Shown here: positions 1 through 60,177 of the stretch, one piece after another
How the letters are laid out: each line of letters opens with the position of its first letter
Position numbering within the stretch: the stretch's first letter is position 1
Assembly (NCBI GenBank): GCA_043381765.1
Contig: JBHJMP010000835.1
Span: forward strand, 1-60,177
DNA length: 60,177 bases
Direction of reading: 5' to 3'
From: Collodictyon triciliatum
Lineage: Eukaryota
Translations under genes and position numbers: made by a program
The notes under the pieces: generated by a model
Database searches by the model: none
Told to the model about the DNA's origin: nothing
What the model saw: only the letters and a program-made list of their open reading frames with translations

Positions 1-46
1 GAAGCTTCTTTGTCATAAGAACCAGCTCCCTGCAAAGTTTACGGTC

Positions 47-824
47 ATGGGCAAAAAGTGTCCAAAGCGCATCCTCAAAGAGCGTCCGCCAGCCGCGAAT
101 AACGAACGACAAGTAAAAGCCCCGCAAAAGAATACACTCGCCAAGCAAACAAGCAGCAACGGGGTCAAGGAAGCCAAGGCCAGGCAACAACAGATTCCAC
201 ATGACTCACAGCAGATACGCGCATACAGCGACAGCGACAATGACAATCAAGGAAATCTCGGTTCCTCTTCAGAATCTTTGCACTCGAGCCCTCCACCGCC
301 AACACCGGACAAGCCCGTACATCGCAAGACCCAAGAGCAGCGCATCTCCAAACCCCGAAAAAAATCCCCCCTTAAACTACCCATTCAGACTGACGTGAAT
401 ATGGTTAACATAGGAGGCAACAAGGCAGTCTTCGTTACTTATCCGAAAGGATACTCCAAAGAGAAGCCAACACAAGAACCAGCGCCCACCAAAGAATGTC
501 CGTTTACCCTGTCCCAGCCCGTCACACCAAGAACCAAGGAGCAAGAGAACAGCACAAGTCGAATCCAAGCTTGGAACTCCACACACCAAAGGCATTCCGA
601 GCAAGCAGGAGCGTATGTTTCTAAAACTACAATCGCATATCCATACTCCGGTTAAGCCAAGTCCACTGCCGGCTACGCATGGTTCAGAAACTAGGGGACG
701 GTCAAGCGCCACTTCCGATAATTCCAGACAAACAACGATGTGTCGCTTTTTGTCAGAGTCGCCCAGCAAGAAACGCAAGGAAAGTGACCCATTGTCCCCT
801 CAAAAGAATCATCCTGTGGAATGA
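47..824 (+). CDS. Hypothetical low-complexity (P/S/K/Q-rich) protein or decayed coding fragment; possibly 5'-incomplete
   Basis: ORF 47..655 and ORF 615..824 can be joined in frame by a GT-AG intron 613..661 (GTATGT...CCAAG). The C-terminus has QTTMCRFL...KKRK (PIP-box/NLS-like). No recognisable domain. Confidence 0.3.
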
Positions 825-1313
825 AATAGGATGTAAACCTTGTCTGATATAGACGGTTGAAAGGACTCGTCGGAATCGATTTGAGAAGTAACTGCCATGT
901 GCGTACTTTCATCGACCCGACAACTTTATGCGCTCTTTTACAAGTGTCTCGAATACAACCAGAAATCGCGTTGGAGCTGATTCACCTCGGGTAGAATAGT
1001 CTGCGTATGAGAACACTTTCTCTCCTTTCTGTATTTTTTTCTTCTTCCTTTTCTTTTCTTTCCACTCAAAACACAATCTCCAACCACACAATCCGGGGTT
1101 TTCCACTGTCTCGTCCACAGCTCATTTCTTGTCCTAGAGGCGAAGGCGGTTTCCTCGGCTTTGTTTTCTCTCAATAAACTGTTGATTGTAAAAAAATATA
1201 ACAATTTATATATGGCATCATATAGAAAATGGTATGTGAGTTATTTTTTATTGCATGGGAGTGAGTGAGAGGGAGAGATAGAGGGAGAGGGAGAGAAAAT
1301 TTTAGTGTAAATT

Positions 1314-4300
1314 TCAAAGAGATGCTGTAGAATCATTTAAATCCTTCATTTCCTGTTCTTCTCTGGTAATAATCCATTTGTTTTTCATGTAATTGATGGC
1401 ATATGATTCTATCATAATTCGGTATATTGGTTGTGTGAATCTCTTCATTTTAACCAGGAAAGACATGATCAAAGCGGGTCCAGCTTTCATTAAAGAGACA
1501 GCTGCAATCATTCCATTCAACAAAACAACCAGTGCCACAAGAAAATATTCTGAAAATATACTAAGGTCTGTATATCTGAAGAGAAGGCTTGTCATCAAGG
1601 TGAAGTAAAGGACCGAAATTGAATAAAGTTGAGATTTTCTGAGAGCATAAGATATGAAAGGTTTGAAATAAAGCGATGATGCAATTACAATTAAAAGCAG
1701 CCATAATCCAAAGTAAATTTGCAAGGCTGAAGAAAAGAAAATACTGATTATAACGACAAGCAACTTTTGCATCATAGTCACGATTTCCCAGTAAAAGCAT
1801 TCTTCAGTGTATCCATCAACCAAAAATCTAAGTAAGTTGTATGTATTTGACGTTGGATTAATCAATGATGACCTTTTGTAAAACATGTATGCAGCGAGAA
1901 TAAACGGGCCACCAAAGCAGTAAATAATCACATAAACAAGAGCAATATTTTTCCAAGCCATATAATTTGCATCATCACACATTATCGACATGTCAGCCTT
2001 CAAGTAACTTAAGTCACCAAACCTCTCGCAACGGAGGATATTCGATATTGACGACATAATAGTGGGATGAACTAAAAATAGCATAACCAGCACGGAAAAT
2101 ATAAACTCTTGGTTGATTTTGAAGAAAGTAACATCTCTGCCATTCATTTGATTGGTTTTTAATCTCCAAACTGTTTTGGTTGTCACTATAAAAAGAACTA
2201 CTCCTATCAACATCAGAGGGGTCATCATTGAATACAGAACCTTATCATAAATTGTCATTTCGAATCTGCATTCCATCGGGTATGAATCTATTGATAACGA
2301 AAATGAAAAGAGGGCTGGTATTTTCATTATTGAAATAATAGTGGAACTCCATTCTACATCAAAGTTTGCCAAGTATGACAAAATTTGGAAATGAGATGCA
2401 AGTGTTTTTAGAATCTGTATTTTAGCTGTCTTTGGCTGTCTTGATTGCTCTATCATGAACAAAACAAACAACAGAGGTACTGCAATACTGAGAAAAATTA
2501 AAAATCCACTCGTTCTTTGGTTGGGGCATTTTGTACAATAAACACCAGTCTTGCCAAAACCCTTTTTACAAACACTGCAAAGGGCCCCGGTATATCCTTC
2601 AGCACATGTGTTATTGCCTCCGTTGCATGCATCATCATTAAGACATTTATAAGCAATATAATCTCCGTTGGATGTTGGTGCTTGCCAGTATCCTGGTGCG
2701 ACACTCGGCTGGCTACTTCCATCACAAATGAAACCTGTTGGACAATCTTTGCATAGCTTGGCCTTTGCCTCGAGATATGTAGATGGAATACATTTGCAAT
2801 CTAAAACAGTAACTGAGCCGGTCATATTTGTGAACGAGTTTATTGGGCATTCTTTGCAAAAGTTTTGTCCAAAGTTTTCATTGTAAGTGCTTGGAGGGCA
2901 TTCATAGCAGTTTTTTTGCTTTTCATACCACCCAGGTTTACATTCGCAAGTAGAATTCCTGAGTTCAAACCCATTACTGCAGACACAATCGATTGAATTC
3001 ATGGAGCCATTATTTTTTGTGGTAAATTTATCACCACACGAGAAACAAAAGTTTGTGTCGTTTGTTGATTTGTATGAGCCAAGTCTGCACGGAGCACATT
3101 TGTTACCATCCTCGAATTGTCCTGGGGGACATGTGCAAGCGCCATTGAATGATATGTACGAATATAAGCACGTGCAATATTTGATTGACTCAGAGCCTTT
3201 TGCGGTTGTAGTTGACCGAGTAGGGCATAAGTTGCAGTAGGTGCTTCTCTCTGAACTGTAGCTTCCATTTGGACATGAAACACATGATGATTTATTGTAT
3301 GAGCCAGTTTTATTATTGAATGTCCCAGCTGGACACGATGTGCATGATGCTTGACCATCCTTATCATTCCAAGTACCTTGTGGACATTCAATACATGATG
3401 AGTTTCCATATGAGCCGGAGTATGAGTTGAATGTGCCTATTGGACAAGCATAGCATGAGTTCGAGTCTTTTGTGACACCTTCTTTTTGGTATAATCCTGA
3501 TAAGCACAGACTGCATGATGCGCTTCTCTCTGAGCTGTAGCTTCCATTTGGACATGAAATGCATGAGGGTAGATTATATGAGCCAGTTTTATTATTATAT
3601 GTTCCAGCTGGACATGATGTACATGATGCTTGGCCATCTTTATCATTCCAAGTACCTTGTGGACACTCGATACACGATTTGTTTGCATATGAACCGGAGT
3701 TTGGGTTGAATGTGCCTTTTAGACAAGAGTAGCATGAGCTTGAGTCTTTTATGATTTCTTCTTTTTGGTAGAATCCCGATAAGCATGAGCTGCATGAAGA
3801 GCTTCCGGCTGAGCTGTAGCTTCCATTTGGACATGAAATGCATGAAAATTGATCGAATGAGCCAGTTTTGTTGTTGAATGTACCAGCTGGACACGATGTG
3901 CATGATGCTTGACCATCTCTATCATTCCAAGTACCTTGTGGACATTCAATACATGATATCTTTCCATATGAGCCGGAGTTTGTGTTGAATGTGCCTTTTA
4001 GACAAGAGTAGCATGAGCTTGAGTCTTTTATAATTCCTTCATTTTGATAATATCCTGATGAGCATAGGCTACATGATGAGCTTCTTTCTGAGCTGTAGCT
4101 TCCATTGTGACATGGAATGCATGATGATTGATTAAACGAGCCAGTTTTGTTGTTGAATGTACCAGCTGGACATGACGTGCATGATGCTTGACCATCCTTG
4201 TCATTCCAAGTACCTTGTGGACATTCAATGCATGATTTGTATCCATATGAGCCGGAGTTTGGGTTGAATGTGCCTTTTAGACATGCATAGCATGATTTTG

Positions 4301-7300
4301 AGTCTTTTATTATTCCTTCTTTTTGATAGAATCCTGATAAACACAAGCTGCATGATGCACTTCCAACTGAGCTGTAACTTCCATTTGGACATGAAATGCA
4401 TGATGATTGATTGAATGAGCCAGTTTTGTTGTTGAATGTACCAGCTGGACATGATGTGCACGATGCTAGACCCTCTCTATCATTCCAAGTACCTTGTGGA
4501 CACTCAATACACGATTTGTTTCCATATGAGCCAAAGTTTGAGTTGAATGTGCCTTTTAGACAAGCATAGCATGATTGTGAGTCTTTTTTGATTCCCTCTT
4601 TTTGATAGAATCCTGATAAGCATAGACTGCATGAAGCGCTTCTTTCTGAGCTGTAGCTTCCATTTGGACATGAAATGCATGAGGGTAGATTATATGAGCC
4701 AGTTTTATTATTATATGTTCCAGCTGGACATGATGTACATGATGCTTGGCCATCTTTATCATTCCAAGTACCTTGTGGACACTCGATACACGATTTGTAT
4801 CCATATGAGCCGGCGTTTGAGTTGAATGTGCCTTTTGGACAAGAATAGCATGATTCCGAGTCTTTTGTGATTCCTTCTTTCTGATAGAATCCTGATAAAC
4901 ATAAGCTGCATGATGCGCTTCTTTCTGAGCTGTAGCTTCCGTTCACACATGATATGCACGACGATTCATCGAATGAGCCAGTTTTGTTGTTGTATGTACC
5001 AGCTGGACACGATGTACACGATGCTTGACCATCTCTATCATTCCAAGTACCTTGTGGACATTCAATGCATGATAAATTGCCATATGAGCCGGAATTTGAG
5101 TTAAATGTGCCTTTTGGACAAGCATAACATGATTTTGAATCTTTTGTGATTTCTTCTTTTTGATAGAATCCTGATGAACACATGCTGCATGATGCGCTTC
5201 CAACTGAGCTGTAGCTTCCATTTGTACATGATATGCATGAAGATTGATCGAATGAGCCAGTTTTGATGTTGAATGTGCCAGCTGGACACGATGTGCATGA
5301 TGCCTGACCATTTCTATCATTCCAAGTGCCTTGTGGACATTGTATGCACGATTTGTTCCCATATGAGCCGGAGTTTGAGTTGAATGTGCCTTTTGGACAA
5401 GCATTACATGATTCAGAGTCTTTTGTCGCACTTTCTTTTTGATAGAATCCTGATAAGCATAAGCTGCATGAAGCACTTCTTTCTGAGCTGTAGCTTCCAT
5501 TTGGACATGAAATGCATGATGAATCATTATATGAAGCAATTTTGTCGTTGAATGTACCAGCTCGGCATGATGTGCAGGATGCTTGACCATCTCTATCATT
5601 CCAAGTACCTTGTGGACATTCAATACACGATACATTTGCATATGAGCCGGAGTTTGAGTTGAATGTGCCTTTTGGACAAGCATAGCATGATTGTGAGTCT
5701 TTTGTGATTCCTTCTTTCTGATAGAATCCTGATAAACATAGACTGCATGAAGCGCTTCCAACTGAGCTGTAGCTTCCATTTGGACATGAAATGCATGATG
5801 AATCATTATATGAAGCAATTTTGTTGTTGAATGTGCCAGCTGTACAAGATGTGCATGATGCTTGACCATCTCTATCGTTCCAAGTGCCTTGTGGACATTC
5901 AATGCATGATTTGTATCCATATGAGCCGGAGTTTGAGTTGAATGTGCCTTTTGGACAAGAATAGCATGATTTGGAGTCTTTTGTGATTCCTTCTTTCTGA
6001 TAGTATCCTGATAGGCACAAGCTGCACGATGAGCTTCTTTCTGAGCTGTAACTTCCATTTGGACATGATATGCATGATGAATCATTATATGAAGCAGTTT
6101 TATCGTTGAATGTACCAGCTGGACATGATGTGCATGATGCTTGACCGTTTCTATCGTTCCAAGTGCCTTGTGGACATTCAATACACGATGAGATTCCATA
6201 TGAGCCAGAGTTTGAGTTGAATGTGCCTTTTGGACAAGCATAGCATGATTTGGAGTCTTTTTTGATTCCTTCTTTTTGATAGAATCCTGATGAACACAAG
6301 CTGCATGAAGAGCTTCTTTCTGAGCTGTAGCTTCCATTTGGACATGAAATGCACGATGATTGGTTGAATGAGCCAGTTTTATCGTTGAATGTACCAGCTG
6401 GACATGATAAACACTCATTTCTTCGCTTATTTCCATAAGTTCCTTTCGGACATTGAACACATGAAGAATTCGAACCGGAGCCAAACCATGGATTGTAAGT
6501 TCCTTCAGTACAATTTAGACATTCAGTCTGCCCTGGAAATGGATTGTAAGAACCAGATGGACAAATTTCACATGTTGATTCTCCTGATTTTGATGAATAT
6601 CTTCCTATTGGGCAAAGCTGACAACTGCTGTCATTTAGAGCTGCAACATTTGGATTATAAGAACCAGCTGGGCATTTTTTACAGAAGGTCCCTTTAGTCG
6701 AGTTTGAATACGTACCTGGGTTGCAAGGTGTGCAAAATGCTTTTCCTGAATCTTCATTGTAGAATCCTAATGGGCATTCAAAACATGATGATTGTCCTCG
6801 TATATTAGTGTATGTTCCTGGTTCACAATTAAGGCATGATACTTGACCAGTTTTGTTGTTATACTTTCCTTCCTCGCAAAAAATGCAGGAAGCAGAGCTT
6901 GTAGAACCAGTTGCATTATTGTAAGTACCGATGGGACAAGATAGACAATTGTATTGACCTGTTTTAGGGTTGTAAGTACCTACTGCACATGTTGTACAAG
7001 CAACAACACTTGTGGAGCCGGTCGATGGATTATATGTACCAGCTGCACATGAAAGACAAGAATCCTGGCCATAAAGTGGGTTGTATTTTCCAGCTGCACA
7101 TAAAATACAGGCACCAATACCTGTAGAGCCCGTCGATGGGTTATATGTGCCAGCTGCACAAGGAATACAAGCTCCAATACTTGAAGAACCTGTCGATGGA
7201 TTGTATGTGCCAGCTGCACAGGAAGTACATGCATTTTGACCTGTTAATGAATTGTATGTACCAGCTGGGCATAAGGAACAAAGTGAAGTTCCTCCAATAC

Positions 7301-8276
7301 TATAGCTTCCGGTTGGGCATACCTGACATGATTTTGAAGCTGAATCATAAAAGAAACCTGCAACACAAAATTTCCAAATTCCTATTTTCGTATCATAACT
7401 TCCAGAAACGATTTTTGAACCATCATTAGTGACAGCAACACTCCTAATCCAATCAGTATGACCAGTCCATTGACGAATCAAAGCTCCATCTGAAAGATTC
7501 CAAATTTTGATCTCTTTCCAACTCCCAGAAATAATTTTTGAACCATCAGGAGATATAGCAACGCTATTAACGTCATCAGTATGACCAGTCCATTGGCGAA
7601 TCAAAGCTCCATCTGAAAGATTCCATATTCTGATTGTTTTATCAGAACTTCCAGAAATAATTTTTGAACCATCAGGAGATATAGCAACGCTATTAACGCC
7701 ATTAGTGTGACCAGTCAGTGTGCGAATAAAATCTCCATTTGGAAGACTCCATATTCTGATTGTTCTATCAGAACTTCCAGAAATAATTTTTGAACCATCG
7801 GGGGTAATAGCAACACTTGTAACCTGGCTAGTGTGACCTGTCAATGTGCGATTCAAAGCTCCTTCTGAAAGATTCCATATTCTGATTGTTCTATCCCGAC
7901 CTCCAGAAACAATTTTTAAGTCATCGCTAGTAACAGCAACACCTAACACTTGGTCAATGTGACCAGTCAATGTGCGGATCAAACCTCCATCAGATAGATT
8001 ACAAATTTTAATTGTTCTATCAGCACTTGCAGAGACAATTTTTGAATCGTCACGAGTGATGGCAATACTCATTACATAATTTGAATGTTCAGCCAATGTA
8101 CGAATCAAGTAGTCATTTTGCCCTTCAACTTGAGACATTCGGAAGTAGAGTACTAATCCTAAATATATGTGATACTTATTATAATTGTAAATTTTTTATC
8201 AAATGATAAATATATTATATTTAATTGACGCACCTAACAGAAAAACATATGCAGTAGACTTTGAATTCAATCCCAT
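1314..8276 (-). CDS. Large surface receptor-like protein: signal peptide, 6 WD40 repeats, long Cys-rich CxxGxY/F (GCC2/GCC3, ephrin-receptor-like) repeat stalk, C-terminal ~7-8 TM module
   Basis: Exon 1 8276..8234 (MGLNSKSTAYVFLL-G), GT-AG intron 8233..8159, exon 2 8158..1314 in frame with the 2274-aa ORF; the joined N-terminus MGLNSKSTAYVFLLGLVLYFRMSQVEG is signal-peptide-like. Contains GH..VxSVA.SPDGSKIISGS.D.TIRIW repeats, dozens of CxxCPxGxY motifs, and hydrophobic helices with KILxxHFQ-like, YLKADMSIMC and FYWEIV motifs; ends in TGA. Confidence 0.9.
3240..6405 (-). repeat. Intragenic tandem array of 279-bp (93-aa) units, 11 complete plus 1 partial
   Basis: The unit CPAGTFNxKTGS...CPNGSYSS...CLSGFYQKEG...CPKGTFN...CPQGTWNDRDGQASCTS recurs with a 279-nt period and high DNA identity. 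Confidence 0.92.
7372..8110 (-). repeat. Six ~126-bp (42-aa) WD40 repeats with high internal similarity
   Basis: Near-identical DNA blocks recur, e.g. ccagaaataatttttgaaccatcaggagatatagcaacgctattaacg at ~7525 and ~7651. Confidence 0.9.
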
Positions 8277-9963
8277 TCTAAAAAAAGTGCAACATATGTT
8301 AAAATGGTGGTAGTATTTTATTTGAATGGCACATTTCATTATTCTTTTCGTTTTTAGTTAACTTAATTTTATTTAGATGCATATCACGTTTAGTTTTCAT
8401 GTATTCATAGATACATTAGTATAAATAGTAAATAAGTAGAATGAAGCTGTAAAAAAAACATTTATTAACACCTTAAATCAACATAATATGTTTCTCATTT
8501 GGAAATTTAGCGTTTATATTTTGGTTTGTAAAAGGTAATCTTTGAAATTTATTATAATTCACGTAGAAATAAAACAGTATGTTTATATGTCAAAAATTCA
8601 TCTTCACATCTCAATAGTAATGTTTTCTTGGGAAAAAATTGAGCTGTTTGGTTATTTAATTCATTTGTATAGTGCGATTTTGGATTAACTACTTATATGT
8701 AAACTTTGATTAATTAAGGTTTATGTAGATGCATTATAAAATATATTTCGATAAATAATTATATTTGCAAAATATTATCAATATTTTTGACTACGTAGAT
8801 AAATTTTTGGGAAATTCATGAATTGTGCTATAATATGCTATGATTAACATGTATTGATTTGGAATGGCGTGATTCAAAATCAGAAGAAAAGTAATATCAG
8901 AAGCTTCAGTTGGCACGAATATACTTTGCATAGTATAAGTTGTCACATAATTAAATAACAATTTTCTTGATAACTGAAATTTCTTAGGGAGCTTAATTTC
9001 AAAATTTAATTACACATTTAAATGTAATTTAAAATGAATCTCTTAAAAATCTTTCAATTATCTCTTTAACAGTCTATCCTTTTGCATCATTTTGGGAAGT
9101 TTTGGCTCATATGACCATGGGCATGAAACAGATTCCGAACCAAAGAAATTGAGTTTTGTTCTAGATAGAAATATTTTATCTGATGTAAGGCAAAAAAATA
9201 TGATAATGATATGTTGCACTTCATATTCTGATCTGATTATATTAAATTTAATAATGGAATACATTAATTGATGAAATATAGAATAAGATTGATTATGTAT
9301 TATTAAAATCAGCAGAAACATAATTCAAGCAATAAATTACGTCCTATTATTGGGATGGAAATGAATTCACAACTGCTTAAAGAATCATAATATATAATGA
9401 GGGTATTTTATATTATCTTCAATATTTGAATGGTTTTGATATGGTTTAAGCACAAAGTGTTGTTCATAAATTGATTCATAATGGTCAAATAATGTCATCA
9501 TGATTGTGTTTCAAAAAAAGAGAAGATGGCGGGTTTATCATATGGTTATTCGCCTCCGAGAAAAACTTTGCCTATGATCCAATCAAGTTCAGAGCCCTTG
9601 GTGATTGCAGCTCTTTAGAGTTGCAACTATTATCGACCCTCTTGGATGTATAGAGACGAACCACGAGATTATATTCTACTTCAAGCTGACCTGCACTAGA
9701 ATTCTACAAGAGTACTGCTTTCAACCAAGGCGCAGCAACTACGTTGAAGCGGTAAGCATACAAACCTCCTTCTCTTGAGTCGATAAAGGAAAAAATTATA
9801 AACGAAACTGTTCGAATTGATAAGTATAATTTTATGTTGAAGTGTGTGGAATTTGAAGTATGTTAGATTTTATCGCTGAAAAAGGCTAAATGTTGACTTT
9901 GGAAGACAGAGATCTATAAATAATCGTAGTTATTTTAAAATTAACCCCTGGACTAAAACCTAT

Positions 9964-10019
9964 ACAGTGAAACAGAAACAAAAGACAAAAACAAGAACAA
10001 ATGACAAAAGACAAATGAC

Positions 10020-10060
<41 letters not shown>

Positions 10061-10190
10061 CAAAAGACAAAAGACAAAAACAAGAACAAAAGACAAAAGA
10101 TAAAAGACAAAAGACAAAAGATAAAAGACAAAAGATAAAAGACAAAAGACAAAAGACAAAAGACAAAAGACAAAAGACAAAAGACAAAAA
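9964..10190. repeat. (GACAAAA)n / (TGACAAA)n simple repeat
   Basis: Directly visible heptamer array. Confidence 0.9.
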
Positions 10191-11697
10191 AAAAACACTT
10201 TCATCATGGACCTTTACTTCATATCGTCAGGAAAACGGGTAGCCTCTATCCAAAGTCTATCCCTTTTCAATTAGCACGTTGAAACGGTTTTCTTAGCTAC
10301 ATGTTTTGTCTTCTGTCTTTTTTCTGTCCTCAATGGATCTGAGCTTTATAAATTGATGATTTTGGATATTTCAATTCAAAATGAAGAAATTATGTTAAAA
10401 ATAAAAATTTTAACTGAAAACCAGAGAAAATAACATTTCATTACCTCATGAGTCCACTATAATCGTTTATTGAAACAAGAAAACATAATTTTGAGATAAA
10501 AGGATACAAATATACAACTGACATTGAATTTTCAAATTACAAGTGAGATTATTAGATAGAAACTCATAATTGGTTGTATACAATTTGATTAGGTAAAAAC
10601 ATAAGGATGTTTTAATATTTGCTATCAGATCGTGGTATATGCATAAAAATTCTTATTATTGAAAGAATTTAAAAAAGTGGCACAAAAATGTGGAAGTTTA
10701 CCATTACTGTGCTTTTGAGCCATTAAATATCATAAGAATCATATATCTTAGATTTCATAATACAATATAAGGTCATGAATATATTTTAAGATGATTTAAG
10801 GGAATGGTGCATATAATCAAAATCAGTGAGACTTCTAATGTTGAAATTAATATATATATATATCCTTATTGAAAAGAGGAATTTATCATGCTCTAATCTA
10901 ATATGAAGTATCTAATATTAAGGAAATGGCATCTCCTAAATCACATGTGTAATAAACAAGTAAATATGGAATATATTCTAGATTGCCCATAGATAAAGTA
11001 CTATAAAAAAGATGAGCTTAAAATTTAAGTTGAAAACGAAACAAATTATTTTAATGGTGTTAAATTAGCATCTAAAGGAGTCGAATTTTTGTCTTGTTTT
11101 CTATTGGATCCAACACCATCTGGTGTCGTCTGTGTCTATTTACAACTTAGTTGTAATATTTGGCCGAGATCGAAAATAAATAGGGTAACCATTCTATTTG
11201 GCATTATGAGACTATCTGTATTTGATTATTAGCATAATGAGGAATACTTTACCTCAACCGGATGATTGCACTACAAATTTCTGATTAAGCTGTCGAAATA
11301 GACGACTCTTTTCGAACTAAAGATCAATTACGCTATATTTTCAAAAAAAATGATGGATTGTATTTACTAATTTATGAATGAATACAAGTACGTGTTTCTT
11401 GGGGTTCAACTAAAACCAATTTCCTTATTTTAATATGATACAACCAAGTTTTTTTTATTAAATTATGCACAGTTGTTTATTAGTTCAATATAAAATTTTC
11501 GTGGCTACTAGATACGACCTTGTGAATAAAACAAATGGCACAGGAAATGTAAAAACAAAAACTAAATTACGTGTTAAATGACTGCGCAAATTTAATCATA
11601 ATCCTTCGGCGGTGGTGCGTACTCATGTACGACAAAAAGACTAAGAGCCGAAATTAGAAACAGTTGAACAATTTTGGCTCCATTAAAAAAACAAGGT

Positions 11698-11732
<35 letters not shown>

Positions 11733-12867
11733 TGTGAGGAAATCAAATGGGTTATAAACTAGTTTTACCTGATGATTATCAGATGCGCGACTCTGTCGAG
11801 AGATGCAGTTATAAAAAATGTTTTTTTTTTCTTCTTTCGTTTTGCTCGTGGTCTAATGCCTTTTTTTTCTAGCTCATAATCCACGAGAGTCCCTTTGGTT
11901 TCGGATTTCAGTCAACGTGCATGAAACAAAAAATTAAAAAATATCATATTTAAATTTGGCCCCTGATTGATGGAATACAAACAACAAATCTGTGATTTTT
12001 ACAACAAAAACATAAGGATGGAGAGCAATTAAGCGAGATAGGCACTCAAACTTTATCCAAGAGAAATGAGCAAGATTCACTAGACAATAAGAGAAAGCCG
12101 GTCCCTATTTTCCTAAATCATCTTACTGGCATATATTTTGAACTTTTACTGCTAAAGAGAAAAACATTCGGCAATAAATACGTAGAATAAAAATATATCA
12201 GATTATCAGATGAAATGAGACACTTATTAGCCTGTTTATCGTTTATATTTGAATTTCACAAACAAAAAAAGATAGAGTGAAGCATCGAAAAAGAGTGCAA
12301 CTGCGTCAAAAGAGCCTACCTGAGAGAAGAGACTTAATCTAACAGAGGAAACCCTGGTCTCTGTTGACGGAAGTCTATTGCATTGACTTTGGTTAGGTCA
12401 GCAGAACAAGCAGAAACCCGATAGCCACTCTGTCTCCTGCTGAATATCACGAGCTGTGTGAGACCAAATTATCAGCCACCACTGGCTGTGAGTACTAATG
12501 TAAAAACACACCAGCTCGAGCTTCGATGGTAAGGTTAGAGAGAAAATAAAAAGAACCGGCTTTGTGCAGAGAAAGTTTATATCAACAACGAGCCCCAATA
12601 GGAATGCTTGTGACGAGGACATTCTCAACTCTACCTTATTGTGATCATCGCAAGAAGCACAATTCCCTTAAAAAAAAAAAAAAAAACTAGCTCGTTGTAT
12701 GATAATAGTTAAAAACATTGTTGTTCGAATATGATAATGGGGTTTTGTAAAGTAAGTGACGTTGGTTGTTGGGCACCAGAACTCAAGAGTTTTGGAAAAC
12801 ACAGGAACCGATCAATTACAAGAAAAAAGTTTATTGCACAGGCTCTTTTTTTTTTTTACCTGATTTT

Positions 12868-12872
<5 letters not shown>

Positions 12873-12946
<74 letters not shown>

Positions 12947-13310
12947 AACAGAATCGCCCCTTTGTATGGCATAACCTCACTGCACTTTGAATCGAATAAA
13001 GGGGAATTACACACACAGAGAATGGAATCGTAGATACAAACTGAAATAATTGTCGGGTAGTTATTTTGATTAATACTATTTATCGACTGGATATTATGTT
13101 GTGTTCGCCTAGTCATGCGAATCCATTCTTTTCTTTTCTTTTCTTTTCTTTTCTTTTCTTTTCTTTTCTTTTCTTTTCTTTTCTTTTCTTTTCTTTTCTT
13201 CTTTTTCTTTTTCTTCTTTTTCTTCTTTTTCTTCTTTTTCTTCTTTTTCTTCTTTTTCTTCTTTTTCTTCTTTTTCTTCTTTTTCTTCTTTTTCTTCTTT
13301 TTCTTCTTTT
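12873..13310. repeat. Compound microsatellite cluster: (CT)n(CA)n, then (TTTTC)n and (TTTTTCTTC)n
   Basis: Directly visible at 12873-12945 and 13126-13310. Confidence 0.9.
12957..13006 (+). mobile_element. Short dispersed element, copy A (longest candidate, ~50 bp)
   Basis: Core CTTTGAATCGAATAAAGGGG at 12985-13004, with imperfect flanking direct repeat cacacaaacagaat / cacacacagagaat. Confidence 0.55.
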
Positions 13311-13364
13311 GGCCCTCCTGATCCAACCTCTTGTCCGTGCAGCGACCGTTCTGCGGTTCATAGG

Positions 13365-15304
13365 ATGCGCCCACCAGACACGGCGTCGGGCCCAAAGGCA
13401 GTTTTGCTAACCTTACTTCGGGATAAGACACCGATCACAGCGCGGGATTTCGACGATCCTTTCCAAGCTTTTGTGACGATCATAGTGTTGAGTCTTCGTT
13501 CTTTAGGATACTTACTGTGCGCAGCCTTAGTTCTTCTGATTGTCTGCTTTGGATATTTTTACTTTTTCAACATAGCTCCGCTTCTAATCTTCGAGAATAC
13601 GCTGGTCAAAGTACGTGCTTTGTTGGAAGCAGACACGTTTTTTTTTTTTTAATTGTTATTATCTATCTGGTAGTGTTTGATGCTTCACTGTTATATCTGG
13701 CTATGTATATGTATTAAAAATGTTAAATGCAATCAATTAATTTGTTATTCTCATCTGAGCGAGTCAAAATGAATCATGCAGCTACTTTTTGACGCCACGG
13801 CTGTTTTTTTGTATACCTCTCTTCTGTTCAACTACATCCAATGTATTTACACGGGCCCAGGATATGCCACTAGAGAGGTACGTCTTGAATAAATCATTTA
13901 CCAATCCAATATCCAGGCCTTCCAGTCCCATCAAGAAGATATATTTGAAGGAAAACATGTTGTTTCATCCGTAATAATACTCCTACGGCAGTCCGACGAA
14001 GAGTATGCCTCTATTGTTGGATCGGAAACCAGAAATCACTGCGAAATATGTAACCAATGAATACACTCATTCACTTTTTTATTAGGAATATGCATATTTA
14101 ACAATATAAAAATGCAGGTGACTTGATTAAACCACCGCGAGCGCATCACTGTAAAGTATGCGATAGGTATGTTGGGACACACAAAACTATTTGACTGAAT
14201 GAAACCATCATGTGCATGAATCTTTGGAGCCATACCTAACACTCTATTTGGGAAAAAATACATCAGGTGTGTTCTGCGAATGGATCACCATTGCCGTATC
14301 CTTAAAAAAAAAAATGAATTTGGCTACTCCTTTAATATCTATCAGAATATTACTTTGAAGAAGAGATGGGGGGTTTCGATGAACTAGAAACAATACAGTT
14401 TTTCGGGGAAGAAAACTAAATCCAGAAAGAGTGTGCTCTGGATATTTTTTTCATGATTTCTATTTATCATCGAGTAGATAAGTCAGGTTTCTTGCCAAAT
14501 TTTTATTTTCCCTTAATTTTTCATCTTTAAAAAAAAAGCCTGGATAAATAACTGCGTTGGTTTTAATAACCATCGAAGCTTCTTCTTGTTTTTGGTTTAT
14601 TTTTGTGTGTGTTTGTGTTGGTTCAGCCTTTCGATGGGATATATTTTGTATTATAAGGTAGAGCCGCTTCGATTTGCATTCTATTCTACTCACTCAAGAA
14701 TAAGTTGATTTATATCAAATCTCTCGCTAGCACCAATATACCCTCTCTTTTTTTTCTTGTTTCTCGTTTTTCTTCAACACGTCCACAAAGGAGGATAACC
14801 CTTCAAACCACTCGACACGCATGATTTCTCGTGCACTACTTCCTGCAATAGTGGTCATTGGTTTGACTATCGTAGGCATGACAATCTCACAAGCCATGAA
14901 CATAATCACTAACACAACTGTAATCGAAAGAAAGATTTAGCAACGATACCAAAGGAATCTGAAACTGCACCAGGTTTTTTTTTCTTGGTTTGAAAGATGA
15001 AACAATTTGATGGTTCAGAAAAAAAATCATCGAAAGAGATATTACATGTGTATTACTGAATTATAATTATAATTGAATTAATCCTTGGAATGCATGTAAT
15101 CATGGATACAAGCCATGCATATATATGATTCCTTATTTGCTCGCGAACTCCGATTAACACGTGGATGCCTCATAGAAAGATCCAGAAGGTTTTCAGATGC
15201 CTCAAAAACCACCAGATTATAACCTGGGCTGGAAGCGGAATTCCCAAGAGTTTTTCAATTCGTCGAGGTGCAGAAAATCTTTGATATTTTTCTTTTTTTC
15301 TTAA
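13365..15304 (+). CDS. DHHC-type protein S-palmitoyltransferase (ZDHHC16-like), multi-exon, with one in-frame TAG; 3' end approximate
   Basis: Spliced translation gives TM helices, YTGPG, [51 protein letters not shown] (TTxE-like) and PDYNLGWKRN (PaCCT-like, exon starting 15176). TAG at 14938-14940. Confidence 0.88.
14296..14538 (+). other. U12-type (minor spliceosome) GT-AG intron
   Basis: 5' site GTATCCTT splits the Pro codon of DHHC-P-W. U12-like branch candidates are TTCCCTTAAT (~14508) and TCTTTAA (~14524). There is an A-run instead of a pyrimidine tract before the AG at 14538, and the splice restores the frame. Confidence 0.8.
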
Positions 15305-15923
15305 ATAAAACGCAACAATCTACTTCGCAATACATCCTTTTGCATAATCGTTTGCATGGTTCTTTCTAGTAACAAGATTATTTGCTTGTCCGTTCTCTAG
15401 AATATGTGCTCCTTTTTTTATAATTAATTAAAATAGGATTTGAAGCCACACCCTATTACACTCGATTTCACTTTTTTTTTTGGTTTTTTGGTTTTTTGTG
15501 TACCGCCTGTATTTGTTTTCCTTTAAAAAAAAATCGTTCTAATGCACATGTCTTTTTTTTTTTTTCATCTAATTCTGGGTGAAATCACAGCCTTTCAACT
15601 TTTTTACTGCCTTCTGTAAGACCTCAAAGGGGCGATGGAATCCACTTTGACACGCGCAAGAGTGATGATTAAAAGGACACATAAAAAGAAAAGAAAAAGC
15701 AAACTCATGGTAAATATCGGTGCTGTTAGCAAACGAATCAGATTTCTTGCATACTTTGTCCCAAGAAACTCAAAAGAAAGAAAGAAAAAAATAGAACCAT
15801 CTGTGTTGAATGCTCAGTTTATATATTTCTCAACACAACACCAGCTTGTCAAAAATATAAATCTTTTTATTTCATGAGGGTTGGGGAACATCTTTTTTTT
15901 TATCTCTGAGATACCGCCTATCA

Positions 15924-16371
15924 TTAGTGGTAAATCGTGCCTACTTTTGTGTACTTTGACTCAAAAAACGCTTCCCATGAATTCAGAGTCTCCAATTCTG
16001 ATGCATTCAGCCCAAATAAATCCGGGACGAGCTTAATATCAAGAGATCGGTTCAGAATCAAAAACACCCACACAAAACACTATTCATGAGAAAATAGAGT
16101 ATGAAAACAAACATGTATACATATATATAAACAGCGGGCAATACACGCATCATATCTACCCTGAAATAATTGCGCTTACATCCTCAGCTTTTGTAGACAT
16201 CTTTGCAAAACCCCTGTTCGGCTCTCTTCCAGCATATTCGGAATACGGACCCCCAGGCCCATAGTTTGTGTTGTTTGCACCGACATCGTAGATGTTTCCC
16301 TATCAATAAGAATTAACCCGTGAAGAAAAATGACATGAAGCCATTATCCATGAATATATATGTATATAGGT

Positions 16372-16427
<56 letters not shown>

Positions 16428-16833
16428 TACACACACAAACACAAAAGGAGAGGGTAAAATAAGAATGAGAATAATCATATGCAGCAATAATCCACAGATC
16501 AATCGGTACGCGTATTGCCACATAGACGGGCTTTGAAGGATCCGATCCGTTGTACTGGGACAGCTGAAGATGCGTAAGGACGAGCGGGATGTTTGGCGAT
16601 GTGGCCCATGGGGCGGGGGGCGGCTGCGGCGCAGAGGCATAGCTCTCGGGATAGTCCTGCTGATTCACCTCTGCATACGCGCTCCGCTTTGCTGGTTGCG
16701 GCGCTTTGCGCAGGAAGCTCGGGCAGAAGAGCTCCACGATGGGCTTTATGCACAGTCCGATGAGCGGGAAGCTGGCAAGGAAGCTCACAATGCTCGTCAA
16801 TATGTCACACAAGAAGCTGCAGGCGCGCTGCAT
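15924..16833 (-). CDS. Cytochrome b5-like heme/steroid-binding protein (MAPR family), 3 exons
   Basis: Exons 16833..16510, 16299..16180, 16031..15924 give an N-terminal hydrophobic segment then LSQYNGSDPSKPVYVAIRGNIYDV...YGPGGPYSEYAGRE...LNSWEAFFESKYTKVG; TAA stop. Confidence 0.9.
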
Positions 16834-17328
16834 CGTGGGGCTAGCGTTCGACCTATGGTTTGATTTATTGGTTTTTTGGTTTATTGTTTTCTTTTGTTTT
16901 CTTTTGTTTTCTTTTGTTTTCTTTTGTTTTCTTTTGTTTTCTTTTGTTTTCTTTCGAGCAATAATATCGTCGGGCGCTTAGTGAGCGCCTTCTTTACTCC
17001 CAGCGCACAAGAGCAAACCAGAAAGCGACGAAGAGCACAAACGCGATTTAGAAAACGACACGGTGCGCAACGGGGATCAACAAATTCTCGAAAAGCAGGA
17101 ATCATTAACTCCACATATGTAATTTTATTGCGGAATATATGATAAAAAATTGTTCTTGCTGTTTCAAAGAAACTATTTCATGCTATTGCATTGATTTATT
17201 AGATATCCAACATGATTCTCATCATGCATACTGAACTGACCTGCAGAAGCAGCTTCTTGTCTGCTGACGAAACAACACAGCCAGGCAAACATACAGCTAC
17301 AACACCTTCCTTGACAGCCCCAGAAACA

Positions 17329-18890
17329 ATGTTTGGCCGTTACCGCTCTTTCCTCCGAGAATGCGGCTGCCGCGGCACAAGCACAATGAGCCTGACCAGT
17401 GAGCTGCACCCAATCAAGTCCCAACGACTGACATTCCTCGGCCCGCCAGGATCCGGCAAGGTAAATCAGCCACGCGACCATTCCGCCACTCTTTTGCGTC
17501 CTCCGCGGAGTTCTTTGGGGTTTGAGAAAACGCCTCTTATGGGTCGCAGCGCCAGACACTGGGCGAGCCCGGCAGCGTGACAAGTGATGTGATAACGTTT
17601 GTGAAAGAAAAAGAAACACAGCATTCACGTGTAGGGCACGTACTCTTCGTGGCTGAAAAGAAAGTATGGCTTCGATATCCTGTCGTCCGGCGACCTTGTG
17701 CGCAAAATCATCCACGGCCAAGTCACACAAGAGCATGTAAATATCAGCCATATAGCTGCGCGTTTGTGTGCTGCGCACTCACTCCGCGCAACCAAACCAC
17801 ACTCAGCAGGATTCGAAGGCCGTCCATGTTCTGAAGGAATGCATTTCTCACGGCGAACTGGTTCCCGACAGGCTCATGGCTGAGATTCTCGACCAGTTCT
17901 TCTTCGACAGTAGGTGCTCCCACTCCATTTGATTTGTTTATTTGTCCCTGATTACTATACTTGTTATTATCTTCATTTTTTATATTGTTATTAATTGAAC
18001 TGATTTGATTTGATTTGATTTGATTTGATTTGATTTGATTTGATTTGATTTGATTTGATTTGATTTGATTATGTGAAAGTTGAATAAGGCCCAAAAGAAA
18101 ATCGAAAATTAGCAAACCCGAGTAGCAGCGGTATAAATAAACAAATATGGATAGAATTGAAGCCTGGCCAAGGATTTATCCTGGATGGTTATCCACGCTC
18201 GCTGGCCCAAGCACAGCTTCTGCAAGACGGGCCGCATCCAATCGACATGGCATTCCACTTTATTGTGCCAGGTCGAATCTCTTCATCCATCACACTTACC
18301 TATCAGGACTTGCTCACCAAAGACGTCCTACATCAGATAGCATCATCGTTCGTAAACTAAGTGCACGTCGTGTTTGCAAGGGTTGCGGTCATAACTACAA
18401 TCTGTGCGACATTAACGAGGACGGAGTCATCATGCCACCGATTCTGCCGAAGGTTAGACGTCTATCTTTCTTTCCCTACATAATCACGACCTAGTTTTTG
18501 TTCTTTCTTCCTTTCAATCGGTTAAAGAGACGCAGGGCTGACCACCTCAAACATAAATCCCCGTCGTAGAATGCGGGGGTGTGTGACTTTTGTGGAGGAG
18601 GTTTGGCCCAAAGACCGGATGACAGAGAAGACGTGGTGGAGAAACGACTGCGCCATTATCACCGCACTGGTGACCGTATGTTTTCTGCGTCTCTCTAATA
18701 CCCCTGATACAAGCCTTGGAATGCACCTCAGTTGTGCGAGAGGTGGATTGACTGAGTTGAACCCTACACTGCAGAGATTGTAGATTTTTACAAGCATCGC
18801 GGGCGATGCATTGAGATGGACGCTCGGGGCAGTCTGGACAACCGCCTTACACACATTGAAAATCTGCTGCGGTCCATTACGCCTGTTTAA
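17329..18890 (+). CDS. Adenylate kinase with Zn-finger LID, probable organellar presequence, 7 exons
   Basis: Spliced: FLGPPGSGK|GT, LSSGDLVR, GELVPD, GFILDGYPRS, RRVCKGCGHNYN...CDFCGG..QRPDDREDVVEKRL; TAA at 18888-18890; all introns GT-AG. Confidence 0.93.
18001..18070. repeat. (GATTT)n microsatellite in an adenylate kinase intron
   Basis: Directly visible. Confidence 0.9.
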
Positions 18891-19127
18891 ACAGACTCTC
18901 TTCATTATCTTTGCGACCGTGATACTTGGGTCAGATTATTTGTCCCTCGCCCGCCCGCTCCCTTTTACCCCATCCGATTGACCAACGATGTGATGAATAA
19001 AGTATATAATATAAAACATAATAAAATGCAAATTATTTGATAGATGACAGATTGCTCTTGAGTGTATGGTTTCATCATCGCCACCCGTGGCATCTCTTTG
19101 GCTCTTCCACTCGACACGCAAGCGTCC

Positions 19128-22100
19128 TTACTCAGCCGGCGGCTCCCACGATGTCTTGCCCGTGAGTGTGTTGTAGTAGTAAGTCCTTCCGCTAGCTTCG
19201 TCCACAAGTGTCTTCACGTGTGAGGGCATCACAGGTGATGTCGGGGACAAAGGCTTAGCCTGCGACTGCAGCGGAATCGGGACGGGCAGTTGGAAGCCCA
19301 TACTCGCGCGCAGGTGCGACGGCTTCAACACAGTTGGCGCAGGTTCGGGCTTTGGCGGTTCCGTAACTATCGGCGCGACAGGCAGCACTGAGGCTGAAGC
19401 AGAGGCTGCAAGAACGGCCGGCGTGGTGGACGATGGATTAGACGCGCCAGTTTTGTCCTGCGATGGGTGGTTGAGTAAAGACAGAGCGTTCCCGACGTGG
19501 TTGGATATGTCCTCACCCTTTCACACATCTTGTACTTTTGCAGAAGAGATGTCTCGTAGCACAGAAAGACGAAGGCGTTTGCGTGTGGGGGACTTGGGTC
19601 TCCTCGCGATGGTGGGGTGCGTTCGGCCTCGGGGATGTTTTTCAAGGAGACGGCTTTACGGGACTCCTGTGACGATTCGAGCATTTGATGTGACCCATCT
19701 TTCAATGAACATGATGAAAGTAAATAAAACAAAGATGCAAGACGAATGTCTGGTTGTGTTGTGATGATTGGTGGTTTCTTACCTGCTCCCATCGCCCTTT
19801 CACGGTAAAGACGTTTTCGCGGTTGTAGACGCGGTGCATAACTATGACGGGATAAAAGCAGAAGAGGTTTGTAATTAGGTGGGGATGTGTAATGTGCTGA
19901 TGCTGGTCTTTGGTGCTAATATACCAATTTTCAAATCCTCCAGTGCTGAAAAGATTTTGACACGATATTGGGAGATTTGAGACGCAATGGTAGCTTTCTG
20001 TTGTGGGTTTGTAGCGTGCGTAGCATGGTAATATCGGATGATTCCTTCCAGTTTATTAATTTCGCGTTCGTGGTTGATAATCATTTTTTCCAGTTTTGCA
20101 ATCGACGCTGTTTGTAAAAAANNNNNNNNNNNNNNNNNNNNNNNNNNNNNNNNNNNNNNNNNNNNNNNNNNNNNNNNNNNNNNNNNNNNNNNNNNNNNNN
20201 NNNNNNNNNNNNNNNNNNNNNNNNNNNNNNNNNNNNNNNNNNNNNNNNNNNNNNNNNNNNNNNNNNNNNNNNNNNNNNNNNNNNNNNNNNNNNNNNNNNN
20301 NNNNNNNNNNNNNNNNNNNNNNNNNNNNNNNNNNNNNNNNNNNNNNNNNNNNNNNNNNNNNNNNNNNNNNNNNNNNNNNNNNNNNNNNNNNNNNNNNNNN
20401 NNNNNNNNNNNNNNNNNNNNNNNNNNNNNNNNNNNNNNNNNNNNNNNNNNNNNNNNNNNNNNNNNNNNNNNNNNNNNNNNNNNNNNNNNNNNNNNNNNNN
20501 NNNNNNNNNNNNNNNNNNNNNNNNNNNNNNNNNNNNNNNNNNNNNNNNNNNNNNNNNNNNNNNNNNNNNNNNNNNNNNNNNNNNNNNNNNNNNNNNNNNN
20601 NNNNNNNNNNNNNNNNNNNNNNNNNNNNNNNNNNNNNNNNNNNNNNNNNNNNNNNNNNNNNNNNNNNNNNNNNNNNNNNNNNNNNNNNNNNNNNNNNNNN
20701 NNNNNNNNNNNNNNNNNNNNNNNNNNNNNNNNNNNNNNNNNNNNNNNNNNNNNNNNNNNNNNNNNNNNNNNNNNNNNNAAAAAAAAAAAGGATGGTTAAA
20801 AGAGAGAAGAGCTGGGGTAGGGAAGTTCATGTTGTAGGCTGTTAAAATTGTAATAGACTAGATACTATGGTATTTGAAAATATTATGTAGGATGTCATAT
20901 AAATGAAGAGTCCATGCAATATAATTTGACGTTATATTGACAGCGTGCTTGACGTGCATTGATTGGAGTGTTACTTGACTGGCTCCAGGGAGTTGGATGG
21001 CAGCACCATACTTGGTAGCCACAAGGTTTGAGGAAGCATCGGAGGTGGAGGGTTTTCCTTCATTCAAGAATATGTATTGCAAATGTGGTTCATCCTGTGC
21101 AAAAAAAATGAATAAATTACAGATATTTTCAACAGCCAGCAAGCAAATAGCATAGAGGGTAAACATATAGAAAAATAATTAATAAAGAAAAAAAAAGGAG
21201 AATATAATCGAAGATGTGATTTTTCAGGTCTGATTAATTGGTTTAATTCATTAATTATTTACTCTGTTTTTTTGTTTTTTGTTTTTTTTTGTTACTATGT
21301 ATGTGTCATTAATTTGATGCTTGAGTAAAGATAGAAGAAGAAATGAGTGAATTTTTAACCTTCCAACATTCAAGAGCATTGTATTTGACCATTGGCTGAA
21401 TGTTCATAAGATAGAAAATCTATATTTCATGTGATTGAATTAATCATTAATTTTATTTATAGGGGAAAAAATTTGAAAGAGAAAGATAGAAAATATATAC
21501 ATGCATGATTAAGATAGAAAGAACTCTTGTGGATTTTGTTAATTCTGCACATACTTTTTCGTCTGGCTCTTCAGCAACATTTGTCTTTTTAGTGGTTTTT
21601 TTAGGTTTCGCTTGTAGTTCAGCAGTCCCTTTGACCACCCAGTTTTGATGAATCATACCGAGCTTGTTGTTTTAATTTGAGTGGCCAGATTTAGTGCATA
21701 TACTGATTATTGTATGAAATACACATACTTTTTTTTTTAAAAAAAAAAAAACTATGCTGTGGATTAGTTCATATTTATGCCTACGTTTACAAACATTCAT
21801 CATGAAAAAGAGAGAGAGAGAGAAAGGGAGAGATGTCTTGAAAAAATAAAGCCCAAAAAGAAAAAAAACCTCGTCGTCAGGAAACGGATGTTCCAGAATG
21901 GAGGATATCTCTTCCAGCGTCGAGTAAATTGTCCGGCAGCACTGCAGCAAATTTGCATCCTCTCCTTCTCTCTGGGAATGAGTATTGGAGTACAACCCGG
22001 CGAACTGATTAAGGATATCCTCGATATTCTCCTTCTTTGTCTCCTCCTCGGAAATCTTTTTCAAGAGAGACTCCAGCGTTTCTATACCAAGACGGGCGAT

Positions 22101-22329
22101 TCTTATGAGTCACACAGAAAATCGCGATACCTTGGCTGGTAACAAAATCAAAGATATCTCCACATAAAGATAGGAATGAATACTATCACGAGTTTAAGAA
22201 AGTGTTTCGAGGCCTGCCCACACAATAGACCATGAATGACCATTGATTATCCACCCATTCGAATTCAAAAACAAAGCAAAACAAAACAAAACAAAACAAA
22301 ACAAAGCAAAAGAAAAACAAAACAAAAAA

Positions 22330-22410
<81 letters not shown>

Positions 22411-23469
22411 AAAAGCAAAACAAAAGCAAAACAAAGAACAAAAAGAAAAGAAAAGAAAAAAAAAAGATACCCAGCTTGCTCTTCTCCGTGACAAAGACCC
22501 TGAAGTGCTCGGGACTCAGCTCCAAGCGGAGACACAGCAGATCAGCCATCTGCGTCATCGTCATCGCCTCATCGAACTTGAGCGTCTTGAACGTCAGCGG
22601 ACCGGTGTACACCTTCAGCGCAACCTACAGGCCGGAGAAGCCGCGAGCATGCGGTGAGCATCGCCACCGAAAGGGAGAACCACGGATGGACTCTGCACGC
22701 ACATACACAAATATCTATATCTATGAATCTCTCTGTATATGCGCCTGCATTGCAGAGCAGAGCAGAGCAGAGCACAAACCGGACGCGCATTCGGGAGGGT
22801 GACGGAGGCGCGTGCAGCCTTTGCGGGGTCGGCCACAGATGTAGCCACAGATGTAGCCACAGATGTAGCCACAGGCGCAGGGGGGTCGGGGCCGTCGGCG
22901 GGTGCCGGGCGTGCGTCGACGTAGGTGATCTCGCGGGGGGCGTCCTTCCGCGGCTGCTCCGGCGGCTGCACCTCGGCCGTCCGCGCGTTGTACACGTACG
23001 CAAGGCCGCTGCGCACATCGCGGGCGGGACACCACGGCGCATCCTGCACGGCAAGCAGCGCCTGCAGCAGCCCCTCCGCCTCGGCGACAGACGGCACCGA
23101 TGGGGCAGAAGGAGAAGGGGAAGGAGCAGGAGAAGGGGAAGGGGAGGCAGGAGAAGGAGCAGCGGCAGAGGCAGCGGCAGCCGCGGCAAGCAGGATGTCG
23201 TCCGGCGGGGGCGGCAGCGTCGTCTGCGGGGTGCGGGCCGTCGCCACAGCCAGCGACTTTGGGCGCGGTGCGGGCGGCTTTGCGGCCAGGCGGGAGAAGT
23301 GTGCAGCCGCGTTGGCCACGCTCCCTGTTGCCCGCGCTGCGTCGCTCTCGGCCTCGCTTGGCGGCGGAGGCGGTGGTGGAGGCGGTGCCGACCATGAGGT
23401 CTCTCCCGTCTCCTCGTTGAAGTAGTAGGTCTGCCCGCTGCCCGGGTCTAACGCCTGCTTCCACGGCAT
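19128..23469 (-). CDS. WW-domain scaffold protein (N- and C-terminal WW, Pro/Ala-rich linkers, ubiquitin-like/RA-like and helical segments); spans an assembly gap
   Basis: Starts MPWKQALDPGSGQTYYFNEETGETSW and ends VDEASGRTYYYNTLTGKTSWEPPAE*. Internal exons include KVYTGPLTFKTLKFDEAMTMTQMADLLCLRLEL and EREINKLEGIIRYY. Continuity across the gap is inferred. Confidence 0.7.
20122..20778. other. Assembly gap (N run)
   Basis: Ns in the sequence. Confidence 1.
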
Positions 23470-23826
23470 GGCGGCTGCTCTCTTGTCCGGTTAGTCTGAT
23501 CTTGTCTGGTTAGTCGCTCCCTTCGTGCGTGTGCGCATTGTGAATCATGACAGATCGGTCATGCCGCTGAATTTCGGTTTTCTGTGTGCTTGGCTATGAT
23601 GCTGAGGGGATAAGCAAGGGGCTCTGCTATCGCCGCTCTAAAGATATCCGCTTTTCTATGTCTGTGCGCGTGGTTCTGCAAAGGGCTCTCCGGCTCCTTT
23701 TATCTCTCGCAATCACAACGACCACGCAAAGGTGACTAGAAATAAATGTATATATGGTGGCCCTCGACAAGAAAGAGAGCTCGGTCTCGCTGCGGATTGC
23801 TGTGACGGAGTCCTATCAAGACAGAT

Positions 23827-24741
23827 TTATTGGGCCTTGGCAGTGACCTTCTTGGCTTTGGTTCCTGTTGGGTGTGCGGTGTTTGGGTGAGTCCTCTTTC
23901 ATGACGGATGTGTAAAAGGGTGGATTCGGGCGTGTGTTCAGTTTGGCTTTCATTTGCCTGTTTGTTGGAACATATCAACGTACCATAGCGGAAGCCGTTC
24001 TTGAACTGGCGGTTGACGATCTTCAGGTGGCGGCGGCGACCAGTTCCGGTGGTTCTTCTGCGCTTCGACTTCTCGCTCCAGTTGTCTAGTGTGTGTGGGT
24101 GTGTATGTGTGTGGAAACATTCGTGAGAAATAGCTTGTCCAGACCCCTAACCTTATGTGCCAATATGAGGCCTCATTGTTCTGATGCGCGGGTCTGGCCC
24201 ACTGCTTCTACTCACAGGTGCGCTTTCTGGCAGCAGGGTAACCGCAGGAAGCGCAGACTCCCTTTTGCTTGTGGAAGGTGGTGCGACCGCAGCGGCGGCA
24301 CAGGGTGTGGGCCTTGGTGTGGCGGGGACCGAAGCTGGATGTACCCTTAGTCTATGGTGGAAGGCGGGTAAGTGACAAGTAAACAGGCTCTTCACCTAGA
24401 TCGGCATAGATCGGCATAGATCGGCAGGGCTATGCATGTTAACAGGTGAAAGAAACGGGGGCGATCAAGGGAAAGATTGATGGCTTGCACAGGAAACAAA
24501 AGGAGGAAATGAAAAGAGGACATGAAAAATACGCAAATGTTAGTATAGAGCCAAGAAGGCAAAAAGTTTGGGTAACGAAGGAAATCAAGAGGGTCAGAAA
24601 ATACGAGCTGTGGACTTCAGAAGCCCTACGTAGGTATTAGTAGCTTTGTTTGGCGTCGATCACATATGCTATCGATAGCATAGAGGTTAACGAAAAAGTC
24701 GGCGTGAGGGTGTCGAGACTGGAAAATTATAGGCAAACCAT
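23827..24741 (-). CDS. RPL37: 60S ribosomal protein L37 (eL37), 4 exons, first coding exon is ATG only
   Basis: ATG 24741..24739; exon 24351..24216 [45 protein letters not shown]; then [34 protein letters not shown]; last exon 23864..23827 [12 protein letters not shown]. Confidence 0.96.
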
Positions 24742-25035
24742 TTCGTCTGTTGGGCACTAGTGTGGCTGTGTCGGCAGTTGTGCAGAAGCGAGTCTGTCAA
24801 GTGGTAACGATGCCACTAGGAATTTGCAACAGGAAGAGAAGGTGTGGTTTCGAATGGATCAAAGCTGATCAATTTCTAACAGAACACCGTGTAATCATCA
24901 AATGTGGAAATTATGTTGTCCAACAATTGAGATGATATAGATGTTGATTTAGGCTTTTGAACATTAAAAAAACAGACAGAAGATGCGCACATAGGAGAAT
25001 GTGGACAACTCCAAACACAGTCTAATAAAAAAAAC

Positions 25036-25107
25036 TGCCGTCTCTCGGAATCGAACCGAGGTTATCACGGCCACAACGTGAAGTACTAACCACTATACTA
25101 AGACGGC
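25036..25107 (-). tRNA. tRNA-His (GTG), intronless
   Basis: GCCGTCTTAGTATAGTGGTTAGTACTTCACGTTGTGGCCGTGATAACCTCGGTTCGATTCCGAGAGACGGCA folds into a cloverleaf with anticodon GTG. A T-run Pol III terminator follows, and G-1 is not encoded. Confidence 0.95.
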
Positions 25108-25302
25108 TTCTCGATGTCACAAGAAATTTAAATATATAAAGATTTTAATAACATGGTTTTTATCTGGTTTTTGTCGGCGCTAATTTGTCTGGTTTGCACA
25201 CAAGCACAATCTTTAAAGCTGGCATATAATTCATTTATCCCACAAATTAACTCGATTAATGCACACGCCTGGATGTGATATCAATGCACAGGAAAGGGCG
25301 GC

Positions 25303-28300
25303 TCAGTCTTCATATGCAAACTCTGAACCGAGGTGCACAAAACATATATCATCTTCGCTTCCCTCATTCCCGTTTGTATCAGAGTCACCAAGGGCGCAGT
25401 ACTTTTTGGTATTCTTTGCTGATATCTAATTTAAAAAATAGCCTCATTTATCATTCTGTAACATATAGAAAAAAACGTGAAATGTGAAAACAAACCGCTT
25501 TGTATTCTGTTTCGATTTTCTTCAAGTAATCCCACAAAAGTCTATCGAATGTATTCTTGCGTAGGATGGGTTTCAAGAGCTCAAATAGTCTCAATTTTCT
25601 GCAGTCGTTCAACAGACTCACCTGTGTAAGTTCTGTGGTCTTTGTGTCAATGGCTTGCGCAATCTCGTCAATATGCTATATGAAATCAGTGGTGTTGGAC
25701 AACTATCAATCAAAACTTAATGGAGTTCGGAAATTATTAAATACCCTGTCACCTCATGAAAACAAGGATTATACCATGATTATGAAAAGGTGGTGCGTAG
25801 CTTTTACCTGACATCTAGTAAACATACTTTGACATTCACTCGTATCTGAATGAAAAGATAACAATTATTTAACTCTTGTGCATGTTGGAGGGCAGCTGAA
25901 AAGAAAAAAGAGAGCATGAAAAAATTATTTTTTTCTCATCTCTCTCATATGAATATTTTTTTTTGACTTTGCTTTCACGCCTTATGATAGCTTTATTTGT
26001 ATCATAGTTGTAAATTCGACGATGCGATTTTTCTTGAGATAATGTACATATTTAACATGGCCTGAAATTCATAATGCCTCTAATTTGGGGGTTTGTCCAG
26101 CGTTTATACCTTTTACCTCTCTGTCGCAAATTAGACGAGTGTTTCGTAAGACCAGAGAACTTGGCTTGGACTCAGTCAGCAAGCCTTCCTCCTGTGAGTC
26201 ATGCACGGAATCCTGGTATATTAACGGTTGTTATGATAAAAAGACAACAACCAATAGGACTCTGCTCTATATAGTGGAGGGGCAATAATGCAAGATTCTC
26301 ATGTAAAAAGACCCAGAAGTACCAGATTATCATTTGAAGAAGATTCTACTACTAGGCAATTTTCTACTATACAAGGGATGCATTTTTCCTGCTAGTATAA
26401 TATTTTCAATTAAAATGGCGTAAAAATAAGGCTCCAACTACCTATCATACTCAGAGCTACGTGAATTGAATATGCACATGAGTGTTTATATGCAATTGAG
26501 ATTGTAGATGTGAAGCGTAAGTGAAAGTGTAAGTAAGTGTAAGTGTAAGTGTAAGTGTAAGTGTAAGTGTAAGTGTAAGTGTAAGTGTAAGTGTAAGTGT
26601 AAGTGTAAGTGTAAGTGTAAGTGTAAGTGTAAGTGTAAGTGAAAGTGTAATTCTAACTTGTTGCGGCTGAAGTACATCAAGGTCAGATTTTGACAAGAAG
26701 TTAAAATATCCATTTATTTCGTCCCAGAACGCCAAACTTGTATTCGCCTCAGTATGATTTCTATGGTATAAATTAGAAAATGGTGCCTTTTTTGTTTTCA
26801 AATCTTCATAACTATTTCATGAGTTTTTATCATACTTTAACTAGAAGTGTCTATAGGTTTACTGTTATCAATCATGAAATAATAATAAATTGATTTTGGA
26901 AAATTCCTTTGAATCGAATAAAGGAGGGGAAAAATTAATTTTGGAGAATACGAATTCAATCGACAGACTCATGCTTTTGTGCCGCTCTCTCGATGTGCTC
27001 TTCTCTCTATAATCAAGAAACCAATTTTTTCTCATCACATCCCAATATTGAAAATAGCATCACTTCTTTTCCAGAAAAATGTAAAAATGTATATGTTTAA
27101 GATTAAAAAATCAGGTAAATCGTAATAAATTGGAAACAGTTATTCTCTTACGCAATGTATTTGAGCGACACATAACTTTGCATCATTACACTTTCCAGAA
27201 TCCTTTTTACATAATTCATGGTTGTAAACACTCCTGATGCAACAAAGCAAACATTTCAAAATGTAATTTAATAACTTTGACGGAGTAAAAACTCGTTAAT
27301 GAATTTTTAAATCCTTGCTCTCATACTGTACTTTAATGTCCAAGCACATGTTAATTATTTTACATATATGAAGCAGTCTTCTGTCTGTATAACTTTAAAC
27401 ACTATTAATTATAAAAAAAAAGTACTCTTCCCCGGTAACATCGGCGCATGAAGCTGCTAAGATGTCTATAGACCTAACGTGCGATTCGAATGAATCAACC
27501 CCTATGAAAATGATACTTCCATTAACGGACATTTACTTCGAAAAATAATTCATAAATTCTAAAAGAGTCTTTATTACATCTTTAGGTGATAAAAAAATAA
27601 GGATATTTCCTATTTCTTTCTTTTTTATCGTAATAATGTAATGTGCATACTTTAATGCAATCACTTGTCGCATTCGTCTCATTCTATATATTTGAAATAG
27701 TAAAAATTACAAGAAATAAAAACCTGATTCAAAGTCCGTTTTGATATTGTCTGTAGTAATTTTATCCTACATTTTCGGATTTTGGATGAGTTTTCGTTTT
27801 TAAAATCATCATGACAGAAAACAAAGTTAAATTATTGTGATTATGATTTGCTGAATATTGTCTCTGTTATGATAAACAAGTATGTTTCTATTTGGTGTGT
27901 TTGACATATCTCTTAGTATGGTTTCTGCTATTACGTGAAGAGATGTGGCGATTCCTGATAAAGAGATGTGTTCTGAGGCACTTCTTGCACTTTCCAGACA
28001 GGTAATTTCATTTGATTGTCTCGATGAAATGGCACTTGGTATTACATGGGAAACGGAGGCAACAAGGCCAACAATATTTTCAGTATTGGTTCCGTGCTTT
28101 TTCAAGTATTTCTTAGGCATTTTTGTCCAAGTTCCCTGGCTGCGTATGCCCCCCTGTATTTTTAAATACTCTACTGAATTTTTTGGAAATAAACGATACA
28201 ATATTTCGTGATATCAATATTATTGTCACTTACATATCTATACATTTTCTACTAAATTGTATATGTATTGCTCTGTCAAAGTGTATGATTTAAATAATAT

Positions 28301-29521
28301 TCCATGATTGATATTTGAAAAGGCATTACACGTTTTTTTGTATTTGGAGAATTTTCTGTTAGCAAATTTGTTTCTGTGAAGTTGAGACCTATTTCGTCCA
28401 CCAGGACAACCATGCCATCGTCTTTTTCATCCTTCATATCCTTGATATAAAATCCCTTATCGCGTTAATCATGGGCAAAACTGCGACACAAGTAGAAACA
28501 ACTAGCCATAATAGTTATATTCAGAGAGAAACAAACCACGAGATTTATATTTAAGCTTCTGGGTTCATGAACTGCATGCACGACATCTGTGATGGCGCCA
28601 TAAACTTTAAGAGAGTGGAAATAGTCTTTGACAAAACATGTAAAGAAAAATTCATCAGACCATTCAAAGACAAAAATATTAAAATAAATTATTCTAGTCA
28701 AATGATTCTAGTCAGATTAATCGTAGAAAGTAATCGTAGAAAGTAATCGTAATAGTAATCGTAATAGTAATCGTAATAGTAATCGTAATCGTAATAGTAA
28801 TAGTAATCGTAATCGTAATAGTAATAGTAATAGTAATCGTAATAGTAATCGTAATAGTAATCGTAATAGAAATAGAAATAGATATAGATATAGAAATAGA
28901 AATAGAAATAGAAATAATAACAATAACAATAATAATAATAACTATAATCGAATTTTATGGTCTAAAAACTCTATGTAATATTTTTAAAAAAAACTTATTG
29001 TTAAGATAATATACCTTGGCTCAGATCGACTTTGCCATTATATATAACCATGTGTCGACTTTTATGCGCGCATGATAATATTCCATAATTTCAAAACAAA
29101 GATGGTAAGACTACTAGCAAAACTTAGAAAACTGCATTCGTTGTCATCTAATTTACTTATCCTTATCCAAATTGAGATTAAGTAAAACCTTGCTTGGTGT
29201 TTGCCCTCTGCGTCTGCCAAGCGAGGGAACAAAGGACATATAAAAGCGGCATAATAATCAGAATGTCCGTGATAAAATATGATCGATTATTTCCCCAAAT
29301 GAAATGCTCGTGATGCGTAGAGTTTGAGTTTGGATTATATATGCATTAGCAATTGAACGAGTCCTTTATATCTCCCAAGGTAAATGAAGAATCCACTTAC
29401 GCCGAGGCAGGTTGCGAAGAGAGGCAGCAACCGGATCCACCTTTCTTGCCCTCTGACGAATTCTGGATCCCATGAGCGGCTCTGCTTTGTCTGCACCAGC
29501 TTCTCTTTGATCCTTTGACAT
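25303..29521 (-). CDS. Multi-exon protein with ADA3/NGG1 (SAGA HAT module)-like C-terminal region; internal exon structure only partly resolved
   Basis: Starts MSKDQREAGADKAEPL. Exons LAFWDEINGYFNFLSKSDLDVL and HIDEIAQAIDTKTTELTQVSLLNDCRKLRLFELL resemble the Ada3 FWxxxExY and DEI/V...EL...N blocks as recalled. TGA at 25303-25305. Confidence 0.5.
26517..26650. repeat. (GTAAGT)n hexamer array in an intron
   Basis: Directly visible, ~20 units. Confidence 0.92.
26887..26949 (+). mobile_element. Short dispersed element, copy B, with 18-bp target-site duplication
   Basis: aaattgattttggaaaat [tcctttgaatcgaataaaggaggggaa] aaattaattttggagaat; direct repeat 16/18 identical. Confidence 0.75.
28716..28950. 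repeat. (TAATCG/TAATAG)n, (AGAAAT)n and (AAT)n compound repeat
   Basis: Directly visible. Confidence 0.88.
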
Positions 29522-29921
29522 GCCTATGCTGCGGAAAAAAAAAAATAATGAAAAGATGATAGAAAACAAAAAACACTGTTTATCCCGCAGCCTTTCTGTG
29601 GTAAAAGCGTCACAAACACAATGTTTTTCCAACACGGAATCCTAATGCTAACCTACATTTACAGCCACAGAGGCCAACCAGAGCCGTGAATGTATGATGC
29701 GAGTCACATAATGTAATTCAATGTATATAGGGTACTATTTACAGTGACAAAAAGCACACTGGGCATATTTAAGTGCTACTTAATCGTATCTTTTATATTT
29801 TCCACATATAAGAAGGCTCCGTTTCTCTGCTTTGCTCACTTTCTTGTTTTCTGCCCGACAGATCGCTCGGATTGATCAGTCTTTGCCTCATCAGAGTTGT
29901 AATCGGGCAAAGCAGGAAGAA

Positions 29922-31082
29922 ATGCTTCTCGCCAAGCTCCTAAGCCCGGTTGGACCACGCGCCTTCCTCCAACCTTGTCTGTCCCAGAACACAAAAGGAC
30001 GCGTGCCCAACATCCTCACGCACCCCGCACAAACCGCACACAAGTCCTACAGCAACCGCACTGGTTTGGATTCCTCTCGCCCTTTTACTTCCGCTGCCTA
30101 CTTTTTCTTTCTCTTGCTTTCTCTCGTGCCACTCCTTCTCTCACTCCCCAAAACATAAAAACTCAGTCGCTTCCATGCGACAGACTCCACGTCGTCCCAA
30201 TAAACAGACTCTGTCTTTCCTCCAGGCCGCCCCGGATTCCCACCGCAGCCATCAAACCACTCTCGCTCAGAAGACAGTCGAAAGCCTGCCGCACAGACGC
30301 ACAGCCAAACTCGCAGCCACACCCGAGCCAGCAATGCCGCCCAGAGAGCAAAGCCGTTCCCCAAAGGATCCGCAGTCTATCGAAGCAGCGACTGGGTTGG
30401 CGATGACTCCGATTCCTTCGAAGCATTGAAGCCTGCCCCAGCGTCGATCAGATCGCACATCACAGATGCTGCAGACCATGAGGTAGAGGATATTCTGCTT
30501 GGTGAGGATCGAGGCCACGAGGCACAGAAAGCTATGGAGAGTAGCAGAGAGGACGAGGACTTTTGGTATGAAGGGCCGGGGTTGCCGCAACGCAAAACAC
30601 ACTTCACTTTTCCGACTTTTGAGGACACGCTCCCAGACAAGCCCGCAGAGATGGCCGAGGGGAGCGAAATGGTTGCGGCCGACGATGAAGTGTGGGATAT
30701 TGTACTTGACGATGCGCCTGAAAAGCGGGCACACTCTGTGTAATAGCTTTAACTCTCTTACTTTCATCATGTAGAATGCATCTATTACATATCTATTACA
30801 TATGTATACTTTACGGCAGAGTGCTTTAATCGCTGCGGTGGTTGGGTGTGGTGTTGATGTGTTCTTCCTTGGGATGGCCATCATTTGAAGAATGTGTGGG
30901 ATATGTAAATTGATTTCTCTTTTGATAGGCCCTACAGGGAGAATACCCGCCGTGATGAAGAAGGAGCTGGGAACATCAAAGACTCATTGATTCCACCAGG
31001 ATTCGGCTCCCCAGCGCAATACACCGGCAGAAGAAAGCCTTCGGCCTCCACACAACCGCAGAACAAGAGCAAGAGAAAGTGA
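29922..31082 (+). CDS. Hypothetical protein, 3 exons, possible mitochondrial presequence, acidic centre
   Basis: MLLAKLLSPVGPRAFLQ...; GT-AG introns keep the frame into ...FWYEGPGLPQRKTHFTFPTFED... and a last exon PYRENTRR...NKSKRK-TGA (31080-31082). Confidence 0.55.
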
Positions 31083-31390
31083 GGCGTCCGTACCATAAAG
31101 GAGGCGCAGTACATAGAGTACCGTATTTACAGTACCAGTGTTCGTTGCGTCCATACCAAGCAAATCAGAGCGATCAATCTTATGTCATACACAACTTTGT
31201 TTTCGCGTTGCCGGACTTTGGCGCTGGGTTGACCAGGGCCAATTAATATCTGAGTTTAGGCGGAGGAGCAGCGTTTCTGAACTCACTTTCAGAGTGTCAT
31301 CTAAGAAAGAATCGTTGCACTCTTTCTTTTCAATCGCTGTACTTTTTTTTTTTACTTTTTTTTTTCAGCGTTTCTTGGTTCCAGCGCAGA

Positions 31391-34300
31391 ATGAGTGGGT
31401 ATAGAAAGCCTGGGACAAAGACGGTGGAGGAAGTGATCTCCAAGCGTTTGGTCAAGTCTCCCTTCCAGTCGAATCAAACAGCAGGTCTGTTCTGCAAAGA
31501 TTCGTCGCGGCTTTTCCAACGAGTCGCAGATTATTCACCCGCCTGTCCTTTTCAGACTGTCCCCTTTTTTCTTCTTTTTTCTTCTTTTTCTTCTTTTTCT
31601 TCTTTTTCTTCTTTTTTCTTCTTTTTCTTCTTTTTCTTCTTTTTCTTCTTTTTCTTCTTTTCTTCTTTTTCTTCTTTTTTTCTTCCTCCTCTATATTCCT
31701 TCATTTTTCAAGTATGCTCTCTTGGGTGACCGTCAAGCATCTTTAACCGAATGGTTCATCATGTATCTTAATGATTATGAATGGGTGAAAAGATTCTGTT
31801 CCGTGGAAGTCAAAGGCACGGGCAGCTTCCAAGACTAGACATTCTCGAACACAGGCAATATCAGCGGAAGATGAGGAAATCAACATGGTACTGATTTATG
31901 TTGATAATACATGTGATTTAGAGTCGCCTTCGAATTATTGAACCCTGTACTCCCAGAAAATTATCGATTAACTCATATACGGGATACATAATTTTTGATG
32001 AATGCATCACCCGGTTATACTCTATAAGCGCTCTCCAAGCATATTCAAAATCCTAATAAAAATCCACAATTTAACAGTGCGAATCTAGAAGATGCTCATT
32101 TACAATTGAAAAACATTACACAGCGATTATCTAAGCTAAGCCGAGCCGAGAGCGCCTCAGCCATTGCATATAATACATTTGGAGACACATATCAAAGCGC
32201 TATGGACGGAACGTCTGCATTCCATCACTCTGATAAACTAATTCGTGCAACTTCAGCCTCCGCAACACTCTCATCCAAAGCCCTGGTTCCATACCAACAA
32301 AACGCAACAAATCTAGAGTTTCTACCTGTAAAACATTCAATAAATTATCATTCATATCCTGATAATATGAGAAGATTCGTAATGTGCATTTACTAATAAT
32401 GCGTTTCAGAAATTGGTATTCATATTCATATTCATATCATTAACGACGCATGAGTTAATATTTAACTATATATTTTGTGTACATTTTGTCTTTTTTCAGC
32501 CAACACGAATAACCAATCGGCCTCAGAGGTGGCAGCATACTATAGGAAGTATCAACATGAAAGAAGTTAGTATAAACGTAATATTGATGTGAAATATTCT
32601 ATATTTTAGGAATCCTACATATTACTCAATATTACAATCCATATTATCAAAGAAATCGATATTTTGAAACGAAAAATATAAAATTCTATGTGACATGTGA
32701 TAAACGTGTACCAATATCACGATGTTAGATCGTTTAATTCACAAACAAATGACTTGAAACCAAAAAAAAAATATAGCTGAATTACCAACAAGAGCAACAA
32801 TTGAAGCAATTAAAATCGCAGTGTATAGAAATATCCAAGAGACTCAAAGGGTTTGTCAAAAAAAAGTGTTACAATAAGATGTCTACATGTGTCTCATTTT
32901 TATCATCATGGGAACCTGGTCTTTATCTATGAATGGGGAAAAAAAAAAGAGAGAGAGAAAGAAGAGCTAATTATGATTCTATTTCCTTTTTCTAGAATCG
33001 AAAAGCTTACCACTCAGATAAAAGACAGCAAAATGCAAGAACTTGTTCTACCTAAAAAAGTACAGCGTTCATTTCACGCAGTTGAGAGCAAGCTATATGC
33101 ACTTGGGCGCACTTTTTTAACAGGAGATGACAAGGTATCATTTGAAGAAAAAAAATCTCGCCAAAATTGCAGATCATCTCCTACTGAACATTGTTAATGG
33201 GAGGGTGTAAAGTTATGTATGAGGCATAGCCGAATATTCATCGTCATACAATACGATTCATTATTTCAGGCAAGAGATTCTGCTGCTACAAATATATCCC
33301 GATGCATTCGAGGATGGTTGGCAAGAAAGAAATATACGAGGGCCTTAATGTCGCTACACGAATGGAGAAACCAGGAAACTATATCATTCAGGTCATTCGT
33401 ACTGAATTGGGTCTCTAATCATGAATCGAAAAACAAGAAGGTATAGTTAATATAACATTATTTGCTGAATCAGGTTTATAATCATATACGTGCAACTCAA
33501 TTATAATTCAACAATTGCTATCATTTATTTGACTATTCTATTACTTTATCCAAGATTGAATGGGTTCGACACAGTCATTTCAAACGCCTTGCGAACATTG
33601 CGTTCATGGAATGGAAGGCCATCACCAAAGGAAACATAACGTCCAATTTGCAACTACATAAGAAGGAAGAGCAAATTCAAATTCGTCGGGTTTGTTTGTT
33701 GCTCATAAATTCTCCATATACAATTTTTTATGAAACCATTTCAATCCAACCCTGGTTTTCCATTTTCTTTGTTACTATATATACAATTTTTTATATGTAT
33801 GAATCGTCCAACTTTAAAACTATCACCAAACAAATCACGCAAAGATTATTTTCTATTACTTCTGTAGTGGAATAATTTGCTTAGAAAAATTATTCTAAGA
33901 TGGAGGGATGCCGCTTACGGACCCCATAGTAGAAAGAAAATCAGCCAAAGCTACAAGATACGTCACGACGAGTAATGACTAATATCGTTAATTTCATCAA
34001 CTGGAACTAATATCAATAAGTTTACACTTGGGTTGTTATATTGGAGTTCAAATCATTCGGTCAATTTACGTTTTTCTTCTTTTTGGTTCCATTAAAAATA
34101 TCTTTATTCCCTCGCTCTTGTGCACAACAAACATAACACGCATGTATTTAAATTTTCCAGAGCGTATCACCAAGTTGCATTGAGAAATTTGAGAGATGAT
34201 CCCGACCCCAAAGAAGTCCACAAGGTAGCCTTACATGGATGGAAGTATTTTAATGCAGATAAAAAGGACAAATGTCAGCTATAAATAAATGAATTAATTC

Positions 34301-34913
34301 ACATGCATATACATATCTTGAATAAATATTCAGATTACGAAGCCACACTTGACATCTGTAGTCAAACAACCAAGTATGGCATTCGTGTGCTTTCAACACC
34401 TTTAATTCATAAAATAGGAATTCAGACGAATCACTCTGGCATTCTTTACACAGTCGAAAACTAGGCGATATCTTATGAATTGGTACAAATTTGTGTTTAA
34501 TACTGTAAGTACAATCAATAAATTATGCATAATGCCGTTTAATTTGAAAAAAAAAAAAAACAAAAAAAAACAGACCCACTCGATTTTTTTCCTTCAAAAA
34601 TGAATGAAACTTTACTCTATACATGGAAGAAAAATCTTCTCTACATCTCAGCATAATGTCTGATAAAGATGTGTATAAATTGATTTTTATCTCCTCCGTT
34701 TAGGAAGAAAACCAAAAAATCATGTTGGAAAAGGCTTTGTCACATTATATGTCGAACCTTTCAAGGCGCTACTTTCGTCGGTGGAAACTATGGTAATTCC
34801 ATATGAACGTAACTGAGTGTAATTTTGATTTTATCTGCAACCTTCTTTGGTGGAATGTATGTGTAAGGTTTTTTTCTATCAAATCACACAACAGACTTTT
34901 TTTAACCTATGTC

Positions 34914-34945
<32 letters not shown>

Positions 34946-37900
34946 GGATTCGTGACATGCGAAACATTTTGAAGAGTCCACGCTCCATTTTACCGTCTGA
35001 ATTGCCCAATGCTATTCAAACAATTTTGTTGATTCAATATCCACCAATCATTTCAATTACTCAAAAGATGGCTAAGCGAATGATTGTGCTTTTTTTTTTA
35101 AAAAAAAAAAAGTCAAAAGACAAAAAAGATTTAATCGTATATATCAAATTAGCCCCGAACGTTTCAAAATTACTAATCCAAGCACAAGTCGCGAGTTGAA
35201 TCTCAATGAAGATCAAGATATTAGTATGCCAGACGAAAGAAGAACGAGGTAGAACCAACCAATTACATTTTTTCTATGATTTCTGGTCCAAAACGTAACA
35301 AAATATACCTTTTATATATATTTACAGGAGACGCAATAAAATAGCCACTATCTACCGTGAACACTGGGAATTGCAAAGGCGAATTTTCAAGTCATGGAGA
35401 AGAAGAGTGATTATACGAAATGAAGCGAATCGATTATTGAAGAAGAAGCGTAAGTCCTGCATTTATTTAATGCTCTGTTAATTTAATTTCGAATCACCAG
35501 ACATTTACGCAAACTTTAACCAATAGAAAACAACATCAGATCATCATGAAAGAAAATCTCACCTTAATCAAATCACATCGTAAGGTTTTATGTAAATATA
35601 TCACTAAACTCTACGTTTTGAATCTAGACTCGCAAATCAAATCAAAGATTATTGCGGAGTGGATTTTGGTTTGCAGACAGCAGCGAAAGGTCAAGTTGGG
35701 TGTCCTGCAGCATTGGGTCGGAGTTTCCTTGTCTCGCCTGGAGTTGGCGTTCAAGTGGGTCACCGTGCTTGGAATTTCGTGTCTTACATACAATCGTATA
35801 TAACAATATCAAAAACAAAAATAACAAAATAACAATGATAATTTATTGAATAATACTCATAATCATAACCATCGTAATAAAATGAAATAAAAAAGGAAGA
35901 AAAGACAAAGGGCAGTCACCTGAGAAAAAAATGATGCGAAACCTTTTTTTTTTTGTTTCGTTTGGTTAAATATTTCAAAATGTCTGATGAGGAATAAAAA
36001 TATTGAATCATAAGCACATCTTATTTTAATCTAGGGCATGGTATGTATGGTACGCACGGAAGCGAGCAGAGAGAACATCGAAGCGATTCCTGGTAGAGGC
36101 ATTTATTAGGCAAGTCTCTTTTATTATTCCAATTTTGTGAATTTTTTTTCATACACACGAAACGGTTTCTTTTTTTTTTTTTTTTAATCAGATTGTATTT
36201 GAGATATAGTAAATCTTTAATGACTGTGCTCGCTATAGTAAACTCTATAATCGCAAAATACCTGTCCTTGAAAGTTTGCACCTTTATTTACACTTCAACC
36301 CCCATCGCAGACGGAGAAGTCAGCGCCTGGTTTCATTGTGCTTCAAAGGATGGATTCGTGCTGTGCGGTTGTCTATTGCCGAACCAGCGTGGATTCAAGA
36401 CGAAATTCCTGATTTGCCAAGGGTGTGCAATACATACATGAGCTGTCCATTGATTTACACTAGCACATGATTTCCTCTGGCATTTACTTTTTTTTATCGG
36501 ATATTTTTTGCATATGGAAGAAATCCACTTTAAATGCAACCCAGTCTTTTAATGAGCTTTCATAAATACCGACAGAGGTATGAAGAACAACTATACACAA
36601 ACAGTTTGTTGAAAAAGAATGTGGAGAGTTACCGCAGACTTTTGGAAAATTTCGAAAATACTTTGAAAACCCAGGAAGACCATTTCAAAAAGAAAGAAGG
36701 ATTGATCAGTGAAAAGGATAATGACTTGCTCTCATCCAAAGTATGAATCAACCATCCATTTAATCCTAAACTATTTGATTGTGCAAGAAACATCAAGCAT
36801 CAGTTTTTTTTGAAAAGAAAGCAGACTTACCATTCTCCTCCATCAATTTAGTTTGCTTTACACAACGCGCAAATGGAAGTTCAAAGATTAAAAAAGATTA
36901 TGGAGAAATCACTCCTGAAATATGTCGCCCCTGTCAAAAGTATGGCTGTCTCTGAAACGCCAGTCGATTCAAAGCATGTCACACCCACACAAACACCGTC
37001 CATGAGGTCTCAAACGCTTTCCCAGCTCGGGCAAACGGCCTCTACGTAAGTCAAGAATAAATTAAAAGGAACCCCCCCCCCCATAATGATGTAGGAAGAA
37101 CTGATGATATGCTTTAACTACATTAAACGCAATCAGTAAAACATATATGCATTTTCTTGGCTATATCCTGGAATACGGCGTAGATAAATGCAGTTTCATT
37201 ATGATATAAAAGGTTCAACCTACATTTATTTTATCTTAGGTTGATGGTTCCAGCACAGCAGTTTGGGTTTAGCGCGTCTCCAGATACTGATTCATCGGTC
37301 AAAGAAGAATGTAATATTTTTTTTCCTTTTTTCCCTTTTCGTCTTAAATTATTTCTCTTCTCTTTTAAATCATTCATTCTGTTAAAGTTAAACGTCGAAG
37401 AATCGTATCAGTCAGCAGCAATGCTATAAATGTATATTTCACTGTTTTTTTGGTTTTTTTACATCCAAAAATGCCGAGTGATTGCTTAAGCCTCAAGTTT
37501 ATCGTATTTATTCATAGTTATTGAAGAGCCTCTGCAAGTCCCTACCGGACCACGAAGGGTTACAGGAAAAAACGCTCTCTGTATCATTCCCTCTGAGGCC
37601 AACAGTGAGCAAGAAGGCATCGTTTGGAGAGACACTTCAACAAGCCAAGAAGGTCCATATACCTTTCTGATTCTGAAATAATTTTTTTTTCGGTTAACTA
37701 TGTGTATCATTATTGCTACTTATCCTCCTATGTATTCCTATTTTTCTCTCTCTCTTTTGTTTTCTATACGAGAACCTCTCCTCTTCATCAATGTTTATGA
37801 AAACAACTTATCGAGACTCGAGTGTATAACGAGAATATCAATTACAGGCGAGGAAAAGCCCATGACTGATCCGAAACCCAAAAAGGCTGTAAAATCGCTA

Positions 37901-39993
37901 TCTATCTTGAATAAAGTTGCCCAAAATTCATCTATGAAAAAAGGTTTGTGAAAAGAAAAAAATGTATATAATAATAAATATTGTTTAAAGTACCACAGTT
38001 GAGCGCAATAAATAGAAGAGTGAAACAGTTTCGACAAAGTACTCAATAGCACTCTTTTGCTACTGAAACACTTTTTATCTTGATTTTTCTTTCTACTTCC
38101 CCATTCAGGCGCAGAGGTGCTACCTCCGGTTGCTGCATCGTCAAAGCCTATTCCTGATGCAATCCAGAAAGCCTTGGCAAGGTCGCTGTTTGATACTGGG
38201 TTCGAAGGGCGAAAGTTGAACACTGATTTCCAGGCTACCGTAATGACTCTATCATCATCTCGCTCTTCAAATGATAGGACTATTCTTTGTCATCTTGAAC
38301 CTAGTTTTAGAAACCCTTTTTTCACTCGGAACAACTCTCTTATTTCAAATATCAGCCCAACACAACAGAGCAATTCTCTGAGCGCCCATCCTCGAGATTA
38401 AGTATTTATATTCAATTATTTAATTTTTTCATAAATGAGTATATACAAAGTGGGCTACAGCCAAACGCTATACACCGACACCTCAGTATCCTGTTTATGA
38501 AACGGAATTATGACGAGGAAGTCAACCTCAATTAGCTGACACGCGTTTTTATTCATACGTGCATTTCCTCTTTCCTGTGTTCTTTCTCTTCACCACTAGA
38601 CAGTACAGCAAGAAGGCCCATGTCATCCCGGTCCGACCAAACCGATGACTCTCGCAGAGCGCAACTTCTTGAATCTGATGTCCTTGAAAAGCTGGTCACT
38701 GCGTCCGAATCCACAGACATGACGTCGAGTCAGAAGACTTTGCCGCTGGCAGCAACGTTGGAACCGATTACACAAACGGTTGCATCCTCGTCCTTGCCGA
38801 CTTTTGCTCCGTTCCCCACACCGCTTCCTGCGATTCCATCAACCCCGTTGTCCCAATCTCAGGGCTCCACGTTCTCCCGGTCGCTTTCGTTTGCACCCTC
38901 ACAAATGCCGTCTCAGACAGCGACTCCCATGAAAGTGCCGGACACAATAGATAAGGAGGAGACCGGTCAGCTGCCTTGTTTTATTTTTATTTTTTAACCT
39001 CTCATGTGCTGCCGTTTTTTGTACTTTCATTTGCATAATTTAGTTTTGAGAATATATAGCATTTGGTGCAAATTATCTTTTTCTTTTCGTTTTCCTTGCG
39101 CTTCGAAGTCTTTATGTTCAATCATTCATTCATTTTCTGGGTGGTTATTGTTTATGAATTTGGTTTCATTCTGTTTTCTTTTTCTTTCTTTGGTGTATTT
39201 TCTTTTTCAATAGAACCTGGGACGCGCCAAAAACCCGTAGAGTCGATGGATTTGCTTGACCGTGCCAAATTCGTCCAACAATCTTTCGATTTCCTTCAGA
39301 TGTAAACACTTAATCATTCCATAGAATCCCTAATTTTACTTTGTTTTGAATACATGTACTTGAGCTCGTCTGCTTCTATTCGGCCTAAATAGCCAATCTG
39401 CTTTCATCAGCGACCCGAAAACCCCAAGCCCCCAGCTCATTTCGCTCATGAACTTTCTCCGCAGCGGCACGATTAATTCTGATATAAAAGACATCGAAAA
39501 GGTTTTCATGTTATGTTATGACCAACTCTTTCCCTTTCACCCAGTATAATTTTTAACCCAAATCAGAATACTTTTTTTAATAAAAAAATTACAATTATTG
39601 GATTCAATATAGAAGGGAAAGAGAAAAAAAAAACACCCAACATGTGTAGATTGTTTTCTTGTTTATCGGATTGTCAAGCAGGATTTTACGACCCAGACCA
39701 ACACTATTTACTAACATTCTTTCTATCAAACTACAGAAAATCAGACAGCAGAATCAAACGCAAGAGTTGATGAGACGGCTTCACAGAACATCTCAAACCG
39801 TAACGTGGGGCGACATTCTCGGTTTTGTGGACACGAACGCTGGGAAAAAGGTGAATCTTTATTGTGCCAAGATGTTTTAAGATGCATGTGCATCGCCATC
39901 GTTTTCATAGACTTGTCACACGCACCCCAAGCTGGTATCATTCTGATCCAAGTCTTCACCAAACACTAGCCCAACCGCCTGGATTTGACGTGA
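31391..39993 (+). CDS. Large intron-rich IQ-motif / Sfi1-like W-repeat coiled-coil protein (likely centrin/calmodulin-binding; centrosomal or flagellar)
   Basis: More than 20 GT-AG exons, several traced in frame. IQ-like AATNISRCIRGWLARKKY; repeated FxxW motifs (IAFMEWK, YFRRWK, IFKSWR, IIAEW, AFKAWY, CFKGW); coiled coil YRQRYEEQ...; Ser/Pro-rich tail. The end exon is inferred. Confidence 0.65.
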
Positions 39994-40493
39994 AATAGAG
40001 CCTTGTAAAAAGAAGAAACCCCAAATGTGATAATTGCAGGAAGTTTCTGTGGATAACCCCTCTGAGAAACCGCGTGATGTGGACACAAGGGAGTCGTATC
40101 AATCAATAAAGGAATGAATAAATTAATGAAACATCCTTGCATTTGTGTGTCCCAATTGTATTCGCAGAGATGCTGCCATAATAAAAGAAACCAAACGTGT
40201 ATCAGCCCATTTATCATCAAATCATTTCTCTCTGGTGATGGTTTTATAAATTTGTAATATAAAACAAATTTAATAATCACAGTATCCGATGAATGCCACA
40301 AAAACTGTTGTTTTAAACAAAATATTAAATTGCGTTATTATATCATCTTCAGATATCATATAATGAAACTGTAAACTTGTGTGAGAAATTAGTTTATGCT
40401 CCCGTTTTAGCACCCTTTTCCCTTTCATTTTTGCTTTGCACATAAGTGAGTCTTAACTGATAAAGGATATGGCCACGTCCTTCGGCTTTGAAA

Positions 40494-43400
40494 TCACGAC
40501 TTCCCTGTTCCCTTCTTCTTTGGTGCAGGATTCGCTCGTGCGGCTGTCTTTGACTTTGGCCGGTCACCATCTTTTCCATCGCGCTCTTTCTCGCGGCTCA
40601 AAGAGCGGTCTTTAGCATCTTTTCCACCTGCAGAGGCATCTGCATTGAGAACTGCAGCCTGAATCCGCTGCGATTCAAGCATCTTGTAGTATTCATCCAC
40701 CGTTGATACAAGCCCAGGCCGGTCCACGAGCACAACATCCTCAACAGCGATTCGTGGGTTGTTCTATAAAGTTTAAAATCCGCCGTTATCATTTATTTAT
40801 TTATTTATTTTTACTCTATTACATTGCGCCATTATTTGGATATCTATTTACTCTCCTGCCTTCTTCTTTGGTGTTTTTTTTTTCTGTTTGACATAAGAGG
40901 ACAAATTGATTGTTGAGTGTGGCTTGAGTGTGTTATTACGGTGGGTGTTTGTAGGGTGTTTGTGAAGCTGAATCCGGTTGATGGAGTCGCCGGGACTGTG
41001 AGTTGTGTGTTTGCTGCTGTTGGGCCTGGAATGGATGGAGAAAACCAAGGAAGGTTGTACCGCTCGCAGACTTTGCGCAGCTCGCGTACGGAAAGGTTGG
41101 GAATATCCTCTGCCTGTATTTTAAATTACGACAGTTCCTTTTCAATTCAATTTATGCATATTAAAAAGAAGAAGAAAAAAAAAAGTAATTATTCCAAACG
41201 GCCTCAATAAAATGGACACATCGAACGAGAAGCCAAACCTTAATCTTTTCAGGGCTGAATACAGGCGTATAAACACGTTCTTCCACCTAAAAATAAAATA
41301 AAATAAAGAAAAAGCATGAAATATAATGCTAATGAAGAAAATGAAGAAGAAAACACTGTCAGGCGATATATCAGACAGCCCAAATAACGTGAGATGGATA
41401 ATTAGAATAAGAAGAAAAAAAAAGGGAAGCACCAACAATTCAAAACAATTCAAATTAAGTTCAAATTAAGTTAACATTATATTTGGTAAAGGACTAGCTA
41501 TAATTACCTTTTCGCTTGTTGCTTTTTTGAGGGCAGCCTCTGCCTCTTCAGCCGCGTTGTTTGCATCTTGTATAGCAATTTTGGCCAGGTCCAAAATTTG
41601 ATGAATATTTGATGAGCATGTCGAGTTAAAACAAAAGATTGCGTCATGGGCAGCCTTTCGAGCACGGAAAACAACCTCTACAAACGAATCTGCTTTTCGT
41701 GGATTCATCTCGAAGATTGGCTGGGAAATCGCGGCATATGATACAAAAAAAAAAAAAAATTAATTGTGATAGATTATTTTTGCCGTTAATTATATTATGA
41801 GTGCATTAGTCAAGGAGAGGCAAGTGTGTGATGGAATCGTAGACATATTTTAGAACGTAGAAAAGGGAAAATGAAATAAGAATAAAGAAAGTATGGTTTT
41901 TTTCTTTTGGTATAAACCTGGTTCACACCCTGCACATACTCCGAATATGTGCAATCTGTCTGAATCATCCATGACCGCAACGCCATTTTTATGCCTTGGT
42001 CAGTTTGTGCGATTGCGCCGCTTGGGGATTCGGTCAATCGTCTTTTAAAATAAAAAAAATCAGTTGGCACTCACTCATGAATGTGAATAAGCTTAAATGC
42101 AATAGTCTTCTAATTCAGCCGAAACTGAAATGAATATAGAAGCGTTTGATAGAGTGTAATATTTTAATCACATTAATGAATTGAAATTGTAGTATATATC
42201 AGTAGCTTTACGTTGTGGTGGAGTACGAAAATGAGGATGATGAAGCGCTTCTTGTGACTGGACTTTGTGCGCGATTTTCTGCAGGTGATATTGGGCGAGC
42301 TTCGGGTGTAACCGTGCGTGAGTCTGGCAAGTTCGCCTGGAGAAGCAATGTGGTATATTCCATTGGCTCATCGGAGGCAGTTTTCTGTTATAGTGTATGT
42401 TTAAAAAAAAAACCTTCTTTCAGGCAAAAGTCACAAAATTATTTGAACTATGCAAATTTTATGGGAGTAAATAAATATGCTTTTGAGAGCAAGCGTTCAC
42501 TGACACAATGAGGGGGAAAACAAGTAAATCAAAATCAAAATCAAAATCAAAATCAAAATCAAAATCAAAATCAAAATCAAAATCAAAATCAAAATCAAAA
42601 TCAAAATCAAAATCAAAATCAAAATGAAAAAGAAAACGAAAACGAAAAAGGAACAGAAAAAAGGCCAAGTGATGAATCAAAAGAACGAAGACGCAGAGAA
42701 AAAGAAAGGGAAAATGAGAACTAGACAGAACAAACATCAAGATTTTAAACTTCATTTTGACATGTTGAGAAAAGTATATATATACAAATATAACGTACAT
42801 CCCAACAATAAATTCCTGTTCTCTTCGACACTAAAAGTGGTAAGATTCTAATGGTTATTCTTGCATAAAGTTTTTATCAGTTATTTATATTATTTTTAAA
42901 AGAAAACTAAACACAGAAATCAGAAAACAAATAATGTATACCCTGTTGCTCGTTCATGTAAAAGCCCTCAAACCAGCACTTCTTCTCAGACCAATACTGA
43001 CAACCATACCTATTTCGTTTTTTAAAAAAAAACAACCATCACAACAATAATTGCATAATCAAAAACAATTAAATAAATGAACAAAACAGAATTAAATATC
43101 AGGCACAGACAAAAAAAAATCCTGATACAATCCAAAATTAAGTAGCAAAAACAATAATATATACTTAAAAATAGCAATAAAATGTTGAAAAAATGATTGC
43201 AAACATCCAGGGGTTTTTTTTTAAAAAAAAAAGAAGAGTAATAAAAACAAAAACACCACTGAGCATTTTCCGAGAGGCATACCCGTCATGTTGCCCACCC
43301 GCCCACTCGCCAGCGTAGTAGTCCCCATTATCGCAGACATGCACGCCAAAGCCAGCAATCGCATCGGTCATAAACGAGCCACGATAATACGCGCCTTTCT

Positions 43401-44148
43401 TGGGCCACTGCAGAATCCCACGCCCGTGCCGCCGTCCGATGCAGAACTCGCCATCGTAGACAAACGCAGCGTCCTTCTCTGCCGCAGCGCCTCTCGAATG
43501 CTGCAGCGATGCAGAGCCGTGTGCTCGCCTTTGCATCGCATGATCAAACGTCTTTGCCGGCTGCGTGAGTCGTCCGCGTCCGTGCGGCTGATCTTCAATC
43601 CAATCCCCCGCATAAACGCGCCCGTCCGGGAAACGCTGAACGCCGCTTCCAAAGCGCCGATCCTCTCGAAAGTCCCCCCGATAAACACTCCCGTCTGCAA
43701 AGCGCAAAACTCCCACGCCGTGTGCCGCTACAATCGGCTGCGTCTGAGGCTGCGTCTGCGACTGTGGCCCGCTCTTTGTCTCGTTTGCCGACTTCACTCG
43801 CGACTCAGTACGCACCTGTTTGGTTGAAAGGCGCTGAGTACGTAGTTCCGGCCGGCAAGGCAAAGCAAAGCAAAGCAAAGCAAAGCAAAGCAAAACAGAC
43901 AAGGAAGCGAAACAAAATGACAGCTGAGTCGTGTAGGCTGAGTCGAGTATTACTTGTCCCGTGTAAGACGCTCGGCCAAAGGGATCGTCTGCTGCATAGA
44001 TGATTGTGTCCAGGCGAAAGCCGATGTCTGGCTGGGCTGTGGTGACTGGACGTGTGCTGGCGCTGCTAGGATTGAGGCTGCTGCTTTTCTTGGGCTCTGT
44101 GGCGTCTTTCCCTTCCTGCTTTGGTTCTTTTGCCTGCTTGCTGCTCAT
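40494..44148 (-). CDS. MORN-repeat protein, multi-exon
   Basis: HGVGVLRFADGSVYRGDFREDRRFGSGVQRFPDGRVYAGDWIEDQPHGRG...YDGEF...YYAGEWAGGQHDG; downstream exons traced in frame to a basic C-terminus ...KKKGTGKS-TGA. Confidence 0.85.
42526..42624. repeat. (AAAATC)n microsatellite in an intron
   Basis: Directly visible. Confidence 0.9.
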
Positions 44149-44678
44149 CCTCACCACAGCTCGGTCTCTCCTGTGCGGTGGGCTGTGGCATAAGTTCGTT
44201 TGTTTGTTAGCATATTTATTCATTCATTTGTTTGTTTTGTTTGTTTTGTTTGTTTTGTTTGTTTTGTTTGTTTTGTTTGTTTTGTTTGTTTTGTTTGTTT
44301 TGTTTGTTTTGTTTGTTTTGTTTGTTTTTTTGATTTGTTTATTTGTTTATTTGGTTTTTCCTTTTGTTTATACATTCTGACGTACTATGAGCACAATAAC
44401 CTTCTCGTGCGTCTGACAGGCTATTTGATCCTCGAAGAAAAATAAAGCCAAAAAAAAAGGCAGATGGGTGATTCTGAAAGCGAGAGTGAACACGCCTTCC
44501 TTTATAGAGTCCTTTCAAAATGTAATCGTCGTGCTGTGTATATTTTGTCACAATTATTATAGACGATTAAATCATCATAAACGAAATTACTGTTCTGCTC
44601 CAAAAGCATTAATTTTTTGTTTCATTTCATTTCCATTATTTTTCAATAGCTCATTGTTTTATCTTTTAAAGGGTCTAT

Positions 44679-47600
44679 TTATTCATGATAATTGCGAGGG
44701 CTGTCGATTTCCGGCGCAGCAGGCTGTACAGTGATTTGCCTTGTTACTACATTGCGTTCAAAAAATGGTCTAATGAACGCTAAAGTGAACGCAGTTGCGA
44801 GCCAGAGGGCATTTAAACCAATAAGTAGCCCGGTTATCCATTCTTGAGAACCAAGGAAACTTGAGAGGAGCACCAAAAACAAAGAGAGAAAAATAACATA
44901 CAAGCTTGATAATTCAAGATTGTTTTCAAGGTCTGAATTGTAAGGGCGGTGCTCTCGTTGCATCCAGATGGATGCCTTTAGACAATAAAAACGAAACAAA
45001 ACAAAAATACATCGATGGTGTTTAGAAATGGTCAAAATGACATAAAAGAATACTTATATTTTAAGTGTAAATGAAAAAACAAACCTGGATGATAATGACC
45101 AAAAAGAGAAACAAAACTGTTGGATGTGTATATGGTATGACACTGACAAAGAAAGAAAATGCCACCCGCCTTGCTATAATAATAAATTCCCAGTGCTTGC
45201 AGTTCTATATTCGAAAAAAAAACTTTAAAAAAATTATGTTTTTTCAAGAGCATATAATCCGAGTAATTTTTTTTTTAAAAAAAAAAAGGGTCAAGCATCA
45301 CGCTTTCAGCATGCTACTTACATATTTATATGGAAGGTAAATAAATCCGTAACGTCCTTTTGTCTGGCTGTCTGATTTTTCTTCGCTTTTTTTTACCACA
45401 GACCATGTATAGAGAGGAAATCCGATTATGAATATCACCAGAATAAGAAAGGAAACACCAAGCATATTGGAGTATTCTTCAGAATACGGACTGCATTTAA
45501 TCCAAGGGGCGTAGTTCAAGTACCAAGTTTCGTCCCCCTCATCAAAAAGTGGGGGGCCCATAAACACCAAAAACCTCTTTTGCCATGGAGTAGTAGATAA
45601 AGAATAGAAGGTTCAGATTTATGAAAATAACCTACATTTAGAAAAATTATCCTTGTCATTTATGTGCATTTTCCAAACCCAACACCAGAAAATGAATGCA
45701 ATGATATAAAATAATTGACAATTTTTTACATTAAGTATCTAATTTTTTTAAAAAAAAATTAGAGAGAAAGACTATTTATACCTTGTCTTTCATCTTACTT
45801 GAGCCGAATGCATATACCATAAATGCAACCATTATGAATATTGGAATTCTGACAAAGCTTAAGAGTAGTGCGTAAAGTGGACTGGATGAGCCGATCATGC
45901 ATGATGTGTTTGGAGAAATTATAGAACCAAGAGAAAAGAGTACATAGATGACGCTACTTTCATTTTCCGGCGAGGCTATTCCAGAGGATATTACCGATAT
46001 GGTTTGCGCGTGAAATAGGATGATTCTGATCTTGGCTTTTATTGTATTGAATCAAATTTTAAAATCAAATAGCTATTATATGTATAAATAGATTTGATAA
46101 AAATAAATCATTAAAAAAAAAAGACAAAATGAAGATAGAGTGTAAAAAAACCTGTTTTTGACGTTTCAGTGAAATAATAGTAGGCCAAATATAAACAAAA
46201 TGCGGTGACACCGATGATAACTGTCAAGTAAATCGTCACATCTTGACACTTTGTGCAACCCCTTCCTTGTCTTCCATACCCATCAGAACATTCAGAGCAC
46301 CCATGACCTTGGAAACCAAGAGTGCATAAGCGCGTGATATTTGGATTGGTGTTCGTAAATGTACTTCTCTTCGAAATTTCTGTTATACAAGAATCAGGAC
46401 GAGAGCAAGGAATTATGGTTTTTATATTTTCGACATTTGGTGAAGCAAAACATTTTCTCAAGGATATTCCATCAACACAATCACACCCCCTCGGACAACG
46501 CACACATTTGTTTCCAAATCCAAAGTAGTTTGGAAGGCATTCGCACAAAATGTGGTCATAGTAAGATGGATTCAGTCCAACCTTAACCTTTTCGAATCCT
46601 GGCTGAAGTATGATGGAAGGGCACAAAAAAGATTCCGTTTTATCATTTAAAGTAAATGGATTTCCATAGCTCATGAATTCTGGGAGTATGGGACTACCTC
46701 CATGATTCATACTCGGGCAATCGAGTCCCAAGTATTCAATTTTTGTAAATCTATCATAAGAATTAGGAACCTTTCCTTTGATTGGATTTCCCGATACGTC
46801 AAATACTTCCCATTTCAACAGACTGGTGAGCTCTCCAAGACCTGATATCTTGTTATTACGAGCACTAAACGTTTTCAAGGTCAAAACATAGTCAAATATC
46901 CACCAATTTATTTCACCAGCCAGCGAATTGTCATCGAGCAACAGGGTCTGGTAAGCGTAGTTTAGGTCATCACTGTTTGGTGATATAAAGCTACCAATAT
47001 CCCCAGAGAACGAATTGTTTCTCAAATCTATCAGAATGAGATCGGCGAGATTCCAAAAGTAAATTGGCATACTGCCATATATCTTGTTATGCCCCAAGTT
47101 GATGGATTTAAGTGTGTAGAGTCCTTGAAAAAAGTCTGGAACAGTTCCGATTATGGAGTTTCTCGATAAATCAATGTCTTGTAATGATGTAGTATCCCAA
47201 GAATATGGAAAACTGCCCAATATTTGGTTTTCACTAAGGTCTAGTCTTTTCAAAAGCGTCAGGTTGAATACTGGAAGTGAGCCTCCTAAACTATTTCTGA
47301 AAAGCACAATTTCTTGGATGCAGGGACACTCAGCAAAATTTGAAATTGGGCCAGAAAGCTGGTTGTCATATGCTGAAAACACTAGCATATTTGTTACATT
47401 GGAAAATATTGGAATGGACCCTATTAATCATCAAGTCTCCATATATTAGGTTTTAACTATACTCCAAATGTTTTCGAATCGAATAAAGGGGGAAATCATA
47501 GACCACATATATGGATTTATTTAATCAGGTTTACACCATTTATATTGTTTCCGGATATATCCAAAGTAGTCAGAAAAATCAAATGGCTAAAGTTTGGAAG

Positions 47601-49393
47601 AACTCCTATGAAAATGGTGTAGATTATGTGAGTTATTCAAAAAATTACAGTCTGATGTTCAAATCCTTCCAAAAAAAAAAGGGGAAGGAGCCCGACAAAG
47701 TAAACGTTACCTTCAAGGTTATTATTTGAAATGTTTATGATATTTGAATTTGGAAAGTGCTGGAAATCAGGTATAGTTCCTACTCAATTTTTTTTTTTTT
47801 TGTAAATGTTAATGAATTTCAATCTAAACAATATTTACTTGCTCTATGCCTATCATTAAGATAAATGCATATGATGCAGTGATCTGAAAAATGAAAAGAA
47901 AAACCTGTCATTAAGTTACTTTGGAGATATATTTCCACAACACTAGAAATCTTGTCGAAAGAAGGAATCGAACCTTTCAAATGAAAAAGACGCATATTAA
48001 TGTTAATTAGTACTTTCAGTGAATGCTTTTCGGCACACTGATTGCCTTAGCAAATAATATATTATAGAAAATACACCCCACCTCTGAGTTTATTGCTTGA
48101 GAAGTAAATCAACGTTACAAATGGCAAATCACTGAAGTTAGATATACCTACAATTCATTTTTTCTATAAATTCAAATGAATTAAATAAATATTCGGTTAT
48201 TTCTCTTCATAAGTTACAAAATAGTAGTTAACTGTCAATATTGGTGTTATATATCCCCAGAATATCGACGTTCGGGATTCCGAGGAAATTCGGTAGCATT
48301 CCTTTTTTTCAAAAACAATTCAAGTTAATAAATAAAAGTAGTAGAGGTTGCATAAAAGGGAATTAAGGATAACCGTGAATCCGGCGACTGGAACCTATCC
48401 AGAGAACACTTATCAATGGTATTCCCGTAAAATTTGGGATGGTCCCCTCCAATAAATTTCCATCGATTTCCAAATTATTTATCTTTGGAATTCCTTGGAA
48501 ATTTGGAATCGTACCAGTTATTTGGTTTCCATAAAGATTTATGTACTCGATCGACGGAAGGTTAAAATCTGTCAATCTCCCAAATATTGCATTGAAACTG
48601 ATGTCGATGTTAGTCAGGAACATGAGATTCTCAGCAATTAGTTTAAACTGATGAATATCGCCATCTAAATTATTCCCAGATAGTTGCAAACCAATAACAG
48701 GACAAGTATCCACCTGTGCAATATAAAGTTATTACATGCATATGTTTCAAAAAAAAAAACTAAAAATATGAATACAATTAAGAGATATAGTTTATCGATT
48801 TAAATCAAAGTATGCCTCTTCATTTGAGCACTTTGGGTCACAGATGACTCCAAACCAATCACAAATCGAAGTGGTCGCGTTTTTCCAACCGTGGCTGTAA
48901 AACCAGCTTTCACCCCCAAATGAACTATACAGTTGTAATAGATGGGCTCTATCCCCCCTTGGGTCGCTTTTAGGCTGACTCGCTGGCGAATATGGTATAT
49001 CAGCATGGTTTTCAATATTCCTTTCTTTTAAATAACCATCTATTTTCGTCCCCTTGTCATTTAGGCTACCTTTCGAGTCATGAGAATGATCTTCATAACC
49101 TTTCGGATATGAGGGATTTTGTGCCATATGAAAAGAAGGGTGTCCTCCTTCTCTTCCTGAATAATGCTGATTGAGAGTACATATATCGCTATGCATTTGC
49201 ATTAGTAAATTCAGCACATCCTGTGAACTCAATGACATGAGTTCAATTTGACTGAAGTTGCATCCAGATATTGCACTTTTTCTACGTATTAAATCAACAC
49301 GAGGTTAAAAAGTGGGAAAAGCAATTCTATCTAGATATAATTTTACTCGCTCCTGGGAATTGATGAAGAACTGCCGATCGATAAAATCGCCAT
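44679..49393 (-). CDS. LRR receptor-like protein: LRRNT cap, plant-type LRRs, Cys-rich linker, C-terminal multi-TM module; true start uncertain (hydrophobic stretch extends to ~49430)
   Basis: DRAHLLQLYSSFGGESW...ICDWFGVIC cap; LxLxxNxLxGxIP repeats; CTLGFQGHGCSECSDGYGRQGRGCTKC; KIRIILFHAQT; YLNYAPWIKC; RPYNSDLENNLE and TM helices; no kinase domain. Confidence 0.85.
47455..47510 (+). mobile_element. Short dispersed element, copy C, with degenerate duplication
   Basis: tttcgaatcgaataaagggggaa between aactatactccaaatgt and aatcatagaccacatat (11/17 identical). Confidence 0.6.
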
Positions 49394-50162
49394 GAAGCCA
49401 AGCAGAAATGAACCAAGGATATAGTTTCTTGCAATGGTAGAAGATTAACGATGAAATGAAAAATCAAAATAATTAATTAACCATATGTTTATCCAGATAT
49501 TTTGGAATTGCTCTATGTACCTCTTATTCTTTATTAATTTAAAATCTCTTGAATTTTCGGTGCAATCCAAATATCCTGTGTGGGAACAAGCTATTTCAGT
49601 TGCATCGTATAGCATAATATGATTGATAAAAATAATTTCGTTTCTATTATAAATTCAATTATCCGATTTTTTTTGTATTTAATTAAGAGACCTTGTTTGA
49701 ATCGAAAATATTCATCGCGATTAGGCTATAGTTTAAGCTTCATTAAAATTTCGAATATTGCAATTTTTTAATAAATATACAAACGCTTACTTCCATGATA
49801 ATCCTAGTAGGTTTCGAATATAATAAAGAAAAAAAATATTCCTAGCTGGATAGAAAGGAATATCACGGTAACGAACCTATTAAAAATTCATCACAGTTCA
49901 ATGTAAAATTGCTCTGAGAAATTTATTGAATAAATCATCACTCAGCTTACAGTTTAAAAACATAATGAAAATTGGTTATATTAAACAAATATTGGTACAT
50001 TAAACTCAACATTAAAATGGTGTTTTAATTTATCCAAGATTTCTTTGAGTTGATAACGAAAGAAGAAAGAAGAAATAAAATTCTAAAATTCTAAAATTGT
50101 AAGGTTGATTTTTAATGGACAAAACAACGACCAATAGAATTCTTACCAGGGCAAACTCTCTT

Positions 50163-50521
50163 NNNNNNNNNNNNNNNNNNNNNNNNNNNNNNNNNNNNNN
50201 NNNNNNNNNNNNNNNNNNNNNNNNNNNNNNNNNNNNNNNNNNNNNNNNNNNNNNNNNNNNNNNNNNNNNNNNNNNNNNNNNNNNNNNNNNNNNNNNNNNN
50301 NNNNNNNNNNNNNNNNNNNNNNNNNNNNNNNNNNNNNNNNNNNNNNNNNNNNNNNNNNNNNNNNNNNNNNNNNNNNNNNNNNNNNNNNNNNNNNNNNNNN
50401 NNNNNNNNNNNNNNNNNNNNNNNNNNNNNNNNNNNNNNNNNNNNNNNNNNNNNNNNNNNNNNNNNNNNNNNNNNNNNNNNNNNNNNNNNNNNNNNNNNNN
50501 NNNNNNNNNNNNNNNNNNNNN
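50163..50521. other. Assembly gap (N run)
   Basis: Ns in the sequence. Confidence 1.
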
Positions 50522-51877
50522 TGATGTTGCTATTGATATTATAACGCTAGTAATGAAACTGAATACACCAACAGGACGTTTTTTGTAATATTTATCATGC
50601 ATGGGTTTATAAGGGTAGGGTGTCTCAAGCTAATTAGAGGAATTTCACAATCAACTAACTTGTTACATTTATTGGTGAATTAACTCGTATACGTGATTGG
50701 TTTGTTTGTTTGTTTTTTTTAATAAAAATACGAATACAAAAACCCTCGAAAATTGATATTTCCACATTTCATTAATTCAGGTATTGACGAGAGCTTTCAG
50801 TCATGATTTTGCCCCAGTAGCCATGGGGTCTCAGTTTCTTTTAACTATGGGCAATGGTATGATCATTTAGATACCTTCAAATTAATGAATGGAAAATAAA
50901 TAAATAAATAAAAACAAACAAATAAATAAATAAAGAATAAACAAAAAACAAAAAACAAAAAAAATAAAAATAAAAAATAAAAAATAACGAAAAAATATCA
51001 TACTATCACAATCAAGCACAAAGCCGCATTCTCAACCCCTTTTTTCGATCAAGATACACGGAACTGTTACACCCCAACACACAGAACGCAACGGACTCAT
51101 ATCGCGCTGCCTCAAGATCGTTGCGTTCAAACTCGATATGCCCTTCAATCAGGGTGCTGTGACCCGCGGCCACGACTCAGCAAGTGCAATCTCGAGGACG
51201 ATAGAACCTAGTTTGTCAACTAACTTTCCTCTTGCGTCTGCATCCTTCTACCGAGTGCCGGCCAACTTGTGATCAACAAAAGTGAGGACGGACATCTCTG
51301 AACTGCCTTTGTGGAGCGGATCAGATCTTTTGATGGGTGATCGGCGCGTGACTGCATGTTTGTGTGGCTGAACCGTTTTCCCTGGATTAATATGGTAACC
51401 TGCTCCGGTTGCGCTTTGGGATTGAATCTGTGTCCTATATTCCTACAGGCGGTGGATTGGGACGCAAATGGCCCATAATGGTTGGCGAGATACAAGGGAG
51501 CGATATAGAAATGGATAAGTGGTGTGTTGTGTTGTGTTGTATGCTGGACTGGGCGGATAGAAAGAGTAGGATGATGGCGGAGGGGAAGAAAAGAGAGGGT
51601 AGGGTGATACTTCTGGGGTGGGATTTTTTGTTTGTTTTTGTTTTTTGCCCAATGCGATGAAATAAAGGAGACCTATTTAATATTTCGTGAAATGTCAAGT
51701 ATTTATTACCCAAGTGCAAGGCTAAGAGATGATATAGTATTTGCTATAGCCTCCTCTCATTCATCTACTTCGTGTTTTCATCTTTTCTCTCTTTTTTCTG
51801 AATTTAAACATGATTTTTAAGTGTATTTTGGAACAACTGGGGCAGTAGCAATGCCCTGGTCAATTTCATTTTCTTAT

Positions 51878-53006
51878 TTACTCTTTATCTTCTTCATCAC
51901 TGCCATAATCTGCAAGAGAAAAAAGCGTGTTGGTGTTGCTTTCAAGGGATGGCCCTTTCTCTCCTATTTGGACAATCTTGTTCACCTTTTCTTTTTTACC
52001 CCCTTTCTCTTTCATCTTTGTTGCCTTCTTCACAACCACAGTGTGAATCATCGTTGGCTTCTTCGGTTTCTTGCTCTGTGCCTCCGGGGAATCTGCAAAA
52101 CTTGGTAACTCTACGGTTGATGCAACTATTTGCCTATTCGCCCCCTTTGACTTCAATTGAACCTCTCTCTGATGCCGAAGGAACAAAAAGACAAGAAAAA
52201 CGAGTGAGTTGTTTGCTGGATGAAAGTATGACGAGTACAGACGAATATTGAATGAACAGGTTTCAATGGAAAATGCTCATGCAAGAAGCTGAATGGTGGT
52301 TTGTACAAGAGTTTATTCAAGAGGTGATAGATCCAACTGGGAATATACAATTGTAATGGAACAGAGTGGAAAAAGAAAGAGAAATAAGCCACCAGCTCCA
52401 AAATACCACAAATAAAAATAGTTTGCGTTTGTTGCTGCTTCCTACCTCAAACATGTCCAGGTATTTGCGCTCCTCTTCCTCTTGGAGTCTCTTCTGTGCA
52501 CGCTCTTGTTCTTCCAGTTGATTAAGAAACCCCACCTCTTCGGCATCCAGTGCTTTTGGTGGGCCTGCAACGTCAGCGTGTCAATACAGGTTTGAAGATT
52601 ATGGTACAGACATGGCAATGCTTCCATTTGATATTAGGAGGGGCGCTACCTACGGAATGCGTTGTGCTGCTCTTTATACTGCTGCTCTTCCTTGACTTTG
52701 TTCTCTTCAAGTTGTGTGTAAAGCGGCTTTGCTGCTTCGTCTCGGATGCGCGGCCCAGAAATACCAAGCTTTTCCCGCTCCTCCTTCAAAACTTTCTCAC
52801 TCACAAACTGCATCGCTTGCCCGCGGAACTAGTAGCAGCAACAATATATAATAGCATTACTTATGGTGTGTGTTGAACAGAAGAAAACTGAATGAAAAGA
52901 AATGGATGAAATGAAAGGTGTCTCGTTGGTGTTTATTCAAGCAACGGCAGAAGGCCGGCTTTGATCTATAGGTTGAGGCAGTCGTTTTCTCAGTCAGATT
53001 TACCAT
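51878..53006 (-). CDS. PSME3IP1: PSME3-interacting protein / FAM192A / Fyv6 (NIP30) homolog
   Basis: ATG|GTAAAT at 53006, then FRGQAMQFVSEKVLKEEREK...KPLYTQLEENKVKEEQQYKEQHNAF|RPPKALDAEEVGFLNQLEEQER; acidic C-terminus SLADYGSDEEDKE*. Confidence 0.8.
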
Positions 53007-53046
53007 TTTTTCTATTGTTCGATTCAAAGCTCTTCAGATCCACCAT
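52989..53046 (-). mobile_element. Short dispersed element, copy D (minus orientation), with ~17-bp degenerate duplication
   Basis: Minus strand: atggtggatctgaagag [ctttgaatcgaacaatagaaaaa] atggtaaatctgactgag. Confidence 0.6.
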
Positions 53047-53482
53047 AAAAGCGTGAAAAATAACTGTGTGCCGATGCATCGATATAAATTCCACAAATGT
53101 ATCAAAATCTGAATCCAATCCAAATGTGGATTTAAAATTCACTGAAAATGCTGTCAATTTTGATTCTAGCTGGTTCGCAGCTAAACACCGCTACAATTAG
53201 CAAACGCCACAATCCTCGATATGAAACTCGAGTTGATCATCAAATCATCAAATCAAGTCAAGTCAAGTCAAGTCAAGTCAAATCAAATCAAATCAAATCA
53301 AATCAAATCAAATCAAAAAAAAAAAAGACAAAAAAAGCAGCAATGATGGAACGAGCAAAGCAGCGCACAAGAAGGAGAATTTTGGTAGAGACGCTTGCTA
53401 AATAGTCTGAACGAGGAAAGAAAAGACTTGCAAGTGAGCTGACCCTCGACTGTTAACTGTTTCCCATAGAGCATTTTTGAAG

Positions 53483-55514
53483 ATGTCCGAATACACCGTC
53501 ACAACTGAGAAAGGTCGAGACTATGGCAAGTTCAAAGTTTCCACCGTGGCCGAGCTTCGTGACCTTTTCGGGAAAAAGAGTGGGCCTCATTTTGTTATGT
53601 TGTCGTATTCATTCTGTTTAATTACGTATTAGTATGCCTCATTATGTTCTATGCTAAAGCAAGACTAGAACATAGTCTGTTTTCGTCAGCATATTCTCAA
53701 CACTTTTTTTTTTTTTTTGCACTTACACACAACAGACCCAAAGTTTTCCGACGTGAACCGCCAACGTTTCACGTATAACGACAGCAAAGGTTTTATCTTC
53801 GCTGCGAAATAAATTCACTGTGTCACATATTTATGCTGATTTGTGGAGTGTCCTTTCCTTTATTTCCTAGTTATTTAGGGTCTATCATTCCTATTAAACG
53901 AATTTATTTCAAAAAAAAACCCCCCCTTTTTTAACGAAACTTTGCTTGTCTTACTGAGAACTATTCCTTCCGTTTCGTCAGGCGCGAAGCAAGTGTTAAA
54001 GCTCGAAGCCAACCTATCTGAGCTGGACATCAAAGACAAAACCTTGTACTTCAAAGATCTTGGTAGATACTTTTCATTTTATCATCATTTTTTTATGCAG
54101 AGAAGACTTTTGTGAATAATACTTCATCAAATGCCAAATGCATCTCGATTCTGATTTGTGTATTCTTTTTTTTTTTCCCGCCATGGCCATCTTGTCTATC
54201 TGACAGGTCTTCAAGTTGGCTGGACCACGGTATGTTGTTTCGATGTGTGACATATTACTATGTGGAATGAATCTGCATGCATTTATTTTCACATATATAT
54301 ATTATTTACGTTTTATCTTAAAATCCAGGTATTCTTGACCGAGTATGCTGGCCCTCTTGTCATCGTTCTCCTGAACTACATTTACAGGGAGTCTATCTAC
54401 GGCTCTGTTGTCTCCAATGGCTCGTGGGCAGCTACCGTTCAAATGTCAGTATAACAAACCAAAAAAAAAAACCTGTTATCGTTTTCCTCAACTTTTTTTT
54501 GAACTTCTTACCATACAAAAAGAAAACCCCCACTGAACTTGGACCACTACTTTGTATCTGTAGGATTGGCGCATTTGCCTGGGTTGCTCACTACGCCAAG
54601 CGCCTTCTCGAAACCATCTTTGTCCACCACTTCAGCAATGCCACAATGCCCATCCTCAACATCTTCAAAAACAGTGGCTACTATTGGGGCTTTGCTGCAC
54701 TCAACGGATATTATCTGTTCCACCCTAAATACACTGCTCCGAGTGAGAACCAAGTTTATCTTGGCTTTGGCATCTTTGTCGTGAGTTATCAGACGCATTT
54801 CAGAATCCCTTTTTTTTCTGTTGTTGTTATTCGATAGTATTGAATCCGCCAGGTTTTCACACATTTCTTCTATCAGGTTTCTGAGCTGTGCAACTTTATC
54901 ACCCACGTTATGCTTCGCAACCTGCGCCCAGCTGGCAGTCGTGTCCGCCAAATCCCCAAAGGATTCCTGTTTGAACTAGTTTCTTGCCCCAACTACTTCT
55001 TTGAGGTTCTTGCCTGGGTTGGATTCACCATCATGACCCAGATGGCCGGAGGTTAGTTCATCATCGTTGATTATATCGCACGAAGGGAAGCACTCTTGTA
55101 CTACTTTTTTTTTCTTTTTTCTTTCCTTTTTTCTTTTCTTTTCTTTTCTTTTCTTTTCTTTTTCCTTTTTCTTTTTTCTTTTCTTTTTCCTTTTTTCTTT
55201 TTCCTTTTTTCTTTTTCCTTTTTTCTTTTTCCTTTTTTCTTTTCTTTCTAATTTATATTGTGATTTCTACGATGACTATTTACTTCAGTCGCCCATTTCG
55301 TGGTTAGAAAAAGAGAAAGAAAGTATCATGGATTATTCTAACATTGGGCCTTGCATTCCGGTTGAATTTATTAAATAATCTTCTAGCTGCTTTGTTCACT
55401 CTCGCCGGAGCTTTTCAGATGCTTGCTTGGGCCCTTGGCAAGCACCGCAACTACAAGAAGGAATTCCCGGCCTACCCGAAGAATCGCAAGGCTATGATTC
55501 CGTTCCTCATCTAG
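53483..55514 (+). CDS. TECR: Very-long-chain trans-2-enoyl-CoA reductase (TECR/Tsc13), 8 coding exons
   Basis: Fully traced: YFKDLG|LQVGWTT|VFLTEYAGPL...HYAKRLLETIFVHHFSNATMP..NIFKNSGYYW...LRNLRPAGSRVRQIP..VSCPNYFFE...WALGKHRNYKKEFPAYPKNRKAMIPFLI-TAG. Confidence 0.96.
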
Positions 55515-55914
55515 AAGACTTATCAAACCCGTGTGCTCTCTGGTCTTTTTAGCCCGATTCTTCTTTTTCTTTTTCCACTTGTCTCTTTCACGCAGCTTTT
55601 AGACAGAAAACGTCTTTCTTTATCTAGACGGAAGAATTTTTATGTGAGCGTTGAATCTCAAAGGCCAAGAAAGCAATCACATTTTATAAATGACGGGATG
55701 ACTCTTCAAAAAATGGCAAATTATTGGAATAATTTATTTATTTATTTAAAAAAAGTAATGTGAAAGGAAAGAAAAATAGGCTGATTTTTTTTGTTTTGTT
55801 TTTTTAATTTATTATGCGGGCGATAAATTATAATTGCTTCCAGAAGCACCGAGCGACAGAAAGAGACAGGGGAGCGCTTAGATAGAGGTGATGAAAAGAA
55901 AGGCAACATGGAAA

Positions 55915-56156
55915 TCACACTCCCTTCGCAAAACGGTCCAGAAGGCGGTGTGCCAAATAACATGCCAATGAGTGATAGAATCTCAATGGAAGGCCTGATT
56001 GTGTAGACTCTAGAATGGATTCCAGGAATGACGCTTCGAGGCGATAGCACTGTACCTAGGGTTTAATTGTCCAGATGAAACGACTGTGCAGGTAGGAAAT
56101 AATAATGACAATATAAATCTTTGTTTTTTTTCTTTTTTTTTCTTTTTTTCTTTTTT

Positions 56157-56221
<65 letters not shown>

Positions 56222-59200
56222 CTTTTTTAAGACCCCACCTCATCGACATCAGCCCTGACCGATGCTGCGCGAGTGCCACCTGTGATGAAAGTCATTTCAC
56301 CAAACATTTCACTTTCTCGCAGAACTCGCACGACGGAAACTGGGGTATCACGAAGGCCGCCCGTCTCAACACGCACCCTTCCTTTCGCAACCTTATGTAT
56401 AATGATGGGTAGGTCGTTGCTTTTGATTTCACAATATCAACAAATAGAGTGAAAATCAAAAAAAAAAAAAAAAAGCTATATAACGTAGCTTTTTATATGT
56501 AGAAATAATTAACTGAAGAGGACGGGAATGTAATCCCAGAGCTCAGGACTTTACCTGATAGACAACTCGGTCATCTTCTCCTTCCCTAATGATGTACTCA
56601 TCCCGTTTGTATCTCACAAGCCGGGCGCCTGCATACCGCGAGCAGAAATAAAAGAACGAGGATACACATCAAAGGAAGAGTTAATTTTTCTCTAATAATC
56701 ACAGGCTTTTAACAAATCAGTAAAGAATCACATCAGTAAGTAAAATACGAACTATAGAAAGGAAAATACAAAACGGAGGGAAGTTGAGATTAAAAGACAA
56801 AAGACTTCCATTTCATACCTTGTATAAAGAGAGCATAGTCATCCGACTGCAGGGGCGGAATGAGAAATGTGGAATGATGTTTTTTTGACTGTGTGGTTCT
56901 GCGATTGGGTGGTCGAATAGATAATTCAACCCCCAATATAAATTATGTATTAATACAATGCGCTATGTATGGTGTATTTTTATATTTTCTCGCACAGCAA
57001 GTTTCCTAAGGTATTTATTTGGTCTCTTACGGTGATTCTGGCACCGCAATTTTCATCGCAGCTTCGTTACTGGACGGGCTGATAGAAGCCCTTCGGTTCG
57101 ACCTTCACAAACGAAGCAATTTTGAGAATAAGCATACGAACCAACAAGCTCCAATGATAAAATATCTCTAGCACTTCAAAAAAATGGTGAAGCACATACA
57201 TTTGATTCGGGCGGAGAAATCCTGTTGCTACTTTCGATTTTGCCTTCCTCCATGTAGATATGAGTTCGTTACCCACACTTGACGCATCGTCAAAATCAAA
57301 GAAGGTAACCTTCTCATTGAATTTTTTTTTTTTTTAGGAGTTAGCTACCATTTTTTTATCCCATCTTCTAATTCATTTAATTTCATGTCGTATTTCGAAA
57401 ATAAACATAGAAAAATTCGTTGTAAATGAGCAAATAAAAAATAAAGTCAAACTGTCTTATCGATGCAGTCCACGGTGATTTCTGAGGGAGTGTAGTTGAT
57501 GGATGATATTGTGATAAAGGGAAAAACTTCCTATCAAAGTATTCAATGGTTACTTGTCAACACCACTGCAAATGTCATATGATGGTTGAAAAGTATGTAA
57601 AATGTGTCAATATTTTCATTCGTGTTTATCCGATTCCAAGTAATTTTATTGTATAGGTTACTTTCTTTGAATCGAATAAAGGAAAAAAAATTGTATAGGT
57701 TACTTTCATCATAACCCCTAAAATTTTGGCCTGGAATATGAGTCCCTCCCTTGTAATCGTCAGAATACCGACCACTTGCACCTTTTTCATCATGATGCAC
57801 GGGTAAGCTGCCACTATTGTGTGTACACGAGAATGTCATGTAAAAAAATTCTTAAATGATATATTTATTTATTCATGGTTTAGTATATATCAATACATAA
57901 TTCATCCCGAGTATGCGGCATTTGTTTGTGTTGAACTCCAGAAGATGGTAAGTTCTCATCCAATGCAATCTTGATTGAAATATGAATTAACATTATCAAA
58001 AGTGCGAATATCTGATAATGTTTGCATTCTATTTTGTCAGGTATACTTAAATTACTTGAGAATATTGGAGAGGGTGATTCCTATCCAATAAATTGGCCTG
58101 CGTTACTTGTCCGATGAACTTGAATGACTTAATGATATCAGAAGCTAGATGAACATGCAGGCGGCCACCCAAACCGGGGTTAGATAGACATATTTTGGAT
58201 ATTGCATCCGGCGTGAATTCATAAATGACAGCTGAATATGTTGATGTTAGATTTCAAGCATCAAGTAAGATTGATTTCAATGAGTGAGTCCTGTTTACAC
58301 ATATTCAATTATAGCCAGCCCCTTCAAATTACCAAAGTGTAAACGTATTATATTTACCAGATTCACATGCAACGTAATTCCACGGCGAATTCTTTCCTAT
58401 CAAAAAGCCGTATGTCCCAAATAGGTCCCCAGGCTGAATAATGCTTATCGTTTTCGATGAGAATTCCAACCCTATTTGCCCCGATTGTAAGTAGTAGAGA
58501 CCATAAAAAGACGAGTCTGCAACTAGAACAGGGTCTCCCTTCGCATAAGTTGTGTACGATGAGTCTTCCTTCAAGCTCTTTACAGTTAATATGATAGTCA
58601 GTTCTATGAATTGAAGAGATTCTCTTTGAGCTAGTAAATGAAAAAATAAATGCTGAAAATATTGAAAAATGATGATATTGTTGTATATATGTACTTTGAT
58701 AAATATAACATCAAATGGAAAGATATAACACCTGGTATTTCAAAATAAATTTTCAACAAGTATCTGATTAGTTAATATTTTCTATATAATACCTGGATAT
58801 CTTCGTTCTTCAGTATTCCATCCTTTTCTGATAATTGAAGTGTGTTTGCTGAATTTCGCACCTTGTGAACGCCTGTCTTCGATGGAATCCAATACCTTTT
58901 TTTTTTAAGGTCTGTTAGAGTTGACAAAGAAATATTTATAATCATAATCATAATAACAAAAGGAATCCATTGCGAATCGAACAAAGAAATAATTATAACA
59001 AAAGGAATGGAAAAAGTTTGAATAAATATGTTGTGGCAACTACCTTCGCATCCAAAAGAACGCTTCTATGGCTTCATTCAAAAAGAAAGTGAATGTATGC
59101 TGCCCGCTGGTGATTTCTATACAAGTCACACCTTCTAGTCTAATCGACAATATTCCTTTGAAAGTCAACATCTAATATGATAAGAATTCATGAATTTATT

Positions 59201-60177
59201 GATAAAAAATTATGGAATGGATATGGGCTTATTTACTGCACACTCATAAACATGTATTATTATCGCATTAAGTTGTGTGAGTAAGCCTAAAAATAAGACG
59301 ATCTCAATTTTTTACCAACCTCTTTTTTCTTTATTCCATACTTGGATGTCATGAAAGTAATGCAAGTTTCCCATATGCATATATGAGTGGACGCCGAGCT
59401 TCGTTTCCCCTCGTTTGTATTACCTACAAAGGTTTTTCTTTGAAAAAAAAATATAATTCTGAAGGGGAAAACGAATTTGAAGAGAGACTGATTTGTTGCT
59501 GTGTCTGCTTCTTTTTCTTTTTCTTTTTTTTTTTCTGATTAGAAAGGCGTAGATGAAAACCTGTATATTCAGCAACCGAGCGTATTTCCTGAGACATGCC
59601 GTATCTTTCGTACATTTCAGATTTCTTTCTGCGCTGCTCATCAGAGAAAATGCTCTTCAAAAACATAAACTTTTTTAGAATATTTGATTCATCAAATAAT
59701 GTGCATTTTAGAGACATTAAACTTCGTGATTTTAATTTAAAAAATACACTATTAATACCATATTTATACCACTTAAACAGACTTCAACATCTTCAACATG
59801 CCTACCTCTAATTGGTTGCTAACAGATTCTTCGAAAGTAAGTCGGCGCAAATCAGCCAGTAATCCGCTAGACTGCTTAACATTAGTGAGTGACAAGTACT
59901 GTCCAATAATGTTCTTGGAAAGGCTGAGGCGATGCATTAAAAATTCTGCAATATTTATGATAAATTTAGTTGAAATATTTACTCGGTTCTCCCTTTGTAA
60001 TCAAATATTTATTGAAGAAAATACCGAAAAATAGTATAGCTATATGTAATATCTTGTAACTCACGTATATTCTTCTTTGAATCAAATAAAGGGGGGGGGG
60101 GGGGGGGGAAGAGAAAGATAAATATTTTCTACAACATTATTATTAATACAATCTCCCTTGTATATTTTGGCGTATTT
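55915..60177 (-). CDS. Cyclic-nucleotide-binding (cNB) / GRAM tandem-domain protein, 5'-truncated by the window edge
   Basis: GRAM-like exons (ICIWETCITFMTSKYG; VVGILTITREGLIFQAKILG) alternate with cNB domains (YAKGDPV...IQPGDLFG; YKRDEYIIREGE...ESEMFGEMTFITGGTRAASVRA); ends FYHSLACYLAHRLLDRFAKGV-TGA at 55915. Confidence 0.8.
57648..57707 (+). mobile_element. Short dispersed element, copy E, with perfect 18-bp target-site duplication
   Basis: attgtataggttactttc [tttgaatcgaataaaggaaaaaaa] attgtataggttactttc. Confidence 0.85.
58953..59008 (+). mobile_element. Short dispersed element, copy F, with >=14-bp duplication
   Basis: ataacaaaaggaat [ccattgcgaatcgaacaaagaaataatt] ataacaaaaggaat. Confidence 0.65.
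60075..60110 (+). mobile_element. Short dispersed element, copy G, with an 18-nt poly-G tail
   Basis: ctttgaatcaaataaa followed by G18 and AA; flanking duplication weak. Confidence 0.55.

Follow-up and report, generated by a model that had tools for sequence, protein, structure and literature searches.

A WD40 propeller as the likely outward-facing head of a long cysteine-rich membrane protein in Collodictyon triciliatum

Canonical GH-WD repeats nearly always belong to cytosolic or nuclear proteins, in which they act as intracellular scaffolds. The gene described here, found in a 60,177-nt stretch of Collodictyon triciliatum DNA (the window), joins six such repeats to a long array of cysteine repeats and to a bundle of membrane helices, and it raises the question of which side of the membrane the WD40 part would face. 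The first-pass annotation had proposed a hidden first exon supplying a signal-peptide-like leader, an extracellular or luminal WD domain, and a novel receptor architecture.

The protein is encoded on the minus strand by a stop-to-stop ORF of 2,293 codons (window 1314-8195), which runs without interruption and holds all parts in frame. In the predicted spliced form, an ATG-started candidate exon 1 of 43 nt (8234-8276, minus strand), comprising 14 codons and one base, carries the n-region and the first half of a hydrophobic core. A candidate intron of 75 nt (8159-8233, GT...AG, 84% A+T) separates it from exon 2 (1314-8158), a single uninterrupted exon that holds the remaining coding sequence and ends with the stop codon TGA (1314-1316). 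The predicted spliced product has 2,295 residues, with 185 Cys and 49 N-x-S/T sites, 48 of which precede the first membrane helix. Along the minus strand, the six canonical WD40 repeats (7368-8108) are followed by a cysteine-rich stalk (2649-7367), a DUF7630 module (PF24633, 2526-2648), a multi-pass membrane base (1452-2519), and a C-terminal tail (1317-1451) that the AF2 model draws as a continuation of the last helix. The stalk begins right after the last WD40 repeat, and the junction contains no linker, stop, frame change, or hydrophobic segment. We regard the locus as a real and apparently complete gene, with candidate leader exon, head, stalk, DUF7630 module, base, and stop codon within 7 kb.

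All three parts of the mature protein named by the first-pass annotation were recovered. Its six WD40 repeats corresponded to six stretches of PF00400 (158.1 bits against a cut-off of 27, E 1.9e-47). Its approximately 1,600 residues of Cys repeats with many N-x-S/T sites corresponded to 35 stretches of the Ephrin_rec_like family PF07699 (706.9 bits against a cut-off of 23.1, E 1.6e-218), and its C-terminal membrane bundle to seven to eight helices in both the hydropathy profile and the AF2 model.

The WD40 units are 42/42/42/42/41/38 residues long, and TRF described the array as 5.6 copies of a 126-nt period with 78% matches (7372-8074). The fifth repeat is one residue short and lacks the usual Asp. 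The structure prediction of the N-terminal part, which the first-pass annotation had called for, gave a WD40 propeller: the AF2 single-sequence model of the first 310 residues has four strands per unit and a block pLDDT of ~79-95 over most repeats. Foldseek agreed, with highly repetitive WD40 propellers (7big, 2ymu, 5yzv) as its best matches (E 1e-27 to 1e-24, probability 1.00). These best structural matches of the head, i.e., Nostoc punctiforme 2ymu, the WRAP-T designs 7big/7bif, and Thermomonospora 5yzv, share 31-44% identity with it. The models thus support a propeller fold for the six canonical repeats, of the highly repetitive (HET-E / Nostoc-like) kind. On seven-bladed propellers and designs, 243-245 columns of the head model superpose with an rmsd of 2.7-2.9 Å, and the modelled geometry appears nearer to six of seven blades than to a closed six-fold ring. 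Since there are only six repeats and they superpose on seven-bladed propellers, the ring may be incomplete.

The sequence relatives of the head are ordinary WD40-rich proteins with 37-55% identity, some of them named HET-E-1 or NACHT. Such WD40-rich proteins dominated the N-terminal homologue search, in which 6,720 of 8,000 candidates passed, and Ephrin_rec_like was not found in the Pfam matches listed for 120 of these homologues. In the fungal HET-E/NWD NACHT-WD40 relatives, WD40 comes together with NACHT/STAND-type or other intracellular-type domains, whereas no NACHT or other STAND NTPase was found N-terminal to the focal WD40 array, and no NTPase domain appeared among the 25 best of the 42 Pfam families for the focal protein. 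The number of repeats also differs, as the focal protein has six, with 68-87% DNA identity, against seven or more in the highly repetitive WD40 / HET-E-type relatives. The most variable columns of the focal repeats, with five residue types among the six repeats, lie three and five residues after GH and directly ahead of the conserved Asp, which we take to be roughly the positions reported as hypervariable in HET-E-type repeats.

On a different account, the locus would not be a working gene but a chimera of recent origin, silent or in decay, or else a false join in the assembly; a WD40 array would have been fused to a stalk gene by repeat-driven recombination and left one blade short. The count of six repeats, the short fifth repeat without its Asp, and the AF2 geometry of six out of seven blades are consistent with such an origin, as are the highly recombinogenic 279-nt array of the stalk and two N gaps elsewhere in the window. 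Furthermore, a search with the 43 residues of the WD40-to-Cys junction returned no close orthologue (eight candidates, none at E ≤ 1, in a set of 5.8 billion proteins, for proteins of 178-2,000 residues). However, a frame of 2,293 codons remains open in A+T-rich DNA, and no N run lies inside the gene. In GC3, the WD40 part (0.225) agrees with the stretch of stalk next to it (0.24), and the head therefore looks neither foreign nor recently imported. In addition, the array is not a fresh duplication, since its repeats have diverged to 68-87% DNA identity. We consider this account very improbable. The two N runs (20122-20778, 657 bases, and 50163-50521, 359 bases) are assembly gaps, and the ORFs that cross them in all frames are for this reason artefacts.

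The stalk consists of Ephrin_rec_like (GCC2/GCC3-type) repeats and contains a tandem array (3243-6408) with a TRF-type unit of 279 nt (93 residues), 11.3 copies, and 86% matches. Given this array, the length of the stalk is probably unstable, and the assembly may have collapsed or expanded copies. The DUF7630 module was matched at 29.6 bits (cut-off 27) over residues 32-72 of the 475-residue C-terminal query and adjoins the first membrane helix (residues 75-100). It was also matched in 11 of the 22 members of the base alignment (10 of 21 relatives).

Hydropathy places a series of hydrophobic helices at the C-terminal end of the protein. With a 22-sequence alignment, AF2 modelled the base at a pLDDT of 87 and a pTM of 0.81, with seven to eight long helices and one short, conserved, Cys-bearing beta-hairpin loop that adjoins the invariant Cys238 and Cys255. 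The residues invariant in this alignment are C238, C255, G310, and Q341. Foldseek returned no match for the fold of the base at E ≤ 1e-3. Hrd1, the best hit of VIA-align (Z 8.2), was rejected as a fold match because it falls within the noise range of that tool for helical bundles, and the matches of a PDB sequence search with the base were discarded as spurious (E ≥ 0.11). PF06011, the fungal Pkd2/Flc-type 'TRP' family, had no match in the focal base at E ≤ 1. Among base relatives, it was found in two of 25 at E ≤ 1e-5 (P0195 and P0219) and in three of 22 at E ≤ 0.01, and its cut-off of 28.5 bits was passed by one of the 47 relatives scanned (P0195, 29.3 bits). These matches suggest a distant link of the family and serve as a lead for a channel-like base only.

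The base is what connects the focal protein to a wider family. An exhaustive HMMER phmmer search with the last 475 residues yielded 7,431 representatives at E ≤ 1e-3 and 78 at E ≤ 1e-30, with homologues at E 1e-94 to 1e-27 aligning over query residues ~1-415. The best match was a 293-residue fragment with 56% identity, followed at ~32% by sequences from the transcriptomes of Rigifila ramosa and Mantamonas plastica, while the nearest named relatives showed 28-34% identity over ~400 residues (E 1e-65 to 1e-27). Among the 150 best representatives, 130 start with Met, and 55 of these 130 have a hydrophobic N-terminus. In 25 scanned members with such an N-terminus, the heads comprised TIG, FG-GAP, RCC1-like, PQQ, lactonase-type propeller, CUB, LNR, EGF, and beta-helix domains. 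Propellers were thus present in RCC1-like (P0139, P0142), FG-GAP (P0132, P0147, P0149), PQQ (P0195), and lactonase-type (P0237) form. At E ≤ 1e-5, Ephrin_rec_like was matched in 12 of the 25 and DUF7630 in one. A word-indexed C-terminal search added only four weak matches, with CUB/LRR, FG-GAP, and TIG heads, three of which reach the DUF7630 cut-off. Judged by these sequences, the base family is very large, eukaryotic, and almost unstudied, with a predicted layout of signal peptide, variable head, TIG/Ephrin_rec_like stalk, DUF7630, and multi-pass base.

A distant multi-exon paralogue lies in the same window (44680-49304, minus strand), with an LRRNT_2 + LRR head, a DUF7630-like Cys module, and membrane-base exons. 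Its pre-membrane Cys module matched the focal one by tblastn at E 5e-5. A tblastn search of the focal protein against the rest of the window gave nothing at E ≤ 1e-3, and the relaxed run gave this pre-membrane module only. A 'KTAKI' motif after the first helix is common to both genes once a 116-nt intron is removed from the paralogue. An intron read by eye at 45781-45632 breaks the frame and was dropped. The 5' end of the paralogue may lie past the N gap at 50163-50521. Elsewhere in the window, a MORN-repeat ORF (window 43165-44223, minus strand, Pfam E 6.4e-18) adjoins a short-period repeat (44200-44350) that is open in several frames.

The scanned members and the LRR-headed paralogue indicate that heads are swapped on one chassis and that propellers other than WD40 are already common on it. 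The focal protein shares the base of this family and has DUF7630 directly before the first helix, but its WD40 head is unlike those of the 150 best representatives, and its stalk stands out by its length and homogeneity. A local HMM of the six focal repeats, which matched all 120 WD40 proteins of a positive control, found WD40 in none of the 150. A scan of metagenomes gave 593 stretches, 507 of them related to WD40. Eighty loci with 37-51% identity were kept, all of them without accompanying cysteine repeats, and the matches are therefore generic WD40 genes. The ESM Atlas returned WD40 clusters only, with scores of ≤0.86 and no architecture lead, and our literature search found no description of WD40 together with Ephrin_rec_like repeats or DUF7630. 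The claim of a novel receptor architecture is thus too strong, as the chassis belongs to a huge existing family with other propeller heads: the WD40-headed protein is a new variation on a known receptor layout and not a categorically new system.

The placement of this head depends in part on how translation begins. The exon at 8276-8234 joins exon 2 in frame, and a hydropathy heuristic scored the resulting N-terminus as signal-peptide-like: its n-region contains a single Lys, its apolar core spans 13 residues, and small residues close its c-region. The hydrophobic core is completed beyond the junction by the in-frame extension of the long ORF. If the intron were kept, the frame from ATG 8276 would stop within 8159-8233. 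The best 10-residue hydropathy of the candidate spliced leader is 2.75, which is inside the range of the family leaders, compared with 0.98 for the product from ATG 8138. The latter codon (8136-8138, minus strand) is the first in-frame ATG of the long ORF and would be the start if exon 1 were unused. Its context is poor (C at -3, T at +4), the residues after it are hydrophilic and form no hydrophobic leader, and it leaves 10 residues before the first WD40 repeat. The context of ATG 8276, with A at -3 and G at +4, is the better of the two. A five-codon upstream ORF (window 8277-8295, minus strand) has its ATG 19 nt before ATG 8276 and ends one base before it, and it would weigh against this start only if the 5' UTR extends that far.

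The enumeration covered every ATG/GT/AG combination with an intron of 40-400 nt and a first exon of ≤150 nt, and of the 26 open spliced starts, the one with candidate exon 1 alone gave a signal-peptide-like model. In 2,000 Markov-randomised upstream regions, 5.7% contained a leader as good as the candidate and 6.2% passed the 2.3 threshold. Taken alone, the leader is therefore suggestive but not significant, since ~6% of the randomised regions match it. In the neighbouring paralogue, three introns that pass a frame check measure 109-117 nt, have 74-84% A+T, and show loose GT/AG contexts. Although shorter than these, the candidate intron is of the same kind. The hidden first exon of the first-pass annotation accordingly keeps its GT...AG borders, its in-frame join, and its position as the only signal-peptide-like model among 26, while its leader is equalled in 5.7-6.2% of the randomised regions. 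On these sequence features, we consider the candidate leader exon probably right.

A related account leaves the head outside the cell and moves the leader: the protein is exported, but its true signal peptide is encoded by another, more distant upstream exon, with 8276-8234 as a chance look-alike. The ~6% rate among the randomised regions is consistent with this, and so are the loose splice contexts of the neighbouring gene, whose donors read GTTTTT, GTAAGT, and GTTTGT, and the limits of the enumeration at introns of 40-400 nt and first exons of ≤150 nt. On the other hand, the 4 kb upstream have 28-29% G+C, with ORFs that are simple-repeat or short, and no further WD40 or Cys-repeat exon or convincing coding ORF was found there. 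Moreover, a far exon would also have to use the very ORF extension that continues the hydrophobic core of the candidate. We regard a distant signal-peptide exon as unlikely. A simple tandem repeat in the upstream region (9890-10226) would read as repeated 'LSFVFC'-like peptides in several frames and looks non-coding.

The number of sequons in the head provides an independent hint. The WD40 part contains five, corresponding to 1.95 per 100 residues, while the density in 120 control WD40 proteins is 0.74 per 100 residues at most, with a median of 0.30, so that the focal density is 6.5 times the control median and 2.6 times the control maximum. In four of the six focal repeats, N-L-S stands at the usual W-D position, and W-N-x-S/T was found in 67 of 2,564 control repeats. 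Since the repeats are copies of each other, the sequons they carry do not count as separate events, and their enrichment is taken as a hint of luminal exposure.

These sequons also bear on a reading in which ATG 8138 is the start codon, no signal peptide is made, and the WD40 propeller and the cysteine-rich region before the first membrane helix are both cytosolic. It agrees with the established cytosolic or nuclear location of nearly all canonical WD40 repeats, with ATG 8138 as the first Met of the long ORF, with the absence of disulfides from the propeller, and with the candidate status of exon 1. It would, however, place ~1,600 residues of Ephrin_rec_like repeats, 185 Cys, and 48 sequons in a reducing compartment. 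The poor context of ATG 8138, the sequon density of the head above all 120 controls, and the base homologues, which are signal-peptide-led and carry extracellular-type domains, also speak against it. A cytosolic head is quite improbable in our judgement.

We consider an extracellular or luminal position of the WD40 head to be most likely (probability about 0.8). It is the most economical reading because the homologues of the stalk and base are signal-peptide-led surface proteins. As to the location claimed by the first-pass annotation, the canonical propeller does stand N-terminal to a stalk and base with such homologues, while a leader as good as that of this gene arises in ~6% of randomised upstream regions.

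The full gene model that we favour, and hold to be reasonably probable, is a member of this large surface-protein family with a six-repeat WD40 head. In this model, translation would start at ATG 8276, the 75-nt intron would be removed, and the spliced leader would act as a cleavable signal peptide. We infer that the N-terminal ~1,880 residues, comprising propeller and stalk, would then be translocated, disulfide-bonded, and N-glycosylated, that the stalk would keep the propeller at a distance from the membrane, where it would act as a binding head, and that any signalling would pass through the membrane base.

Two known systems resemble this arrangement. As described in PMC9670195, the CRMPs of Plasmodium, Toxoplasma, and Tetrahymena begin with a signal peptide and an adhesive head, continue with EGFR-like cysteine repeats, and end in several C-terminal membrane helices, and a role as contact sensors has been proposed for them (see also PMC9815656 and PMC3083381). 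According to the discussion of that paper, localisation and topology data for TgCRMPa favour an N-terminus outside the cell and a C-terminus in the cytosol (PMC9670195). The focal protein has the same general layout, and the comparison is one of layout. The function of the CRMPs, rhoptry or mucocyst exocytosis, is alveolate, and their heads are MAR/Kringle domains (PMC9670195), whereas the focal head is WD40.

In the ectodomain of the plant receptor kinase CRINKLY4 (ACR4/PpCR4), a signal peptide is followed by an N-terminal seven-bladed propeller that its authors call WD40, a cysteine-rich domain, and the membrane, and the propeller carries signalling function (bioRxiv 10.1101/2020.08.10.245050). 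Its authors describe BLIP-II and UVR8 as structurally nearest to the CR4 propeller, which has a buried N-terminal strand and a disulfide in every blade, and treat the blade disulfides as an extracellular adaptation (bioRxiv 10.1101/2020.08.10.245050). Both proteins thus share the order of propeller, cysteine-rich domain, and membrane. However, CRINKLY4 is a single-pass kinase and its propeller is not a GH-WD array, while the focal protein has GH-WD repeats without blade disulfides and a multi-pass base. If the focal head is indeed displayed on a glycosylated stalk, the WD40 fold would be able to function in the secretory pathway, where conditions are oxidising and proteins are glycosylated, with no need for a disulfide in each blade.

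If the placement is true, the WD40 head would be a new head type for a huge, almost unstudied family of protist surface receptors, whose apicomplexan look-alikes, the CRMPs, are triggers of host-cell invasion. A more speculative proposal, which we put forward as doubtful, is that this head belongs to a set of recognition modules that resemble HET-E but face outwards, this protist having moved the repeat-shuffling WD40 sensor of intracellular NLR-type receptors to its cell surface. Blade number and binding-face residues would diversify by recombination among repeats and paralogues, and the binding of prey, partner, or pathogen would be passed via the stalk to a Pkd2/Flc-like base acting as a channel or signalling unit. 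If the head family did diversify like the fungal HET-E repeats, it would represent an independent invention of a variable extracellular receptor. Because the gene is apparently complete within 7 kb, this copy is a useful and clean construct for work on export, glycosylation, and binding. Directly after its stop codon lies a CT-rich, microsatellite-like stretch (window 1240-1310).

Follow-up and report, generated by a model that had tools for sequence, protein, structure and literature searches.

Given that a short AATAAA-bearing motif recurs through AT-rich non-coding DNA along the 60,177-nucleotide stretch of Collodictyon triciliatum analysed here (contig JBHJMP010000835.1; the window), we questioned whether its copies are traces of retrotransposition and, if so, of which element. 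Searching with the 15-mer TTGAATCGAATAAAG at up to 2 mismatches, we observed matches at 12987, 26909, 47474, 57667, and 60077, all on the plus strand and corresponding to five copies (A to E) of the core CTTTGAATCGAATAAAGG, exact or nearly so. Dinucleotide shuffles of the window contained 0.52 matches on average, and 0 of 100 shuffles reached five. With the 18-mer at up to 2 edits, the mean in 60 Markov simulations was 0.02; the fuzzy 18-mer listing is not exhaustive and misses the copies at 47472 and 9773, both found by other searches. Three weaker copies lie at 58970 (plus strand, GAATCGAACAAAGA), 53029 (minus strand, CTTTGAATCGAACAATAG), and 9772 (plus strand, CTCTTGAGTCGATAAAGG), and the density in the window is about one copy per 8 kb. 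These counts bear out the description in the earlier note of a recurrent core at seven sites with a degenerate copy near 9773, five of the copies being strong and three weaker as described. The motif type that precedes the tails may also be written GAATCGAAYAAAG. Seven of the eight copies are antisense to the adjoining genes.

A comparison of the flanks of each copy with controls, which the earlier note had proposed, drew on 3000 randomly chosen sites that avoid tandem arrays and were scored with identical geometry. Four of the eight copies carry target-site duplications that are specific to their locus and vary in length (13/15 to 18/18), one further copy is marginal, and three have none; the four stand out from the controls and agree with the four clear flanking repeats previously claimed. 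Copy D, a 24-nt insert of TTTGAATCGAATAAAGG plus A7 (57666..57689, plus strand), lies between exact 18/18 duplications ATTGTATAGGTTACTTTC at 57648..57665 and 57690..57707, the first C of the core being common to the left duplication, and 0 of 3000 controls were as good. A stub of a diverged subfamily (58953..59008, plus strand) consists of the 28-nt insert CCATTGCGAATCGAACAAAGAAATAATT between exact 14/14 duplications ATAACAAAAGGAAT (58953-58966 and 58995-59008), scored 19/21 and equalled by 4 of 3000 controls. Copy B, an exact core followed by the tail AGGGGAA (26907..26931, plus strand), has duplications matching at 16/18 positions (AAATTGATTTTGGAAAAT at 26887..26904, paired with 26932..26949; 14 of 3000 controls as good), and copy A (12955..13008, plus strand) has duplications matching at 13/15 (ACACACAAACAGAAT at 12940..12954, paired with 13009..13023; 31 of 3000). 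The marginal case is the minus-strand stub at 53006..53029, in which CTTTGAATCGAACAATAG is followed by A6 and the flanking repeat matches at 11/13 positions (102 of 3000). Against the same controls, flanking repeats were not above chance at copy C (variant TTTCGAATCGAATAAAGG with tail GGGAAA, 47472..47495, plus strand), at copy E (CTTTGAATCAAATAAAGG, a core with one mismatch running into 18 G at 60091-60108; 60075..60108, plus strand), or at the degenerate copy (CTCTTGAGTCGATAAAGG with A6, 9772..9795, plus strand), which has one mismatch and two indels relative to the core and plausibly belongs to the family. A looser duplication test had been swamped by microsatellites, with p values of 0.011-0.066 for the four duplicated copies, and was replaced by these non-tandem controls. 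The claim that several pre-insertion sites read TTTT/A did not hold up, as TTTT precedes the repeat at only one of the four clearly duplicated sites (57665).

Together, these findings confirm that both the recurrence of the motif and its locus-specific duplications are real. They also bear on whether the motif was ever mobile. A conserved host signal, such as one for polyadenylation, termination, or protein binding, would account for the AATAAA and for the AT-rich non-coding setting, but locus-specific perfect direct repeats directly flank the motif and the motif matches exactly the terminus of the LINE 3' UTR described below; a chance motif is likewise opposed by the 0.52 matches expected where five were seen. 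We consider a never-mobile signal or chance motif hardly credible.

We then asked where a parent might be found. Scanning metagenome contigs with the 18-mer returned 35 loci, only one of which, contig L008, is related; the other 34 are chance or coding matches with neither tail nor upstream similarity. The same 18-mer gave one match in viral contigs, a chance one, and an 18-mer from a longer part of the UTR gave 13 matches in prokaryotic genome contigs, all by chance. In L008 an open reading frame is followed by a 93-nt 3' UTR that ends in the core and then by A10. The longest copy in the window, copy A, reproduces the last 48 nt of this UTR at 12955-13002 with 46/48 identities (L008 reverse-complement 999-1046, E 6.6e-17) before its tail GGAATT at 13003-13008, and copy D is identical to the L008 3' end at 26/26 positions including the A tail (57665-57690). 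Upstream of the core, copies C and E show only about 50% similarity to the L008 UTR in a MAFFT alignment, which is unconvincing. The L008 reading frame lies directly upstream of the UTR on the same strand and matches zf-RVT (PF13966, E 1.5e-7, 32.4 bits against a cutoff of 27.5); L008 encodes the C-terminus of a LINE ORF2. L008 is a metagenome contig, and a parent element is presumed to reside in the Collodictyon triciliatum genome from which the window comes. Within the window itself, tblastn with 11 query proteins revealed no ORF2 remnant (best E 0.15).

Closer inspection of protein relatives places the L008 reading frame within a longer architecture. Its close relatives (P0002-P0008 and P0016-P0019), those aligned being 45-98% identical to the L008/P0016 line, are all on short contigs cut before the reverse transcriptase; a search for longer homologous proteins found none, and searches of viral and genome contigs found no loci related to P0016. 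Alignment places P0018 and P0016 on the region of P0010 after the reverse transcriptase, residues 772-1196 (E 6e-23 and 3e-18). The L008 reading frame corresponds colinearly to the last third of proteins of 1226-1275 aa with AP-endonuclease, reverse transcriptase, and zf-RVT, the match to these full-length relatives being weak (30% identity, E 2.8e-8). P0010 has Exo_endo_phos, RVT_1, and a sub-cutoff zf-RVT, and its closest relative with a solved structure is human LINE-1 ORF2p (E 3.4e-57, residues 3-871). RVT_1 and Exo_endo_phos were seen only in P0010-P0013, distant full-length relatives that are about 25-30% identical. The earlier note had proposed looking 5' of the motif for a parent reading frame with endonuclease and reverse transcriptase: a zf-RVT ORF2 C-terminus lies upstream of the motif in L008, and the endonuclease and reverse transcriptase were seen only in distant relatives.

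Because the target-site duplications, the match to the L008 3' UTR, and the LINE ORF2 C-terminus upstream of that UTR coincide, we favor the interpretation, with a probability of roughly 0.85, that the motif corresponds to the final 18 nt of an L1-like LINE 3' UTR and that the stubs are extremely 5'-truncated copies inserted by target-primed reverse transcription. Insertion in this manner by a non-LTR element, with the copies as possible 3' stubs, had been put forward before the parent was found, and the 46/48 match to the UTR below an ORF2 C-terminus lends it support. The 5' ends of the copies differ (48 nt in copy A versus about 18-24 nt in copies B and D), and their 3' end is common, reading ...AATAAAGG before the tail; all three are colinear with the L008 3' UTR. 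We infer that the element's endonuclease would nick an AT-rich target on its bottom strand, that the freed 3' end would prime reverse transcription from the tail of the element RNA, that synthesis would halt after some 18-48 nt of 3' UTR, and that staggered second-strand cleavage and repair would generate the 14-18 bp duplications. The 11-mer variant GAATCGAACAA is common to the 58953..59008 stub and the minus-strand stub at 53029, and at least two subfamilies, of the ...GAATAAAGG and the ...GAACAA... type, appear to have been active. Counting against this interpretation, no duplication is detectable at 47472 and 60075, two of five strong copies, and TTTT/A is found at only one of four targets; the metagenomic source of the parent contig, the sighting of endonuclease and reverse transcriptase domains only in distant relatives, and the lack of an ORF2 remnant in the window weigh in the same direction.

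The differing 5' ends also bear on the alternative raised in the earlier note, that the copies form a micro-SINE, a very short non-autonomous RNA whose defined transcript, about 20-25 nt long without its tail, carries the LINE 3' end and is mobilised in trans. In favor of such an RNA, the 5' ends of copies B and D fall on the C of CTTTG or no more than 1 nt from it, and stubs outnumber longer fragments in the window by 7 to 1. However, copy A reaches 30 nt further 5' and remains colinear with the LINE UTR, and two common start points are too few to establish a defined 5' end. The stubs lack any head or promoter-like part, and neither a tRNA nor an Rfam family was found at the sites, ARAGORN and Rfam searches for a Pol III promoter head having returned only a tRNA-His at 25036-25107. 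The L008 3' UTR also has no special fold (z 0.57; 146 of 200 shuffles fold as well). Taken together, these observations leave a micro-SINE improbable.

A further explanation would dispense with the endonuclease, with LINE cDNA or RNA fragments patched into double-strand breaks. Very short inserts, two strong copies lacking duplications, and heterogeneous tails could all result from such capture, but the 14-18 bp duplications at four copies argue against it: in L1 insertions, such duplications mark staggered nicking and are usually missing from insertions made by break repair. Every insert moreover keeps the exact 3' end and tail, as expected if synthesis begins at the RNA 3' end, and capture at breaks is in our estimation very improbable.

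Under target-primed reverse transcription of a truncated LINE, the tails require separate consideration. After the core they read GG+GGAATT, GG+AGGGGAA, GG+GGGAAA, GG+A7-8, and, in copy E, the run of 18 G (60091-60108). G/A tails are present in 5/5 strong copies, and 28 of the first 30 bases (six after each core) are purines compared to a window purine fraction of 0.50, consistent with the variable purine tails, G-containing in several copies, that had been noted beforehand. Plain A tails occur in L008 (A10) and in copy D (A7-8), which with its 18/18 repeat is the youngest-looking copy. The G tail of copy B is not a decayed A tail, since 4 G occur within its 7 bases and the 18-nt core has 0 changes. 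G-containing tails are not predicted by a plain poly(A)-dependent L1 mechanism and count against the interpretation we favor. Two origins are the likeliest candidates for them. Since AATAAA lies only 2 nt from the end of the element, transcription of a source copy may continue through its own tail before the transcript is cleaved, and variants of the tail would then be inherited; alternatively, the reverse transcriptase may stutter on the terminal GG. In a literature search combining G-rich tail, LINE, and target-primed reverse transcription, the term G-rich tail was absent among the matches listed.

Comparison with known systems separates the familiar features from the unusual ones. As in L1-clade LINEs (human LINE-1 ORF2p, PDB 8uw3 and others), the distant full-length relatives of the parent have an AP-endonuclease, a reverse transcriptase, and a C-terminal zinc-binding region, and the copies are 5'-truncated, with an A tail in L008 and copy D, variable 14-18 bp duplications, and AT-rich targets. 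Unlike those elements, 7 of the 8 copies are at most about 30 nt long excluding the tail, no longer piece exists in 60 kb, G runs occur in several tails, and TTTT/A is seen at only one of four targets. A zf-RVT (PF13966) C-terminal domain, as in L008, is also a feature of plant and algal L1-like LINEs such as maize Cin4 and Chlorella Zepp. Those LINEs undergo heavy 5' truncation, and their populations consist mostly of truncated copies with target duplications of variable length; extreme stub shortness and G/A tails are not known features of theirs. A literature search on extremely short LINE 5' truncation gave nothing relevant among the matches listed. In stringent-type LINE/SINE pairs, the SINE and the LINE have the same short 3' sequence, and the SINE is mobilised with duplications. 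The stubs share that short identical sequence and the duplications but differ from stringent-type SINEs in having no Pol III-type head, defined 5' end, or significant 3' stem-loop.

The stubs are an ordinary kind of event, a new example of LINE truncation, and with a scope of one window and one parent contig they provide a lead, not a result. They are a worked example of tracing a motif much too short for repeat finders back to a parent LINE, and they suggest that abortive target-primed reverse transcription can leave footprints of 24-55 bp at appreciable density in non-coding DNA. The G-containing tails and extreme truncation bear on how a reverse transcriptase engages the RNA 3' end and on the limits of its processivity. 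A bolder proposal, which we regard as possible but doubtful, is that a freshwater-protist L1-like lineage almost always aborts target-primed reverse transcription within the first 20-50 nt and adds tails with untemplated or mixed G/A runs. If so, the genome would be strewn with micro-insertions that escape repeat finders, at a density here of about one per 8 kb, the mixed tails would point to G-tailing of the template RNA or to stutter on the terminal GG during priming, and the AATAAA planted by each stub could explain the antisense position of most copies; if general, micro-stubs would form a class of insertion mutation that has been overlooked. For annotation of this genome, truncated LINE 3' ends account for a recurrent AATAAA-bearing motif and for several short direct repeats. 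Outside tandem arrays, only 9 exact direct repeats of at least 12 nt with short spacers occur in the window; five of these are inside an internally repetitive large gene, and of the four elsewhere, two flank the motif.

We searched the window for the 15-mer TTGAATCGAATAAAG at <=2 mismatches and found five occurrences, all on the plus strand (12987, 26909, 47474, 57667 and 60077), against a mean of 0.52 in dinucleotide shuffles; none of 100 shuffles reached five, which bears out the recurrence of the AATAAA-containing 18-nt core reported in the earlier note. Reading of the individual sites verified both the core and the purine tails listed there, including a run of 18 consecutive G at 60091-60108, and the first six bases 3′ of the core are purines at 28 of 30 positions (background 0.50). 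Weaker copies lie at 58970(+), 53029(-) and 9772(+). The first two have a variant 11-mer in common, GAATCGAACAA, which suggests that they form a second subfamily and are not simply randomly decayed copies.

An exact 18-mer scan of metagenome contigs returned 35 loci, 34 of which were judged unrelated by context. On the remaining contig, L008 (1157 nt, element on the minus strand), the upstream sequence continues as in the longest window copy: window 12955-13002 matches the L008 reverse complement 999-1046 at 46 of 48 positions (E 6.6e-17), and window 57665-57690 matches the L008 core and A tail at 26 of 26. An open frame on the L008 minus strand runs from the contig edge and carries zf-RVT (PF13966; E 1.5e-7, 32.4 bits, cutoff 27.5); it is followed by a frameshift at about 549-606, just past the zf-RVT region of ORF2, after which the same protein resumes in another frame and reaches a stop at 207-205. 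Given that P0002, an intact relative, reads straight across this point, the LINE copy on L008 is defective. Its stop is followed by a 93-nt UTR ending ...CTTTGAATCGAATAAAGG, then A10, then AT-rich DNA. Collections other than the metagenome contigs gave chance matches only for further parent copies.

A HMMER search of 1.84 billion representatives with this protein yielded 14 matches at E <=0.001, of which the close ones are short fragments (59-98% identity to the query over matched stretches) and four are full-length (1226-1275 aa, 29-38% identity). All four full-length relatives contain Exo_endo_phos and RVT_1, and three give a sub-cutoff match to zf-RVT; residues 772-1196 of one of them, P0010, align colinearly with P0018 and P0016, longer members of the cluster (E 6e-23 and 3e-18). 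Among proteins of solved structure, P0010 comes closest to human LINE-1 ORF2p (E 3.4e-57, residues 3-871), with R2 proteins far behind at ~1e-23. Together, the L008 match and the protein family indicate that an L1-like LINE has this motif as its 3′ terminus.

The main inference of the earlier note, that a non-LTR element gave rise to either a micro-SINE or extreme 3′ stubs, was right in its stub form, and the stubs reveal a previously unnamed L1-like LINE family by its extreme 3′ ends. The window copies hold 48 nt of the 3′ end (12955) or ~18-24 nt (26907 and 57665), plus the tail, and no other part of the element was found in the window. An exact 17/17 match between window 18869-18885 and the L008 ORF (reverse complement 168-184; E 0.004, short-word BLAST) is probably chance, and no protein-level similarity was found around it. 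The alternative of a micro-SINE is unsupported: the stubs are without a head, their 5′ starts differ between copies, and the 3′ UTR fold is no better than shuffles (z 0.57). Among the papers listed by a literature search, none was specific to stubs this short or to G-rich LINE tails, and we do not claim their absence from print.

A first test for flanking repeats was inflated by microsatellites and was redone with tight geometry, requiring the left repeat to end no more than a few bases from where the element starts and the right one to begin <=20 nt from the core end, with 3000 random sites outside tandem arrays as controls. Repeats of 18/18 at 57665, 14/14 (exact) at 58970, 16/18 at 26907, 13/15 at 12955 and 11/13 at 53029(-) had 0, 4, 14, 31 and 102 controls as good, respectively. 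Outside tandem arrays, the window has nine exact direct repeats of >=12 nt with a short spacer; five fall within the internally repetitive large gene, and two of the other four flank the motif, at 57648/57690 and 58953/58995. Collectively, these tests and the independent repeat listing demonstrate that the motif goes with locus-specific duplications for half of its copies. At 47472, 60075 and 9773 no repeat exceeded chance. The earlier claim that several targets read TTTT/A is true of only one of four well-defined sites. The other two exact repeats, in 33716-33794 and 21408-21494, are 16/16 ATATACAATTTTTTAT with a 47-nt spacer and no tail, and 12/12 AAGATAGAAAAT with a 63-nt spacer holding TTTATAGGGGAAAAAA, a run of G and A that resembles the tails of the stubs. 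Neither spacer was found again within the window, and these repeats may have been left by other insertions.

The marks of target-primed reverse transcription are established for L1-type elements. The common 3′ end with a tail, variable 5′ ends, duplications that vary in length (14-18 bp) and AT-rich targets seen here are as expected of it, and on this anatomy the stubs would be its products. Synthesis would have stopped unusually early; in seven of the eight copies, no more than ~30 nt of element sequence is present. This extreme truncation and the G/A tails are the points of interest in an otherwise modest finding.

Pure A tails occur on the youngest-looking copy (18/18 repeat) and on L008, and G-containing tails accompany imperfect or undetectable duplications. 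Decay of an A tail as the source of AGGGGAA at 26907 is ruled out by the unchanged 18-nt core adjoining it. Tails could possibly be inherited from source copies, as AATAAA lies 2 nt from the element end and would place cleavage inside or past the tail that the source already carries. It is also possible that the reverse transcriptase stutters on the terminal GG, or that mixed tails are already present on the RNA itself.

Seven of the eight stubs are on the plus strand, and the recognisable genes are on the minus strand: a WD40/Ephrin_rec_like gene, WW-domain, MORN, LRR/LRRNT_2 and cNMP-binding frames, and tRNA-His, the single tRNA and the only Rfam family found in the window. Selection against premature polyadenylation would fit such antisense survival of AATAAA-bearing stubs. 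Stub 47472 is 45 nt outside the LRR frame 46114-47427(-), past its upper end, and possibly in an intron. The WD40/Ephrin_rec_like gene, an intronless frame of 2293 codons at 1314-8195(-), encodes an N-terminal WD40 propeller, 36 cysteine-rich Ephrin_rec_like stretches and, at the C terminus, a multi-pass hydrophobic region. Internal repeats in the DNA of this gene span 3243-6408 (85-87% identical, offsets in multiples of ~279 nt).

The window is microsatellite-rich eukaryotic nuclear DNA of ~37% G+C, with 199 tandem arrays totalling 4,944 bases (TRF) and assembly N gaps at 20122-20778 (657 bases), inside the very AT-rich 20001-22000 (G+C 0.23), and at 50163-50521 (359 bases). A purine-rich low-complexity repeat recurs at 13129-13310, 31566-31679, 22273-22467, 56120-56228, 55104-55243 and 16887-16954 with 81-98% identity between places, 31576-31678 and 13208-13310 being 98% identical. 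(TC)n(AC)n tracts at 12900-12950 directly adjoin the stub at 12955.
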